Below are positions 1 through 64,000 of a stretch of DNA of 64,000 bases, piece after piece. A model generated the notes under the pieces. It saw nothing but the letters and a program-made list of their open reading frames with translations. It ran no database searches and was not told where the DNA came from. Source of the DNA: a virus. Its lineage: Duplodnaviria; Caudoviricetes. The position numbers were made by a program, and so were the translations under genes. The stretch covers positions 32,001 to 96,000 of IMG/VR virus record IMGVR_UViG_3300020577_007160. The stretch is one strand, 5' to 3'. The stretch's first letter is position 1, and every line of letters begins with the position of its first letter.

Positions 1-1519
1 TGTAGGGGAAAAAATCTGAGCATCTTTTATCATGATGGGTAGAAGAATATCTGAAAATTATTAGTATGATAATGAAGAACGAAGAGGAATCTATAAAATG
101 AATTGAAAGTAGAGTATCGGGGATATTGTATTTGATGGATAGAATGAGTACTATGAATCGAAAAGACGGAAAAGGTGGAATTGGGTGAGAAATTAAGTTT
201 TGACGTGTAATGGAGATTTAAGACTGACTTCTTGATTTTATTGAAAACTGAAGAGGTGATGCCTTCTTCTGCTCTGGTATTGGGTAATTATATTCGACGT
301 CATGAAGAGAATAATACTGAGAACAGGTCTCGCACTCTACGTTGCGATTTACGCACTCTTTGTACCAGAAGGAATGACAGGATTTCTGAGAATAACGACG
401 TTGAAGGGACTCTTCATATTCTGACAAAGATAATTTCTGAGTTTTCTGAAGGTACTCTTCCTCAGAAATATTGAGAGACTCTGCGAGGCGAGAAACAATA
501 AGAAACTCTTTATTGAAATACTCTTGAAATGTCATTGTGGGATTTTTTATGAAATTTATTGGAATTATGCTATGCCCTATAAAACGTAGAATAATGAGTA
601 ATTGTTAGGGATTGTAACCACAACTCTTCATAAATTTTGCTCGTTGCATGAGGTGAAAGACTTCAAGAACCCTGTGGGGATTGACGGTGAAATATCGCTG
701 ACTTCCAATCTGCCGAAGAAGAACTTTTCCGGCTTTGGTTATTTTTACTACTTCATAAGTACAATGCTTTGTCATGGGGGAAAGATACTTATGAAACGGT
801 GCATAATCTATGATTGTAGACATCTGACGTAAAATACAACGGTATTCGGCAGGGTTGATGCAAGAATTGAATTTATATAAATTCAATTGATCGTCGGAGT
901 CTAAGAAATAAGGAACACCTGCGGAAATCAGAAAATTAATCAGCTTCTTAGCTGAAGAAAAAGATTTGTTGGGTAAGTAACAAACACTCGTTACGTGCCT
1001 TTTACTGGAGGATCTATGTACTCGAAAATGATGAACCGTGGTATTGGTGTCCAAATTAGTAATTGGAGAATGGTCAAGACGGCAAAACTTTGATAAACAT
1101 GTCAGCAAAGAATCAAAATCATAACCAGACGGAGCTATAAACTTTGATGCAAAAACATCAATTGCAGTCTCAAGTTTCTGTTCCTGGAGTTTCTCGAGTT
1201 CAAGATTACTCATTGATAATATCCGTATAATATGGGAAATACTTATTTACTAACTTGAAATTCGAAAGATTTGGATTGTACCAGATCAAGCGTTGATCCG
1301 CAGACATCTGGTCAAGAAGGCACTTAGGGTGATCAACATAACTGAAAATATAAACGTTTCCCTGCTCAAGAATCGCGTTGATTGATATACTAGGATTAGT
1401 ACTACCAGAAAGATTATGAAATTTTATTCTTCTGCTAGAATCTAATTTCGATAATACTTTTATTAATTGATAGATTCTCATTAGATCTGGAAACGTGAGT
1501 AACTTGATTGTGACGGGTA

Positions 1520-1541
1520 GAACGTTTCTTGGAACATAAGA
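1520..1541 (-). promoter_or_regulatory. Motif A variant (+ strand GAACGT-N11-TAAGA)
   Basis: Directly after terminator; suggests ORF 1206..1550 really starts at ATG 1481. Confidence 0.55.
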
Positions 1542-1551
1542 TAAAAACAAA

Positions 1552-1577
1552 GGGACACCCTACGGAAAAGGTGTCCC
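1552..1577 (-). terminator. Intrinsic terminator
   Basis: gggacacc...ggtgtccc stem with A-tract on the low-coordinate side. Confidence 0.7.
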
Positions 1578-2780
1578 CATGAAGCAAAAACACATGGAAA
1601 CTAGATCACCTAAAAGGGCATGATCTAGTCACCGCTGCAGGATGATGGATACGTATGAGTAACGTAGAGATTATACTGCCTCTCTGCAGTTAGCAGTTTC
1701 CTTAGGGCTGTTGAAACAACAGGGTAAAAAACTTGTCGAGTTCTTCATTTCAATTCCACATTGGTACGATTGAGGTATATGAACTATTGCACCATAACAG
1801 GAATATGTACATCGGTAATAAAACGGAGATACTTTATTCTTCTTCGAAACCGTAGTGATATGCTTATGAATTACTGCATTGAATTCATCATCTTTATTAA
1901 TGGGAATTAGATTATTCATGATTACCATTTTCCTATAATTGTTTCAAAATCTTTCTGAATACTTTTAGTATTGATACTGAACGCTTCCTCGTCAGTAAGA
2001 ACTCGGATTGGAGGATCAAAATAAGTAAAAGGATTCTTCAGAAAATCTAAGAAATCAAGAATCCAGTTTATTCCGGAATCAGGTCTCTGATATTGGTTCT
2101 GATGAATTGAATTCTTGAAGTTCATCGAGTAACTTTCTCATAGGATAAATTATGGTATCTAATAAAGATACCAACATAGAATATTCTTGTTGTGAACAAT
2201 GAAGAAAATCATAAGAATTTAAAACATGTCCTACTAAGTCATCATGATTTGACTTCAATGTATCATAAACATCAGAAAGAATAGACCTATCAATAATCAT
2301 TATGACTGGGTAGTTTCATACGAAAATAATGTACCATTGAAACGTCGCATTTCATAGGCAAGATCCTTCATAAGATCTAATATTTCTTTTAACTTATCAA
2401 CGTCTTGAATCGGGTCAGCCGTCATAACGAACTGAGCAACTCTGAGATAATTAACTTCCAGATTCTCCGCAGAACTTTGAAGTATTTCTTTGATTTTATC
2501 CATGATAACTATTAAATTTAATAATGAAGAAAATTATAAATATTTAAGAGGCATTCCTTCTAATAGGTCTTCTATTTGCTGGCGATAAGCATTGATTTTT
2601 TCAATGCACTCCTGCTCTTTTTTAACATGAATATCGGAAAGAGTTCCAACATCTAAAATACCATCTAATTCTAGAGAATATTTCGAATAGGAAGAACGTG
2701 TTACATTTAATAACTTTAATTGAAAATTTAAAGATTCTGTTATCTGGAGAGCACGATTAATAAGTACTTCCTTTTGTACG

Positions 2781-3533
2781 TCATTCATTGGTGGGACTTA
2801 TTATTGAAGAAAGATTTAATTGTGGAAAAATAGATTTTACCCAAGATTGAAATTCATCCGGATTCTTTGAAATTCGTTCCTTAAATAAAATCGGAGAAAA
2901 GAAATCATTCTGATCCCAATAAGGTGTTGAATGAACTACAATAGATATTCTTAATGTATTTAACAAATTCATTATTTTGGTTATGAAGGAAAACGTAGAA
3001 TCAGTAACAACTTCTCTAACTTTTCCAATATAAGGTTCTGATAATGAATACCACTCATAACCAGTTGAAAATTGACTTGCGCCCTGGATGCTACTCTCTA
3101 TAAAACCTTCTTCTGATAAGTCCCTCAAATACTTTTCAATTTTATCAGAATTGACTCCATAATGACCTTTACTATAAATGATTTCATTATGAAATTCCTT
3201 TTGCTTAAAGGCGAAGAATAAATCTAAAATGAACATGTATTGAATTATATCTCTTTTAGAAAGAGAGAACGCTCGTGAACATTCTAATATCGCAAGTATT
3301 AGAACTGCTGAATAAATATCCTTGAATGGTAAGCAACGTAATTTCTCGATAAGGGACTCAGGACACGAAACTGAATACTCTCCAGATTGGTGAATGTCAA
3401 GTATAGTATTACGAGGATTTGATATATCGAAATTGCTACGTGTGGACTCTATGTAATGTTCTGGAGAGTCGGTCTCAACATACTGGTATTCTCGGAACTT
3501 AACAATAACTTCTCTTTCTATTAAATACTTCAT
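2781..3533 (-). CDS. Hypothetical protein with possible Panacea/SocA-like (DUF4065) C-terminal domain
   Basis: IIQYMFILD...YSKGHYGVNS...VVHSTPYW resembles the family's L.KLLY / GP / H...PW pattern. Confidence 0.35.
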   Translation of the reverse strand: MKYLIEREVIVKFREYQYVETDSPEHYIESTRSNFDISNPRNTILDIHQSGEYSVSCPESLIEKLRCLPFKDIYSAVLILAILECSRAFSLSKRDIIQYMFILDLFFAFKQKEFHNEIIYSKGHYGVNSDKIEKYLRDLSEEGFIESSIQGASQFSTGYEWYSLSEPYIGKVREVVTDSTFSFITKIMNLLNTLRISIVVHSTPYWDQNDFFSPILFKERISKNPDEFQSWVKSIFPQLNLSSIISPTNE

Positions 3534-3537
3534 ATAA

Positions 3538-3705
3538 TCAATTTGATTTAGTTAAATCAATCTTTATTATTTTTGAATAACTAGCATTGACTTTCTCAAG
3601 TTTTATCTTGATATTTTTCCCAAGACTCTCCGGCAAAGGATTGTTGGTAGGGTAAATGTTATCCTGCCTCTTTGTTCCTCTGGGATTTAGAATAACCTTA
3701 TTCAT
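3538..3705 (-). CDS. Small hypothetical protein (55 aa, below ORF-track cutoff)
   Basis: Hand-translated MNKVILNPRGTKRQD...; ATGA overlap with upstream ORF. Confidence 0.55.
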   Translation of the reverse strand: MNKVILNPRGTKRQDNIYPTNNPLPESLGKNIKIKLEKVNASYSKIIKIDLTKSN

Positions 3706-3833
3706 GATATATCGATTCCTTTAATTTGTCCTTTTTTGGCATTCCATTTTCTATTGTAGATTACAATAAAATAACTGATTGCAATAATGTCAAAAATTAC
3801 TAATCCAATAAAAATCATTAGATACATAATCAT
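3702..3833 (-). CDS. Small membrane peptide (43 aa)
   Basis: Hand-translated MIMYLMIFIGLVIFDIIAISYFIVIYNRKW...; one hydrophobic segment followed by basic tail. Confidence 0.55.
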   Translation of the reverse strand: MIMYLMIFIGLVIFDIIAISYFIVIYNRKWNAKKGQIKGIDIS

Positions 3834-4333
3834 GATAATCCCTCAAAAGGAAGGATCAAAGTTAATATTGATTTTTTCAAGTTCCTTATATAAGGCTATC
3901 CTCATATCTCTGAGATATCCCTTATTTAATTTAAAGGATTTAAATATTCCATCGAAAAGTTGAATATTCTCAGATGGAAGAAACTGATCATTTAAATCAT
4001 TTTTCAATTCTAAAATTGAATTTAAATGATCATCAATTGATCGTAATTTACAATAATTCTCTATGAGAATCATGACGTCTTCGCCGCTTTGAGGATCTTT
4101 GGTCATTATTTCCTACCTTTCAATCCAGATTCTATTCTGGATTCTATTCTTTTAAAATCATTCCAAGAATCAAAAATTGATCCTCTCTCCTCCATATTCA
4201 ACGCACTCAAATTAGAGTCAAAATTGTCTCCAGTCAATTCGTCAAGAATTGATGTTATCTTTTGAATCTCTATCAATAAGGATTCTGCAGTCATGATTTT
4301 CCTTAAAAATTTAATTTAACAGTCTGAAATGAA

Positions 4334-4355
4334 GAACGTTGAAAAACTGATAAAA
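4334..4355 (-). promoter_or_regulatory. Motif A putative promoter (TTTTA-N11-ACGTTC on - strand)
   Basis: Exact consensus, 40 nt upstream of a start codon. Confidence 0.7.
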
Positions 4356-5038
4356 TCTAATTGTTTCTAGGAACAGGAGTTACGTCGTACTCGTTGCAAA
4401 GAATCTCACCTGCTGTTGACTGGGTATGATAATGAAATATCCACGTGCCTTTTCTGAAGATTATCTTATCATAAGGAATAGAGTCATCATAATAATTATC
4501 TAGAGATATCAAAAGAAACTCAACATCAGAATCTGGGAATTGCTTGGTCTCCACTAAAGTATGAACAATGCTCAAATAATAAGGCAAGGATTGGTACACC
4601 ATATCAAGACGTTCTTGAAAAGATTTAATCATTCAAATTTCTCTTCATATAATTTTGAAGAATTAACATATTAAAAATAATAGTATCTTGAGTATGGATA
4701 TCTGATATACTTTCTTTTCCTGTGAATCCATGCTGATTGTATTCTCCTGCGTAATTCATTTCTCCAGTAGGAGAAAAACTTATTGAAAATATATCTCTGC
4801 TATTAGGAACTTCAGGATATGGCCACGTAAAATTTAAATCTCCGTCAGGATCTATTGAAATTTCAGGGTTCATTACTTCATCTGGTAAATTCTTTAAAAA
4901 GAACTTTGCATGATTTAAAGACTCTGAATTGACAACGAGACCTTCACTCTTTGCTTCATCCGAAACTTTGAGTAACTCTTTCTCAATATTCATAATTATT
5001 TTAAAATGAAATCAACAACGTAGAAACAATAAAGGAAA

Positions 5039-5084
5039 GAACGCAATACCCAAAATAAAATGGCACTAAAGAAACTTAGTGCCA
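5039..5084 (-). promoter_or_regulatory. Terminator (5061-5084) followed by motif A (5039-5060)
   Basis: tggcactaa...ttagtgcca hairpin; GAACGC-N11-TAAAA. Confidence 0.7.
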
Positions 5085-6237
5085 GAAGAATGTTTTAGGT
5101 CTTAATTTTGTTATAAAGAAACAAAAGGCGATCGAATGATCGCAACGCTACCACAACCAGGGCAAACATGCTTATAGGCTTCCCCTTGTGGTATAACCAT
5201 GTACGTTGGAGGTTTGTGTGCTGGGTGTTGACAGATTTGAACCTGCTTGATTTTAAAGAATCCACTCTTTTCAGAATGGTTCAGAAATTGAGTATAAGAA
5301 TTGAGTGTATTCATAAAATCCTCGAAACCTAATAAAATTAAAGGGAATCAATGAGTTGAACAATATCTGCTCCGTCTTCAATACCTAATCCTAGTAATAT
5401 CTGAACTTGACTGTTATGGGCTGAGTCTCCGTTTTCAACATTGGTAGAAAGATTACCGAATAATGAAATTCTAAAATCTAACTCTTGTAGGGAAGATACC
5501 GTAGAGACTGTTCCATCTTCATGAATAACCGAAAAATATTTCATATTGGAAACAATTCGAGAAGGTTTCTTCAACTGTTTTCTCAACTTGTTATTTTCAT
5601 GTTTTACTGCATGAAACTTACCTCTCCAAAATTCTTCTTGTTCCTTTAGTCTTTTTGTTTTCTTTTCATATTCTAAATGTTTTCTCGTAAGAAGAGACTG
5701 CAATTCTGAAATTTGATTAGATTGCCTAGTTAAACTCTCTGTCAATAATTTACTAATTATTGTTGTTGAGGATTCTTCCATAGTAAATATTATAAAGGTG
5801 CATCAAACATAAATTTAATAAACTCTTCAAATTCTAATAACTTAATATAAGATAAATTCTTTTCATAAAAGAAAAAATCTAATCTCTGATAATTCAAAAA
5901 ACTCTTTGGCAATATTTTGACATTACATCTTCCATCTGCATAGATATAAAAGAAAACAGTATAATACTGATCATTAGAATTAGTAAACCCTTTTGAATAC
6001 TCTTCTCGAAAAGGAAGTAAGTCATTGGAACTTAATTCACTTTTCTTGTAATGGTGAGATTCTAAAAAGTCTTTTAACATTGAGAAGATTACACTTCTGT
6101 ATAAATTTTATTTCTATTTTCATACTAAAATATCTTTGTATAAAAACAATATTCAAGTTTTAACAAAATTTATTATCATAATATCATCTTCTATTTTAGA
6201 ATCTTTATCTATATAAAACAAAATATTTATAGTATCA

Positions 6238-6267
6238 TTAGGGCTTGATTGCGTAACCAAGCCCTAA
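6238..6267 (-). terminator. Hairpin, likely terminator
   Basis: ttagggcttg...caagccctaa just after the 6277 stop. Confidence 0.55.
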
Positions 6268-6759
6268 TATTTAGATTTAAACAAGACAAGAAATAGTTTT
6301 TCTTGTTTTCTGAACAGTGTAGGACTGACTCGGAATTTCATGAATTTTATGTAAAACTCGTAAAAAATTCATGATAGAATTTCCTAGATCTTCTGCTGAT
6401 TCTGCAGCAGCGTCTAAGGCATCAATTTCTTCTACAGTATAACCCGTAGAAGTAATTTGATTGGTCGCAAGAGTTTCAAAATCTTGCCCCACTACCTCTT
6501 CTGCGACATCAGGGTAAAACAAAGTCGCCCAATACGGAAAATCATTTTCCCACGTACATCCTGATTTATTATTATTGCGAACAGTTTTTATATTATTCGC
6601 ATCGGCAATAACTACTGCAGTAGGACAACTGCAGGGATAACCTTTCTGAATTTTCTTATTCATTAGGTTACTTCTCAACGACTCAACGGTTCGTTGATAC
6701 ACATCAACACGATTCATAAAATACTCCGAATTAGAAAAATCAAACAACCTTATGAATCA

Positions 6760-6781
6760 GAACGTTCAAATAAAATTAAAA
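6760..6781 (-). promoter_or_regulatory. Motif A
   Basis: GAACGT-N11-TAAAA. Confidence 0.7.
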
Positions 6782-8376
6782 TACTAATCACTCTTATCTT
6801 ATACCTTTTCATAACCTAACTTATATAGTTGAGAACCAACAAGACCACAATGAATTGAAATTTGCCTGTCTGCCCAAAATTCAAAATTTTTATGGATGGT
6901 TGGTAAAAAATCAAAAAGTTCTTCTGAATTGAGAAAATGTCGTTCAAAGAATATTGAACCTTCGATCTCTAGACTAACAGAATTCGGAGATACAATAGTT
7001 ATTTTTATAGTATAATCATACCCATAATAATTAAATCGTTTCAGCCAAGTATTCATAAGAATCAAACTAATTGTGGGTTATTGAGAGAATTGTCTCTGAG
7101 TATAGATAAAAAACAATCTTGTTCTAACTCAGAACATATTTGAGAAATAGAATTATTCTTTCTTGAAAGAATATGCTCGATAGTATATTGAAAACTTTGG
7201 CTATAAATAGTACTGCCAAGTAATATGGATAACTCACATTTTATCATCTGAAACTTTGGAGAAACAATATATCGTTTTTCTAATTTGCAGTCTCCGAGTC
7301 TCTTATCAAATTTTTCATAGACCTTAATAGTCTCAGTAGTATTTACTAAAGTAAATTGCTGTGATTCTAAATATTGTAAAAATTCTTTCAAAAACTTTTC
7401 AGATTCCATAATAACATTACTCGAAGGTATTTATAAAATATAATAAAATACTTAAGTCATATTCACCACTATCAATAGCAGAGGGGATGTCCCTGTCATA
7501 GAGTACCCACGTATCTCCTAAGTCAGGATAAAGTAAAATTTCTAATTCAAATTTTTCAGTTGGGGAAGATATAATAAAACATATTTCTCCACTTGGTCCA
7601 ATATAACTTCTTATAAAATTTAGATTTAAAGAATCTAACCAATCTATTAACTGTAAAGACCTATCAATTAATTCTATTGGAGGTACAATACCACATGGGG
7701 ATATAGGGGAATATTCTGGATCATACCAGATCTCATCAATCTTTTCTTGGGTTAATGTACGTAAATTATCAACGTACTTTCTTATAAAATAATTATGAGT
7801 TCTCATTGAAACTCTTCTAAATCTTGAATGGATTGAAGACGCTTTGGCTCAGGTAAGAATGGTAACCAGAGATATATTCTGTGATATTGTAATACTTCAA
7901 AAAATTTCTTATTCATTTCTCTTTTAAAATCTTCTATTTTAGAATATTTTTCTTCATACTCTTCTTTGGAAGAAGAACTATCTAATAGATAGAACAACTC
8001 TTTTGGAGTTATTCCGCTTTCCTGTTCTTTCAAATATTTTAAGAATATTGAAGGAATAGAATAAGAAATAAACTGAATCTTAAAATTCTTGTCTTTTAAA
8101 GAATGTAATAATTGGATACCTCTTTCCAGTTGATAAGAATAATAGAAACAGGTGTCACATAAAAATTCTTGACCATCTGGAAATTGATTGAATTTTTGTA
8201 ATGTAGAAGTTAAATTTTCTGGATAAAATAATTCACTGGTATTTAATAGTGTATAATCAATATTAAAAGACTTAAGATATCGTTGGAGTCTTTCTGGGAT
8301 ATCTACTTCAAATCCATTTTCTAAAATAATTGTTTTCATTTGATCTCATTCATACAATATAATCTATATGAATACA

Positions 8377-8427
8377 GAACGTTGAATCTTCTATAAAAAG
8401 AAAATGCTCTTTTCACAAAGAGCATTT
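8377..8427 (-). promoter_or_regulatory. Terminator (8402-8427) plus motif A (8377-8398)
   Basis: aaatgctcttt...aaagagcattt; GAACGT-N11-TAAAA. Confidence 0.75.
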
Positions 8428-8700
8428 CATCAAACTAATTGTCTTGGTTTTATTGATCAAGTTCTACAATTATAAAACTTTTACTATTCTTCAGGATTAG
8501 CATGATTATCATTATCCTTATTCTTTTCTTCTTTATTTGGCATTCTTACAAATTTGTAACGACTCAATATTCTCATTGCTCTTCGTTTTGAAGACCCTGG
8601 AATATCTGAACTATTATTTAGTTTGTTAAATACCCAAAGAATATCTTCTGGATATTTATCCAGTTCTTCTTTTTCAATTTTAGTTAGTATTTTCATAGGA

Positions 8701-9087
8701 TTAAAATGTTAATGCAACAGCGTTGCATAAAATGTGAAGAATATTATCTACTATAATCAGTAGCCAAATTGACATGAAATCAGGTTTGTTTGATGAGAAC
8801 CCAGTTTTGCTACATTCCTGCCAGGTAAGCCAATCTGACCTCGGAGACAGAAAGTTCTTGACAAAGATCAAATACCTTGCTACGCGGAATCTATCAACCA
8901 AAAAATGAGTTCCTACTATAAAACTCAAAGAGTAAACATTTTGAGTTAAAAATAAAAATGGAATGGAATAAGTTAAAGCATGAATAAATGCTACTAGAGA
9001 ACTTGAAATTTTCCTTGTAGCCATCCAATCAGATTGAAAAATGTAGTCACCAATTAAATGACAAACAATTTGATTTGCAGTAAACAT
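8701..9087 (-). CDS. DUF3307-like membrane protein
   Basis: HLIGDYIFQSDWMA, HALTY, THFLVD and DNILH motifs. Confidence 0.75.
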   Translation of the reverse strand: MFTANQIVCHLIGDYIFQSDWMATRKISSSLVAFIHALTYSIPFLFLTQNVYSLSFIVGTHFLVDRFRVARYLIFVKNFLSPRSDWLTWQECSKTGFSSNKPDFMSIWLLIIVDNILHILCNAVALTF

Positions 9088-9110
9088 TTACAATCCTTAA
9101 GTGTAATATT

Positions 9111-9737
9111 TTATTTAAATATTGTTCTCAAAGTTTCATGAAAAACATCATTTGGAGTTTTTCCATCAACACAAATCAAATTAACAATCAGATTTTCATT
9201 CTCATAAAAAGAATACATAGTCTTTTCAGAAAAAAGATGAAGATATTCTTCATGTAATTCCTGTCTTTTTTCTAACGGCATTGAATCATTAGGATCATCA
9301 TCCCCTCGTGTTGACGCAAAATCCGGATAACCTTTATCCGAATAAAGGTAAATTATAACATCAGGTTTTGGTGGTGATGGATCCATCCACATGAATTCCA
9401 TGTCAAGTTGCCGATGCCAATCAGAATAAATCAATGAACTATAAAAATAACGATCACAAATAATATAATCAACTGAATTTTTAATTTTCTTGATTTCAAT
9501 ATATGTTAATCCATGAGATAAGGCATGAGCAAGATCTCGAACATATTGAGTCGTATTCTCAAAATCTTTTGTAAGATTTCTTAAATAAGAAAAATCTGAA
9601 GACGGAAAATTAAAAAAGGCAGACTTAGAAGCAAACCATGATTTCTTTAAGTTCTCAATTAGTGTTGACTTACCAACTTTATCCAAACCTTCAATAACAA
9701 TAAATTTTTTCATATTAATTTTGAGTATGAAATCCAA
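9111..9737 (-). CDS. tmk: Thymidylate-kinase-like dNMP kinase
   Basis: IVIEGLDKVGKST P-loop, ICDRYFYSS, PDVIIYL; likely start at MKKFIV. Confidence 0.8.
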   Translation of the reverse strand: MDFILKINMKKFIVIEGLDKVGKSTLIENLKKSWFASKSAFFNFPSSDFSYLRNLTKDFENTTQYVRDLAHALSHGLTYIEIKKIKNSVDYIICDRYFYSSLIYSDWHRQLDMEFMWMDPSPPKPDVIIYLYSDKGYPDFASTRGDDDPNDSMPLEKRQELHEEYLHLFSEKTMYSFYENENLIVNLICVDGKTPNDVFHETLRTIFK

Positions 9738-10938
9738 ATATTTTTTGTTCCTTCGAATTATCGAGAACGTCTAACAAAGGCATAAAATTATTCTTTTTAG
9801 CATAAATATCTGAAACAGAAATAGACTTATTTTCAACATCAAAATCTAAAGAATAAAGTTCATTAAATTTCTTAATTTGTTTTGAAGATAAGTATCCAAA
9901 ATACTTCTGAGAAATTAACCTATTTGAACGAAGAAATGCTGGATCAATCGTTGATATTTCTGTATTAAAAGTCAAAATAGTTTGAACGTTGAAAATATCA
10001 TTTAAAACACCACTCGATAAATTGAGCAATACCCCAACACCAGAAGAGTTTGACTCCATTCTGTTTATTACTAATTTCTCACAATCTTCCAAAATCAAAA
10101 GAATATTTTTATTTTTCTGTGATGCTTCCTGACATATTCCCTGTAAAAATTCAAGGAATTCTGGTCTCATTAAATTCTCTGCCATATCGTAAGAAATATA
10201 AAAAACCATCTTGGAAGATGTTAATTCTTTTATTAGATTCTTTAATAAGAAGGTTTTACCAGAACCAGGAACTCCATTTAAAATAACTAGACCTTTGTTG
10301 GTACTTTGGAGTCTCTGTTTCAATTCAGAATAATATTCTGAAAATCCATTCCCATAATGGAGATCTAATTCTTTAAATTCTTCAGAATTTAATCGAACAG
10401 AAGATCTACTCAACCCACCAGTAGAGTTAAGAGTTACAAGACTTATTTCATAAGAATCATTAGTTATTTCTGCCAATGAAAAATAAGATTTAAACGTTTC
10501 TTTGAGAAACTCTTTATAAGAGGAAATACTCTGAAGTGCATCAGGATTAAAATAAATCTTTATTTCACTAAATAAAATTTTTGAATCGGATTCAAAGTAA
10601 CAAAATTTATAATAAAAATTATTACAAGAAGATCTATAAATCTGAACAATTGATTCATTTTCCTCGTCTGAAGAAATTAACGTAGATTCCCCCAAGAACG
10701 AATTCAACTTGGGATGAACAGTCTCTAACTTATCAAAAATTTCTTGAAATGATATTTCTGAAAATTGAATATGATTTAAGGAAGAGTTCTTAAATCTTAA
10801 AATTGAAGGAAAACTATTAAAATTATCAAAGTATTCTGACAATACAGGGTATAATGTTGGAAATGACCAAGAGGTATGGTCTTCCTGAACTACCGGAAGT
10901 AATTCTGTTAAAAAATTACTTATGAATTCTTTCTTCAT
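9715..10938 (-). CDS. AAA+ ATPase
   Basis: Walker A GVPGSGKT, Walker B LILEDCE, IDPAFLRSNR second region of homology. Confidence 0.85.
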   Translation of the reverse strand: MKKEFISNFLTELLPVVQEDHTSWSFPTLYPVLSEYFDNFNSFPSILRFKNSSLNHIQFSEISFQEIFDKLETVHPKLNSFLGESTLISSDEENESIVQIYRSSCNNFYYKFCYFESDSKILFSEIKIYFNPDALQSISSYKEFLKETFKSYFSLAEITNDSYEISLVTLNSTGGLSRSSVRLNSEEFKELDLHYGNGFSEYYSELKQRLQSTNKGLVILNGVPGSGKTFLLKNLIKELTSSKMVFYISYDMAENLMRPEFLEFLQGICQEASQKNKNILLILEDCEKLVINRMESNSSGVGVLLNLSSGVLNDIFNVQTILTFNTEISTIDPAFLRSNRLISQKYFGYLSSKQIKKFNELYSLDFDVENKSISVSDIYAKKNNFMPLLDVLDNSKEQKIFGFHTQN

Positions 10939-11276
10939 TTATTTTTAATACTGAAGGAAAATACTTTAGAAAATAAAGATTTAAAAAATGTAGGTTTCAA
11001 TTTTGGTTTAGGCGATGGAATAGAATACGAATGTAATTCATAGGATTCTTTATTAGGAAAATTAATTTTAATGTTACCAATAACAACATTAAATCCTGTA
11101 TATCTCTGCTGTTGCTTAGGAATATTGGTAGGAATTAAAGACTTCAAATCATTTAAAAATTTAGAAGAAATTGTTGATATAAGATATATTTCTTCTATTG
11201 AAAGATTAATATTCCCGATTATAGATTCTAATTCTTTCTTATAAGAATCTTCTAATAATTCAATGTTTGATTTCAT
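10935..11276 (-). CDS. Hypothetical protein
   Basis: ORF downstream of motif A. Confidence 0.6.
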   Translation of the reverse strand: MKSNIELLEDSYKKELESIIGNINLSIEEIYLISTISSKFLNDLKSLIPTNIPKQQQRYTGFNVVIGNIKINFPNKESYELHSYSIPSPKPKLKPTFFKSLFSKVFSFSIKNK

Positions 11277-11311
11277 TTAGAAAAATTTAGTGACTGAATA
11301 ATTATTGATTA

Positions 11312-11367
11312 GAACGTTGTACTAAAATTAAAAAAGAAATTGCCTAGTATTAAAATACTAGGCAATT
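11312..11367 (-). promoter_or_regulatory. Terminator (11338-11367) plus motif A (11312-11333)
   Basis: aattgcctagtatt...aatactaggcaatt; GAACGT-N11-TAAAA. Confidence 0.75.
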
Positions 11368-11401
11368 CAAGTTTTGTAATATTTATCTTATTGTGGCATG
11401 T

Positions 11402-11764
11402 TTAACTAATAGAACTATCCCCAAGAATCAATGCCAATTGGGCTTTATAAGGAACAACCATTGAAATCAATCCCATCTTGAAAGATAACCCACCGTCCAT
11501 TGGAACAACAGGAGCAGAAACGATAGCATCGATTATTCCAGAAACAATTGACTTCAAAATCATTACTTCCTCTTTCAAGACTACCTCACCATTCTGGTGT
11601 ATTTCATCTATTACCCCTGCAGCAATAGAATCTGCTTCCTGACGTAATTTTGACTTTACGTCCTGAATGTTTTTCTCAGTACAATCCTGAGAGATTAATT
11701 CTGGTAAAATTCTATCTTCAAGATTAGAATATATTCTATTGGATAAAGAAGATAGACTAAGCAT
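11402..11764 (-). CDS. Hypothetical protein, possibly virion-associated
   Basis: PVVPMDGGLSFK resembles a motif seen in small phage structural proteins. Confidence 0.4.
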   Translation of the reverse strand: MLSLSSLSNRIYSNLEDRILPELISQDCTEKNIQDVKSKLRQEADSIAAGVIDEIHQNGEVVLKEEVMILKSIVSGIIDAIVSAPVVPMDGGLSFKMGLISMVVPYKAQLALILGDSSIS

Positions 11765-13683
11765 TGAAATTTAATTCTGGTTGAACCAATTCAATTGAAA
11801 TAATATTAGAAATTAAAGTTGAACGCTTCGTTCTAGTATTGTCTTGCTTCAATCGGTAACAACGATATGAAAACTTCTTATCATCCCAATCAATATCTGG
11901 AGACTCAATTATAAATTGCTCTGTTATTTCTGGTCTATTTCTACCTATTTTATAAGTTATTTTTACCCAGTCACCTTTCTTATAAGGTGCAGATTTAATA
12001 ACATCTTTTCTTATAATATCTTTAATTGAAGATAATGTTCCTATTTTTTCTTCAACAGAAAGATTTTTAATTTCATCAAGTAAATTCATTTCAACTCCAA
12101 GTAATAGTTTATGATTGCCTATATAACGCCTAAATTCAAGGAATCAAATCTGTTTAAAAATTTTTCAGCAAATTCAATATTTTCAGAAGACTCTAATTCT
12201 CTGTGATTTAAAATATCTTTACAAATCTCTGAACCAATTTTTAGATAAGATGGATGACTATTTTCATCAAATTTATAAATTGGTGAATACTCACAAATTG
12301 GATAATAAGGCTCATAACTTTTTAAAGATTCTTTAATTAATTTTGGATTCTTTAATCTATATTGATTGAGAGGCATACCAAATAAACTAATTTCTTTTTC
12401 TATTTTCTTCCGTTCCTCTTCTTTTTTAAATTGTTCAATATAGTCAAAAGATATGTTAACAGCAGATGCCACTTCAGGGGTATTCACGATATTTAATAGT
12501 TTCTTTTCTATCTTAAAATTTAAGATAGAATTTTTCCAATCTCCATAAATTTCCTTATTGATACCCCTTGCAACTCTTTCATAAATAAAACCATCTTTAT
12601 ATTCATACCCAGTACCAATAGTACAAAGGATATGATCCGCAATTCTACGCTTTTCTGATCCTATAAAATTATAATCTTTCAATAAAAATATTTCTTCCCA
12701 TTCCTCCCATGTCTTATTTTTCTTTAACTCTTTTGTTTCAAGAACGGAAGAAAATTGAAGTGATAACAAACTTGAACCAAAAAGAATCTTATAAAAATCA
12801 GACATGGGTAATATTTCAATCTTATTCGTAATATGAATACCAAAAGCACCATAAATCAAATTATCTTTTTCTAGATCCCCAGAATAACAACACTCAACTT
12901 TATCTAAAAAATTGTCTTCACAATACCCATATTTTTGTATTATTCCTTGATATCCATAACACAGTCTTCCGACTTGATAAAGAAAATCAAAAGAAAACAA
13001 TAACTTTGCTAATTGAGGTAAATTTTCTGATAAAGTTAAATACTTAGTATTTAATTTTACTAAATTTAAAATTTTATTCGTTACTTTGATTTCAAAATTA
13101 AACCTCATAGATTATACTGTTCCAATTTTGATATCCAAATTTTAACAAATTCCTTAAATCTGGTCTTATCAGAAGGTACTTCAATTACTGGAGGAAAATC
13201 ATCTGGTAAATCAAAAAACAACTTTGATAATGCCAGAGAAAGTTTTCCAGAAGAAAACAATGTTATTGCTTCAAACTTCGAAGCTATTGGTGCAAGGAAC
13301 AAGTAAGGCATGACGTCTAAGGTATAATTAAACCGATATCGGACTGCCATGAGGCAACCAACGAGATCAACGCAGCAGCAACGATTTAAAGGGGAAACAG
13401 AATGAAACGATGATAATGTAAACTCATAATGGTCATCATTTTCTAACTCCTCAAAACAAATCAAGGATTCTCTTAATAAAAGAGATAACTTTTTAGGGAA
13501 AAAATCAGGATATAATGAATACTGAATATCACTTTCAAATTTTCTAAAATTTTTTGGATTTAATCGCCTTCTTGAAATATCTTTTGATAAAGATTGAATC
13601 AATAAAGAATGTTCGGATATTTCCTTTGGGAATAATTCCATTGCCCTATCAGGCTTTAACTTTGCTGCTTTTTCTCTATTCAT
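11757..13683 (-). other. Three hypothetical genes (11757..12089, 12119..13108, 13105..13683)
   Basis: Long open frames in operon orientation. Confidence 0.65.
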
Positions 13684-13713
13684 AAATCCTCTGAGTATTA
13701 AATATACTCAAAA

Positions 13714-13766
13714 GAACGTTCCAAATTGATTAAAATAAAAAGGTCTACCCAAGAAGATAGACCTTT
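13714..13766 (-). promoter_or_regulatory. Terminator (13739-13766) plus motif A (13714-13735)
   Basis: aaaggtcta...tagaccttt; GAACGT-N11-TAAAA. Confidence 0.7.
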
Positions 13767-13817
13767 ACAAATTAAATCACACAATTAATTATAACATCAA
13801 TGATATCCTTTGAAAAC

Positions 13818-14114
13818 TTAATTTTTAGAAAATTCATAATTCATAACTGAATCTTCTTTCAATTTAATAATGAACTTCCTAAGTTCATTATTATCATTTT
13901 CATATTTAATATTTAACAAAGAAATTAAACCAGCGTAACGATTTTCAACATTCAATAAAACTTCTGAAATAATTTCTATGATTTGTGGAATACTATCTCT
14001 TGGTGCTGACAATTCTCCAGATAAAATAAAATCCTCCAATAAACTTTCGAGTTCATTTTTAAATGTTGGATTTTGACAGAATCTAGGAATTTCTATTGGC
14101 ATAAAAGTACTCAT
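13818..14114 (-). CDS. Hypothetical protein
   Basis: ORF track; operon context. Confidence 0.6.
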   Translation of the reverse strand: MSTFMPIEIPRFCQNPTFKNELESLLEDFILSGELSAPRDSIPQIIEIISEVLLNVENRYAGLISLLNIKYENDNNELRKFIIKLKEDSVMNYEFSKN

Positions 14115-14132
14115 ATATAATACTGTATAACC

Positions 14133-14696
14133 CTACTTTGAAAATAAAGTATTCCAAATCAACTCAACATTATTTTTCTGGTCTTCTAATGTGTTACTAG
14201 GCAACAAAGTCAATTTATGAGGATAATGTTCCTCTATATTGGAATACATTGTCCTACGACCTTTAAGGAACTTATCTGATTGATTATTATCGGATCTTGC
14301 TTCTCGTCTTGAATTCAAGACATCGTCATCGACTTTTAAAATAAACAAAGAATAATCAACATTCAAAGAATCAAGAGTCTCAAAAAAATTCTGCTTGAAA
14401 AATCTATCACCTTCAAACAAAATAGTATAATCCATGAAAACATTGTTTTCAACACAGAAATGTACTAATTCTTTTATTGATTTTATAGCAATCATAGAAA
14501 GACGATCTGTTCCAGAAAATAAAACACCATCTTCATAAATCCCTAGAACAATAATTCTGGGATCTAATGTTGGATACTTATATCCTCTAAGAAGATTAAA
14601 TTTAAAATCATAACCTGTTCCTAATTTTTCTAGGATAGATTTTACTATTCCAGATTTTCCGGTTCCAGGTTCTCCACCAATACATATGAATTTCAT
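14133..14696 (-). CDS. P-loop nucleotide kinase of the type linked to phage base-modification loci
   Basis: IGGEPGTGKS, LGIYEDG..FSGTDRLSM, LFEGDR, QSDKFLKGRRT. Confidence 0.7.
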   Translation of the reverse strand: MKFICIGGEPGTGKSGIVKSILEKLGTGYDFKFNLLRGYKYPTLDPRIIVLGIYEDGVLFSGTDRLSMIAIKSIKELVHFCVENNVFMDYTILFEGDRFFKQNFFETLDSLNVDYSLFILKVDDDVLNSRREARSDNNQSDKFLKGRRTMYSNIEEHYPHKLTLLPSNTLEDQKNNVELIWNTLFSK

Positions 14697-14730
14697 ATAT
14701 TACATATTAATGTTTTGTACATATTGATAA

Positions 14731-14783
14731 GAACGTAGGAACTTGATTAAAATGAAAATGTCCTATTTCAAATAGGACATTTT
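14731..14783 (-). promoter_or_regulatory. Terminator (14755-14783) plus motif A (14731-14752)
   Basis: aaaatgtcctattt-c-aaataggacatttt; GAACGT-N11-TAAAA. Confidence 0.75.
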
Positions 14784-14808
14784 ACAAAAACACTACCAAC
14801 AAAATAAA

Positions 14809-15348
14809 TCAAATTTTCTTATTATTCATTTTTCTACAATAAGAATATATTGTTTCCATGATATCTGGAATATCAGATTCCATCATTAAAGAATATCTTG
14901 GATATATAGTTCCTTCTATGGGGTCTGAAGTTAATCCTGTTCTCCAGATTGTTTTTCCTCCCATTTTCTTAATAACATTTTTTCCTGACCCAGAATAAGA
15001 ATCTGACCAAAGAATAGCAACGACAACACACTTTTCATCAGCTTTAATAGTTATCACTCTGTCCTTTGAATCTAAATAAGGATCTTCACCTTTCCAACCA
15101 GGATGAGGAACACCACCTTCTGGATAACGCATATGTTCACCATATGATTTCCGAAAAACAACATGTCCTCGCTTATTTCTAGCAGGAATTAAGTCATCAA
15201 CTTCATATCCCAATTCTAATATCTTTTTATAATAAATATTCTTCTTCACTAATAAGAATAATTGTTTTGAACTCATTATTGGTGAATCAGAAGATTCACC
15301 TAGAACACTTTCTTCTAATCTTGATATTCTTCTTTCGATTGAATTCAT
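14809..15348 (-). CDS. Leader-family protein (cassette cargo)
   Basis: N-terminus MNSIERRISRLEESVLGES; motif B upstream. Confidence 0.8.
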   Translation of the reverse strand: MNSIERRISRLEESVLGESSDSPIMSSKQLFLLVKKNIYYKKILELGYEVDDLIPARNKRGHVVFRKSYGEHMRYPEGGVPHPGWKGEDPYLDSKDRVITIKADEKCVVVAILWSDSYSGSGKNVIKKMGGKTIWRTGLTSDPIEGTIYPRYSLMMESDIPDIMETIYSYCRKMNNKKI

Positions 15349-15367
15349 TTGATTTTCCTTTTATTTT

Positions 15368-15400
15368 GTTGAATTGAAAACTATATAACTAATATATATA
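15368..15400 (-). promoter_or_regulatory. Motif B putative late promoter (AGTTATATAGTTTTCAATTCAAC on - strand)
   Basis: 23-bp sequence repeated upstream of leader-family genes. Confidence 0.7.
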
Positions 15401-15410
15401 CATTGTTGAT

Positions 15411-15683
15411 TCAGATCTCTTTATATCTTACCTTAAAAATTGAATCCTTGAAACCAATATATTCATTCATTCTAGTGCGAACTACCCAATCACCAATTTT
15501 GATTGAATAAACTCCATAAATATTAGAATTAGAATTTTGAATTCTCAATTCTGGAAAATTGGAATATACGAACGGCAACTTTCCGTGTTTTCGTTCCCAT
15601 TCTTGAAATATAAGAGTTTCACCATTCCACGGTAATGCTTCTACCTTTTCATTGGTTTCAATATCTAAATACATCATAATCAA
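15411..15683 (-). CDS. Hypothetical phage protein
   Basis: VEALPWNG...GDWVVR...FKVRY pattern common in small phage proteins. Confidence 0.65.
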   Translation of the reverse strand: MIMMYLDIETNEKVEALPWNGETLIFQEWERKHGKLPFVYSNFPELRIQNSNSNIYGVYSIKIGDWVVRTRMNEYIGFKDSIFKVRYKEI

Positions 15684-16564
15684 AATCCTTCGGTTGTGAA
15701 AATTGAATCAAAATCTTTTGAGAAAAATCCGGATGCACCAGGATGACCACCACCTTTATATTTCTTCGCAATAGCAGAACAGTCTAAATGCCTGAACGGA
15801 GAATATAAAGAAAACTTATAACCGTTCTCTCGACGACTATAAATAACACAATAATCTATTTCTTTGTCTTCAATATAATCAAATATCAGAGAATTACCAT
15901 CTGATGTATTAATAAAAACACAAGTATTATCAATATCTTTAAATTTACCTTTAAAAGCATTCTTAGCTAAAGTTTCATATCCTCTTCTTATATATTCCCA
16001 TATGTAACTACCTACAGAACCAAACTCTTGGGAAACGATCTCAATTTGACGCTCTAATGAAATCTTTTCATAGAAATAATTTATATCATAAGGAGAAGTA
16101 AAAAAGAATCTACATCCATATTGAACAGGTAATATTATATTTTCCCATAATTCTTTCTCTGAATTTTTCCAAGTATCATACTTGGCAATGCATTGAATTA
16201 AGAATGGTACTTCTATTTCTGAGAAAAAATGTTCCCATGTTAATTCACAACCAGATTTCTTTAAATTAAGAACAGTCTTAACATATTTCAAATATTTAAA
16301 ATTCTCGATATTACTATTAAACTCTTCAATAGCGGATTTATGATGATCTATCCATATAGTTTGTAAATAAGAATTAAAACATATCTTGTCGAGAATATCC
16401 ACTGGAAAAGAAACATCACAAATAACAACAGGCTTATTTGGTTCTAATTCGGGTACTGGTTCTCCATAATCATAGGGTATTAAAATAGTCTCTGGATTAA
16501 AATAACGAACTATTGCACCAGAGAATAAACCGTCAAGATCTTTAGAATGATAAATGCAATACAT
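15680..16564 (-). CDS. DHH/DHHA1 phosphoesterase
   Basis: YHSKDLDG, ICDVS, WIDHH, GGGHPGASGF. Confidence 0.9.
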   Translation of the reverse strand: MYCIYHSKDLDGLFSGAIVRYFNPETILIPYDYGEPVPELEPNKPVVICDVSFPVDILDKICFNSYLQTIWIDHHKSAIEEFNSNIENFKYLKYVKTVLNLKKSGCELTWEHFFSEIEVPFLIQCIAKYDTWKNSEKELWENIILPVQYGCRFFFTSPYDINYFYEKISLERQIEIVSQEFGSVGSYIWEYIRRGYETLAKNAFKGKFKDIDNTCVFINTSDGNSLIFDYIEDKEIDYCVIYSRRENGYKFSLYSPFRHLDCSAIAKKYKGGGHPGASGFFSKDFDSIFTTEGF

Positions 16565-16595
16565 AATTTTAAAGTAAAATAAAAGGAAATAGAAC

Positions 16596-17055
16596 TTATA
16601 TCTCTATTTCCTTTGAAGAATCTTTTAAAAAATCATCTGCGAAATAAATTGGATAAAATCTTCCTATCAAAACACCCCATGCACCCCATATTCTATCAAA
16701 TATATTAAAATCAAGAAATCTTGGTTTTTTTATAAATGGAGTTCCGTTGTATTGGAAGGATTCAGATACAAGCGTAAGATCATCTAATAAATACGCATGC
16801 TTATATTTTCTTTTCATTTATTATCAATAAATTATAATCTACTCAACCAAGAGCATTTAATGCATTTTCGATAGCAACTGCTTGTTCTCTTGTAGCAAAA
16901 AATGTTAATACAATATTCCCTGTCAATCTATCTCTTGAAGCAGATGCCTTTGTTGCTCCATTGGCAACAGCAACTTGGAGAAATTTAGAATAATTTTGTT
17001 TACCAAAATTAAACTCAATTATGTTGGGAATATTTATATAATGTTTTCGAGACAT
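16596..17055 (-). other. Two small hypothetical genes (16596..16817, 16843..17055)
   Basis: ORF track. Confidence 0.6.
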
Positions 17056-17066
17056 TTAAAATGTTC

Positions 17067-17459
17067 CTACCAATTTCTGTGAGTCATATCTGCATCCGCA
17101 GGTTCTAATTCAGAAGCATCAATAGGAAAAGTTTTAGACCCAATTTTTACAATGGGACTTCCACTTTTATGGAAACTAACAATTTTTCCTCGATCACCAG
17201 TATCATGGATTATAACCTCATCCCCTAATTCAAATTCATAGCCATCATCTGGCCAATCATTTGAGGATTCTCTTATACCAATCTTTCTTTCGAGATTTGA
17301 AATCCTCTTTTCTAAGAGAGAATTATTAGAAGGAAGTTCCTGTTCAATATCTCGCAAAAATTCTGATACATCTAACATTTTAATTCCTTTTATTTGATTT
17401 AATAAAAGGGGATTAAAACTTGTTAAAAATTCTAATCCCCTGCAAAGAACGATTTTCAA
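17067..17459 (-). CDS. Leader-family protein with SH3/KOW-like C-terminus (true start probably MLDVSEF)
   Basis: SLLEKRISNLERKIGIRES followed by FELGDEVII..TGDRGKIV. Confidence 0.65.
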   Translation of the reverse strand: MKIVLCRGLEFLTSFNPLLLNQIKGIKMLDVSEFLRDIEQELPSNNSLLEKRISNLERKIGIRESSNDWPDDGYEFELGDEVIIHDTGDRGKIVSFHKSGSPIVKIGSKTFPIDASELEPADADMTHRNW

Positions 17460-17470
17460 TACTATTAAAT

Positions 17471-18334
17471 TTAAACTATCTGGAGTTCAAATTGTCCCTT
17501 TTCCGCTAACATAAGTAGCAGAGTATATTTACCTGCAAGACGTTCGATCGTTGTTCCTCCAGCGGACAAACTACCAGAGAACTGCAGGTTCAACGTCTTA
17601 CCATTGTCAGGAGAAGAGAACACAAGGTAACCTGCTTGCGTAGTAGCTGTTGATGTTATCTTAACAGACTTTACACCAGATAATTCCAAGTCCTTTTCAG
17701 CTAAAAGAATAGCTGTAGAATTTTCTAATGAATGTTTATACGTAGCAGTCATGGCTGCAGCGTTGTCAGGTGCTGAAGAAAATTGAATGACAATTTGTCC
17801 GGTTTTATAATCTATAAAACCGTAAGTGGTATTCGCTGATGTTAAATTACCATTCCCATCGTCAGTAACATTATGACCAGATGATGAAAAATTAATTGTC
17901 AATGTTACTGTTCCAGGAACAATATTTCCATAGGCAGTAGCACCTTGATATTTTGTTATTCCTGTTGCACCCGTAATGCCTGTTGTGCCAGAAGTTACTT
18001 GCGTAGGTGTTGTGAAATAATAACGATATGCTGCATTGATGGCACTGGAATTGTCAGGTGCAGTAGTGCAGGTCAGCGTCCAAGCACCTGTGACGTAGTT
18101 AAGAGTTCCTGTTACTCCTGTTCCTGTCAAAACGCCTTTACCATCGTCAGTAATTGGTACTGACGCAGCAGAAACAACTACGGTAAATGTAACAGAACCA
18201 GGAACTAACAAAGTATTAGTTGTTGTTCCTGAGAACGCTTTTAATGTGCCATTAGCTGCTGATCCGGGATTTGCCGTTGCAGCAGCTTTCGTGCGAGAAG
18301 TACCAAATGTACGTGTTGAGAATGAGTTTTCCAT
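17471..18334 (-). CDS. Virion structural protein with two beta-rich repeats (paralog of 50793 and 52363)
   Basis: Two copies of VPG.VT..TDDG.G.L..G.I.Y.TG..L.F..APDN; Thr/Gly/Ala-rich. Confidence 0.7.
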   Translation of the reverse strand: MENSFSTRTFGTSRTKAAATANPGSAANGTLKAFSGTTTNTLLVPGSVTFTVVVSAASVPITDDGKGVLTGTGVTGTLNYVTGAWTLTCTTAPDNSSAINAAYRYYFTTPTQVTSGTTGITGATGITKYQGATAYGNIVPGTVTLTINFSSSGHNVTDDGNGNLTSANTTYGFIDYKTGQIVIQFSSAPDNAAAMTATYKHSLENSTAILLAEKDLELSGVKSVKITSTATTQAGYLVFSSPDNGKTLNLQFSGSLSAGGTTIERLAGKYTLLLMLAEKGQFELQIV

Positions 18335-18354
18335 TTTTCCTCTAATCTAAATTA

Positions 18355-18870
18355 TTAAGTTATTAATTCTGTTAATACTTTTTGAACTTTTAAACGACCT
18401 TCTTTACTCAAAATGTTATCTGAATTTATTTCGAGATCAGGTCTTAACTGGTTGTCAGTATGGAATAATTTCTGGGTTATTTTCTCAACAAAAAGTCCAT
18501 TGTTATTATCAAAAAATAATTTCATATTTGGATTTGAAGCAATATTTGTTAACTGATTAAGTATCGCTGTTATATTATAACTTATAGTATTTTGATATCT
18601 TTCAAAATCTTCAGTCGAAAGATTCTCAATAATTAAATTGTCATAAAAATGATTTTCAATTTCTTCCATTTTATCCAACATTTTAGATAAACGAGATATC
18701 TGACGATAAACAACTAGGGATAAAAACCCTGAAAAATTTGTCTTAAAATCATGAACGAGTAATTTGATAGTATCAAGATCTTCCCGTGATAACTCACGAT
18801 TATTAATATAATTATTGGCTGTTTTTAATTCCAGCGTCTTTGATGATCCTTTGTTGATTAAATCACTCAT
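18355..18870 (-). CDS. Helical hypothetical protein, similar to dUTPase N-terminal extension
   Basis: VHD...FL.L...I...L...EE.E pattern shared with 19240..20067. Confidence 0.55.
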   Translation of the reverse strand: MSDLINKGSSKTLELKTANNYINNRELSREDLDTIKLLVHDFKTNFSGFLSLVVYRQISRLSKMLDKMEEIENHFYDNLIIENLSTEDFERYQNTISYNITAILNQLTNIASNPNMKLFFDNNNGLFVEKITQKLFHTDNQLRPDLEINSDNILSKEGRLKVQKVLTELIT

Positions 18871-19147
18871 TTATAGACTCAAATCTAATATCTTTTTTCT
18901 TCATTATAAATTCTAATTTATTGGTATCTAATTCTGATAAAAATTCTTTAAGTAATAAAACTCCAGAATAACTCAGATGAAGTGTTGCGTTTAAATTGCG
19001 ATTATTATGACCTTTTTTAGCTAGAACAGCTATTCTAGCTCCGTCTTCATATTCAAGAACTTCCAGAGTTAATTTTGAATTTTCATTAAGATTTCTAGAA
19101 TCAAGAAATAATTGTTTTACAACCTTAACTGTTGTAGTATCAGACAT
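18863..19147 (-). CDS. Hypothetical protein
   Basis: ORF track; AGTTATAT core upstream. Confidence 0.6.
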   Translation of the reverse strand: MSDTTTVKVVKQLFLDSRNLNENSKLTLEVLEYEDGARIAVLAKKGHNNRNLNATLHLSYSGVLLLKEFLSELDTNKLEFIMKKKDIRFESINE

Positions 19148-19239
19148 GGGTAACTATCAATATTTAGAAATAGTTTACCCATATAACTCTATGGATTCTG
19201 CTACTGTAACAAATATTATCTAACCATAAATAAATTATT

Positions 19240-20067
19240 TTACTTGGTGCTTCCTAATCCACCCCTGATGGGCTTATCAATTTCTGATAATGAAATGGGA
19301 ATGAACTCAACAGACGGAGTATTTTTGATGAATCGCAACTGAGCTACCCTCATACCTGCCTGCAGGACAACACTTTCCCTATTGCCAAGATAAAGAAATA
19401 TAAATTTTATGAAGTCTTCTTTTCCACAATAATCCGAATCAATTATTCCTACACCAGTTGGCATGGTTACTCCAGCTTTAGCTAATGACGATCGAACTTG
19501 AATTTCAATATGAAATCCTGATGGTGGTTCTATGATCAATCCCGTATCAACTATCACTGGAGTATTTGGAAGAAGAATAACCTCTGTTGGAAGAAAAACA
19601 TCATAGCCATCTGAGAATGGGGTCATTCTCTTTGGCATTGGAGTCCCATACTTATTATAAATACGAGCAGATAAATACTTGGAATCCGTATCTTTAAGAT
19701 ACGTCTTTAATGTATCTTTATAATAAGAAGACTCTAATAAATCTTTCCCAATAGATTTTAATTCATCTAATGCTTTTTTGAATTCAGAATTCAAAGAACC
19801 AATATTCTCAACAAGAGAATCTACGTCATCCTTTTTATTCAAAATCTTTCGAACAGAAGTAGATTCTACTTCCTCTATTTGAGTAAGATGAGAAAGAATA
19901 GAATTTATTCTTTGATTCAATAATGCCAGAAATATGACATAATGACGTTGTGCTTTATCATGAACAACGTTCTCAAATAAAGTCTTTATTTTATTGTACT
20001 CTGGAGAACGCGACGTAAGACTCAGAATAAAATCTTCATCAATAGTCAATAAAGTTCCATTACTCAT
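19240..20067 (-). CDS. dut: Trimeric dUTPase with ~130-aa N-terminal extension
   Basis: SDGYDV, RSSLA, GIIDSDYCG, RVAQL, RGGLGST (motifs I-V). Confidence 0.9.
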   Translation of the reverse strand: MSNGTLLTIDEDFILSLTSRSPEYNKIKTLFENVVHDKAQRHYVIFLALLNQRINSILSHLTQIEEVESTSVRKILNKKDDVDSLVENIGSLNSEFKKALDELKSIGKDLLESSYYKDTLKTYLKDTDSKYLSARIYNKYGTPMPKRMTPFSDGYDVFLPTEVILLPNTPVIVDTGLIIEPPSGFHIEIQVRSSLAKAGVTMPTGVGIIDSDYCGKEDFIKFIFLYLGNRESVVLQAGMRVAQLRFIKNTPSVEFIPISLSEIDKPIRGGLGSTK

Positions 20068-21127
20068 TTAATAATTCCTTAACATTATCAGGTAAATTCT
20101 CAAATACAAAATCTAAGTTCTTCAAAGAACTGAATTTTCTTCTCAAATTATAGCGGAGATTTTCAGGAGAAACGTCTAAATTTTGAGAAACTTCCTCTAA
20201 CGTTTTTCCATTAACAAGATGAAGAAAAGAATCAATATACATCTGTGTTTTATTGAAATCTTTTATTCGAGGAAACGTGAGTTGTCTTCCCTCAAAAAGA
20301 AGAAAAACTTTTTTCATATTTTCAGAACCAAGAGTATGATATAATTCCATTATCCCTGGATACTTATCCTCCAAGGACATCACGTAAAGGAATTGACTAT
20401 CTAACATATAATTATTATCCTTATGAATACACTTATAGGGATCAGACTCTGGATCCAACGTAAATATTAAAGCACAACGTGCAATAGAGAACGCTTTTAA
20501 TTTCAATAAAATAATAGAAGAAACTTTAGGATCTAATTTTAAAGAAAGTAAATATTTATTTACTGCTCTGCTTTTGAACGTAGAAGAATCTAATAATGCT
20601 TCTACCATGAATGACGCTAATTGAAATAGTACTTCAGAGTTCTCGTGATATGAAGAAAAAACCCTAATATAATAAGAAAGCGTACCATGAGGATCAGTAT
20701 CTAATTCAAACTCCGATTGAATGAGTTCCTTGTCAACTTCCTCTAATGTTATTGTTTTCTTACAAAACTCAGAAACATAAAAAGACTGGATGCCAAGCAC
20801 CAGTCTCTTATCAAAATACGCATAAAGTTGTTTTACGTCTGGAAATTTTAATCTTCGGGATTCCAAATCTGTTATTAACATTGAATAACAATAAGAAAAT
20901 AAATCCTCGAATACTTCTTCTCCACCTTCATAATTGAACCGATTATTGGATCTAGAGAGGAAAGAATTAGCCAGTGGTATGGATAATACCTTTAATCTCG
21001 AGAATTCACTTTGGTTCTCAGTTTTACAATATTGGGTATAAACTGAATAAAAATCAGTTAAAAATTCATAGTCAACAGTTTGGGATTTCAGATTTTTTAT
21101 CTGAGTTTTTAACGTTGGTGCTGACAT
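20060..21127 (-). CDS. Putative transcription factor: sigma region-2-like N-terminus plus Mor-like/HTH C-terminus
   Basis: FEDLFSYCYSML...LYAYF; ELYHTLGSENMKKVFLLFEGRQLTFP...NGKTLEEVSQNLDVSPENLRY. Confidence 0.5.
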   Translation of the reverse strand: MSAPTLKTQIKNLKSQTVDYEFLTDFYSVYTQYCKTENQSEFSRLKVLSIPLANSFLSRSNNRFNYEGGEEVFEDLFSYCYSMLITDLESRRLKFPDVKQLYAYFDKRLVLGIQSFYVSEFCKKTITLEEVDKELIQSEFELDTDPHGTLSYYIRVFSSYHENSEVLFQLASFMVEALLDSSTFKSRAVNKYLLSLKLDPKVSSIILLKLKAFSIARCALIFTLDPESDPYKCIHKDNNYMLDSQFLYVMSLEDKYPGIMELYHTLGSENMKKVFLLFEGRQLTFPRIKDFNKTQMYIDSFLHLVNGKTLEEVSQNLDVSPENLRYNLRRKFSSLKNLDFVFENLPDNVKELLNE

Positions 21128-21151
21128 AATTTAAATAATAATCAGAATGTA

Positions 21152-22549
21152 TTATCGGTCTAACCTTAATCTCTTGAATGTTGGAAATCTCAATGAACCA
21201 TCTTTTGTTTTTTCCTGAAATTCTACTTCACATAATTTCCCAATTATAGATTCCTTACAAGTATGAATGTAAGAAAAATATATTCTCTGAGAATCAGAAA
21301 AACCACTTCCAACATTGCAATTAGTTCCATCTGAAGATTCTATTGTCACTGCGCCAAGAAAAGAAGGAACATGGGAGAATAACTCCTCTGCAGATTCTTG
21401 GAGATTCAGTTCTAGTACTGCTTTTCTGCATTGGGCTAGGGTTGGCTGGGATGAATACTTCCCCGACCCTGCTACAACATCTACAATAGTAAAATCCTCA
21501 GTATAAAATTTCTTGACCTTCAACCAATTTGAAGATCGTTTCCCCTCGTAGGGGGAATCAAGATTTTTAATCACCAGACCTTCGAATCCATCCTCTATTG
21601 ATTTGTCTAGTAATTCCAATAAATGCTGATTAGACTGTATCTTTGTTCCAGTAACAATAACAATTCTATTATCTTTTTCTATATCCTCTAAAACTCGTTT
21701 TCGATCCTCTAATGGGATATTTGATTTTCCATTTAAGAAATCATAATGAAGAACTGAGTCAAAAATATAAAATTTTAATTTTGAAACATCGGAATGAACC
21801 TGCAAAGATTTTACTATTGATACGGTTGAATTCCAATCCCCCGCAAATAATTCCCCATCTAAAATATAATCCCGATTGAGAATTGGTTCTACTAACGGTA
21901 GAAACTGATTTAAATTTTCTTCTGGTAAATTTCTAAAATCTCGGGACAAAAATGTTATGGCATTATTATGTTTTATGCAACACGATCTCATGCCATCTAT
22001 TTTATATTCTGCTATCCAGTTTTCGTTTTCAAAATCTATGTTCATTTCTGGATTCCACGTTTCACAGGTCTGAACATCGTACTTTGGTTTTAATTCTGGA
22101 TAAACCTTACTGATAGTTCCAACGGATACACCAGTGACAAATTTCTTATCAAAAAATCTCTTATACCAAAATCTATAAGATTCATCAGGTAACGACTTAA
22201 GAAATTTTAATAAAACATCACGTGCCTCAAACCCTGTTATTTTTCTTGTAGATAACGTTTCTACAAAAGTAGAAAAACTTGTAAAAATTTCAGAATCATT
22301 TTTGAAAACATTTTCGGATTTAATATCTAAATCCTCTTCTCGAAAAGAAGAAGTAGTTACCCCAAGAGTAATTAAGTTATTAAATACAAAATGAGAAATC
22401 TGAATTAAAAACTGATTGGAAGAAATAGATTTTAAAAGTCTTATCTTTTCGTTTCTTCCTGAAACATTTTCAGCGGAAGTTAAAACAGATATAAATTCAG
22501 ATATTGAAGAAAAAGAATTATTCATAGTATAATCTAAAAGTAAAATCAA
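21152..22549 (-). CDS. lig: ATP-dependent DNA ligase
   Basis: EYKIDGMR, LDGELF, EGLVIK, WLKVK, VGSGFSD, LRFPTF. Confidence 0.95.
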   Translation of the reverse strand: MILLLDYTMNNSFSSISEFISVLTSAENVSGRNEKIRLLKSISSNQFLIQISHFVFNNLITLGVTTSSFREEDLDIKSENVFKNDSEIFTSFSTFVETLSTRKITGFEARDVLLKFLKSLPDESYRFWYKRFFDKKFVTGVSVGTISKVYPELKPKYDVQTCETWNPEMNIDFENENWIAEYKIDGMRSCCIKHNNAITFLSRDFRNLPEENLNQFLPLVEPILNRDYILDGELFAGDWNSTVSIVKSLQVHSDVSKLKFYIFDSVLHYDFLNGKSNIPLEDRKRVLEDIEKDNRIVIVTGTKIQSNQHLLELLDKSIEDGFEGLVIKNLDSPYEGKRSSNWLKVKKFYTEDFTIVDVVAGSGKYSSQPTLAQCRKAVLELNLQESAEELFSHVPSFLGAVTIESSDGTNCNVGSGFSDSQRIYFSYIHTCKESIIGKLCEVEFQEKTKDGSLRFPTFKRLRLDR

Positions 22550-22554
22550 AAATA

Positions 22555-22583
22555 AAGGGGATTCCTGAAAAGGAATCCCCTTT
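22555..22583 (-). terminator. Intrinsic terminator after sigma-like gene
   Basis: aaaggggattcc...ggaatccccttt. Confidence 0.75.
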
Positions 22584-22595
22584 TGAAGGGTATTA

Positions 22596-23393
22596 TCAGG
22601 ATATTGCTAAAGAATCTTCATTCAAATTAAATACGGTTTTCATCACATGCTTGATTGTTTTTTCGAATTTCCAAACAATATTGGAATCGAAGTCAAGAAT
22701 ACGCCCAAGAACAACCATGGGAATATAACCCTCTTTCATATTTCGTTGGCGTTTCAACGACTCACGATACGTGTTAAACTTGTCACCAGTTTCAGGACTA
22801 GGTTCAACCAGTTCCTGAAAGAAATAAGTAATTCCTGGCAACTTTTCTTCGTATTTTTCAAGATACGAAAGAGCAGTTTCTACAAATATCTTTGTTGATA
22901 TTTCGTTCTCGCAGGAATGGGAATGAAGATAATAATCGAACGTTCCCAAACTTCCAGAGTCTTCCTCAGAGGAATCAGAACCAATACTGGTTGATTCCAA
23001 CATTGTTACGTTGCGAGAATCATCACGCACGATTGACGCACGAATTTTATCGGAAACGAAATTAATAAGAACTGAGCGCAAAGATGTGAAACGCAATTCT
23101 TCTGGATCATTCACCATCACGTCATCCATATTGGACAGGTTGGAAAACGCTTTTAGATAGAGTTCCTGCATCGCATCTTCATATGAGAGAATTCGATTCT
23201 CCATACGATGTGCTTGTTTGGCCAAGAAAGAGGAGTTTGTTGAAACAAAATTCGAGAACATTGATGCTGCATTCATCGTTGATCCTATAAGAAAATTTGG
23301 AAAGAGTGAATTTTTAGAACTTCCACAAGAAATTCTTGGACTAACTTCGCGCTTTTTCCAATACGAAGCAAATTTATTTTTGCAAAACCACAA
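22596..23393 (-). CDS. ECF-like RNA polymerase sigma factor (start probably MNAASMF)
   Basis: Region 2 pattern LAKQAHR...EDAMQELYLKAF...LRSVLINFVSDKIR. Confidence 0.6.
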   Translation of the reverse strand: MWFCKNKFASYWKKREVSPRISCGSSKNSLFPNFLIGSTMNAASMFSNFVSTNSSFLAKQAHRMENRILSYEDAMQELYLKAFSNLSNMDDVMVNDPEELRFTSLRSVLINFVSDKIRASIVRDDSRNVTMLESTSIGSDSSEEDSGSLGTFDYYLHSHSCENEISTKIFVETALSYLEKYEEKLPGITYFFQELVEPSPETGDKFNTYRESLKRQRNMKEGYIPMVVLGRILDFDSNIVWKFEKTIKHVMKTVFNLNEDSLAIS

Positions 23394-23470
23394 GATTTCT
23401 TCAAAAAAGTTTAGAAAAGTTCTGATTTTGGCTCAAAACGCACCTAAAATTTTGTTCTCAGCATCTAAAA

Positions 23471-24367
23471 TTACTGCCGGAACATTAGGAATGGTAACTG
23501 TTCCGGCTTGAAAACCTGAGATTTTTCACAAGCGGATTTGAAAATTTCAGGAGAAACTTCATTTGGGTCACCGTCCAAACCCACCACCACACCTGCATTG
23601 CAGCCGTACCGCAAGAACGTATTACGCACACGCTCGCGGTCTTTAATAGAAACATCTGGATCCAAGCAAACGAGAACTGTTTTGAACCTATAGGAGATTT
23701 GTTGATACTGCGAGAATGACAGTTTTTTACCCAAAACTGCTATACCGGATTCTCCAGCTGCAATTGCGGAGAAGCAACCTTCGCACAAAATACAATGATC
23801 TGTTGTCACGTTATTGATATTGTAAACGATATCAGTTTTGGGAACAGCAGCATTCACATACTTTGGGATAGCATGACGGTAGGAACGAGCAGTAAAATAT
23901 ATAATAGAAGAATTTTTGTATTCAGGTATAACAATTCTTTCTTTGAGATTATTCTTTCCAGATAATAACTTATAATGATTTATCTGATCTTCCGTTATGT
24001 TTCGAGAACAAAGATACTCAAAAGCATCTGACCCTCGAACAATTGGATCCCCGATTTCAGATTGTTCAAATACAATTGGTTTCCTGAATTCTGGAAAACT
24101 TAGTTTTGATAATCTGTTTTTTATATTTGTCAAATCATATCGGTCAATGTCCAAGTGGAGGTCAATCAAGGAATCGAGATCTTTGAGTTCTCCTTGGACA
24201 CCACATCGAAAACAATAATAAAAATTCTTAAATATGTTGACTAATAAATGATTCTGAGTATCTGCTCTTTCTTCAAAAGGTTTTTCAGTTTTCCGGTATT
24301 GACAATAGGGACAACACGTATAAACCTTTCCACCTGAGGCACGAACCTTATCAAAATCTATAGTCAC
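23471..24367 (-). CDS. DNA primase (Zn finger plus TOPRIM)
   Basis: CPYC...CFRCG, YLCSRNI, RIVIP, LCEGCFSA, CLDPD. Confidence 0.9.
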   Translation of the reverse strand: MTIDFDKVRASGGKVYTCCPYCQYRKTEKPFEERADTQNHLLVNIFKNFYYCFRCGVQGELKDLDSLIDLHLDIDRYDLTNIKNRLSKLSFPEFRKPIVFEQSEIGDPIVRGSDAFEYLCSRNITEDQINHYKLLSGKNNLKERIVIPEYKNSSIIYFTARSYRHAIPKYVNAAVPKTDIVYNINNVTTDHCILCEGCFSAIAAGESGIAVLGKKLSFSQYQQISYRFKTVLVCLDPDVSIKDRERVRNTFLRYGCNAGVVVGLDGDPNEVSPEIFKSACEKSQVFKPEQLPFLMFRQ

Positions 24368-25074
24368 TGAGCCAATCCTTCTGCTAATTCTTTCACAATG
24401 AAACGAACAATATCTGAATTCGCATATATAAAATCAAATTTAGAATTTGTTATTATTCCTAGTCCTGACTTGGATATTGGACGAATTAAGGAATTACCTG
24501 ATTTTATTTCTTCAAATGTATAAAATAATAATTCTAAGTAATCACAGAACTTTATTATAAGATCAAGTTCATTCACAAATTCCTTATAAAGTTCTTGATC
24601 TATAGTACTAGGATCAGCGAATAACCCACAAAAATATTTCAGTCTTGAATTAACTTCCTCTGGAGTATTTGAAAAATCTAATAACAAAGGCAATTCATCC
24701 GCGAAACATGATGACGTAAAACATTCTAATATATAATCTCGTTCTCCTGAATTCTCAAAAAATTCTGAATTCTTAAACGTATAAACTATATCCCCTGTTA
24801 CAGATTCCCCAAGGTCATGGTATAGTGAAGACTTAAGTACATATAATTCTCCAATTGCTAATATATTTGAATCCTCTATTTTAGAATTAAAATAGAACAA
24901 CAAAGATTTATAAACCAATGAAGCTAAAATAGAAACATTATAAGAATGCTCTGCTACTGATTGGGACTTATTTGTTCGAACTAAAGAATATCGCTGAATA
25001 TTATTCAGATTTCTTGAAAGAAAGATATTATCAACAATGTTAGCCATAGCAGTAAAACAATAGTAATTAAACAA
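24364..25074 (-). CDS. HD-domain deoxynucleotide phosphohydrolase (YfbR-like)
   Basis: QRY...QSVAEHSY, HDLGESVTGDI, KFCDYLE. Confidence 0.85.
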   Translation of the reverse strand: MFNYYCFTAMANIVDNIFLSRNLNNIQRYSLVRTNKSQSVAEHSYNVSILASLVYKSLLFYFNSKIEDSNILAIGELYVLKSSLYHDLGESVTGDIVYTFKNSEFFENSGERDYILECFTSSCFADELPLLLDFSNTPEEVNSRLKYFCGLFADPSTIDQELYKEFVNELDLIIKFCDYLELLFYTFEEIKSGNSLIRPISKSGLGIITNSKFDFIYANSDIVRFIVKELAEGLAQ

Positions 25075-25085
25075 CTTTACTAAAA

Positions 25086-25136
25086 GAACGTCTAATGGTC
25101 TATAAAAAGAAAATGCCTATCGATCGATAGGCATTT
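25086..25136 (-). promoter_or_regulatory. Terminator (25111-25136) plus motif A (25086-25107)
   Basis: aaatgcctatcgatcgataggcattt; GAACGT-N11-TAAAA. Confidence 0.75.
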
Positions 25137-25171
25137 AAATAAATATATACTAATTTAGTTAGTATTTCAAA

Positions 25172-25537
25172 TCAAAGAAAGAACTCATCATCTTCATAAT
25201 GAAATCTAGAATTCGTACCTTCTATAACAGAAAATACAAAATTTTCTAAATAATAATTTAATTTTCCAACTTGACTAGAAGTTAATCTTAAATCAGAATT
25301 TCTCTCTGATTGGTACTTTAAATATTTCCAAAAAGAAGCAAGATATTCTTTTTGATCCTCATCCGCCAACTTTAAAAATTCAATTTTATGTTTAACTGTT
25401 AGACTTTGATGCTCTGCTACTAACCAACTTAATACTTTATTTAAAGTAGTTGTGTAACTTGATTCTTTGACCCCTACTTTTCTTTCAAGTTTCTCTAATC
25501 TCTCCATGAGAGATAAAGACGATCTTCTGTTGGTCAT
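25172..25537 (-). CDS. Leader-family protein
   Basis: MTNRRSSLSLMERLEKLERKVGVKES. Confidence 0.8.
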   Translation of the reverse strand: MTNRRSSLSLMERLEKLERKVGVKESSYTTTLNKVLSWLVAEHQSLTVKHKIEFLKLADEDQKEYLASFWKYLKYQSERNSDLRLTSSQVGKLNYYLENFVFSVIEGTNSRFHYEDDEFFL

Positions 25538-25582
25538 TGTTGACTCTTTCTAATATATTGTTGAATTGAAAACTATATAACT
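25476..25582 (-). repeat. Motif B plus leader-coding repeat, type II copy
   Basis: About 107 bp near-identical to 29867-29973 and similar to 31448-31552. Confidence 0.85.
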
Positions 25583-25598
25583 AATATATATAGAATCA

Positions 25599-26912
25599 TT
25601 AATTATCTTCTTTTTCTAGTATTCGAGAATGTTCTAACTTCGTTGTCAAAAACACAGATTCATTTTCTATCCCTTTTCGCATTTTGGCAGTGTATGCTCT
25701 CATTTGATTTAATACCTTTTCTTCCGCTGTTTGATTCAGAGAAATAATCCCATGGGCAAGGTGTGCTTTTTTCGAGGATTCAGCTAGATCCCCTTTCGTG
25801 ATTGTATCCTTATTCCAAGCATCAACCTTGGGCTGTGAAGCACTCAACACAGGACAATTATAAGAAACTGCAAGGGATATTAAATCTGAATATAAGTTCC
25901 CACGCTCTTCATATGAATTCTGATTTTTACTATTCTCAGTATTCAGAGAATTCATATTATCCGCATAATCAATGATTATTAAATCAGGTTCAAATCCATA
26001 ATTATATTTCAATCGGTATAAATGGGATTTAATAGCGGAAACCGTTACAGTATGAGGATCAAAATACTTAATGAAAAACATCCCACAATCTTCAAATACT
26101 TTGAATTTTTCCAAGAGGACATGTGAAGGTAATTTCAAAACATCGTCATGACTCAGTTCTGCAATATTAGAAACATGTTTAAATTCTATTTCTACCTCAG
26201 GGACTTCTAAAGTATAAAATACAACCCTCTTTTTTGCCATTATATTATAAGCAGAAACATTAGAAAGAAATGTTGTTTTCCCTCTGCCTGGTGGTGCGAC
26301 CACAATATAAAGAAATTTTCGGAACATTCCTCCTAACATTTTTTTATCTAATTTAGGATAACCCGTTGATATACTATTTTTGACAGCATACTCTTCGCTG
26401 TATCGGGATTGAAGAGTATTGACATTGCTATTAAAATATAATCCATAGGATAAGGGCTTACCAATAGATATTGAATCCTGAATAATGGAAATTGCATCTT
26501 CTAAATTTCCACCCCTTTCAAGAATTGAAACAACACGAGATAACCCTTGCTTCAAGGATTGTTCCTGAATAAATCGAAGAACATAATCTACAACGTCTTC
26601 GATTTTATCAACATCCATATAAAATATTTCATCCATCAAAGATAAAATACTTTCAATTGTATCCTGTTGAGTTTCTGTTTGTTTTAAATTTCGGGTAATG
26701 AATCGTGCAAATGAATCCTTGTCAGGTAAGTAATTCCATTCGTTGACAAAAAATACAAGATTCTTGCATATAATCTGAAAATAAAAATGAGTGAAATAAC
26801 TTGGCTTTATTAAATCCAACCCATAAGAAAATAAAAATTTTGGGTCTCTTGTCATCATGGCCAGAATTTTTTTCTGGTAATTAACATCAAAATTAAACTT
26901 TGTTTCAATCAT
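25599..26912 (-). CDS. dnaB: DnaB-like replicative helicase
   Basis: TGYPKLD, APPGRGKT, YTLE, IIIDYAD, SASQ, LAES. Confidence 0.9.
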   Translation of the reverse strand: MIETKFNFDVNYQKKILAMMTRDPKFLFSYGLDLIKPSYFTHFYFQIICKNLVFFVNEWNYLPDKDSFARFITRNLKQTETQQDTIESILSLMDEIFYMDVDKIEDVVDYVLRFIQEQSLKQGLSRVVSILERGGNLEDAISIIQDSISIGKPLSYGLYFNSNVNTLQSRYSEEYAVKNSISTGYPKLDKKMLGGMFRKFLYIVVAPPGRGKTTFLSNVSAYNIMAKKRVVFYTLEVPEVEIEFKHVSNIAELSHDDVLKLPSHVLLEKFKVFEDCGMFFIKYFDPHTVTVSAIKSHLYRLKYNYGFEPDLIIIDYADNMNSLNTENSKNQNSYEERGNLYSDLISLAVSYNCPVLSASQPKVDAWNKDTITKGDLAESSKKAHLAHGIISLNQTAEEKVLNQMRAYTAKMRKGIENESVFLTTKLEHSRILEKEDN

Positions 26913-26982
26913 TACTATAATTCTCTCTATGATTTAATATCTCTATTTTCTTGTGTAAAATATCTGAACGAGTTCAACATTA

Positions 26983-28044
26983 TTAGATTTTTAGATCTTC
27001 ATAGATTTCTAACTCAGGTAATGTTCCAGTTTCTAAAAACGTCTCCATTTTCTTCTTTGATATTCTTGCATTCTTAGAATTGAATCCTGATAACAATCTT
27101 TCTTTGCGATAATCCCAGAATATCTTGAATTCAATTCCTGGCCATGGATCCTGTTCTACCTGACGAATTTCCTCAGCCTGACGATCCAGGTAATATCCAA
27201 GATATCTTCCACTCCGCTTACGAAACAGTTTCTTGAATGAACATAATGCAGTTTCCATACGAAAATAATTCACGTCATGGGCAACATCTGGATATCTTCT
27301 TTTGATTTCCCTGATGATACCATCAGCCTTATTTTGAAGATAGGAAACTTTATCATTGTCATACTTGATATCCCTATAGAACTTCTTATTATCCTCATAG
27401 TAGCGACTTGTCCATTCATCCTTCCCAACCACTAGGCACATGCCATTCCGATGAGAGTCGCTGCCAGAATCCTCAAATAACAGACTCGTGGGTTCTATTG
27501 GTAATCCAACGCATTCCGCTAATGCCTGGCAGTAATACCAGGACATGTATCTGCCGAATTTATGAAATTTGGTCTTTGCAAAATTAAATACTTTCTTATA
27601 ATTCTCTTTTTTATCTTGGGAAGAACATAAAGCCATGAACGTATCCAATTGGTTTTCCCCAACAGCTTCTTTATATGATAAATACATTTCTGGTAAATAA
27701 CCCTTTGCGTAACGAGTATCAGTTTGATAGCGTAAATGATTATAATTTTTAGTATTCCAAATCATTAATCTTTCAATATTAACATTCTCATAATCTGGTA
27801 TCTCATTCCAAATACAATATGATGTTACAGGTTGATATGTACAACCATAAAGAAATACAATCCAAAATTTTTGTTCTATGTTGTATTCCTGCCGATCAAA
27901 AATGTAATTTAATAACGCTATTGGTGGGTCAACATCAGTGGTTCTCAATCCCCAAACAAACCATCGTATGAATGCTTCTATTCTATTTTCTCTGAGTCGA
28001 AAATCTAAACCAGTTTCCATTCTTTTATCATTGTATTGAGGCAT
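26983..28044 (-). CDS. aGPT-Pplase2 family amino acid:DNA transferase (thymidine hypermodification)
   Basis: DVDP, FWIVFLYGCTY, QTDTRY, FGRYMSWYY, SHRNG, ETALCSFKK, RYLGYYLDRQ. Confidence 0.75.
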   Translation of the reverse strand: MPQYNDKRMETGLDFRLRENRIEAFIRWFVWGLRTTDVDPPIALLNYIFDRQEYNIEQKFWIVFLYGCTYQPVTSYCIWNEIPDYENVNIERLMIWNTKNYNHLRYQTDTRYAKGYLPEMYLSYKEAVGENQLDTFMALCSSQDKKENYKKVFNFAKTKFHKFGRYMSWYYCQALAECVGLPIEPTSLLFEDSGSDSHRNGMCLVVGKDEWTSRYYEDNKKFYRDIKYDNDKVSYLQNKADGIIREIKRRYPDVAHDVNYFRMETALCSFKKLFRKRSGRYLGYYLDRQAEEIRQVEQDPWPGIEFKIFWDYRKERLLSGFNSKNARISKKKMETFLETGTLPELEIYEDLKI

Positions 28045-28466
28045 TCATTAATTTGATCTAAAACAATATGAGCAATTTCATTGCCACTTATCCAAGCAGG
28101 ATCTTCAATACCATTATATTTCCCCTGAGAAAAACTAGCTAAAGATACTAATTTGTCAGTACATTCCGGGAAATCTTTTATCATATCTTCCTTGTGTCCA
28201 GGTATCATATAAAGAATCTTATCTGACCATTCAATCAATTCCTTTGTTACATGTTTTGATCGATGATCCTTGACCCCAATATGGATATCATAAGATTTTA
28301 ATGCTTCTCGAATTTTCTTTCCCATAGGAGACTTCTGACCAGAACATTTGAACTTTGTTCCTGCGGAATCTACTTTGTGATCCGTTCCTTTGAGCATAGC
28401 TTCTGCCATATAATGGGCTGCAGCAGAACGATTTTTGTTACCAGTACAAATCATTAAAATATTCAT
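28005..28466 (-). CDS. Low-molecular-weight PTP/ArsC-family phosphatase
   Basis: ILMICTGNKNRS (CX5R), DSAGT, IEDP. Confidence 0.9.
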   Translation of the reverse strand: MNILMICTGNKNRSAAAHYMAEAMLKGTDHKVDSAGTKFKCSGQKSPMGKKIREALKSYDIHIGVKDHRSKHVTKELIEWSDKILYMIPGHKEDMIKDFPECTDKLVSLASFSQGKYNGIEDPAWISGNEIAHIVLDQINECLNTMIKEWKLV

Positions 28467-29410
28467 AATCCTAAATCTTCCTTTTTTAATTTTCCTTCAG
28501 AAATTAGTTTGTCATAATTCGCCTTTGCAACTGGTCTGGAATTATGATAAATATTTGTCATTTGAAATATTTTATCAAGTTCATAATTATAGGGGTGAAA
28601 TTCCTGAAATCCATGTTCAGAAAATTCAGAAATTAATTCTTGAGGTGTTAATTGAAATTCAGAAAATACTGCTGATAAAAATCTGGAAGGATAGGATAAA
28701 GCATTATACATTTTATTGAGATCCCTTGACATTGTGAAATGTCGAAATTCAATTGTTTCTGTTTCAGAAAATACTTGCTTCAAATTGACTGCTTCTCTGA
28801 CAACAAGATGCCATAACAACTTGCCAGACTTGTCTTTTGCTGCATGAGCCTCATAAAATTCCTGAGGTGTTTTAGCCAACATCATTTTGGTAAAAACATT
28901 CTTTGGAACAACATAATGATGTGAACGCTTACGACGCTTATAACGTTCCCATGCACCTTTGTATTCTGCTTCAGAAGAATAATCAGATTTAATTGGAACT
29001 GGTATTGGTTCAATTAAATTATAAAGTTCTTTTCCATAAAATTGTGTGTATTTTGCTATTCGTTTTAAAGCGGGTAAATTGTTTTTCAATCCAGGTATAT
29101 GGATATGAACATGAAGATTCGTAGTGAAATTGAAATATTTGTCTCTATTGTTATCTTCTAAAATACCAAATGTATCATAAATACCTTTTACAATATCTAA
29201 TAACTTACTTGGAGTAGATGCTATTGATGTTTGGATTTCACCACCAAATTTATTAAATTCATGCTTTGGGTCATTTGCTGTTCCATTAACAGAATTCATT
29301 ATTGAACCATCTTTCGTACAGAACTTACTACCCTCTGGTAGTTTAGTACGAACATCAATATCCCCAATTTCGAGTTCACAACCCAAACTATAATTTGTTA
29401 AATCTAACAT
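28463..29410 (-). CDS. Putative amidoligase (COOH-NH2 ligase fold)
   Basis: GCELE, DGSI, GGEIQT, LHVHI, VNL, TIEFRHF. Confidence 0.75.
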   Translation of the reverse strand: MLDLTNYSLGCELEIGDIDVRTKLPEGSKFCTKDGSIMNSVNGTANDPKHEFNKFGGEIQTSIASTPSKLLDIVKGIYDTFGILEDNNRDKYFNFTTNLHVHIHIPGLKNNLPALKRIAKYTQFYGKELYNLIEPIPVPIKSDYSSEAEYKGAWERYKRRKRSHHYVVPKNVFTKMMLAKTPQEFYEAHAAKDKSGKLLWHLVVREAVNLKQVFSETETIEFRHFTMSRDLNKMYNALSYPSRFLSAVFSEFQLTPQELISEFSEHGFQEFHPYNYELDKIFQMTNIYHNSRPVAKANYDKLISEGKLKKEDLGL

Positions 29411-29444
29411 AATCCCTTTTGTATATTCTTTTAAGTTTTCAACA

Positions 29445-29496
29445 GAACGATTAAAACTTTATAAAAAATAAATGCCTATCACTAGATAGGCATTTA
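29445..29496 (-). promoter_or_regulatory. Terminator (29469-29496) plus motif A (29445-29466)
   Basis: taaatgcctatc-acta-gataggcattta; GAACGA-N11-TAAAA. Confidence 0.75.
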
Positions 29497-29520
29497 AATA
29501 CAAAACCAGAATATTAAAAT

Positions 29521-29928
29521 CTAAACATTAAATGGATATTTTTCAAGATCTATTTCTGCCAATTTTTTAAATTTTTGACCTTTGAAAAAGAATACACGAG
29601 GATCTTTAATTTTAGTTACACTAATGAATTTATTCACTGCTAAAATAAAAGATTTAAATTCCTTTGTATCCTGATTACCCTCATCATCCTCTTTACAAAA
29701 ATTCCATTTTTTAGATCCTTGAAGATCTCTATAAACACTATAAATTATATTTTTTGCCTCATCTATGTAACATATTCCAATATTTCCAAATAATAATTCA
29801 TCCCAATAAGTGTTGAAATGATACTTCCCAACATTACTTATTGTTTCTGTTATAAAGTCTTCATTCACTTTTCTTTCGAGTTTCTCTAGTCTCTCCACAA
29901 GAGATAAAGATGATCTTCTGTTGATCAT
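29521..29928 (-). CDS. Leader-family protein
   Basis: MINRRSSLSLVERLEKLERKVNED. Confidence 0.8.
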   Translation of the reverse strand: MINRRSSLSLVERLEKLERKVNEDFITETISNVGKYHFNTYWDELLFGNIGICYIDEAKNIIYSVYRDLQGSKKWNFCKEDDEGNQDTKEFKSFILAVNKFISVTKIKDPRVFFFKGQKFKKLAEIDLEKYPFNV

Positions 29929-29973
29929 TGTTGATTCTTTCTAAGATATTGTTGAATTGAAAACTATATAACT
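29867..29973 (-). repeat. Motif B plus leader-coding repeat, type II copy
   Basis: Near-identical to 25476-25582. Confidence 0.85.
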
Positions 29974-30007
29974 TAGTTCATAAATTATGAACAATCTTTT
30001 AAATCAC

Positions 30008-30712
30008 TTACAATCTAATATTCTGGTAATCAATACCAATATCAACCGAATAAGAAGAAACTAATGAAAAATCTGATTCAGATAATATATATAACTCTCC
30101 AGCATTTAACTGAATTAAATTCTCATTTATGCCAGACCTTTTAAAGACTTCCTGAGTAGAAGAAACAATAATAGAATCGTCACGCTGGCATGACCATGCT
30201 GGTCTTGTTGAATTCCGAAAAGAAAACATTTTACCATGTTTCCATAATCCTACCACAGCCATTGATGCTCTTGGAAACCGCTGGATTACATTGATTCCCT
30301 TTTGTAGGTAATTATGAATTATTTCAGCATCATTAGTTGTTACAGGTTCAATATCATATAACTCTTTCCAATATTTGGGATCTGCCTGAGTCAATACTCC
30401 GTTCATAGCAACGGAAAGATTATTGCCAATATCTATTGGTTGATTGTGTTCTAAGCCAGAAGTAGAATATCGAGAATGACCAATTAATGAAATTAATTCT
30501 GAAGACAATAAATCTTGTTTGATCGTAGAAAAATGTTTCTCTAAAAAAGATTTTCCATCGGTTGGCTCTATGAGAGTCTTAATTTTATTATCAAATAAAT
30601 AGGAAACACCCGTTGCATGTTTTCCACGTATGCTATTTTCTACTATAAAATTAGATATCAACTCAATATTATTGAGAGATGACTTTCCTTTGAAAGCTAA
30701 AATAGAACACAT
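30008..30712 (-). CDS. Class II (Ntn) glutamine amidotransferase
   Basis: N-terminal Cys (MCSI), RGKHATG, GHSRYST, NQP, MNGVL. Confidence 0.85.
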   Translation of the reverse strand: MCSILAFKGKSSLNNIELISNFIVENSIRGKHATGVSYLFDNKIKTLIEPTDGKSFLEKHFSTIKQDLLSSELISLIGHSRYSTSGLEHNQPIDIGNNLSVAMNGVLTQADPKYWKELYDIEPVTTNDAEIIHNYLQKGINVIQRFPRASMAVVGLWKHGKMFSFRNSTRPAWSCQRDDSIIVSSTQEVFKRSGINENLIQLNAGELYILSESDFSLVSSYSVDIGIDYQNIRL

Positions 30713-30785
30713 ATTATCAATAAATTAAATTTTAAATACAAATGAAAAATAACGCTCCAACAACTAGAACTGTAGCATAAATTTA

Positions 30786-30838
30786 GAACGTGAAATACTC
30801 TATAAAAATAAATATGCCCTTTGTATAAAGGGCATATT
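30786..30838 (-). promoter_or_regulatory. Terminator (30811-30838) plus motif A (30786-30807)
   Basis: aatatgcccttt-gtat-aaagggcatatt; GAACGT-N11-TAAAA. Confidence 0.75.
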
Positions 30839-30870
30839 AAACTTCAGAAATTCATTTCTATCAAATTGAA

Positions 30871-31509
30871 TCAAACAACTTCAAAAGATATAAATTCATG
30901 TTTTAATAAATTTTTTCTTTTAAGATCCTCTGCTTCTTTTATAGAATTCAAAAGATAAGAATTACCATAAGAACCCTGATCACTTAATTCAAAATTAAAA
31001 AGAAGAAATTCCTCCTCAGAAAAACTATCAGAAAAATCTCTAAAACGTATATCTCTTAATAAATAAATCTGTTCTTCTTCCATTAACTTTGCATTTATGG
31101 CATCTATAAAGGATTCTGAAGTAAGATTACCAAAATCTTCATCATCAAAAATAGTGTCTATGATCTTGTCTACTCTTTTAAGATATTTTTTTAAAACCAA
31201 ATCATTTTTAATAGGTAAAATTTTATTTGGTCTAATTGGGCTAATACCATCTATTTTCAATATTCCAGCATTCATTAATTTATAATAATAGTCTTCCGCT
31301 TCCTTTTTTGTTTCAAAAAATTTTATAAGATCTGCAGGACTATCTTCAGCTTGTGGGCGGACTCGATAAAGGAATAATTTACAATAATTATTCCCATAAT
31401 AAAAAGTTGCATAAGTATATTTTACCTTATTATTTTCACGAATATCTACTTTTCTTTCGAGTCTACTTAGTCTCTCTGTAAGAGAGAGAGTTGTTCTTCT
31501 ATTAATCAT
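30871..31509 (-). CDS. Leader-family protein
   Basis: MINRRTTLSLTERLSRLERKVDIREN; motif B at 31530-31552. Confidence 0.8.
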   Translation of the reverse strand: MINRRTTLSLTERLSRLERKVDIRENNKVKYTYATFYYGNNYCKLFLYRVRPQAEDSPADLIKFFETKKEAEDYYYKLMNAGILKIDGISPIRPNKILPIKNDLVLKKYLKRVDKIIDTIFDDEDFGNLTSESFIDAINAKLMEEEQIYLLRDIRFRDFSDSFSEEEFLLFNFELSDQGSYGNSYLLNSIKEAEDLKRKNLLKHEFISFEVV

Positions 31510-31557
31510 TGTTGATTCTTTCTACTATTGTTGAATTGAAAACTATATAACTCTCTT

Positions 31558-33513
31558 TCATAAACTATTCAGAAATTTTATAAAATCTGCTATACCATAA
31601 TATATATTGTAACAATTTTCTTCATAAAGTTTCTTCCTCGTATTTGAATGACTTTTCAAATAAGGATGTACCAAATCTTCAAAATCTATTATAAATGACT
31701 TATTTCGAGTAGAATTTTTCGTTAATGCTCTCGCAGGTCTCTGAACGCTTTTAACATGAGAAGATCCCCCTGCTAAAAGAATTATTCCGTCAAGACTTGG
31801 AATATCTCTTCCTTCATCGAATATAGATGAACCAATTAAAACTCGTATTCTCTTTTCATTCACTTCTTTCATTAAATCAAAATTATCATTATAATAAATA
31901 TAATTTTGATTTGTTTCTTCATCAATTTTAATTTCTTTTATCTGGTTTTGATAACGAAGATAAAGTTCCTTACTATATAAGGAAATGTTGGTATTTCCCC
32001 CATAAGAAAATACAACATCCTCTATCATATTTAACATTTTTAAAATTTCTTTACCATGAGAAATGCGAGTCACAGAAACTAAAACTGATAAATTCTTTGG
32101 ATAACAATATCGAATAATATGGGTCGCTACTGTATTCCTATTGAAATTATTAACTATAAATCTATCATAAACCTTACTATAATTTTTAATAAAAAATTTC
32201 TGCTTATTAAAATCATAAGGAATAAAGAAAACATTAGGTTCTGAAATAACTCCGAGATCAATAAAATATTGAGGTGATATTTTTACAATAGTAGAATGAA
32301 GGCATCCAATGATGGCTGCGTCTTTTGGGGACTTATAAGGATCATCTCTATTTTCAAGAGGAGTGCCAGAGAATCCAAGCAATAAATCTAGATCATTAAA
32401 GTCAGAAACAATTGATTTATAAGAAGTTGCGGAAAGATGATGGCAATTATGAACTAATATCCCTTCTGCGAAATAATTATTGTTTCCTTCAACTTCGATA
32501 TTGTAGACATAGTCACAAGAAAAATCTAAAATTTCTTCAACACTTTCTGGATAACACTTGTTTACATAAGGTTCTTTGTGTAATATTCTATGTTCCCTAA
32601 TGCAAACAGCTGAATGAAAAACATTCAAATTTTTAGCAGAAATATAAGACCTACTATTGGAATCATAAATAGGGTGTTCTGGAGTACACATAAATTCAGA
32701 ACCATTACTAAATCGAATCTTAATCAAATTAGTTTTTAATTCGGATTTAAAGATTCTAAGTATTTTCTTTAATTCTATTTTTTTAGAATTATGATTAAAG
32801 GATTTTACAAAATCTCCGGTCTTCAAAGTTGAAATAGGTTTTCCATCTACTAAAGTATCACCAGGAAAACACTCATCAACAATTATACCGCCAACAGTAG
32901 AAAAAAATTCTTTATTAGCACCTTTTTTAAAAGAATTATATAGGGTATCAATAGTACAGACAATTATTTGTTTATCATAGTCTTTCTGAGAATCCCCTAA
33001 TAAACCTACATTTTGAATACCTCTTGATAAAAGTCTTTTAGCAGTTTGTTCCATCAGCCCAACTTCTTCTTCCAAAATAAGAATCTTTTTCTCAGAAGAA
33101 ACATTATCTTGATATAGTTTGGATACTCCACAGAAAATCTCAGTTTTGCCAGTACGTGTTGGAAGATCTACTATGCCCCGTGTTCTCAACATGCATTTTC
33201 TTATAGAGGAAATCTGATCATAACGAAGTGTTATTCCACTTAATAAATTTTCTGGGATTTCGAAATTAAAATTTTTTACTATAATATTATCTTTAATAGA
33301 TAAAGGTAAAGTGCCTAATTTTGATAGAACATAGGGTACTAATCCAGTAAAGAACTTACAATGGTCTTCATGGGTATATAAAAATTCCTTGTATAAAGTT
33401 ATACCACTAGGATATTCAATATAAGATAAAGACAATATATCTTTTAATTTAAAGAATTCTTCCTCATTATAGTTCTTTACATAAGTAAAATTAGACTCCT
33501 TAATAAACAACAT
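31558..33513 (-). CDS. SF2 (UvsW-like) helicase containing an intein
   Basis: PTRTGKT, IVDE|CHH after intein removal, FSGTP, EGRDIP, QRPARAL. Confidence 0.9.
   Translation of the reverse strand: MLFIKESNFTYVKNYNEEEFFKLKDILSLSYIEYPSGITLYKEFLYTHEDHCKFFTGLVPYVLSKLGTLPLSIKDNIIVKNFNFEIPENLLSGITLRYDQISSIRKCMLRTRGIVDLPTRTGKTEIFCGVSKLYQDNVSSEKKILILEEEVGLMEQTAKRLLSRGIQNVGLLGDSQKDYDKQIIVCTIDTLYNSFKKGANKEFFSTVGGIIVDECFPGDTLVDGKPISTLKTGDFVKSFNHNSKKIELKKILRIFKSELKTNLIKIRFSNGSEFMCTPEHPIYDSNSRSYISAKNLNVFHSAVCIREHRILHKEPYVNKCYPESVEEILDFSCDYVYNIEVEGNNNYFAEGILVHNCHHLSATSYKSIVSDFNDLDLLLGFSGTPLENRDDPYKSPKDAAIIGCLHSTIVKISPQYFIDLGVISEPNVFFIPYDFNKQKFFIKNYSKVYDRFIVNNFNRNTVATHIIRYCYPKNLSVLVSVTRISHGKEILKMLNMIEDVVFSYGGNTNISLYSKELYLRYQNQIKEIKIDEETNQNYIYYNDNFDLMKEVNEKRIRVLIGSSIFDEGRDIPSLDGIILLAGGSSHVKSVQRPARALTKNSTRNKSFIIDFEDLVHPYLKSHSNTRKKLYEENCYNIYYGIADFIKFLNSL
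32446..32871 (-). mobile_element. Mini-intein (142 aa) in helicase motif II
   Basis: CFPGDTLV...CTPEHP...VYNIEVEGNNNYFAEGILVHN followed by Cys. Confidence 0.92.
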
Positions 33514-33873
33514 TTAAGATTCTAATAATAATTCATAAAATTCTTCAAGACTTTTTCCAGAAGAAATAAATTCTAAATGATTTGAATATTTAACAATATT
33601 CAATTGATGTTTCTTAATAGACTCTGAAAGTTTTACTATCTCTGCATTAGAAGTAATAATAGCATCTTTCAAAGATTCTTCTAATGGAAGAATAGTGCCT
33701 ATTTCCAATAATATCATTGTATCTTGAGATAGCTCCTCTAATGCTAATCTATTAGGATCTCTCAGAAAATTTATATTCTTGTTATATTTTAATAAAAAAT
33801 TTTTAAAATTCCAAGGTAAACTAGAAAATATCTTTCTTAAATCTGAAAGAATGAAAGTTTTTATAAATTGCAT
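33514..33873 (-). CDS. Hypothetical protein
   Basis: ORF downstream of motif A. Confidence 0.6.
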   Translation of the reverse strand: MQFIKTFILSDLRKIFSSLPWNFKNFLLKYNKNINFLRDPNRLALEELSQDTMILLEIGTILPLEESLKDAIITSNAEIVKLSESIKKHQLNIVKYSNHLEFISSGKSLEEFYELLLES

Positions 33874-33909
33874 AAAATAAAAATAATTAAAAATTCACGA
33901 TACAAACAT

Positions 33910-33958
33910 GAACGTTTTAATTTTTATAAAAAGAAAATGCCATCCGAGGATGGCATTT
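33910..33958 (-). promoter_or_regulatory. Terminator (33935-33958) plus motif A (33910-33931)
   Basis: aaatgccatcc-ga-ggatggcattt; GAACGT-N11-TAAAA. Confidence 0.75.
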
Positions 33959-33981
33959 AAATTGAACTATGATTATGGTAA

Positions 33982-34491
33982 TTACCAGGTAGTTGATCCA
34001 TTTACTTTAGATAAGTAAAATGCAAAACCTAAATATTCCCCTGTATAATTATCTGATTTATATTTTTCTCCATAAACATGAGAACGTCTTCCATACCAAT
34101 TACCATCGTAATCCTGTGCTAATCCATCTTCTTCGTTTTCAACAGGATCTACATAGATGTCATAACCTTCATAGGCAAAATCTTTTCCTTCATTACTGAG
34201 CTTGTCAGCGAGTTCTTCTAAATAAGAAAAAGAAACAAACCCATATTGACCAAGACCAAATGTATCAATGAATTCTTGGGTGTTGTCTGTGTAATTCTGA
34301 GGATTCAACCCAAACACTTCAAAAGCACTTTCTGGTGCTGATTTCAGTTTTTTACGAACAATAGAAACAAGGCTCGATAAACTTGCACCAGTGCTACGCT
34401 CTTCCCTAACATTTCTATTATTTCTATTAACACCAACTTTTCTTTCCAGTCTTTGTAATCTCTCATTGAGAGATAATTTTCTTTTAATCAT
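33982..34491 (-). CDS. Leader-family protein
   Basis: MIKRKLSLNERLQRLERKVG...VREE; motif B variant at 34512-34532. Confidence 0.8.
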   Translation of the reverse strand: MIKRKLSLNERLQRLERKVGVNRNNRNVREERSTGASLSSLVSIVRKKLKSAPESAFEVFGLNPQNYTDNTQEFIDTFGLGQYGFVSFSYLEELADKLSNEGKDFAYEGYDIYVDPVENEEDGLAQDYDGNWYGRRSHVYGEKYKSDNYTGEYLGFAFYLSKVNGSTTW

Positions 34492-34556
34492 TGTTGTTCT
34501 CCTTTTATGAAAATTGTTAAAACTATATAACTGATTAAAATATATATATTAACTAA

Positions 34557-35867
34557 TTAACCTTTCTCAATGTATTTAACGTTTGTCATATCTTTTATAT
34601 AATCGGGAGAAAACCCATTACCATCCAAACCAGGATTTTCACTTACAAATAGAACTCTAACTTCTTCTGGAATAAAATCAAGAGTTTTTAAATTGTTATC
34701 TTGAACACTCAATAAATCTAATTTTTTATCTTTAATCCCCTTCAAAGAAATTAAAAGATTTGATTCAAATAATAAACTTCCACCACCCACTTTTGGGCAA
34801 TGTTCTAAATTTCTTAATTTATTATTTGAAGCATTAACACCCCAACAAGTTTCTGGACATCCATAAAGAGTATCTAAATTATTATAACTAATATTCAATC
34901 TCCCCTCAATAATTCCAAATCTATCTAAACCAAATTTTGAATAAAGATACTCATGAACTGACTTATAAGACCCTAGTTTCTCCTTGAGATTAACATCCCC
35001 TGTGACGTTTATTATGTTTCCATCTAATTCAACCTTACGGCATTTAAACGTAGATGCGAGTTTTAATTCAACAGAATCTGCTAAATTAATTGGTAAATCC
35101 TCCCAAGATTCTATTGGATTTCCATCCCAGATCAATTCCCCTTTAACATTTTTAAGATCTTCTGTGTGATATTTAAAGTCTTCGATGTTATTATTGGATA
35201 TATTTAAATCCCCACCAATTTTCTTTGGCATTCCCCAAAGACTTTCTAAATTATTAAAAGAAACGTCAAAATCCCCAGTAACTTCTAAAATACATTTAAT
35301 TTTCAAAGATTTTAAATACTCGTTAATAGTTTTAAAATTCTTCAATTGACCTGAAAAATTAACATCTCCTCTGATTATTACATCCCTATTAATTAGGGTA
35401 ATTTCTCCATTAACAAATTTTTGTAAAGAATTCTTAGCATTAATATCATCAAAATTATCTTTTAAAAATTGTTTTATACCATTAAATGGTTTACCATTTA
35501 CTTTTGTCAGATAAAACAATCCCCTTTCATAGGGGGGATAATAATATTTTTTATTTCTAAATTCTCTTATTTTTAATTTTGGAGTAAAGTCACAACAAAA
35601 TCCAGAATAAGAAAATGTACCTAGTACATCCTTAATATCATTAAAAATAGTATGGCCAATAAATCTTGGGTCATCAGAATTCAACATCTCTACAATATCA
35701 TCCCCCGTAAGACGGTCATCAATATCTATTGAATCAACTTTCTCTGGGAGAGATTTATCTCTTAAATATTTTTCTATGTCAGGGATAGAGGTGAGAGATT
35801 CAGAAATAATGCCCAATTCTCTCTCAAGAATCGAAAGTCTTTCAACAATTGATTTGTTAGATTTCAT
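34557..35867 (-). CDS. Leader-family protein with leucine-rich-repeat-like region
   Basis: SIVERLSILERELGIISES; repeats such as DVSFNNLESLWGMP, NISYNNLDTLYGCP, NASNNKLRNLEHCP. Confidence 0.75.
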   Translation of the reverse strand: MKSNKSIVERLSILERELGIISESLTSIPDIEKYLRDKSLPEKVDSIDIDDRLTGDDIVEMLNSDDPRFIGHTIFNDIKDVLGTFSYSGFCCDFTPKLKIREFRNKKYYYPPYERGLFYLTKVNGKPFNGIKQFLKDNFDDINAKNSLQKFVNGEITLINRDVIIRGDVNFSGQLKNFKTINEYLKSLKIKCILEVTGDFDVSFNNLESLWGMPKKIGGDLNISNNNIEDFKYHTEDLKNVKGELIWDGNPIESWEDLPINLADSVELKLASTFKCRKVELDGNIINVTGDVNLKEKLGSYKSVHEYLYSKFGLDRFGIIEGRLNISYNNLDTLYGCPETCWGVNASNNKLRNLEHCPKVGGGSLLFESNLLISLKGIKDKKLDLLSVQDNNLKTLDFIPEEVRVLFVSENPGLDGNGFSPDYIKDMTNVKYIEKG

Positions 35868-35930
35868 CCAATTTTCTCAGTTAAAATATATAAAATTTTA
35901 TAACTAAAATTTTAAAATAAACATCAAAAT

Positions 35931-38471
35931 TTACCAAACTATTTTAAATTTAACCTTCTTACCAGGATCTACAAATTTCATTATTATATCTTCATTTTCC
36001 TCTACGTCTGTCAACTCCGAACATAAGAACGTTTTTGTCATGCGTAATCTCGCAATCAAATCCTTAGCGTCTAGTTCACAACCTTTTAGCAGCCATGCTT
36101 TGTCATTGAATTTTGATAGAGAACACGCACCCCCCCATGACGTACCAATTTCAATATCAGCAGTTATTGGTACTCCATTCAAAAAGTCATGACGCTCTGC
36201 AACACCCTCGTTCATCGTATGATGAACAATATTCAAAACCTCAAATATCTCATCAGGATGGGTATCCACCTGAATCGAATCGTGAACTGTACCGATTAAT
36301 TTGGATTTTAAATTTCTTGTTTTTAATTCCTCATATATCTTCAACGTAGATCCCAAAACTACATCAGAAGCTGTTGATTGAATTGGGGTATTTTGTGCTG
36401 CTCTTTGGGACTCTGCTATTTTCTTCCACTCCGTAGAATCAACATCTCTTAAATGTCTTATTCTTCCAAATTTAGTTTGAACAAATTTATTCTTTTTCAA
36501 AAATTTATGTTGATACTCTATCCAGGATTTCAAAGCAGGAAACCCAACAAAAAAGAAATCTACTAACTTCTTTGCTTCTTCCCTTGATATCCCTAAATCA
36601 TTTGATAATCCGTATTCCCCCTTTCCGTATAAGATCCCGAAGACTATTGTCTTAGCACGTTTACGTTCCTGTTTAGAAACAAGTTCTGGGGAAGTTTTAA
36701 ACATCTGGGATGCCACATAAGAATGAATATCATACCCTTTTATATATGCGTCTTTTAATTTCTCATCTTTACTTAATGCTGTGATTACTTTTACTTCAAT
36801 TTGGGCAAAATCGCTAGAAATAATTAAACCACCAATGTCTGCGAAACGGCTCACAATCATTCTTTTGATATCATTTCCAGAAGGCAAAGTATGGAAATAC
36901 GATGAATTATGAACCACAACTCCAGAAGACAACAAAAAATTATTCCAACCATCCAACACTGAAATATCATACACTGGAACAGGATTCAACAACAGAACTA
37001 ACATTATTTTAGATACATAGATATTGATACCCTTTGACATCAACATATCATTTTCAATGAGGTCTTTGGCTTCCTTGTATGTTCCATCGTGGAGCATCCA
37101 TTTATGATCAGGGGTGCATCTTTCGGAGCAACCATTACTCAACATGACCTCGATCAATTCTGACGTGTATTTTGTCAGTCCTAATGATATTGCTTTTGCA
37201 TATTGGATCTCACCTTCTGGACTGCATGAATAGACATAGAATTCACTATCTTTTTCTAATTCATCCAATCTCTTTTCAGTACCATTTAATAATGGTATTT
37301 TTGTTTCACCTACAAAACACAGTCTCCCCGTTGCAGTGCCAATCAAATTATATTCTGGAGTATACATATCCCCAAATCTTCTTTCATCTAATGGCTCAAG
37401 ATATGTTGACAACATTTTAACAGAATTACGATTTTCCAATAATTCAGAACAGAATTTTTTAGCATCTTCTGATACTTCTCCAGAATTAGATTCTATTAAT
37501 TTCAATAATGATTTTTCATCCGTTGAAGGAAACCCTTTTTCTGTTTTTGTCAAAACAGGGCAATTATAATAGTTCTTACCAAATAAAACATTACCTACCT
37601 GTTTTGTTGAATCAATATTAAATTGCGTTAAAGTATCCTCCTTGTATTTTTTAATAAAAGGCAAATTCTGAATATGGTCTTCAAATTCCTGGATCTTTTT
37701 AGAATAGCATTCTATAAGAAAATTTCGAAAATTCCAATCAATAGAAATCCCAGTTGTTTTTAATTCAACAAAAACATGAATAGCTTTCAATAAGTATTCA
37801 TATGCAGTCATAATCCTATTTTTTGCCTTCTCTAGTAAGCCTAGTCGAAGATAATATGTGGCAATGGAATCATATGCACCATACTTGGAAAGTATCTCAT
37901 AGGGAATATTGAAAAAGTGACGGTCTTTCTTCAAACGATGGGAATTTAATTCTTTTTGAAGTTCATCCTCCCAAACAAGATCAACGTCAAAAGTGTGGCG
38001 GAAAATATTTTTCAGGGATAACGGCATTCCGGTGTCACGGCGAGCACCATAAATATAATAAGCCAGAAATAAAGTATCATCCTTAATTCGGACTCTTGAC
38101 ATGTCGAGTTTGAATTGAAATGCCAAGTAACTCAAGTCAAAAATAAGGTTATGACCAACGACAGGAATAACATAAAGAAGTTTGAATAAACAACTAAGGA
38201 TAATAGATTTTTCATTTTCTGGAACATAAAATCCAGGATGATCATATCCAATATAATAACCTATTTTATGGATAGGATCACAAATAGAAAATCCAGCAAA
38301 TCCACAATCAGGCTTATAAAAATCTAAGTGTTTTGTTTCAACGTCGAAAACAAAATGATCAATATCTCCAGCTATGTACTTTTGAAGTACTACTCCTGCA
38401 ATATCCCTGAATTCAAAAGCATTAAGTTCCTTCGTGATTAATAATTCGTCTGAATTATATTTTGTTAACAT
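35931..38471 (-). CDS. polA: Family A DNA polymerase (3'-5' exonuclease plus polymerase) containing an intein
   Basis: FDVET, GHNLIFD, YGAYD, ATGRL|SS, DFAQIE, RKRAKTIVFGILYG, NTPIQS, VHDS. Confidence 0.95.
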   Translation of the reverse strand: MLTKYNSDELLITKELNAFEFRDIAGVVLQKYIAGDIDHFVFDVETKHLDFYKPDCGFAGFSICDPIHKIGYYIGYDHPGFYVPENEKSIILSCLFKLLYVIPVVGHNLIFDLSYLAFQFKLDMSRVRIKDDTLFLAYYIYGARRDTGMPLSLKNIFRHTFDVDLVWEDELQKELNSHRLKKDRHFFNIPYEILSKYGAYDSIATYYLRLGLLEKAKNRIMTAYEYLLKAIHVFVELKTTGISIDWNFRNFLIECYSKKIQEFEDHIQNLPFIKKYKEDTLTQFNIDSTKQVGNVLFGKNYYNCPVLTKTEKGFPSTDEKSLLKLIESNSGEVSEDAKKFCSELLENRNSVKMLSTYLEPLDERRFGDMYTPEYNLIGTATGRLCFVGETKIPLLNGTEKRLDELEKDSEFYVYSCSPEGEIQYAKAISLGLTKYTSELIEVMLSNGCSERCTPDHKWMLHDGTYKEAKDLIENDMLMSKGINIYVSKIMLVLLLNPVPVYDISVLDGWNNFLLSSGVVVHNSSYFHTLPSGNDIKRMIVSRFADIGGLIISSDFAQIEVKVITALSKDEKLKDAYIKGYDIHSYVASQMFKTSPELVSKQERKRAKTIVFGILYGKGEYGLSNDLGISREEAKKLVDFFFVGFPALKSWIEYQHKFLKKNKFVQTKFGRIRHLRDVDSTEWKKIAESQRAAQNTPIQSTASDVVLGSTLKIYEELKTRNLKSKLIGTVHDSIQVDTHPDEIFEVLNIVHHTMNEGVAERHDFLNGVPITADIEIGTSWGGACSLSKFNDKAWLLKGCELDAKDLIARLRMTKTFLCSELTDVEENEDIIMKFVDPGKKVKFKIVW
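36906..37319 (-). mobile_element. Mini-intein (138 aa) in DNA polymerase
   Basis: CFVGETKI...CTPDHKW...VYDISV...GVVVHN followed by Ser. Confidence 0.92.
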
Positions 38472-38518
38472 AATACTATCACAATATCTCTGGATTAAAA
38501 TTCTTTAAATACTATCAA

Positions 38519-38571
38519 GAACGGAACAATAATCTTAAAATAATTAATGCCCATAAAATGGGCATTAATTA
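38519..38571 (-). promoter_or_regulatory. Terminator (38541-38571) plus motif A (38519-38540) upstream of polymerase
   Basis: taattaatgcccat...atgggcattaatta; GAACGG-N11-TAAAA. Confidence 0.7.
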
Positions 38572-38590
38572 TAATCGTCAGTTATCACAA

Positions 38591-38737
38591 TTACTTACTG
38601 GCATCTTTGTAATAAAGATCATAATAATCCTGATCTTCCTTTTTTGTAAGAGAAACCATTTTTGTTGCTAACTTCTTAGAAATTAAAGAAGCAATATAAA
38701 ACAACCATGCATAAAACTTGATTTTTAATTTTGGCAT
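38591..38737 (-). CDS. Small hypothetical protein (48 aa)
   Basis: Hand-translated MPKLKIKFYAWLFYIASL...; fills the gap before the terminator. Confidence 0.5.
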   Translation of the reverse strand: MPKLKIKFYAWLFYIASLISKKLATKMVSLTKKEDQDYYDLYYKDASK

Positions 38738-38754
38738 ATATTTATAATATAGAA

Positions 38755-39162
38755 TTAAAGTAGTCCTAGATTTTCTAGTGTTTCCATTGGAATTACTAAT
38801 TGTAATTCTGCTAATATTAGCAAACCATCTTCCAACGAAATTGTTTTCTGATTACTTTCTTCAGAACGTTTATTCTTTAGTAAGATGTGCATACTATCCT
38901 TTGATAAGGATATTAGTATCCTATATTCATCTTTTTCAAGAACAGAATATGATCGAGAACAAAATGGTGCTGTACCATTATCAAAATGAAGAGCATCAGG
39001 AAATAATGAAAAATCATGATGATAAAATCTTTCAAACTTCGCACCCGTTGGAGTCACGAACTCTGGATACTCTTCAGAAAAATCCAGACGTTGTAAGGGT
39101 ATTGATTGAAGTATTTCTTCTGGTTTTGATTCTTCCTGCGTTGATGTTGGTTTTTTAGCCAT
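38755..39162 (-). CDS. Hypothetical protein
   Basis: ORF with AAGGA-type SD. Confidence 0.65.
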   Translation of the reverse strand: MAKKPTSTQEESKPEEILQSIPLQRLDFSEEYPEFVTPTGAKFERFYHHDFSLFPDALHFDNGTAPFCSRSYSVLEKDEYRILISLSKDSMHILLKNKRSEESNQKTISLEDGLLILAELQLVIPMETLENLGLL

Positions 39163-39194
39163 GATATATTTTCCTTGAAATTTTAAATAACTAT

Positions 39195-40529
39195 TTAAAA
39201 ACGAATATCCTTACATTCTGTTTTACTTAAAACATAATCCTCCGTAAACCCTCTTCCGTTTAATCCTGGATTTTTCATTACATTTGCCATATAATTGATT
39301 TTCTTTGGTATAAAATCTAGAGATTTTAATTTATTATCCATAACATCGAAATCCCATATTATATCGTCTTTAATACCCTCTAAAGAAATTAAAGAATTTG
39401 AATAAAATTCTAATGTTCCATGAACCCCAACTTCAGGACAATACTCTAAATTTCGAAGATTATTATTACTCGCATTTATCGAAAGACATTTTTTAGGACA
39501 TCCATAAAGAGATTCTAAATTATTAGAACTAATATTTATTTGATGAGAAATAGTTCCAAACCCTTCTAAACCAAATTCAGATTTAAGATAATCATGAACA
39601 GATTTATAAGAACCTAATTTACCAGAAAGATAAACATTACCAAAAGCATTTATTAAATCACCATCTAACTCAACTCTTTTACACTTAAAAAGAAAAGTTA
39701 ATTTTAACTCTAAATTATTAATAAATTTAACTGGCAGAAATTCCCAATCATCAATAGGGTTATTATTAAATATAAATTTTCCACCAACATTTTCAAGCTG
39801 TTTATCACAATATCTAAAACCAGAAATTCTATTATTGGAGATATCCAAATCTCCATATATTTCATAAGGCATTCCATAAAGAGATTCTAAATTATTGTCA
39901 GAAAAATCAACATTACCAGTGACTTTTGAAATCTCTTTAATTTTCAAGGATTTTAAAAAATCTTTAATACTTTTAAAATTTCCTAGTTTTCCTGAAAGAT
40001 CCAGATCCCCGTTAATTACAATACTTCGCTTTTTTAAAGCAACTTCACCATCCACATATTTTTCTAGAAAATTTAAAACATTAATACTATCAAAATTTAA
40101 TTTTAAAAATTGTTCAATACTATTGAATTGTTTTTTATCTACAGAGGTAAGATAAAATACTCCGTACTCATCCCAAGGAGTATGAACAAATTTTTTATTT
40201 CTAAGTTCCCGAACATTCAATTTTCCAGAAGTAAAATCACAACAAAATCCAGAATAAACAAAAGAACCCAATACACCTTGAATATCATAAAATCCATCGT
40301 GATCAATAAATCTTGGGTCGTCTAAATCAAGATATTTTAAAAGATCCCGCCCTGAATCAACAAATCTTTGGGGATTAATTTCTAATTCTTTTATCTTCGC
40401 AGGTACTGATTTCTGAATTAAATATTCTTCTACCTCAGATTTAGAATTAAAAGATTCCTGAATTATTCCTAGTTCTTTTTCTAAGAAAAGGATTCTATCT
40501 AAAATAGAATTTGATTTAATAGTTTTCAT
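39195..40529 (-). CDS. Leader-family LRR-like protein, paralog of 34557..35867
   Basis: SILDRILFLEKELGIIQES; shared DDPRFI.H, YSGFCCDFT, KLGSYKSVH, NNL.SLYGCP blocks. Confidence 0.78.
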   Translation of the reverse strand: MKTIKSNSILDRILFLEKELGIIQESFNSKSEVEEYLIQKSVPAKIKELEINPQRFVDSGRDLLKYLDLDDPRFIDHDGFYDIQGVLGSFVYSGFCCDFTSGKLNVRELRNKKFVHTPWDEYGVFYLTSVDKKQFNSIEQFLKLNFDSINVLNFLEKYVDGEVALKKRSIVINGDLDLSGKLGNFKSIKDFLKSLKIKEISKVTGNVDFSDNNLESLYGMPYEIYGDLDISNNRISGFRYCDKQLENVGGKFIFNNNPIDDWEFLPVKFINNLELKLTFLFKCKRVELDGDLINAFGNVYLSGKLGSYKSVHDYLKSEFGLEGFGTISHQINISSNNLESLYGCPKKCLSINASNNNLRNLEYCPEVGVHGTLEFYSNSLISLEGIKDDIIWDFDVMDNKLKSLDFIPKKINYMANVMKNPGLNGRGFTEDYVLSKTECKDIRF

Positions 40530-40557
40530 TTTATAAATTTAATTTTGAAAAATTTAT

Positions 40558-41673
40558 TTATATAACCTGCTTTGATGGTGAGGAAGACCTAACTTTAATA
40601 AACAACTTACTTATTTTTTGATAAAATAAATCAGTCTTATTATAATAATTAGACTCAAGATACGGTACAATATAAGAAACAAATTCACTAGACTTCTTCC
40701 ACAATAAATATAAAATAGGGATTTCAAAATAAATCGTAGAATCCTGAGAAAGTTTTAGAAAACTTGAATTAATTAAACTTGTTTTAAATTTGTTCCAAAT
40801 ATCAATCAAAATATCAACATTTGGATTTTCTAATGAATTGATAATATCAATACAATTCTTGTAATTCGTGAAACAACTATCAAAGACTTCCAAAGAATCA
40901 AATTGAACAGGAGGACAATAAATATCATCCCGATCCTGCAGGTTTTCTTGCAAGAGTTTTTTCATTTTATCCCAATGAGGTTCATAAATATGAAAAGACA
41001 TTGAATTATGAAGATATGTTCCTAATCCTACCCCTAATTGATTCGCAATAAACTCCTGAAGGAATGTAAACGCGAAATAATTCGTTCCACTGTATCCCCA
41101 CCATTCGTCGTTACTCCTGTTATCAACAGTCATATATAATTTATTTATGTTGTCCTCTGGATCCCGACGAACTAAAAAATGAATCATATTATTGCATGCT
41201 ATATCCTTACCAGGAGTAGAATCTACTGGAGGATAAGAAATCACCAAAAAGGCACGTCTTGAATATAAATCTTTTTTCAGAATTTCAATAACAACTTTTA
41301 ATTGATCTATTGGCAATCCAGCATCGTTGGGATAACTCCGAATTCGTTTTCCATAACCAGATCTCCAGACTGGGGATTCATCGTCAGGATTATCTGAGAA
41401 CTCAATGGCACGAGGTAGAAATGGTGACAAGTACTTTACTTCATTTGATCCCCCCAATACCCACACTGCTTCCGCAATCTGAGCAATTAGATTCTCCTTC
41501 CTGCTGTGAAAACCAATGAGCCTATTCTTTGGGTCAATGGCAGCTATTCCGACTTGTAGTAACTCTTTGGTGCGTCCGTAACGGGAATCAATTTCAGGTG
41601 CAATATCAAGGTATTCGCTCAAGGTCTTGATTGCTGAGGTCAATCCCTTTGTGTAAATTAAAGATGGTAACAT
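40558..41673 (-). CDS. Thymidylate-synthase-fold enzyme, probably dUMP hydroxymethylase
   Basis: SRRA, DIACN, RSNDEWWG, Asn in GTNYF (dUMP specificity), SFHIYE. Confidence 0.75.
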   Translation of the reverse strand: MLPSLIYTKGLTSAIKTLSEYLDIAPEIDSRYGRTKELLQVGIAAIDPKNRLIGFHSRKENLIAQIAEAVWVLGGSNEVKYLSPFLPRAIEFSDNPDDESPVWRSGYGKRIRSYPNDAGLPIDQLKVVIEILKKDLYSRRAFLVISYPPVDSTPGKDIACNNMIHFLVRRDPEDNINKLYMTVDNRSNDEWWGYSGTNYFAFTFLQEFIANQLGVGLGTYLHNSMSFHIYEPHWDKMKKLLQENLQDRDDIYCPPVQFDSLEVFDSCFTNYKNCIDIINSLENPNVDILIDIWNKFKTSLINSSFLKLSQDSTIYFEIPILYLLWKKSSEFVSYIVPYLESNYYNKTDLFYQKISKLFIKVRSSSPSKQVI

Positions 41674-42359
41674 TTTTATGTTCGTGGATTTTATTGAGTA
41701 AATAACTATACGTTTTCTTTTTTAAACTCGCAAAATGAGTTATAGTCTTTGGAGTAAGAGGAATATAATGATCGTTTTTATAAACGATAAAATCTAAATC
41801 TCTTTCCAAGAGATAATAACATTTTCTAAATAAGTAACCTTTAGCAACCGTACCACCAAAGTCATGATATTTGGGAATAAAAATTAATGGGGTACAAAAA
41901 TGTTCAGGAGAAAAATGTTTTTCTAATCGTATTGATTTTCCATTCTGAGGATTATAAATAATTGTTGCTTCAACCTTGTAATAAGGACATTTTGAACGCG
42001 GAACAAGAACTGAATTACCACTAGGTATTCTTACACCAGAAGAATAATAATCTGAATTATTAGACTGACGAATTAAATATTTATCGGTTCTTTCATAAAT
42101 TCTATTATCTATGATAAGAACATCTGAAAAAGATTTAATTTTCACCAGTAAAATACCTCTTCAAAATAACCTTATCTTCTGAGGATAATCCTGGAATTAT
42201 CCCTTCGCGGACTATTCGTAAAATCAAAGTTGTAGAAACATTACTTCCAACATTTAAAAGATATGTTGAAACTATATTATAAACATTAGAAGAGTCCCCA
42301 ACACTCAACTTAAATTCTCTTTGAAATTCATTGATCCAAAAATTCCGGTCTCTTATCAT
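41606..42359 (-). other. Two hypothetical genes (41606..42145, 42135..42359)
   Basis: ORF track; overlapping operon arrangement. Confidence 0.6.
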
Positions 42360-43486
42360 ATTTCAGGAGTAGTGACTGCAACAGGTGGTTTATATTGGAG
42401 TAATTCTTGAAATTCATTTACTCTGGTTATGAGATGGCTCAACGGATGAAGACGTTTTAAATTTTCATAAGCATGAAATTTAAAAAAATCAAAAATTGGA
42501 AATCCAGGTAAAGCTGAGAGTTCGTCTAATAAGTCTGATCGAGAACGAACTGATTTCTTTATACCCATGAAGTCTAATTTTATCCAACCTGCTTTCGCAA
42601 AATCAATTCCTGGGATCTGATATTCTGTAGCAACAATGTATTCAATGAGAGAATCTAAAGAATCAAAACCAGTATCAAAATATTGAGATAAATAAACCTT
42701 TTGTTTTTCTGGTGACTGCTTGGATTTCCAAAGAGTCATTGTTGTTTTAAATCCAATGAGTATTTTCTCATTATTTTTATCATAAATAGGAGAACTCTTC
42801 TTCACGTCAATTCTTGCGGAAGCATGATGACGTATCCCATGACCACCAGATGGTTCATATTTCTGGGAAGAATAAATTGAGCCTCCTATGATATCATTGA
42901 CTTGAGAAACTAATAACAAGCAGGAATTTGTCGTTGATAACTCGTTAGAAACCACTCGTAACCATGACCGCAAAAGAATTGGTTTATCAGAATAAACTTT
43001 TGATAAACCTTCCTTACCCTTCACTCGGTCAATTTCTGACGTGGAAGGTGATGCAGAGATAGTATCCCAAATAATTAATATTGGATAATTACTCAGAGAA
43101 GCAATCTTCTCTATTGTTTTCATTATTATTGTTGCGCCTTGTTCAAACGAAGAGAATCTTGGGCGTAGAACTTTACTCGTATCTACGCCTAGAGATCTTG
43201 CTCTCTCTGTATCAAAGGAAGACTCAGACTCTAATAAAAGAACAACACCACCCAATTTCTGGAATTCAGCCATATTTTGGTATGTGAATGTTGTTTTCCC
43301 AGCACTCTCTTCTCCATAGAGTTCATAGATTTTACCAAGAAAATAACCACCACCAAGTATAACATCCATTGCGCCCACACCAGTAGATATTGCACTATTA
43401 CAATGCAAATCCCCTTCCTCGTTTTCGGGCTTTAATTCTATCTTACTTGTCTTAAAATGACCTGAAATTTCTTCTATTATATCCAT
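42356..43486 (-). CDS. recA: RecA/UvsX recombinase
   Basis: ISTG...D.ILGGG, ELYGEESAGKTT, IIWDTI, PSGGHGIRHHAS. Confidence 0.92.
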   Translation of the reverse strand: MDIIEEISGHFKTSKIELKPENEEGDLHCNSAISTGVGAMDVILGGGYFLGKIYELYGEESAGKTTFTYQNMAEFQKLGGVVLLLESESSFDTERARSLGVDTSKVLRPRFSSFEQGATIIMKTIEKIASLSNYPILIIWDTISASPSTSEIDRVKGKEGLSKVYSDKPILLRSWLRVVSNELSTTNSCLLLVSQVNDIIGGSIYSSQKYEPSGGHGIRHHASARIDVKKSSPIYDKNNEKILIGFKTTMTLWKSKQSPEKQKVYLSQYFDTGFDSLDSLIEYIVATEYQIPGIDFAKAGWIKLDFMGIKKSVRSRSDLLDELSALPGFPIFDFFKFHAYENLKRLHPLSHLITRVNEFQELLQYKPPVAVTTPEI

Positions 43487-43495
43487 CTTATTTTA

Positions 43496-44578
43496 TTAAC
43501 CCTTCTTTATTTTCTCAGCACATTGAATTTCATAAACACAAATCTGACAAATCATTTCTTTGGGATTAAAAATGTCTTTATTTCCAAAACACTCTGGTGC
43601 GTCCTTTGGTAAGGATGACTTGACTGGAGCTACTGTTGGCGGATCAACAGTAGAAGTCACTACTGGTGCTGTTGGTTGCGGTGATGATTGCACCACTGGT
43701 AACTCCAGTGCAGGAGTCGTTGGAACTGATGTTGGTTCTGATTGCTCGCTAACCTGCACCGAAGGTGGTGCTTGAGGTGCAACTGGTATTGAAGGTGCTG
43801 GCATCGGTGCGGAAGCAAAAGTCTTACCAACCAGATTAAAATTTTCTAATAATCTATTCCGATATAATTCTGCTGATTCTTTTATTTTCTCAAATACTTG
43901 AGCACTCGGATATGCAAACACAGCATCGAGATCCGGAAGATCTTTCAGAAACTCTTCAATTTCATCAGTATTGGTTATTATTGGAGAAGTTGTTGGTACA
44001 ACGTCCCGATCATATGTTGTCTTTTTATTGACTTCATTTCTTGTTATTTTGAGATCTCTTCCATTCAAAGGATCAGTAATATCCCCAAAATCTGGATCCA
44101 TTAATTTTGACCATATCCATGCTTTCATTGTTGGTGGAAAATTTCCAATATGAATAACCTTTGGATCAACTTCAGGAAAATTAGTACTACTCCGCACCAG
44201 AACATTCATGTAGTAACGATGAACTGGATTTGCTTTCCAAGCATCAAATGCAAACTTTTTACCCCTTTCAGAAAGATAATCAATTTCCCGAATTACTTTC
44301 ATTATTGGGCATTCCACTCCTTTTTCTGGGAACATTTTTTCAACGCAAAAATGATTCGCAGTTTTGCTAGGATCTAATGTTGGTAATTTAAAAAATTGAA
44401 AAACATCTTTTCCAAAGTCGCCCCGTTGCGAATATGGAGGAAGTACTCGTATTCTATGAAGCCCCACCTTATCAGGACTAAACCATTTATAGGTTTTTCT
44501 TTGAGATGAATCTTTTGATTCATATTTATTTTGATTTTCAACAATGACTTTTCCTAAGTCAAGATTCGGCTTAAACAT
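43496..44578 (-). CDS. gp32-like single-stranded DNA-binding protein with Pro-rich linker and C-terminal Cys4 motif
   Basis: RIRVLPP, HFC...ECPI, RYYMNVLVR, DITDPLNGRDLKITR; adjacent to recA. Confidence 0.75.
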   Translation of the reverse strand: MFKPNLDLGKVIVENQNKYESKDSSQRKTYKWFSPDKVGLHRIRVLPPYSQRGDFGKDVFQFFKLPTLDPSKTANHFCVEKMFPEKGVECPIMKVIREIDYLSERGKKFAFDAWKANPVHRYYMNVLVRSSTNFPEVDPKVIHIGNFPPTMKAWIWSKLMDPDFGDITDPLNGRDLKITRNEVNKKTTYDRDVVPTTSPIITNTDEIEEFLKDLPDLDAVFAYPSAQVFEKIKESAELYRNRLLENFNLVGKTFASAPMPAPSIPVAPQAPPSVQVSEQSEPTSVPTTPALELPVVQSSPQPTAPVVTSTVDPPTVAPVKSSLPKDAPECFGNKDIFNPKEMICQICVYEIQCAEKIKKG

Positions 44579-44618
44579 GGATTAATCCTAAAATGTAAGA
44601 TGTATAATTATGAGTAAT

Positions 44619-44640
44619 GAACGTTTCAGATTGAATTAAG
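44619..44640 (-). promoter_or_regulatory. Motif A variant upstream of SSB
   Basis: GAACGT-ttcagattgaa-TTAAG; spacer nearly identical to the 48673 copy. Confidence 0.55.
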
Positions 44641-46456
44641 ATAATTCGGTTATTCCGTTTATTTTTGTTAAGTTTATCTGGTTATCAAAATATTCGTAGG
44701 GTAAGTCTGGAATATGACTTATGATATAAACACAAAAATCTTTGTAATTTTCTCGAACTAAAGAAAGAACATTGAGAATACCTTCCCTGTCCAAAGAATC
44801 AAATATTTCATCAAGTACAAGAATGTTAGCATTAAGATTAGATATATTGAAAATTAAATCTCGTATTGATAGTTGAATTAAAATATCTATTCTCCGAGAC
44901 TGACCACCGGAACAATCAGTATAATCAAATATATTCCCCATGGAATCTTCTAACTCTATTGAAATTTTAGAAGACTCTAAGGTTTCCCCTTTGAATATTA
45001 ATCGAGCTACAGCATTGGAAAATAGAAACTGAGAATATTCTTCTAAAGAAGAATTTAATGCTTCAATATCCTGAGCTATAATGTAAGAACGTATTCCTCG
45101 TGGAGAAAATATTTTATCGAGTTCCTTATAAATTAAGGAATTTTTACTGAGAATAGTAGAAGAGTTTTCTAATTCAGAAATTACTTTTTTTAAGTTTTTA
45201 ATTTTTAAGGATAAATCCTCTATGGAAGATTCTGATGTTTCTAATTTTTGAAGTATTAATTGGCGGTTTCTTTCATAAGTAGATTCAATCTCTTGAATCT
45301 GCCTTTTCGTTGCTTCTTCACTAGTAATCAATGTAGTAATTGTACTATCAATTAATGAGTTTTTCTGATATAAATTTTGTATAAAATTATTTAATTCTTG
45401 ATATTGTTCTTCTTGTTCTTGGACAAGAGATTGTATTTGAGTTCTTTGAACTTGTAATTCTTCTAACTTAAGAGTTAAATCATTAATTTTATCTTTATAA
45501 AAATCTTGCGTATTCTTCCCACATATCTTGCATTCCCCATTAGGAATATACTTTAATTCATATTCGATATTTTGAAAAGATTGTTGTATTGTATCAAATT
45601 GTTTTTTATCCTTGTTTCTTTTTGGTTCTAAGTCCAAAAGAAGTTTCTTATTAGATTGAAGATGTTCATTGATATTTTCTTTTTTCTTTGAAAAAAGATT
45701 TTTCTGTGATTGATATTCTGTTAGGGCTTCGGACAATCCCTGAACTCTCGAAAGATCGGGTTTTAATTCTTGGAGTTTTACAGAATATTCTTGTATTAAA
45801 ATTTTATTATTTTGTATATCATTTTCTAATGATGGGATGTTTTCTTCTGAATAGATTTTAATCTTTGATTGTAATTGTGTTAATTCTTTGGTTATTGTTA
45901 AATCTTTTTTTGATGCTATTTCTCGTGCCTTATCCCAGACTTCAACATTACGAATTTTCTCTAAAAGTAATCTACGTTCGGTTTCTGTGAGAAGAGAAAA
46001 TCTTGAATTGAATCCCTGAGTTAAAAATATTGTAGAATCAAATAGATCTTTTGATATTCCTAATAATCTAAATATGAAATTCTGATTCTCTTTCATTCGC
46101 TTCAATGAAACATCTTTTCCATCAGAAAATATTTTAATACTGTCTTCAAATATGGAATGCTTCCTGTAACGAATTATAGTATAATTTTCAGTATTAGAAT
46201 CAAAATTAAGTTCAACAGAAGTATCACCTCCAGATTGGCGATTGACAATTGAATCTGCAGTTTTTCCTCTTGAGGTTTCCCCGTAAAGAGCCCACATTAC
46301 TGCATCAAATAATGAGGACTTTCCACTTCCATTTGAAGTGGATTTAGTATCATCTAAATTGATACCTCTAACAAAAGTTATACCTTTTGTGAATTGTAAG
46401 GTAATGTCTTCAATTGAAAGAAAATTCTTTATACTAATGTACTTAAATTCTATCAT
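44636..46456 (-). CDS. SbcC/Rad50/gp46-like ATPase
   Basis: NGSGKSS, CKIC zinc hook, CSGGQ, LVLDEIFDSLD, ISH. Confidence 0.92.
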   Translation of the reverse strand: MIEFKYISIKNFLSIEDITLQFTKGITFVRGINLDDTKSTSNGSGKSSLFDAVMWALYGETSRGKTADSIVNRQSGGDTSVELNFDSNTENYTIIRYRKHSIFEDSIKIFSDGKDVSLKRMKENQNFIFRLLGISKDLFDSTIFLTQGFNSRFSLLTETERRLLLEKIRNVEVWDKAREIASKKDLTITKELTQLQSKIKIYSEENIPSLENDIQNNKILIQEYSVKLQELKPDLSRVQGLSEALTEYQSQKNLFSKKKENINEHLQSNKKLLLDLEPKRNKDKKQFDTIQQSFQNIEYELKYIPNGECKICGKNTQDFYKDKINDLTLKLEELQVQRTQIQSLVQEQEEQYQELNNFIQNLYQKNSLIDSTITTLITSEEATKRQIQEIESTYERNRQLILQKLETSESSIEDLSLKIKNLKKVISELENSSTILSKNSLIYKELDKIFSPRGIRSYIIAQDIEALNSSLEEYSQFLFSNAVARLIFKGETLESSKISIELEDSMGNIFDYTDCSGGQSRRIDILIQLSIRDLIFNISNLNANILVLDEIFDSLDREGILNVLSLVRENYKDFCVYIISHIPDLPYEYFDNQINLTKINGITELS

Positions 46457-47405
46457 AAAATAATTTATTAATATTTTGACTCAACATTGCAGAAGAAAAA
46501 CTATAAAATTCATATCTTTGAATAATATCATTTATCTCATTTTGAGAATAGTCTAATCTTTCTAAAATTTTAGTTTTTATTCTTGTGCGGGAATCAAGAT
46601 CAAAATTTACTTTCGATAAGTCTACAAGTTCAAGATTGAGTTTCAAACGAGAAATAACTTCATCAGTTCCTAACAATTTACCCTTTCCCTTTTGCATAGT
46701 AGACCAAGACTGAATGGATTCGATGGTAGGGGTGGATAACTCAGAAAGCATCTTCTTAACCGATACCTGCCCGAATCCCTTCAATACGGAAGGGATATTA
46801 TCATGACCACCCAAAATAGATAAATATAAGCAATGATGTTTCGGGGATTCTACTTCGAGAACTTCTCGAAAGTTTTCAAGAGAGATATATTCTTGTTTTG
46901 TTGCTCGAAAAATATCAACATCATCTTTGACTAATTGACACCAGTCATAATCATCACTCACAAGAATCTTCTTCTTGTTTTCTAAATTCATACGAGAAAT
47001 GAAACCCGCTAAGTCATCTGCTTCATAAGAGTTTTCCCACAAAACTTTAATACCTAATTTTGGTAAAATTGATTTAACTAAATCTTTTTGTTCCTTATAA
47101 AATTCACCCATACTACAACCAAGAATCTCGTCATGTTGATTCCACGTATCATCGGGTTTTTCTGGTCTTAATTTATAATTTTCATCTATTGCTAGTCGAA
47201 AACTCTTTCCCGTAGAAAGAAGAAAATAAACCTCAACAATATTATGTTGAGATAAGGAATCCAATATTCCGAATAAAGAATTCAATACACCATAAAGTAT
47301 TCCAGTTCTTACTCCGTCTTTTGTCCTAAATTCTCTTAATTTAGGGACATAAATACAACGATGAAGATACATATCACCATCAATTAAGAGAACTCCCTGC
47401 TTCAT
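46443..47405 (-). CDS. 5'-3' exonuclease / flap endonuclease
   Basis: LLIDG, YEADDLAG, VSDDYDWCQL, DNIP...GFG. Confidence 0.9.
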   Translation of the reverse strand: MKQGVLLIDGDMYLHRCIYVPKLREFRTKDGVRTGILYGVLNSLFGILDSLSQHNIVEVYFLLSTGKSFRLAIDENYKLRPEKPDDTWNQHDEILGCSMGEFYKEQKDLVKSILPKLGIKVLWENSYEADDLAGFISRMNLENKKKILVSDDYDWCQLVKDDVDIFRATKQEYISLENFREVLEVESPKHHCLYLSILGGHDNIPSVLKGFGQVSVKKMLSELSTPTIESIQSWSTMQKGKGKLLGTDEVISRLKLNLELVDLSKVNFDLDSRTRIKTKILERLDYSQNEINDIIQRYEFYSFSSAMLSQNINKLFYDRI

Positions 47406-48453
47406 TTATGCATCCCTTCCCGTACAATAATAAGTCTTCAACATCAGATTTAATATCTATATTCTTTAAATAATGCTCAAATAATTCATTATTTGTCAAT
47501 GAAGTAAATTTAACAACATCCTTTTGTTTATCTTTTTTAATTGAAACTAATTTCTCGGTTCTGTACCCAAGAAACCTTTTGAGTTCAATCTGAACTTCAT
47601 TTATTTCTTCTACAGTATTAGCAGCATAATAAACATAAGAATTATCAGACAATTTATCAAGATCATATCTTGAATAAACTCTAACTAACTTAGGAGAAAT
47701 TTTATTAGGTATTAAAGTGAAATCTAAAGTTTCTGAATCTATGATATAGATTCCACGTTGAATCGCTAATTCTGGTTCATCAATATTTACTTGAAGTAAT
47801 GATCCTGGGAATACTATATTCCCTAATATTTGAGGTATGTGGTGGTGGCCATTAAAAACTAATCCAAAAGATTTAACCTGAGCAGTTAAATCAACATATT
47901 CGGATTCTTCTAAAGATTGATTAGATTTTTTAAAATACTTATAATATCCACCTTTAAGAGATAAATGCCCAAAAAATATAGACTTCTCTTTGTTGGTTAA
48001 TATAGATTCAGGCAAAGAAAACTTATCTTTACTAAAGTAATAGGGACAAAATACTAAGTTTTCTGATTTTAATAAATCTTTTACTACAATGGTATTTGGG
48101 TAATCATTTAAGAAATCAATTATAGATACTTCTCTATTTTCTGAAATAAAATCATGATTCCCTAATAAGATATAATGCACCGCATTAATAGAATTACAAG
48201 ATTCACATAATCGTTTTAACATTGAAAATGATGTTGTCACCGTATGAGAATCCAAAGAATTCATTGAATGATAAATATCCCCACCACAAACAACAATATC
48301 GGGTTTATGGTGTTCTATTTGTTCAATGACAAATTCTAATGCTTCACAAGTATGGTCTAATAAATTAGAGTGACCATTTTTAGATATCTTAAAAAAGTCA
48401 CCATTATATCGAAAATGAATATCAGTATAAAAAAGTATTTTCATCAATATCAA
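47380..48453 (-). CDS. SbcD/Mre11/gp47-like nuclease
   Basis: TDIH, GGDIYH, GNHD, GH, NGHHH, PGS. Confidence 0.92.
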   Translation of the reverse strand: MILMKILFYTDIHFRYNGDFFKISKNGHSNLLDHTCEALEFVIEQIEHHKPDIVVCGGDIYHSMNSLDSHTVTTSFSMLKRLCESCNSINAVHYILLGNHDFISENREVSIIDFLNDYPNTIVVKDLLKSENLVFCPYYFSKDKFSLPESILTNKEKSIFFGHLSLKGGYYKYFKKSNQSLEESEYVDLTAQVKSFGLVFNGHHHIPQILGNIVFPGSLLQVNIDEPELAIQRGIYIIDSETLDFTLIPNKISPKLVRVYSRYDLDKLSDNSYVYYAANTVEEINEVQIELKRFLGYRTEKLVSIKKDKQKDVVKFTSLTNNELFEHYLKNIDIKSDVEDLLLYGKGCINEAGSSLN

Positions 48454-48672
48454 AATTATTTAGTAACACTTCGTAAACATAATCTAAATCAAATCCAAGA
48501 GATTTAATAAATCCAAAAACAGTATTCAAAGAATAACACAAAGAATTTGGAATACTAAAATACCATTGATATTCTTCAAAAGAGTAATAACTAATATTTA
48601 GTATATTAAATAACTTAATTAGTTGTTCGGTATTCAAATAATATGTTGTATTAAATATACTCATGTTCCTAT

Positions 48673-48719
48673 GAACGTTTCAGATTGATTAAAATAAAAA
48701 TGCCCACCAATGGTGGGCA
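48673..48719 (-). promoter_or_regulatory. Terminator (48701-48719) plus motif A (48673-48694)
   Basis: tgcccacca-a-tggtgggca; GAACGT-N11-TAAAA. Confidence 0.75.
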
Positions 48720-48743
48720 AATCTAGAGAAGATATTCTGAGAA

Positions 48744-49163
48744 TTAACGAATCAAATCCATATTCAACGGAACATCATAATTATTTTTAGTGTAGTGATT
48801 ACGGGTAGTTTTTATTCCGTATTGTATGGATCGAACATCAATAGTATCCCTCGTTACTGTTCCATCTGAATCTACCCAAATATAACCAAAAACCCTAGGA
48901 CTTCCATTTCCTGTATTGAAAACATTCTCACAAGAAACTCTGTATTTTGAAACTCGAGAATTTGAAGACTCTTCCGAAAAGTTAATAGTTCCTAAGTATT
49001 CTGCAAATCTTATATTATTACCATTAATAATCTCGTCTTTGAAATATTCATAAAGTTCTTCCCCACATTCCCCCCTTGTACAACGGTACGCACGTGAAGT
49101 ACTAGATTCTTTAACAAGAACTTTTTCTTCTAACCTTAATATTCTTCTTTCGATTGAATTCAT
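48744..49163 (-). CDS. Leader-family protein
   Basis: MNSIERRILRLEEKVLVKES. Confidence 0.8.
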   Translation of the reverse strand: MNSIERRILRLEEKVLVKESSTSRAYRCTRGECGEELYEYFKDEIINGNNIRFAEYLGTINFSEESSNSRVSKYRVSCENVFNTGNGSPRVFGYIWVDSDGTVTRDTIDVRSIQYGIKTTRNHYTKNNYDVPLNMDLIR

Positions 49164-49214
49164 TTGATTTTCCTTTTATTAGTTGAATTGAAAACTATAC
49201 AACTAATATATATA
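49117..49214 (-). repeat. Motif B plus leader-coding repeat, type I copy
   Basis: About 98 bp near-identical to 15302-15400. Confidence 0.85.
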
Positions 49215-50033
49215 TTACCATTTTAAATTAGAACCAAAATCAAAATAATGCCTATCTAATTTATATTTAAATTTCATTCTATCAATTATATTAAAATACT
49301 TTTGTTTTTCAGTACAAGCAGGATTAATTATATTATTCGGTTCTCCATAACTAGTCTTCATCATATAATAAACCTTTCCGAGAACTTTTTGACCAAATCT
49401 ATCAAATTTCACATTAAGAAATTCATCCAATGGAGCATTAAAATTAGAACCTTCATAGAGTTTTTCTACTTCACTTATGAAGTTCTTTGACAAACCTACC
49501 GAACGTAAATATCCAGATATAGTAACACTCTCGAATTCAGTTGGAATTGCATTGTCTCTCAAAATAATAAGAGTCTCAATTATTGATTCTAAATTCTGCA
49601 ATTCAAATGGTTCATTAAATCTTATATCTTGAAAGAATTGTTCAATGTCCCGCTTGAGTGATAATACATTAGCACTATGAATCTTGATTGGTAACGTTAC
49701 TTTTGATTCAGATAATTGATTTTTTGATTCTCTGAAATTTCGCTTATTCCAAATAATATCATAGAATTTATCAACACAATACCCTTCTGGAGAAATGCCT
49801 TCAGTTATTCCTGGAATAATTACATCTTCGTAATCTTCAAGAAGTTGAGATAAAAATGGTTCAAATTCATTTCTGGGGTCAGTACCTTCATAAAGTTTTT
49901 CTATAATTGCCTTTACCTTTTGAACATAATCAAAAGCAATATCATTATACTTCTTCATATCAGAAACAAGAAGTTTCTCTCTTTGGGAAACTTCTTGTGA
50001 ATTCAAATCAAATTCTCTTAACCGTCTTTTCAT
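49215..50033 (-). CDS. Hypothetical protein, possibly an internal head protein
   Basis: LRE, FRES, LSES motifs; lies among leader-family genes. Confidence 0.5.
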   Translation of the reverse strand: MKRRLREFDLNSQEVSQREKLLVSDMKKYNDIAFDYVQKVKAIIEKLYEGTDPRNEFEPFLSQLLEDYEDVIIPGITEGISPEGYCVDKFYDIIWNKRNFRESKNQLSESKVTLPIKIHSANVLSLKRDIEQFFQDIRFNEPFELQNLESIIETLIILRDNAIPTEFESVTISGYLRSVGLSKNFISEVEKLYEGSNFNAPLDEFLNVKFDRFGQKVLGKVYYMMKTSYGEPNNIINPACTEKQKYFNIIDRMKFKYKLDRHYFDFGSNLKW

Positions 50034-50103
50034 AATATGAAAAATTTAATATTTAGTATTAGAACCGAGACCTAATCCACTAATTGATTTACACAATATC
50101 ATT

Positions 50104-50483
50104 TTAAGTCTCTATATCATCCTCAAATTGACTCGCATAATACCATTCTAATTCTCTTTTATTTTCCATCTTTTTTAGCCATTTATACTCTAATCCTGTG
50201 TACTTCTTTATAAATTTGGCTTCCTGATCATATAAATCAACATCTACCGCATTAATAGATTTTCCATTAATCTTTATCCACTGGTCTAATCCTAAATGAA
50301 CTATAAAAGACTTACCACGATATTTAAAAGAATATTCTGTATATCCATAACGATCATAACCTGACCCATGAGATCCATTTTTTACCTTAAAATCTAAAAA
50401 TAAATTATCATTGGATTCTCCAAGTATACATTCTTCTAATTTTTCAATACGCTCTAGAAGAGAGAGAGAGATTGGTGTTTCAT
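50104..50483 (-). pseudogene. Frameshifted leader-family gene (125 aa if one AG unit is removed from (AG)6 at 50459-50470)
   Basis: SD AAGGA plus ATG at 50483 hits TAG after 9 codons; the shifted frame reads SLSLLERIEKLEECILGES... open to TAA at 50104. Confidence 0.8.
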
Positions 50484-50495
50484 TATTATTATTCC

Positions 50496-50777
50496 TTATT
50501 GTTTTATATAATGTTTATCCCTAGCAGAACTAGGAAAAGAACTTAATTTTCGTCCTATTTTATTAAAGAGTTCAACATAAACACAACCTTGTTCTTCCCA
50601 ATCAGAAAATGCTTTAGTGCTTGTATCATATTTTTTCTTTAATGGCTTCCTATCCATAAAATAGATAATAGCATAATTCCCAGAATTAGATTCGATTAGC
50701 TTACTTTCCACCCCAACTTTTCTTTCCAATCTATCTATTCTTTCCACTAAAGAAAGACTTGAATTTGAAAATTTCAT
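50496..50777 (-). CDS. Leader-family protein
   Basis: MKFSNSSLSLVERIDRLERKVGVESKLIES. Confidence 0.8.
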   Translation of the reverse strand: MKFSNSSLSLVERIDRLERKVGVESKLIESNSGNYAIIYFMDRKPLKKKYDTSTKAFSDWEEQGCVYVELFNKIGRKLSSFPSSARDKHYIKQ

Positions 50778-50792
50778 TCAGTACCTAAATGC

Positions 50793-51659
50793 TCATTGTT
50801 GTATATAATAAAATTCAACTGTCAATCCAGCATTATTCCATGACAATAATCTTATATATTTTACTGGATTTATTGTTGCTGTTTTATAAGAACCAGAACT
50901 AACCGTCACAGTACTTGATTCAACATATGTTAAATCATCATCAGACTCCATGATTCGAACAACAATACTTCCACCAGTAGCATTATACAAAGATATTAAA
51001 TTATAGTATTCTTGATTACTCTTAACATAAAAATCATTATAGGTAGAATTCCGATGCTTATAATCACAAGTCAATGCAGCAGAAGTATCTGGTGGTTGAA
51101 TAAAGAACAGAAGAAATGTTCCATCAGTATAATTGATATATCCATCCGCAACTTTCTGATGGATTAATTCTCTGTTTTTATTGTCAGTAATTGATATCTG
51201 AGTAGATAAAAAATTAATCTTAAATGTCACTGTTCCTGGGACAATTTTTCCTTGTGCTAATTTTCCTCGGAACTTCGTGACATTGGCTGCACCAGAGAGT
51301 CCTGTTGATTCTGCTGTTACCTGTGTTGGACTCGCAACAACATACGTGTAATTGACAGTGATGTTCGTTGAGTTGTCGGGTGCGGTTGTATAGGTTAAAT
51401 CCCAGATACCTGTAGTGTAATTGATTGTACCCGTTACTCCTGTTCCGGTTAGTGTTCCAGAACCGTTATCAGTAGCAGTAACCGGAGACGCTGCAATAGT
51501 TGCAGTAAATGTTATGGTAGAAACCTGAATAGAGCCATGAGCAAGAGTTCCTGAAAATATCTTCAACGTTCCATTAGGAGAAGATGATGCAACTTCAGAA
51601 CTAACAGCTGTTCCAGCTGCATATGAACTTGTCGTTATGGCTTTTATTCGTGACGGCAT
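50793..51659 (-). CDS. Virion structural protein with two beta-rich repeats
   Basis: TDNGSGTLTGTGVTGTINYTTG...APDN; paralog of 17471 and 52363. Confidence 0.7.
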   Translation of the reverse strand: MPSRIKAITTSSYAAGTAVSSEVASSSPNGTLKIFSGTLAHGSIQVSTITFTATIAASPVTATDNGSGTLTGTGVTGTINYTTGIWDLTYTTAPDNSTNITVNYTYVVASPTQVTAESTGLSGAANVTKFRGKLAQGKIVPGTVTFKINFLSTQISITDNKNRELIHQKVADGYINYTDGTFLLFFIQPPDTSAALTCDYKHRNSTYNDFYVKSNQEYYNLISLYNATGGSIVVRIMESDDDLTYVESSTVTVSSGSYKTATINPVKYIRLLSWNNAGLTVEFYYIQQ

Positions 51660-51661
51660 TT

Positions 51662-52084
51662 TTATCTTATATCCTCAATTTCCGTTACCCATTTTGGAAA
51701 ACCAACAAATGGGTCATCCTTACAATAAAGTGTGTAACTATTCCCGTTAGTTCCTCCAGAACCAACATATCTCCAATACCAATGAACATCAGCACAATAC
51801 ATTTTTTTGAGACCCAAAAAAGATTTATAATCTCTAATATACGTCTTTACTTCTAAAACTAATTCTGAAAATAAAGAAGCACATATACCAAGACGCTCTT
51901 CTTTGTAGGTTCTCTTAAAAGTATAAACATCGTCTTCTGAATAATCAGCTTTTTTCAAAATAGTCATTAGATTATTATCAAAATCTAAGAATTTTGCACT
52001 CTCTTCATTCAGCTTCTTTGAAGAAACTTTTTCTTCCAATCTTGATATTCTTCTTTCTATTGAATTCATTTTTATACTTTTCAA
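51662..52084 (-). CDS. Leader-family protein
   Basis: MNSIERRISRLEEKVSSKKLNEES. Confidence 0.78.
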   Translation of the reverse strand: MKSIKMNSIERRISRLEEKVSSKKLNEESAKFLDFDNNLMTILKKADYSEDDVYTFKRTYKEERLGICASLFSELVLEVKTYIRDYKSFLGLKKMYCADVHWYWRYVGSGGTNGNSYTLYCKDDPFVGFPKWVTEIEDIR

Positions 52085-52396
52085 TTAATAATTGTAAATG
52101 TTTTCTTCTAACTCATCTTTCAAAGATTCAAATTTTACTCCAAGTCTTCTCAAAATATCTTTTAACTCATTTATTGAATTCGTGAGTTGTCTTTTATACC
52201 TGTTATTCAATTCAGATTCAATATCCAGAATACTTGATTCTTCTAAACTATCCAATTTAGATAGCAAAATATCATAATATCTTAAAAAATAATCTAACTC
52301 AGTTAAAACTGAATTTTTAGATTTTTCAAGATCTCGTGTAAATTCTTCAGCTTCCCGTCTTTTCACAAAACCTCCAATTGGCATTTTAGCTGACAA
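52085..52396 (-). CDS. Coiled-coil hypothetical protein
   Basis: ORF track; heptad pattern. Confidence 0.6.
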   Translation of the reverse strand: MSAKMPIGGFVKRREAEEFTRDLEKSKNSVLTELDYFLRYYDILLSKLDSLEESSILDIESELNNRYKRQLTNSINELKDILRRLGVKFESLKDELEENIYNY

Positions 52397-53211
52397 CTTG
52401 AACTATAAATCCTGTAATACTTTCTTGGGTATAATTGAACTATCTTCAAACCACCTGGAACAACATAATATGTGCCAACATATGTAAATGTTGAATTGTC
52501 TTCAGACCATGCTAAGTGAAAATATTGAGTTGTTGCATGATTATGCCGAACTACAAGACAATTAGAATCTTCATATTTCAATCCAATTAACTCTTCATTA
52601 ACTTGGGAAGAACGATGCTGATACGTAGCTGTTAATGCAGCTGCATTATCAGGTGCAGTATAGAAAACTAATTTAAATATTCCAGTTTGATATTCAATGT
52701 AACCATAATCTAATCCTGTTCCTGAAAAGTTTCCATTAACATCGTCTGAAAATACGACAGGTGCAGAAGAAAAATTAATAGAAAAAGAAACTGATCCTGG
52801 AACAATTTCATCTAACAAGTTTCCTTCATAAGACAATTTTCCAGTCACTCCTGATATTCCAGTAGATCCCCCTGTTACCTGAATTGGGGTAGTAACAGTA
52901 TAATTGTAAACTGCGGTGATATTTGTTGAGTTGTCGGGTGCGGTTGTGAAAGTAAGAGCATATGCTCCTGTTCCATAATTGATTGTACCCGTTACTCCTG
53001 TGCCAGCAAGAACTCCATTACCATCGTCGGTGATAGTTACAGGTGAAGCAGAGATAGTAGAGGTTATTGTCAAAGAAGATGGTTTTATGTAACGACTCGT
53101 AAGAGTTATTGTTCCAGTAAATATTTTCTTTGTTCCATTCGCAGTGGCATCAATTGTTACTGAGGACTGCGCACTATGGGTAGAAAATATTTTAGTTTCG
53201 ATAGTTTTCAT
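52363..53211 (-). CDS. Virion structural protein with two beta-rich repeats
   Basis: TDDGNGVLAGTGVTGTINYGTG...APDN. Confidence 0.7.
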   Translation of the reverse strand: MKTIETKIFSTHSAQSSVTIDATANGTKKIFTGTITLTSRYIKPSSLTITSTISASPVTITDDGNGVLAGTGVTGTINYGTGAYALTFTTAPDNSTNITAVYNYTVTTPIQVTGGSTGISGVTGKLSYEGNLLDEIVPGSVSFSINFSSAPVVFSDDVNGNFSGTGLDYGYIEYQTGIFKLVFYTAPDNAAALTATYQHRSSQVNEELIGLKYEDSNCLVVRHNHATTQYFHLAWSEDNSTFTYVGTYYVVPGGLKIVQLYPRKYYRIYSSSCQLKCQLEVL

Positions 53212-53244
53212 AAATTAATTATATAAGTATTCCAATTTCCTATT

Positions 53245-53927
53245 TTATATGAAAGTGAATAATTCCTGAAACTCAGATTTATCCAAGAGTACCGTAGTAT
53301 ATAACCCAATATCCCTATAATCAGAAGTATTATTCTCCTGATGAAGATATTTTATCTTCACAAAAACTTCTTCAATATCCCTTTCATAATACGCTATTCT
53401 TACCTTTGATTTTTCCGGAATAGCTGTATCCTGAATAAGTTGAGTAGTGTTGTCTTCCAACACTCTCCACATCGCTATAGGGGAATAATTCACAATTGCT
53501 TTTTGCAATTTCATTGAAGCGTCTTTGTATATTCTTTTTCGTCTTTTCAATTTTAATAATTGTCTAATATAATTTCACCATCATCTACTACTTTTTCAAA
53601 ATCTGATCCACCTTTGTACTCAACATAAAATGTTAAATCATAATCCACTGTTGCTTCCTCAACATCGTCTTCAGAGTAGTATTCGGACTGAATAATGAAA
53701 TGGAACGTATACTTCGCATTATCCACGTCAGATTGAGTTACACCAAAAGAAGTTTTCTTAATTGGGAATTCTAAAAATACTTCTGTTTTCCAATCTGTAC
53801 CCGCAACAAATTTATAATTTTTATCTACCCATTTCAATAATGATAATTTTCTCAATATTGAGATAGAAGATTTTATTAACTTTGACTTAAGAGTCTTTTG
53901 AGAAAATCCGAAAGCACTTTTACTCAT
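53245..53927 (-). other. Two hypothetical genes (53245..53550, 53553..53927)
   Basis: ORF track. Confidence 0.6.
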
Positions 53928-54664
53928 CGAGATATCAATACAAAATTATGAACTAAATAAGGATCAAATTTCCATACCTGATTATTCACCTCTTTCAACG
54001 TTGTACCTGAAAAACAATAATCATCTACTACTAAAATTCTTTTGTTTTTCAACAATCTCTCTATTTTTGAATAAGCAGGATTTGGAGAAATAAAATTATG
54101 AATGTACTGCACGAACGGTTTGGGTATCTTTTTGACCTCCAAAGTTCCAGAACGTTTTACTAATTTTAACGTTCTGAGAACGTAGGCTCGGAAAGACGGA
54201 GATATATCAGAATCTAAAAGGTGTTCTAACTGCGAGTAATCAATATTGGAAGAATCTTTAACAAAAATATCATTGTAAAATAATAAGTCAAGATGACGAC
54301 TTCTCAGAAATTTTTCTACTCTTTTCAAAAGTAATGAATTACTTGGAGGAAATAAAACAATATCATATTGACTTAAGTTATGATAATGATTGAATGTTAT
54401 TAATGCTCGTTGTAAAAAATTAGATATTTCTACCCGTATATTCGCAGACTTTTTTATCCAAACTAAGAAATTTGACTTTATTCTTGGACAGGTAGTTTTT
54501 GAGGTCTTGTAAAAATAGAACAATTCTAGACCAGAAATTCTACGCTTACGCAGTCCCTGATCTGGAAATTTTAATGTCAGTATGTCATCAGGTTCATCAT
54601 GGGAATAGTCAAAGTCATAATCTTCTGTTCCAATCCCTGCTCGAATACCCTCTTGATATTTCAT
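53924..54664 (-). CDS. Type I phosphoribosyltransferase-like protein
   Basis: PRPP-binding motif RILVVDDYCFSGTTL. Confidence 0.75.
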   Translation of the reverse strand: MKYQEGIRAGIGTEDYDFDYSHDEPDDILTLKFPDQGLRKRRISGLELFYFYKTSKTTCPRIKSNFLVWIKKSANIRVEISNFLQRALITFNHYHNLSQYDIVLFPPSNSLLLKRVEKFLRSRHLDLLFYNDIFVKDSSNIDYSQLEHLLDSDISPSFRAYVLRTLKLVKRSGTLEVKKIPKPFVQYIHNFISPNPAYSKIERLLKNKRILVVDDYCFSGTTLKEVNNQVWKFDPYLVHNFVLISR

Positions 54665-55174
54665 CTAAATATACGTTATTGTTGCATTGATATTTTCTTC
54701 GTCGAAAGCATCTTCGAATTCAGCTTGGATTTCATCCAAGTAATCATCGTAGACCGAAACTAACCAACACCTTGAAGACTCGTCAAAATCAAACGTATAA
54801 TCAGTTGTTCTCAGGTAATTGCCAATGTAACGATTATCAATACTCGTTGCACCTTTTATTTTCAAACCTGTATGAATAGACGAATTTTCACCAAAAATAG
54901 ATTCTTCTAATCTTATTAATCTACTATTTAGATCTAAATTTTCACCAACAACATTTTTAATAAATCTCTTCGATATAATAACATAACTTCCTGACGGTAA
55001 CTTCAACGGAAGTTCCTTACTCCAATCTGGTTTCTTGTATTCCCCCGAAACGCAATTTGTAGGAATACCCCTACCATTTAATTTTATTTCTCTGGTAGGA
55101 ACTACAGTAGCAATCTTGCCAGTATCTATACCATTGGTAATCTGAACTTTGTCACCAATTCTAAAATTTTTCAT
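54665..55174 (-). CDS. KOW/SH3-like protein with internal leader motif
   Basis: FRIGDKVQITNG..TGK; internal LNSRLIRLEESIFGENS. Confidence 0.6.
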   Translation of the reverse strand: MKNFRIGDKVQITNGIDTGKIATVVPTREIKLNGRGIPTNCVSGEYKKPDWSKELPLKLPSGSYVIISKRFIKNVVGENLDLNSRLIRLEESIFGENSSIHTGLKIKGATSIDNRYIGNYLRTTDYTFDFDESSRCWLVSVYDDYLDEIQAEFEDAFDEENINATITYI

Positions 55175-55177
55175 TTA

Positions 55178-55567
55178 TTAAAAATTCCTAAACAATTCAG
55201 TAAACTTCTCAGAACTATCTGGAGTTAATACAACTAATTTTTTTCTCAATTTTTTCATTATCTCAAGCATGTTTTTAGAACCTTTGGAAGTGCCATCCCA
55301 GAAGCAAATCAATGCATCCGCATTCTTCGCCATCAACATATTTCTTTGAACTCCAGCACTCTTCCCAACACTCCAATCAGGTTCATAAACTTCAAAGGGG
55401 ATATGATTCTCTTTTGCATATCGAATAGCCAGAGAATCCACACCTTTAGCAGCACCAGAAATTATGGTAGTGATTCTCATATTGATTCTGATATCATCGA
55501 GTATTGACTCGATCTCAGGATAATAGTCTGAACCAATAGATCTTGAACCTGCAATTATAACTCGCAT
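55178..55567 (-). CDS. SLOG/YspA-like (DUF2493) protein
   Basis: IIAGSR, IISGAAKGVDSLA, GKSAGVQRN, FWDGTSKGS. Confidence 0.85.
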   Translation of the reverse strand: MRVIIAGSRSIGSDYYPEIESILDDIRINMRITTIISGAAKGVDSLAIRYAKENHIPFEVYEPDWSVGKSAGVQRNMLMAKNADALICFWDGTSKGSKNMLEIMKKLRKKLVVLTPDSSEKFTELFRNF

Positions 55568-55581
55568 TTAAAATAAAACCC

Positions 55582-56514
55582 TTATGATTCTTTATAATAT
55601 CGTTTTCTACCTTCCCCAAGAAGAAGGTTATTATATTTACGTTTTTCACAAAATGCTGATTCAATATTATTGATAGATAAATATGGAAACGGAGAATTAG
55701 ATTCCCTATATGCTACTGATTCCCAGTCTTTGCCAGTCATATTTTTTATGTACTCAAAATACTGAGCCTGAGAATCCGTAGTAGATTTTATTAATTTTGA
55801 AAAAATATCATTTGAAGTTTTCTGAAGATCAAAAGTTTCAGTAATAGATTTCAACGTTCCTGGACCAACTGTACACAGGTCATGATCGTCTAACATGTTG
55901 TTCTTAAAGAAGAACGGACGACAATATGTTAAATCCTGAATAATCTCGCCACCAAGAAATTCCCCAATAAGTGGAACATTCGTTATCTTTAACGTGGCTT
56001 CTCGGAGAGAAGAACAGTTACGAAGATCCTCCGTTATCTTCCCAATATTCTTGGAAAAAAACTGCAACATCAATAAAAACTGAGCATGCTTATCCTTCCG
56101 ATAAGAAGGATCATATTTCATCTGAGTAACAGTATAAGCCGAATTCCAAATACTGATTCCTTCCTTGATTTTATTATCAAGGATATCTTCATAATACTTA
56201 TGATCATAATTATCAGGATCCATTACTCCTAATAATTGAGAATAAATTGTATCAAGATTGAATATTCTTCCTGAAACAATATTGAAAAGTTTTCTCTCAA
56301 AACTCAATAATGTATTGTGACAAATAGTCTGAATGATCTTCAGAGAAACCCTATCCAATTCTCGATAAATATTACAGAACTTATATGTTTGCAATATAGG
56401 ATTATCAGTCCATGGTGCAGGGGATTTCAATACTGACTTCTTATACCATATCAGCTGACGATCATATATGAATTCAAAAAACTCTACTAATTTAGTATTC
56501 AACATAATATTCAA
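55582..56514 (-). CDS. aGPT-Pplase1 family protein (5-hmdU DNA modification-associated helical domain)
   Basis: FFEFIYDRQ.IW...PWTDNPILQTYKFCNIYRELDR...VGPG...IESAFCEKRKY. Confidence 0.8.
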   Translation of the reverse strand: MNIMLNTKLVEFFEFIYDRQLIWYKKSVLKSPAPWTDNPILQTYKFCNIYRELDRVSLKIIQTICHNTLLSFERKLFNIVSGRIFNLDTIYSQLLGVMDPDNYDHKYYEDILDNKIKEGISIWNSAYTVTQMKYDPSYRKDKHAQFLLMLQFFSKNIGKITEDLRNCSSLREATLKITNVPLIGEFLGGEIIQDLTYCRPFFFKNNMLDDHDLCTVGPGTLKSITETFDLQKTSNDIFSKLIKSTTDSQAQYFEYIKNMTGKDWESVAYRESNSPFPYLSINNIESAFCEKRKYNNLLLGEGRKRYYKES

Positions 56515-56831
56515 AATATTTTAATAACAGGCTGACCACCAAGAAACCATATCCGAGAATTGACATTCCCATAACGAGCATACATTCTATGAAGATATGG
56601 TGCATCCTCACCTTCAATACCCCGACTGTGAAGATACTCTAAGAACTCGGATAAGGGGATATGTTCCTGATAAAGGTAATGATCTACTATGGAACTCTTA
56701 TCCCGCACCAATCGAATCAATTCATTCGTCAATAAAACATATTCTTCAGTGGAAATAGTAACTGAAGAATATTTTGAACTCAGTTTCTTTGAAGTAGACA
56801 TTATTAGAAGTAATAAATATTTCCAGTACAA
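56511..56831 (-). CDS. Hypothetical protein
   Basis: ORF track. Confidence 0.55.
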   Translation of the reverse strand: MYWKYLLLLIMSTSKKLSSKYSSVTISTEEYVLLTNELIRLVRDKSSIVDHYLYQEHIPLSEFLEYLHSRGIEGEDAPYLHRMYARYGNVNSRIWFLGGQPVIKIF

Positions 56832-56932
56832 AATATAAAAAGAGGACTCTCTAAGAATGCAGCGTAGAAAGCCCTCTCTGGTCTGTAAAACACTGGGGAA
56901 TATTTTACAGATAACACCATTTTATGATTCTA

Positions 56933-57904
56933 TTAATTCAGAAGAAGTTCATTTCCTTCATATTCGTCTACCAACATATCGTCGTCACTCAAACTCAATG
57001 CTGGTAAAAGCGTTTTATTGAGAGAACGCTTACAATACGATAAAGCACGATTCATCATAAAATTTTCTGATTTATAAAACAACCGGAATAATCTTTGATC
57101 TTCATCCTTTACCTTTCTCTCCGATGAGACGTGGTTAGCGTAGTAGGTAACTCCATTGAACAATCCCCACAGGTTCTCCCCCTTACTCTTCATTTCACTC
57201 TCTATGCACTCGAGAAGCACTCCTATTTTGTTTTTAGCACGAGTACTCATACTCTCAATTGACTTCTTCTCCGGCATCCATAGAATGTGTTTCACAATTC
57301 CCTCGGACATTGATTTCTTTTTCTCACCCACCAATGGTGTTGAAGCAAAGATATCATAAACCTGATTCATTATGTTGTTCTCTGTTTTCAAAGAATTAAA
57401 TAAATCTTTTCCTAATTCGAGTTTATTCTCAAACAACTGATCATGAGTGACTCGAAAATTTGTTTCTTTCAATAAGGACGGAAATACATTTTTACAAGAA
57501 GCAACTCTCTCGGTAAGACCAAATCGGATAGCAAAGCCAACCCGATGATGAAATAGGGCAAAAACTCTTTTTTGAATCTCATCCCCTGAATTTCCTATTT
57601 TATGAGAAAACTCAGGAATAACCTGAGAGAATAAAACATTCTTTGTTCCACCATCAAAACTATATGCTTTCTCAATTTCCGTGCTTACAGAAAAGAGAGA
57701 CTGAACAAAATTGAACACGGTTTCATTCTGAATCGGTACATACCGATTACCACAGAATCCGAGTTCAACACTATTATCAGCACGTACCAAAGCTGACATG
57801 TCTTTGGACACTGTAGAATGCCCATTGTGGTTGAAGTGCATCGGTACTTTATCTACCTTGAAATCCAATGCACTTCCTTTGAAATCAAATAAGTTGTTAC
57901 TCAT
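56933..57904 (-). CDS. DUF932/TIGR03299-like phage protein
   Basis: ALVRADN..LG..GNRYVPIQN, RVASCKN, NLWGLFNGVTYYANH. Confidence 0.8.
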   Translation of the reverse strand: MSNNLFDFKGSALDFKVDKVPMHFNHNGHSTVSKDMSALVRADNSVELGFCGNRYVPIQNETVFNFVQSLFSVSTEIEKAYSFDGGTKNVLFSQVIPEFSHKIGNSGDEIQKRVFALFHHRVGFAIRFGLTERVASCKNVFPSLLKETNFRVTHDQLFENKLELGKDLFNSLKTENNIMNQVYDIFASTPLVGEKKKSMSEGIVKHILWMPEKKSIESMSTRAKNKIGVLLECIESEMKSKGENLWGLFNGVTYYANHVSSERKVKDEDQRLFRLFYKSENFMMNRALSYCKRSLNKTLLPALSLSDDDMLVDEYEGNELLLN

Positions 57905-57952
57905 ACCAACAATCCTCTAAAGTTTTAAGAAAAATTTTACTAACGATGAGAA

Positions 57953-57974
57953 GAACGTAACAACTTTCTTAAAA
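57953..57974 (-). promoter_or_regulatory. Motif A
   Basis: GAACGT-N11-TAAAA, 49 nt upstream of ATG 57904. Confidence 0.7.
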
Positions 57975-58065
57975 TCTATAGAATCATAAAATTTTTCTCT
58001 CAACATCTATTTTCAGTCTCTCACGCTCGCGCGTAATAATTGATATTAAAATTCTTATAGTTATA

Positions 58066-58140
58066 CTTAATAAAGAGTTACTTAATAAAGAGTTACTTAA
58101 TAAAGAGTTACTTAATAAAGAGTTACTTAATAAAGAGTTA
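58066..58140. repeat. Five perfect tandem copies of CTTAATAAAGAGTTA (iteron-like; candidate origin)
   Basis: Direct reading; lies in the longest non-coding gap. Confidence 0.9.
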
Positions 58141-58569
58141 ACTATATCTATATATAACGCGCATATACACATGAGTGCAATTATAGGAGAATGGTGTTTC
58201 TAAAAGAACTGTATTTAACTCCTATAGGGCTTATAGTAATTGAGAAAGTGTTCAGGTCATCATTTCTATCAAAATAGTAATTTTGGAAGCATAGTAGGGA
58301 TTCTAGAAGGGAATCCGGACAGAACCTTACCGAGAGAAAGAAACCCCCAATTCCGCCGTACCCCCTTTAACATATATGCTTTATATATTTCTATATCAAA
58401 CTTAGAACTTTTTATGAAAACTTGGTTTCTTCCCATATCACTGAATCCTAATCCTGACTTCTACTATCGTTACTAGTGCTCGAAATCATGTTGAACCCTC
58501 CTTGTGACCTTATGATATGTTTCAACGCTTATAGAGCATTCTATTCTTTCATTCAGAATGCAATAGAAC

Positions 58570-59196
58570 TTATTGGAATCTGAATCCCAGTAATCCAAAA
58601 CTCCTCATTCTTCCCAGTGGTGATAGAACATTCCTCTTCCGTATCCAAACACCACCTCCATTCCTCTGATCGCCACTATTGCCCGAAGAGGTGTTGAACC
58701 CTACCGTGGTGACCCAACCACCTTTTCCGACGCTTATGACACGTTCTATGTGCCCAAAGGGCTTATCTGAAAATTTCCAGACAATCAGGTCATTGACTTC
58801 TGGTATGGGTTTCGTTTTGATTGGCTTGATTGTTCTCGCCTTATGAAACCCAACTGCTCTTTTAGGATCTGTGGTATAAATGAACAATTGAGATGCCAGA
58901 GGACTTGGGTATAAAGGAATAGAATCCTTGGAATATTTCAGTTGAAATCTTGCAGTATCGAAACACCAGTATTGACCTGCTGCACAATAAGGTATTGGAT
59001 ATCCAATACCTACTGATTTTCCATACTTCAATCCCTCAATAATATTGTCCCCACCTTTCTCATATTTCCCAACCTGAGAAAGAAGAACTTTTAATGAAAC
59101 TTCCAATAGGGAAGAATCAATTCTGATAGTATATCGTTGAAGTTGTGCTGATGCTGATATACTAAACAGTAAGAATAAAAATATATACTTTATCAT
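58570..59196 (-). CDS. CHAP-family peptidoglycan hydrolase (endolysin) with signal peptide
   Basis: PYCAAG, GHIERV, TVGFNTS; ATG 59196 overlaps upstream TGA and begins MIKYIFLFLLFSISASAQ. Confidence 0.75.
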   Translation of the reverse strand: MIKYIFLFLLFSISASAQLQRYTIRIDSSLLEVSLKVLLSQVGKYEKGGDNIIEGLKYGKSVGIGYPIPYCAAGQYWCFDTARFQLKYSKDSIPLYPSPLASQLFIYTTDPKRAVGFHKARTIKPIKTKPIPEVNDLIVWKFSDKPFGHIERVISVGKGGWVTTVGFNTSSGNSGDQRNGGGVWIRKRNVLSPLGRMRSFGLLGFRFQ

Positions 59197-59654
59197 TTTG
59201 AGGATGTGGAATCTTGAAATTGATTTTGATATGTTGAGTCTAGCATATTGATGGTATTTGATGATGAAGATTTCAATCCTGACCATTCACTCTGCGTAAA
59301 GCAATAACCAACCACTACGCACCCAACAGCAACACAAACTCCGAGAAAGATCATTCCAGGAAAATTTGAATTTTCTTTACTGTAGTTCTGACGACCAACA
59401 CTAAAAATAGCAATGTTCGTTAAAAATATGCAGAGACAGACTATAGCAATAGCAAACTGAAGAGTATTGACGACTTCCTGTTGTTCTGCTAATTTACCAA
59501 AATAGAATGCACCATAGAGAAAAATAAATATCGTTAAATTTCTTGATAAGAAATTTATAGCATAACGTAAGTCAATAACCTGTGCTTCAAAAGTTTCTTC
59601 AACAAGGGCTTTTACCTTTTTTGTAAGATTTTGTTTTTCTTGAGATTCTGACAT
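59193..59654 (-). CDS. Holin-like membrane protein
   Basis: Three hydrophobic segments; adjacent to endolysin. Confidence 0.55.
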   Translation of the reverse strand: MSESQEKQNLTKKVKALVEETFEAQVIDLRYAINFLSRNLTIFIFLYGAFYFGKLAEQQEVVNTLQFAIAIVCLCIFLTNIAIFSVGRQNYSKENSNFPGMIFLGVCVAVGCVVVGYCFTQSEWSGLKSSSSNTINMLDSTYQNQFQDSTSSK

Positions 59655-59667
59655 TTTAACTGCCTTT

Positions 59668-60345
59668 CTAAAATTTGTAACAATACTGTAAACTGATTTT
59701 ATTATTTGTGGAAATTATTCCATAATCATAACCAAGATAAATGTTTTCAACGAATTCTATTCTTGCACCAACATTTAAATCAATATCTTCTAGCTTCTGC
59801 CCACTTATAGATGTTGAAACATGAATAAAGGTAATTCGGGCTAGGCTCATCCCCAAAGACCACTCTATGCCGATTTTAGAATAACTTGCACCAATGAGTG
59901 GATTGTATTCAAAATCAAAAATTTTATCTTCAAAATCTAAGATTGTAACAGTAGAATCTTTTTCTAAAGAAGAAATTTTTATTGGGGATGCTTTGAAAAT
60001 TTCAGGAAAGAATCCAGAAGGGGATTTTTCTACTATAAGAGTAGTTGGATTAGGGATAGTACCTGCAGAATCTGGAGGATGAGAAATACTAATAATTTTT
60101 TCTACATTTTTAGAATTATTGTATTTTAATTGTATTAGTTTTTTATCCTTATCAAGAATAGTTATTTCATTTTCTCTTTTTGGTAACGATATTCTTGGAA
60201 CATTAGATTCCTTTGGATTTGCACTTGGGGGATCTTTTGAAGTGCAACCAGAACAATTCTTAAAAATAACTCCAGTTATTATAATCAATGCTATAATAGC
60301 TAAAGCAAATCTAACCTTATAAAATATATCTTGAAATGATAGCAT
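59668..60345 (-). CDS. Membrane-anchored lysis-cassette protein, possibly spanin-like
   Basis: N-terminal hydrophobic segment; C-terminal amphipathic beta strands ending Y-x-F. Confidence 0.4.
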   Translation of the reverse strand: MLSFQDIFYKVRFALAIIALIIITGVIFKNCSGCTSKDPPSANPKESNVPRISLPKRENEITILDKDKKLIQLKYNNSKNVEKIISISHPPDSAGTIPNPTTLIVEKSPSGFFPEIFKASPIKISSLEKDSTVTILDFEDKIFDFEYNPLIGASYSKIGIEWSLGMSLARITFIHVSTSISGQKLEDIDLNVGARIEFVENIYLGYDYGIISTNNKISLQYCYKF

Positions 60346-60642
60346 TTAGTTCTCGTTAGATTCTATGATTTCAAGATATAGAGTAGAAGTTATTTCAGAA
60401 CCTGTTATGGTAATTCGAGGTGAAATTCTTACCCCAAATTTTTGACTCAGTTTTCTTAATTCGTCTTTGAATGTTAATAAACGATTTTCTTCTTCCTCTT
60501 TTTTAAGACGATTTAATTCTTCTACTAATTGTTTCCTACGATCAAGAATAAGTTCCTTATTTTCTTCTATCAAAATATCTGGAGATAATGGAAGAATAGA
60601 AGTAGTAGATTCTTTCGCATGTTTAAACTTATTTTCTGACAT
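60346..60642 (-). CDS. Small coiled-coil protein
   Basis: ORF track. Confidence 0.6.
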   Translation of the reverse strand: MSENKFKHAKESTTSILPLSPDILIEENKELILDRRKQLVEELNRLKKEEEENRLLTFKDELRKLSQKFGVRISPRITITGSEITSTLYLEIIESNEN

Positions 60643-60669
60643 GATTAAAATCCTTTGAGTGGTAAATTC

Positions 60670-61029
60670 TTATAATTCTGCTATTTTAAATTTTATAGAT
60701 TGTTCATCTGAATTTATGATATAATATATATTCAGATAAACTGATTTTTCTGACCGAACAAAATCTGCTTTTAATCTACTAATATAGATATTACGTATAT
60801 AACTCTTAAACTTATCTCTTATATTTAAGTAGTATAAATATGCTATTTCATTGATACTATAAATGTTCCGTTGAAGAAACATATCTTCGTCAATACCATA
60901 ATTAGGATCTACGATTCTTGTAGTTATTGGAACTCTGAAAAACACTTCAAATTGATTCACAGGTTCTGTGGTAACCGTAGTTGTTTTATCTGAGGCAAAT
61001 TTAAGAGGAAATTTTGTTATGTATGGCAT
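60670..61029 (-). CDS. gp25-like baseplate wedge protein
   Basis: Size, context and TRIVDPNYGI resembling the gp25 ER...P.FG motif. Confidence 0.6.
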   Translation of the reverse strand: MPYITKFPLKFASDKTTTVTTEPVNQFEVFFRVPITTRIVDPNYGIDEDMFLQRNIYSINEIAYLYYLNIRDKFKSYIRNIYISRLKADFVRSEKSVYLNIYYIINSDEQSIKFKIAEL

Positions 61030-61044
61030 AGTAAAATCCTAATA

Positions 61045-62781
61045 TTATGCTATTGGTGGTGTATTGCCAGAGGACAAACCATTGTCAATATAAGGCAAAA
61101 TAGAAACAAGACCTAACTTCCCACCTACTACAACAATACGATATGCTTTATTTGTTGAACCATCCTGTAAAACTGGTCCATATAATGAAGATTTAAATAT
61201 CCAATCTCCTGCGATTTGAGATGAACCAACAATATCAATTCCCATTCCATTTCTACCTACGATTTCTTTCACTTTTGAAGTGCCAATAACTCCAAGCGTA
61301 TCACCTTGTTTCCCCCAAATAATAAATGACCCTTCCTGAGATATTGTTAAATCATGAATAGTTGGTCCAAATTCAACGCCGTTTTCTGTTGAATTTACTC
61401 GTACTAATTTACTTTTATTATTAGCGAACGTTGTTGGAAATCCTGGGACAGCAGTGAGAGCAGTAATTGGATTTGCGACTTCTAAATTAATTTTCAATGC
61501 AGCACCAGTGGTGGCATCCCCCGTTGTAACTGCTGGAGTAATCGCAACCGTACCACCAGTACTAGAAAATTCTACCTGATATGAATTATAATTTGTGCTT
61601 GATGCTCGAATCTGAATCAAAGGATCATTGATCTCTAATGCAGTTCCTGCTGCATTCACCCGTGGGAATTTTAATCCTGTTTGGGTAGATCCAGAATATG
61701 AATCCGGAGTATCTGTTAATTTGAGAAAAGTATCAACAGCATCAAAGTATTCAACTGCAGTTGCTCCAGCATTTACTTTTATCCATTTATTAGCAGTATA
61801 ACTGCTAGGGAATCCAGTAATAGTTATTAGGGTATGGGTGTGCCCTGTGGCAGATTTGCCATCTAGAGTAGTCTGCAGGTCTGTTACGTTAGCAATAGTA
61901 TGAGCATGCACCAAAGGTGCTTTTGTTGATAAGAGAGAATCAACATCTGCTATCTGATAATAGCGAGCATCATGAGTATGACCTGTATCAGATTTTCCTG
62001 CGAGAGCAGTTGTTATTTCAGACTCAGTGAAGTATCGATCATCATGGGTATGACCTGTGGCAGATTTTCCTGATAATAAAGTATCAGTTTCGGTTTCAGT
62101 ATAATATCGATCGTCATGAGTATGAACTGCTAATGCAGCATCAAAGAATTCTAATCCAGTAGCTCCAGTATTTACTCGAATTGCTTTCAATCCCTGGGAA
62201 GCATAAGAATCTGGAGTATCAGTTAATTTGAGAAAATTCCAAGACCTTTGATCAGAAAGTAATTCTATTTTTTGAGTTACTACCCCACCTGAGGATATAT
62301 CAGCTAAATAAATATGAAACTCAGTGCTTGTATCTGCTGGAACAGAACCTGAAATATATAAATAACTTATTGAATAAGTATATTGATTTGGTCCAGAAAA
62401 TGTACGAGCACCTATTGTAATATTTACGTCTGACGGGTGAGTTGTAGAAGTCTTTTTTAAAGTTGTTATTTTTAATATTAATTTCATATTAGAAGCCGTG
62501 AAAGTAGCAACCGTAGATAAGGTTGTTTCTTTCATTATGAATTCTTTATGAAATAATACTCCAGCTGTAACATTAATATTGCTACCGCTTTTTTGAACTT
62601 CAAGACCTTCAACTCTTACTGTTCCTGCATATTTCTCAACAAAATAACCATACCGACCCAAATGGAGTTTCTCATTGGTATTAAAATGTTCCTCAAAAGT
62701 CAATCCTGGACTCGGTAAGTATTCAAGTCGTAGAACTTTATCATCAGGCTGAGAAAATAGTTCAGAATTAGTTGGTTCCAT
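61045..62781 (-). CDS. Tail fibre protein
   Basis: HTHDDRY 24-aa repeats; FLKLTDTPDSY repeats. Confidence 0.8.
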   Translation of the reverse strand: MEPTNSELFSQPDDKVLRLEYLPSPGLTFEEHFNTNEKLHLGRYGYFVEKYAGTVRVEGLEVQKSGSNINVTAGVLFHKEFIMKETTLSTVATFTASNMKLILKITTLKKTSTTHPSDVNITIGARTFSGPNQYTYSISYLYISGSVPADTSTEFHIYLADISSGGVVTQKIELLSDQRSWNFLKLTDTPDSYASQGLKAIRVNTGATGLEFFDAALAVHTHDDRYYTETETDTLLSGKSATGHTHDDRYFTESEITTALAGKSDTGHTHDARYYQIADVDSLLSTKAPLVHAHTIANVTDLQTTLDGKSATGHTHTLITITGFPSSYTANKWIKVNAGATAVEYFDAVDTFLKLTDTPDSYSGSTQTGLKFPRVNAAGTALEINDPLIQIRASSTNYNSYQVEFSSTGGTVAITPAVTTGDATTGAALKINLEVANPITALTAVPGFPTTFANNKSKLVRVNSTENGVEFGPTIHDLTISQEGSFIIWGKQGDTLGVIGTSKVKEIVGRNGMGIDIVGSSQIAGDWIFKSSLYGPVLQDGSTNKAYRIVVVGGKLGLVSILPYIDNGLSSGNTPPIA

Positions 62782-62784
62782 GAT

Positions 62785-63927
62785 TTATATTTCAATATCA
62801 GAAATTTGAGTCAATACTGGTGCATAAAATACCATCGTATTTTCCAATGTTATGTCTTGATCTGTATCAAGTAAGATTGTATTTGCATCAATTATACTAT
62901 TAATTCTATAACTCGTTATGAATGAATTCGCAGCATGTTTTATACCAATATAATTTTGACCTGGAGACGCGAACAATGTCGCGAAACTTGTACCCCCTGA
63001 CTTCGTGACATTCCAAATACCAACCCCACCAGAAACAATATTTACTGCTGTTGCATTCTGCAACATTATTTGCAATTTATTATCTTGAGTGAATTCAATA
63101 TTCTTTAATTCAAAGGAAAGAGTCTGAGTCAATAAGTCAAATATTTCTGTTGATACTGAAGAAGTAACATAAATCAATACTGCTGTCGTATTCTTATTTG
63201 TTGAATTACTTAATTGTGGAATATTCCCAATATAACCTACTTGGTCTCCATATTGATTCCCTGCAGTATCCCGCATAGATGAATTGGGGAATCCGTAAAG
63301 CCGGAACTCCAAGAACATTTGTTGTTTTGGCTCAATACAAACTCCAACATAGACCAGTCCAGAAGTAATGATCTTTTTGATATATTCTTCCAAACCATTA
63401 CGAATATACCTTTTAGAATTTAAATCAAAATAATAAGAATAATTAACTGTTACTGAACCGACCGTATTGGAAGTGAATAATATTTTATATTCACCTGTAT
63501 TGTAATTTATGTATCCACTAGATACTCCAGTACCTTTCAATATCCAATGAGTTGCGTCCGTTGCTGAAGATGTTCCGTCGGTTATGGTGACAGACCCTGG
63601 AATAATACGACTTGAGTATTTTAATGTTCCAGAATAAACTGATGAACCAGAACTTCCAATTGGTTCTGCAGTTATTGATTGTTGGAGCTGAGTTAATAAA
63701 TTTCTTTTCTGCGCAGTAGTATAATTGAAATATAAAGGAATGCCTTTTGAATACAGAATATAATTTAATAAACCATCTGGAAGATTTTCATATTTTATTA
63801 AATTATAAAGTGCAAATAACTTTTTACGAGAAGAAGCATAACCATAATCAAACAGATCCTTTACTTCATTGAGTGCTGGATCATAATTTAATAGATTTGG
63901 TGTTATTGCTTCAGATGGTAAATGCAT
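62785..63927 (-). CDS. Baseplate-associated structural protein with inserted beta-rich domain
   Basis: Context upstream of fibre; IIPGSVTITDG...GYINYNTG insert. Confidence 0.55.
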   Translation of the reverse strand: MHLPSEAITPNLLNYDPALNEVKDLFDYGYASSRKKLFALYNLIKYENLPDGLLNYILYSKGIPLYFNYTTAQKRNLLTQLQQSITAEPIGSSGSSVYSGTLKYSSRIIPGSVTITDGTSSATDATHWILKGTGVSSGYINYNTGEYKILFTSNTVGSVTVNYSYYFDLNSKRYIRNGLEEYIKKIITSGLVYVGVCIEPKQQMFLEFRLYGFPNSSMRDTAGNQYGDQVGYIGNIPQLSNSTNKNTTAVLIYVTSSVSTEIFDLLTQTLSFELKNIEFTQDNKLQIMLQNATAVNIVSGGVGIWNVTKSGGTSFATLFASPGQNYIGIKHAANSFITSYRINSIIDANTILLDTDQDITLENTMVFYAPVLTQISDIEI

Positions 63928-64000
63928 TTATTTTAAAGATACTTTTAAATTAAAATTATTCTCAATAAATTCTTTTATGTCAATAGTATTTCCTTCCTCT

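Follow-up and report, generated by a model that had tools for sequence, protein, structure and literature searches.

Self-contained single-gene cassettes with a common leader peptide among the replication genes of an uncultured 180-kb phage

Why are small genes, each apparently self-promoted and self-terminated and all carrying the same short N-terminal peptide tag, dispersed among the replication genes of a large phage? The window in which this question arises is a stretch of 64,000 nucleotides (positions 32,001 to 96,000 of IMGVR_UViG_3300020577_007160), and cassette and gene coordinates below refer to it. The phage is uncultured, with a 180-kb genome, and is placed in the Duplodnaviria (Caudoviricetes). 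The original prediction was that six loci of one layout form an integrase-free cassette system, inserted inside core operons, in which homologous recombination within conserved flanks swaps cargo genes.

We reproduced the predicted layout at each of the six loci, all of which are on the minus strand. The order of elements is motif B, 34-44 nt, an ATG, an ORF of 121-212 aa, a 10-13 bp hairpin with a T-run and, ~20 nt 3' of the hairpin, CGTTC[TA]. Cassette 1 (14730..15400) has motif B at 15368-15390, an ORF of 179 aa with a type I leader (14809-15348), a hairpin at 14755-14783 and CGTTCT at 14730-14735. Cassettes 2 to 5 have type II leaders. The elements of cassette 2 (25085..25592) are motif B at 25560-25582, an ORF of 121 aa (25172-25537), a hairpin at 25111-25136 and CGTTCT at 25085-25090; those of cassette 3 (29444..29973) are motif B at 29951-29973, an ORF of 135 aa (29521-29928), a hairpin at 29469-29496 and CGTTCT at 29444-29449. 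Motif B of cassette 4 (30785..31552) is at 31530-31552, and is followed by an ORF of 212 aa (30871-31509), a hairpin at 30811-30838 and CGTTCT at 30785-30790. Cassette 5 (33909..34532) begins with a shorter motif B variant, AGTTATATAGTTTT, at 34519-34532, and has an ORF of 169 aa (33982-34491), a hairpin at 33935-33958 and CGTTCA at 33909-33914. In cassette 6 (48672..49214), motif B (49182-49204) has one mismatch, the ORF of 139 aa (48744-49163) starts with a type I leader, the hairpin is at 48701-48719 and CGTTCA is at 48672-48677.

The six cassette loci are confirmed as real and far from chance. The motif B 23-mer is present in four exact copies and one copy with a single mismatch, all on the minus strand; against these five sites, 100 shuffled sequences gave 0 matches. 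The set, however, is larger than six, as the genome contains eight complete cassette units and at least 25 leader genes. Other leader genes on the minus strand include one of 436 aa (34557..35904), which has a motif B-like GTTATAA 37 nt upstream of its ATG and abuts the promoter-like element of cassette 5, and its paralogue of 444 aa (39195..40566), with GTTATAT at the same distance from the ATG. Another (17067..17378, minus strand) occupies a syntenic slot between genes for proteins of 287 aa and 70 aa. Three leader genes at 50104..52069 (minus strand) lack motif B: 51662-52069 (135 aa), 50496-50777 (93 aa) and 50104-50482, where the frame is broken at a (TC)6 run within the leader.

The cassette cargos are unrelated to one another. 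None of the six matched Pfam or PHROGs, and for the cassette 1 cargo no relative was found among 5.8 billion proteins. The cassette 4 cargo has a single, weak relative, P0031 (36%, across the C-terminal half), with a type I leader and a different genomic context.

At the DNA level, homology between cassettes begins at motif B and ends, as predicted, where the leader ends. Self-BLAST recovered the near-identical promoter-RBS-leader tracts originally reported, with 92.9% identity over 99 bp for cassettes 1 and 6 (15302-15400 and 49117-49214), 92.5% over 107 bp for cassettes 2 and 3 (25476-25582 and 29867-29973), and 81-84% for both of the latter against cassette 4 (31446-31552). The 23-mer is identical in four copies in this genome and differs in relatives, which fits recent duplication or gene conversion. 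Its core, GTTATATAG, is found 37-44 nt upstream of the ATG in leader-bearing genes, and is retained in relatives with ~75% identical DnaB. GTTATA[TA] is located at the same distance from the ATG; of 16 intergenic sites, ~11 are upstream of leader genes. Motif B is the mark of a regulon, a class signal of leader genes. No conserved -35 was seen at motif B sites, and sigma-70-type sites are not enriched (115, compared with 106.7 +/- 12.9 expected). The two flanks of a cassette (motif B plus leader, and hairpin plus motif A) have no repeat in common, so simple excision between direct repeats is impossible.

Motif A and the hairpin had been assigned to the cassette as well. Instead, they are genome-wide terminator-promoter punctuation, and motif A is present also at cassette-less sites in relatives. 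The motif A consensus is bipartite (TTTTA-N11-aCGTTCT). We identified 38 intergenic sites on the minus strand, compared with at most two on the plus strand, mostly 30-53 nt upstream of start codons and with A at position -13 in 36 of the 38. None was found in the structural module at 90-150 kb. At 18 of the 38, a hairpin of -8 kcal/mol or stronger is directly upstream, its T-run overlapping TTTTA; these composites come after small ORFs (48-216 aa). Only seven of the 38 sites follow leader genes. We counted 26 terminator-like sites, where shuffles gave 7.0 +/- 2.7. Judged by its distribution, motif A is a general promoter-like signal of this phage and not a cassette component. Motif A or motif B might be read by a sigma-like protein of 265 aa (22596..23393, minus strand) that is conserved in relatives; its matches to Sigma70_r2 (18 bits, E=3.6e-4) and to a PHROG sigma factor (E=3e-4) are both below curated cut-offs.

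The surroundings of the cassettes are in part as predicted. Cassette 2 does separate DnaB from the HD/primase pair. Cassette 3 was thought to split a glutamine amidotransferase from an amidoligase; it is flanked by the former (PHROG, E=8e-11), but the match to Amidoligase_2 on the other side is weak (E=0.028). A location in core operons does not hold for cassettes 3 and 4, which are embedded in an accessory DNA-hypermodification island (26983..30712, minus strand) with genes for the GATase, an amidoligase-like protein, an LMW phosphatase and an amino acid:DNA transferase. The island is absent from relatives at this site; in L006 and L009, the ResIII helicase adjoins DnaB directly. RecA and SbcCD are encoded, as noted originally, and searches of the genome for Phage_integrase and Resolvase, with positive controls included, gave no match, in keeping with an integrase-free system.

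Exchangeable units were expected to be missing or different in some relatives, and alignments support the conclusion that cassette units vary from relative to relative, at precise intergenic positions. In L007, L031, L032 and L033 the cassette 1 site is empty, as is the DnaB|HD site of cassette 2 in L006, L027 and L028. Relatives with one of these two sites empty belong to four lineages. In L025, the DnaB of which is 90% identical, the DnaB|HD site holds only a hairpin; relative to L025, cassette 2 is an insertion that separates the DnaB stop from the hairpin. Relatives have other cassettes at other sites. In the 17067..17378 slot the leader is retained, and the body is unrelated to the L006 and L007 bodies, which are homologous to each other. 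The near-identical strain S lacks the 436-aa leader gene, so that cassette 5 comes immediately after the polymerase. The cassette 5 homologue (P0033, 64% identical) is in the same position in strain S, within a larger diverged block. Cassettes 3 and 4 are uninformative on exchange because they are 100% identical in strain S (cassette 3 on contig L045).

Only one flank-bounded cargo replacement was seen, that of cassette 6. Compared with strain S, 102 of the 333 nt of the body (49104-48772) are mismatched (31% diverged; dS 0.86, dN 0.27), against only 2 of 266 nt in the flanks (a 64-nt leader flank and a 202-nt 3' flank). This low flank divergence is significant relative to the body (P=4e-27) and to the next 2.4 kb (P=1e-6); the genes next to the cassette diverge by 7.5%. 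The body in strain S has been replaced by an old allele, and an allele of this age between flanks with two differences points to crossovers in the conserved flanks. Purifying selection on promoter, tag and terminator alone could keep the flanks similar, but is a poorer account of the lack of change in the 3'UTR spacer and at synonymous sites. Flank-bounded differences in informative cases are limited to this replacement and the insertion of cassette 2 relative to L025. In the same strain comparison, mosaic breakpoints also fall within ResIII, DNA polymerase and SbcC. Thus, recombination is general rather than cassette-specific, and the flanks are not its sole crossover sites; the original idea of cargo swapping by homologous recombination in flanks is supported in part.

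The leader itself is a conserved amphipathic helix of ~20 aa. Twenty-two intact members of the family align, and only over ~20-25 aa; the bodies behind the leader are unrelated. Three further members have a broken frame. Matches to the leader HMM have E values of 1e-8 to 1e-4, both within the genome and in relatives, and there were none in the first 100 kb of Listeria phage LIS04, the nearest cultured relative checked. Eight leader genes are located among those for neck, sheath and tail. Between cassettes 2 and 3, the leaders differ mostly at synonymous positions, which indicates selection on the peptide. Given this, and the presence of the peptide in at least 25 paralogs, of which many lack motif B, we conclude that leader conservation is mainly functional and that the leader is more than a handle for recombination.

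In 19 of 22 members the helix is followed within 14 aa by [LIV]-x-E, compared with 21.9% of control windows (P=2e-10). The phage encodes a Peptidase_S77 protein of the T4 gp21 family (E=1.8e-18; PHROG head maturation protease, E=7e-34) as well as a capsid protein of the Gp23 type (E=1e-52). Most likely, the leader serves as a propeptide or capsid-targeting tag, which would be cleaved by the gp21-type prohead protease. The leader peptide and the T4 capsid-targeting sequence are presumably not alike, and we take the likeness to be one of analogy only. Cleavage by gp21 occurs after L/I-X-E, and T4 internal proteins have in common only the capsid-targeting sequence (PMC9026906, PMC3012670).

The explanation that we favor, with a probability of roughly 60%, is that the loci are autonomous single-gene transcription units and belong to a phage gene family with at least 25 members. 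Leader genes inside the co-directional replication array would use their own -10-only promoter-like element, motif B, which probably represents a different, late temporal class; the late timing is a guess, as the main structural operons are not clearly headed by motif B. Each unit would terminate at its hairpin, and the next resident gene would restart from motif A. The cargos may be accessory proteins delivered via the virion after tag cleavage. The only conserved DNA around a fast-evolving cargo would be the promoter-UTR-leader module (~100 bp) and the hairpin-motif A composite (~60-200 bp), so general homologous recombination (RecA and SbcCD, no integrase) would tend to resolve there. The outcomes may include replacement of cargo alleles, gain or loss of units at gene ends, and the joining of new bodies to a duplicated promoter-leader module.

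A more far-reaching version, which we offer tentatively, makes the promoter-UTR-leader module a portable "express, package and inject" adaptor for at least 25 fast-turnover, virion-delivered effectors, of which the replication-module cassettes would be the newest. Recombination would fuse the module to a new ORF, and the cleavable tag would then recruit the protein into the capsid. Some members might be turned on or off by slippage of CT repeats inside the leader.

The similarity of the units could also reflect pure regulatory insulation, i.e., a shared need for promoter, 5'UTR, tag and terminator, with ordinary illegitimate and general recombination and no special role for the flanks. We consider this somewhat unlikely. 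It is in line with the generic nature of motif A and the hairpin, with conservation of the leader peptide also in genes without motif B, and with mosaic breakpoints within ordinary genes. It does not readily account for cassette 6, where 266 nt of flank, non-coding spacer and synonymous sites included, have only two differences beside a body with dS 0.86 and neighbours at 7.5%. Nor does it predict promoter-leader modules that are 92-93% identical on unrelated bodies and end sharply, or copies that are more similar within the genome than to those in relatives.

It is doubtful that the 5' region works mainly as RNA or DNA (a translational operator or hairpin switch), with the peptide as a by-product. 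Type II leaders do encode a TCTCTC-loop-GAGAGA hairpin at codons 7-13, with a variant pairing in gene 50496-50777, the conservation of the 5'UTR exceeds that of the leader codons, and runs of CT repeats in the hairpin arm break the frame of three genes. However, type I leaders lack the hairpin (z -0.4 to -1.7), the peptide pattern extends across 22 genes of differing nucleotide sequence and into relatives, and the enrichment of [LIV]-x-E is a signal at the level of protein. That the units are selfish elements able to mobilise themselves, as homing endonucleases or transposons do, is very improbable. Presence and absence at precise intergenic sites would suit such elements, and inteins in neighbouring genes imply that homing elements are active in this phage, but the six mutually unrelated cargos lack nuclease, transposase and recombinase domains, neither an integrase nor a resolvase is encoded in the genome, and no consistent target-site duplication or terminal inverted repeats were seen at cassette junctions.

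If autonomous transcription units are the correct explanation, they show a large lytic phage acquiring and testing accessory genes without disturbing essential operons. The 25-member tagged family would list candidate injected effectors, possibly including anti-defence proteins, and the leader, a candidate packaging tag, might serve to load foreign proteins into capsids of non-T4 phages. The two promoter-like motifs and the sigma-like gene provide a regulatory outline for an uncultured lineage distantly related to Thornevirus.

Like integron cassettes, these are array-independent, promoter-served and swappable single-gene units; unlike them, they have no integrase or attC-like site, each has its own promoter-like element, and they are dispersed rather than arrayed. 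The cleaved ejection and inner-body proteins of the giant phages phiKZ, 201phi2-1 and SPN3US are similar in that a diverged gp21-type protease cuts many proteins of the head interior after Glu (PMC9026906, PMC5694885). Their motif is S/A-x-E, and they are not known to have one portable leader with a dedicated promoter in common. T4 internal proteins (IPI, IPII, IPIII and Alt) are closer, as unrelated, fast-evolving small proteins with a common N-terminal peptide ending in L/I-x-E (PMC3012670, PMC9026906), and here too a gp21-family protease and gp23-family capsid protein are encoded. T4 has only a handful, whereas this phage has at least 25 members, eight of them insulated with a dedicated promoter-like element and all known from sequence alone; the peptide is a ~20-aa helix, presumably of another sequence than the T4 capsid-targeting sequence.

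The shuffling concept itself is not new, having been published as PeSL-mediated modular shuffling (PMC2839356, PMC4122927). Promoter-early stem-loop (PeSL) cassettes were described in T4-type phages (Arbiol et al., 2010, PMC2839356; Comeau et al., 2014, PMC4122927); the phage studied here is not a T4-like myovirus. It has DnaB, a family A polymerase and a capsid nearest to those of Thornevirus. In both systems, many intergenic terminator-plus-promoter composites occur beside small ORFans, closely related phages show indels and replacements that terminate in the motifs, general homologous recombination acts with no integrase, and inserted genes carry or keep their own promoter and terminator, so that neighbours stay expressed. 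PeSLs have the host sigma-70 early consensus, whereas the promoter-like element here, TTTTA-N11-aCGTTCT, is not sigma-70-like. The flanks here are unlike each other (promoter B and coding leader 5', hairpin and promoter A 3'), mini-circle excision is not expected, and the recombining homology includes an N-terminal coding segment. The system in this phage joins traits of PeSL shuffling cassettes with those of T4 internal proteins that carry a capsid-targeting sequence and, if our explanation is correct, would connect two separately described T4-type ideas, the shuffling of regulatory cassettes and hypervariable internal proteins targeted to the capsid.

The six minus-strand units of the window (cassettes 1-6) had been described as sharing one layout, and this was borne out: motif B, an ORF, a hairpin with a T-run and CGTTC[TA] follow one another in that order. 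We identified five copies of motif B, a promoter-like element ahead of leader genes for which the word GTTATATAG was used, all on the minus strand, and none in shuffled sequences. A variant is present at position 34519 and a seventh copy lies outside the window. An ATG is found 34-44 nt after each copy and opens an ORF of 121-212 aa; the hairpin beyond it has 10-13 bp and a T-run, and CGTTC[TA] comes next. The near-identical tracts reported between distant cassettes were reproduced by self-BLAST. Alignments also confirm that identity ends with the leader (the shared N-terminal amphipathic helix), as homology runs from motif B to about codon 20 and then stops abruptly. Pfam and PHROGs gave no match for any of the six cargos. 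We rejected target-site duplications, because TATATATT occurs on both sides at cassette 2 only and there is thus no consistent pattern.

Motif B marks a regulon. The word GTTATATA ranks second among enriched intergenic words, and GTTATA[TA] lies 37-44 nt 5' of the ATG in 11 leader genes (including paralogues of 436 aa and 444 aa), with about 16 intergenic sites in total. Relatives retain the core of the motif with a different tail. A sigma-70-type -35 element 5' of motif B was sought and rejected, as none is conserved. The simplest reading of these sequences is that motif B would be a promoter with only a -10 element, of a different and perhaps late class; it is not clearly present at the main structural operons.

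Motif A had been described as part of the cassette, but it proved to be a generic signal. CGTTC[TA] occurs at 38 intergenic sites on the minus strand, vs no more than two on the plus one, mostly 30-53 nt ahead of a start codon, and at none in the 90-150 kb structural module. The aligned sites share a second element, TTTTA at -17 to -13 (A at -13 in 36/38), and the signal is therefore bipartite, TTTTA-N11-aCGTTCT. At 18 sites a stable hairpin lies directly 5' of motif A, so that the T-run of the hairpin also serves as TTTTA; leader genes precede seven of these. The composite of hairpin and motif A occurs in relatives as well, also at sites that are empty there. Motif A probably represents a promoter class of early or middle genes, and a conserved 265-aa sigma-like protein is a candidate for its reader.

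An HMM built from the six cassette N-termini found many further leaders, giving a family of 22 intact and three frame-broken genes. The helix has the amphipathic pattern (S/N)(L/I)xER(I/L)xxLExK(V/I), and G(I/V)xES comes after it in most cases. Between cassettes 2 and 3, most of the leader differences are synonymous. Eight leader genes that lack motif B are interspersed with genes for neck, sheath and tail. We read the leader as a tag at the protein level. The pattern [LIV]-x-E occurs within 14 aa past the helix in 19 of the 22 intact members vs 21.9% of control windows (P=2e-10, although paralogy weakens independence). In T4, gp21 cleaves after L/I-X-E, and the internal proteins have only the capsid-targeting sequence in common (PMC9026906, PMC3012670). 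By this analogy, it is fair to regard the leader as a putative cleavable capsid-targeting propeptide. Packaging by the T4 sequence has been assayed with a GFP fusion. No match was obtained when the first 100 kb of Listeria phage LIS04 was scanned with the leader HMM and both motifs, when IMG/VR was scanned for the motifs and peptide pattern, or in a near-identity search of a phage collection. Among JGI metagenome contigs, scanning for the motif returned 11 matches, all rejected as chance with no leader downstream, and neither the leader nor the body of cassette 4 retrieved a usable match in atlas look-alike searches.

In the three frame-broken leader genes (window 50104-50482 and, outside the window, genome 107032-106544 and 106525-106108), the N-terminus that starts at the ATG is in a different frame from the leader and body, the break lying at (CT)5 or (TC)6 in Ser-Leu codons. 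Programmed frameshifting was rejected, since two genes require a +1 shift and one a -1 shift; gain or loss of one dinucleotide-repeat unit fits these better, as phase variation, pseudogenes or assembly error. In a cassette of a relative (contig L006, 7277-7849), leader and body share a frame and a TAA stop directly follows the leader; this reflects a nonsense mutation, readthrough or else an error. Codons 7-13 of the type II leaders, the kind found in cassettes 2-5, also specify a hairpin in RNA or DNA, TCTCTC-loop-GAGAGA, with the variable residue in the loop (25490-25515, 29880-29905, 31465-31490, 34455-34475 and 50735-50760). One paralogue retains pairing in the variant form UCUUUCU/GGAAAGA, and fold z-scores are -1.7 to -3.1.

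Contigs of relatives were reached via DnaB homologues of 90%, 74-77% and 46% identity. Sites that are empty or otherwise filled in relatives, as the proposed check had sought, are those of cassettes 1 and 2. At the junction of DnaB and HD, occupied here by cassette 2, contigs L006, L027 and L028 have a gap of 56-59 nt with only ACGTTCT, L025 has a hairpin 20 nt past the stop, L007 has three unrelated small ORFs and L009 has one. The cassette 1 site holds a hairpin and ACGTTCA in L007 and is a 26-nt gap in L031-L033. Relatives have units of their own elsewhere (at position 7244 of L006, at position 40 of L007, and, in L026, as a unit of two genes ahead of DnaB), and at one syntenic slot the leader is retained and the body here differs from theirs. 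In L006 and L009, ResIII adjoins DnaB; in the window the two are separated by 4.6 kb, made up of cassettes 3 and 4 and a hypermodification island. Relatives thus show gain and loss of units.

The DNA-hypermodification island (26983-30712) encodes an amino acid:DNA transferase (E=2e-21), an LMW phosphatase (E=3e-15), a weak Amidoligase_2 match and a glutamine amidotransferase. It is absent between ResIII and DnaB in L006 and L009, and 100% identical in a near-identical strain (strain S). At the empty site of L006, the HD gene 5'UTR (10960-10997) contains AATTCAACAAAATAA, the same 15-mer as in the cassette 1 5'UTR (window 15349-15385), which may be the scar of a lost cassette or chance.

Strain S, which offers the sharpest test, is represented by two contigs from one other sample, covering window 49168-37321 and 32348-25563. 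Long blocks, cassettes 3 and 4 among them, are 100% identical. The 5'UTR and leader of cassette 6 have no mismatches in 64 nt, whereas its cargo body (49104-48772) differs at 102 of 333 nt without gaps (65% aa identity, dS 0.86, dN 0.27). The 202 nt that follow, comprising the last nine codons, 3'UTR, hairpin, motif A and start of the next gene, have two mismatches, and the next 2.4 kb are 7.5% diverged. In cassette 6, the one informative cargo swap in this comparison, the same cargo is therefore present as an old allele between young flanks, the pattern expected if crossovers or gene conversion had taken place within those flanks. Over 21.8 kb, an independent assembly matches the window at 100% identity; it breaks at the repeat, 5 nt ahead of the ATG of cassette 6. 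In strain S the cassette 5 protein has 64% identity and belongs to a larger diverged block, and the 436-aa leader gene and polymerase intein are missing. Other mosaic boundaries lie within ResIII, polymerase and SbcC; recombination is therefore general, and the cassette flanks are places where crossovers are favoured or survive, without being the only ones. Searching for an exact match to the HD protein, with the aim of finding cassette 2 in strain S, returned no record. Inteins are present in the ResIII helicase (31558-33513) and family A DNA polymerase (35931-38471); the strain S polymerase is only 80-87% identical on either side of the intein site, which may reflect co-conversion around a homing site.

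The virus record comprises 179,512 bp (the window covers bases 32001-96000) with a GC content of about 30%, and 298 of 308 crude longest-ORF calls are on the minus strand. Genes for replication and recombination include DnaB, HD phosphohydrolase, a primase-like gene, ligase, dUTPase, the intein-containing family A polymerase and ResIII helicase, gp32-like SSB, RecA, SbcCD and thymidylate synthase. The phage has T4-type head genes (Peptidase_S77 of the gp21 family and Gp23 capsid protein), and the nearest cultured relatives by capsid are the Thornevirus phages Listeria LIS04 and Bacillus SP-15 (39% identity), whose hosts are low-GC Gram-positive bacteria. The Gp23-type protein (genome 130356-128956, outside the window) starts MNFLNE-AIEGG, with L-x-E at residues 4-6; this implies either a very short propeptide or a miscalled start. 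The 'direct terminal repeat' of the record is only 77 bp (genome 1-77 and 179436-179512). True terminal repeats were rejected as it resembles an assembly overlap, most likely that of a circular or circularly permuted assembly. Large tail-fibre-like genes (genome 96709-113978, in part window 64709 onward) contain four paralogous segments of about 0.9-1 kb that share 77-81% identity, and a perfect 116-bp direct repeat has copies 2.6 kb apart (genome 153809-153924 and 156465-156580).

No integrase or resolvase was found in the genome, in agreement with the integrase-free system originally proposed. Promoter-early stem-loops (PeSLs; PMC2839356, PMC4122927) are similar in their composite terminator-promoter, association with ORFans and integrase-free shuffling. 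Unlike in PeSLs, the promoter here is of another type, the 5' and 3' flanks are unlike each other, and a coding leader provides the homology. With the T4 capsid-targeting system it has the logic of the tag in common. The system described here thus combines features of the PeSL type with those of the T4 capsid-targeting type.
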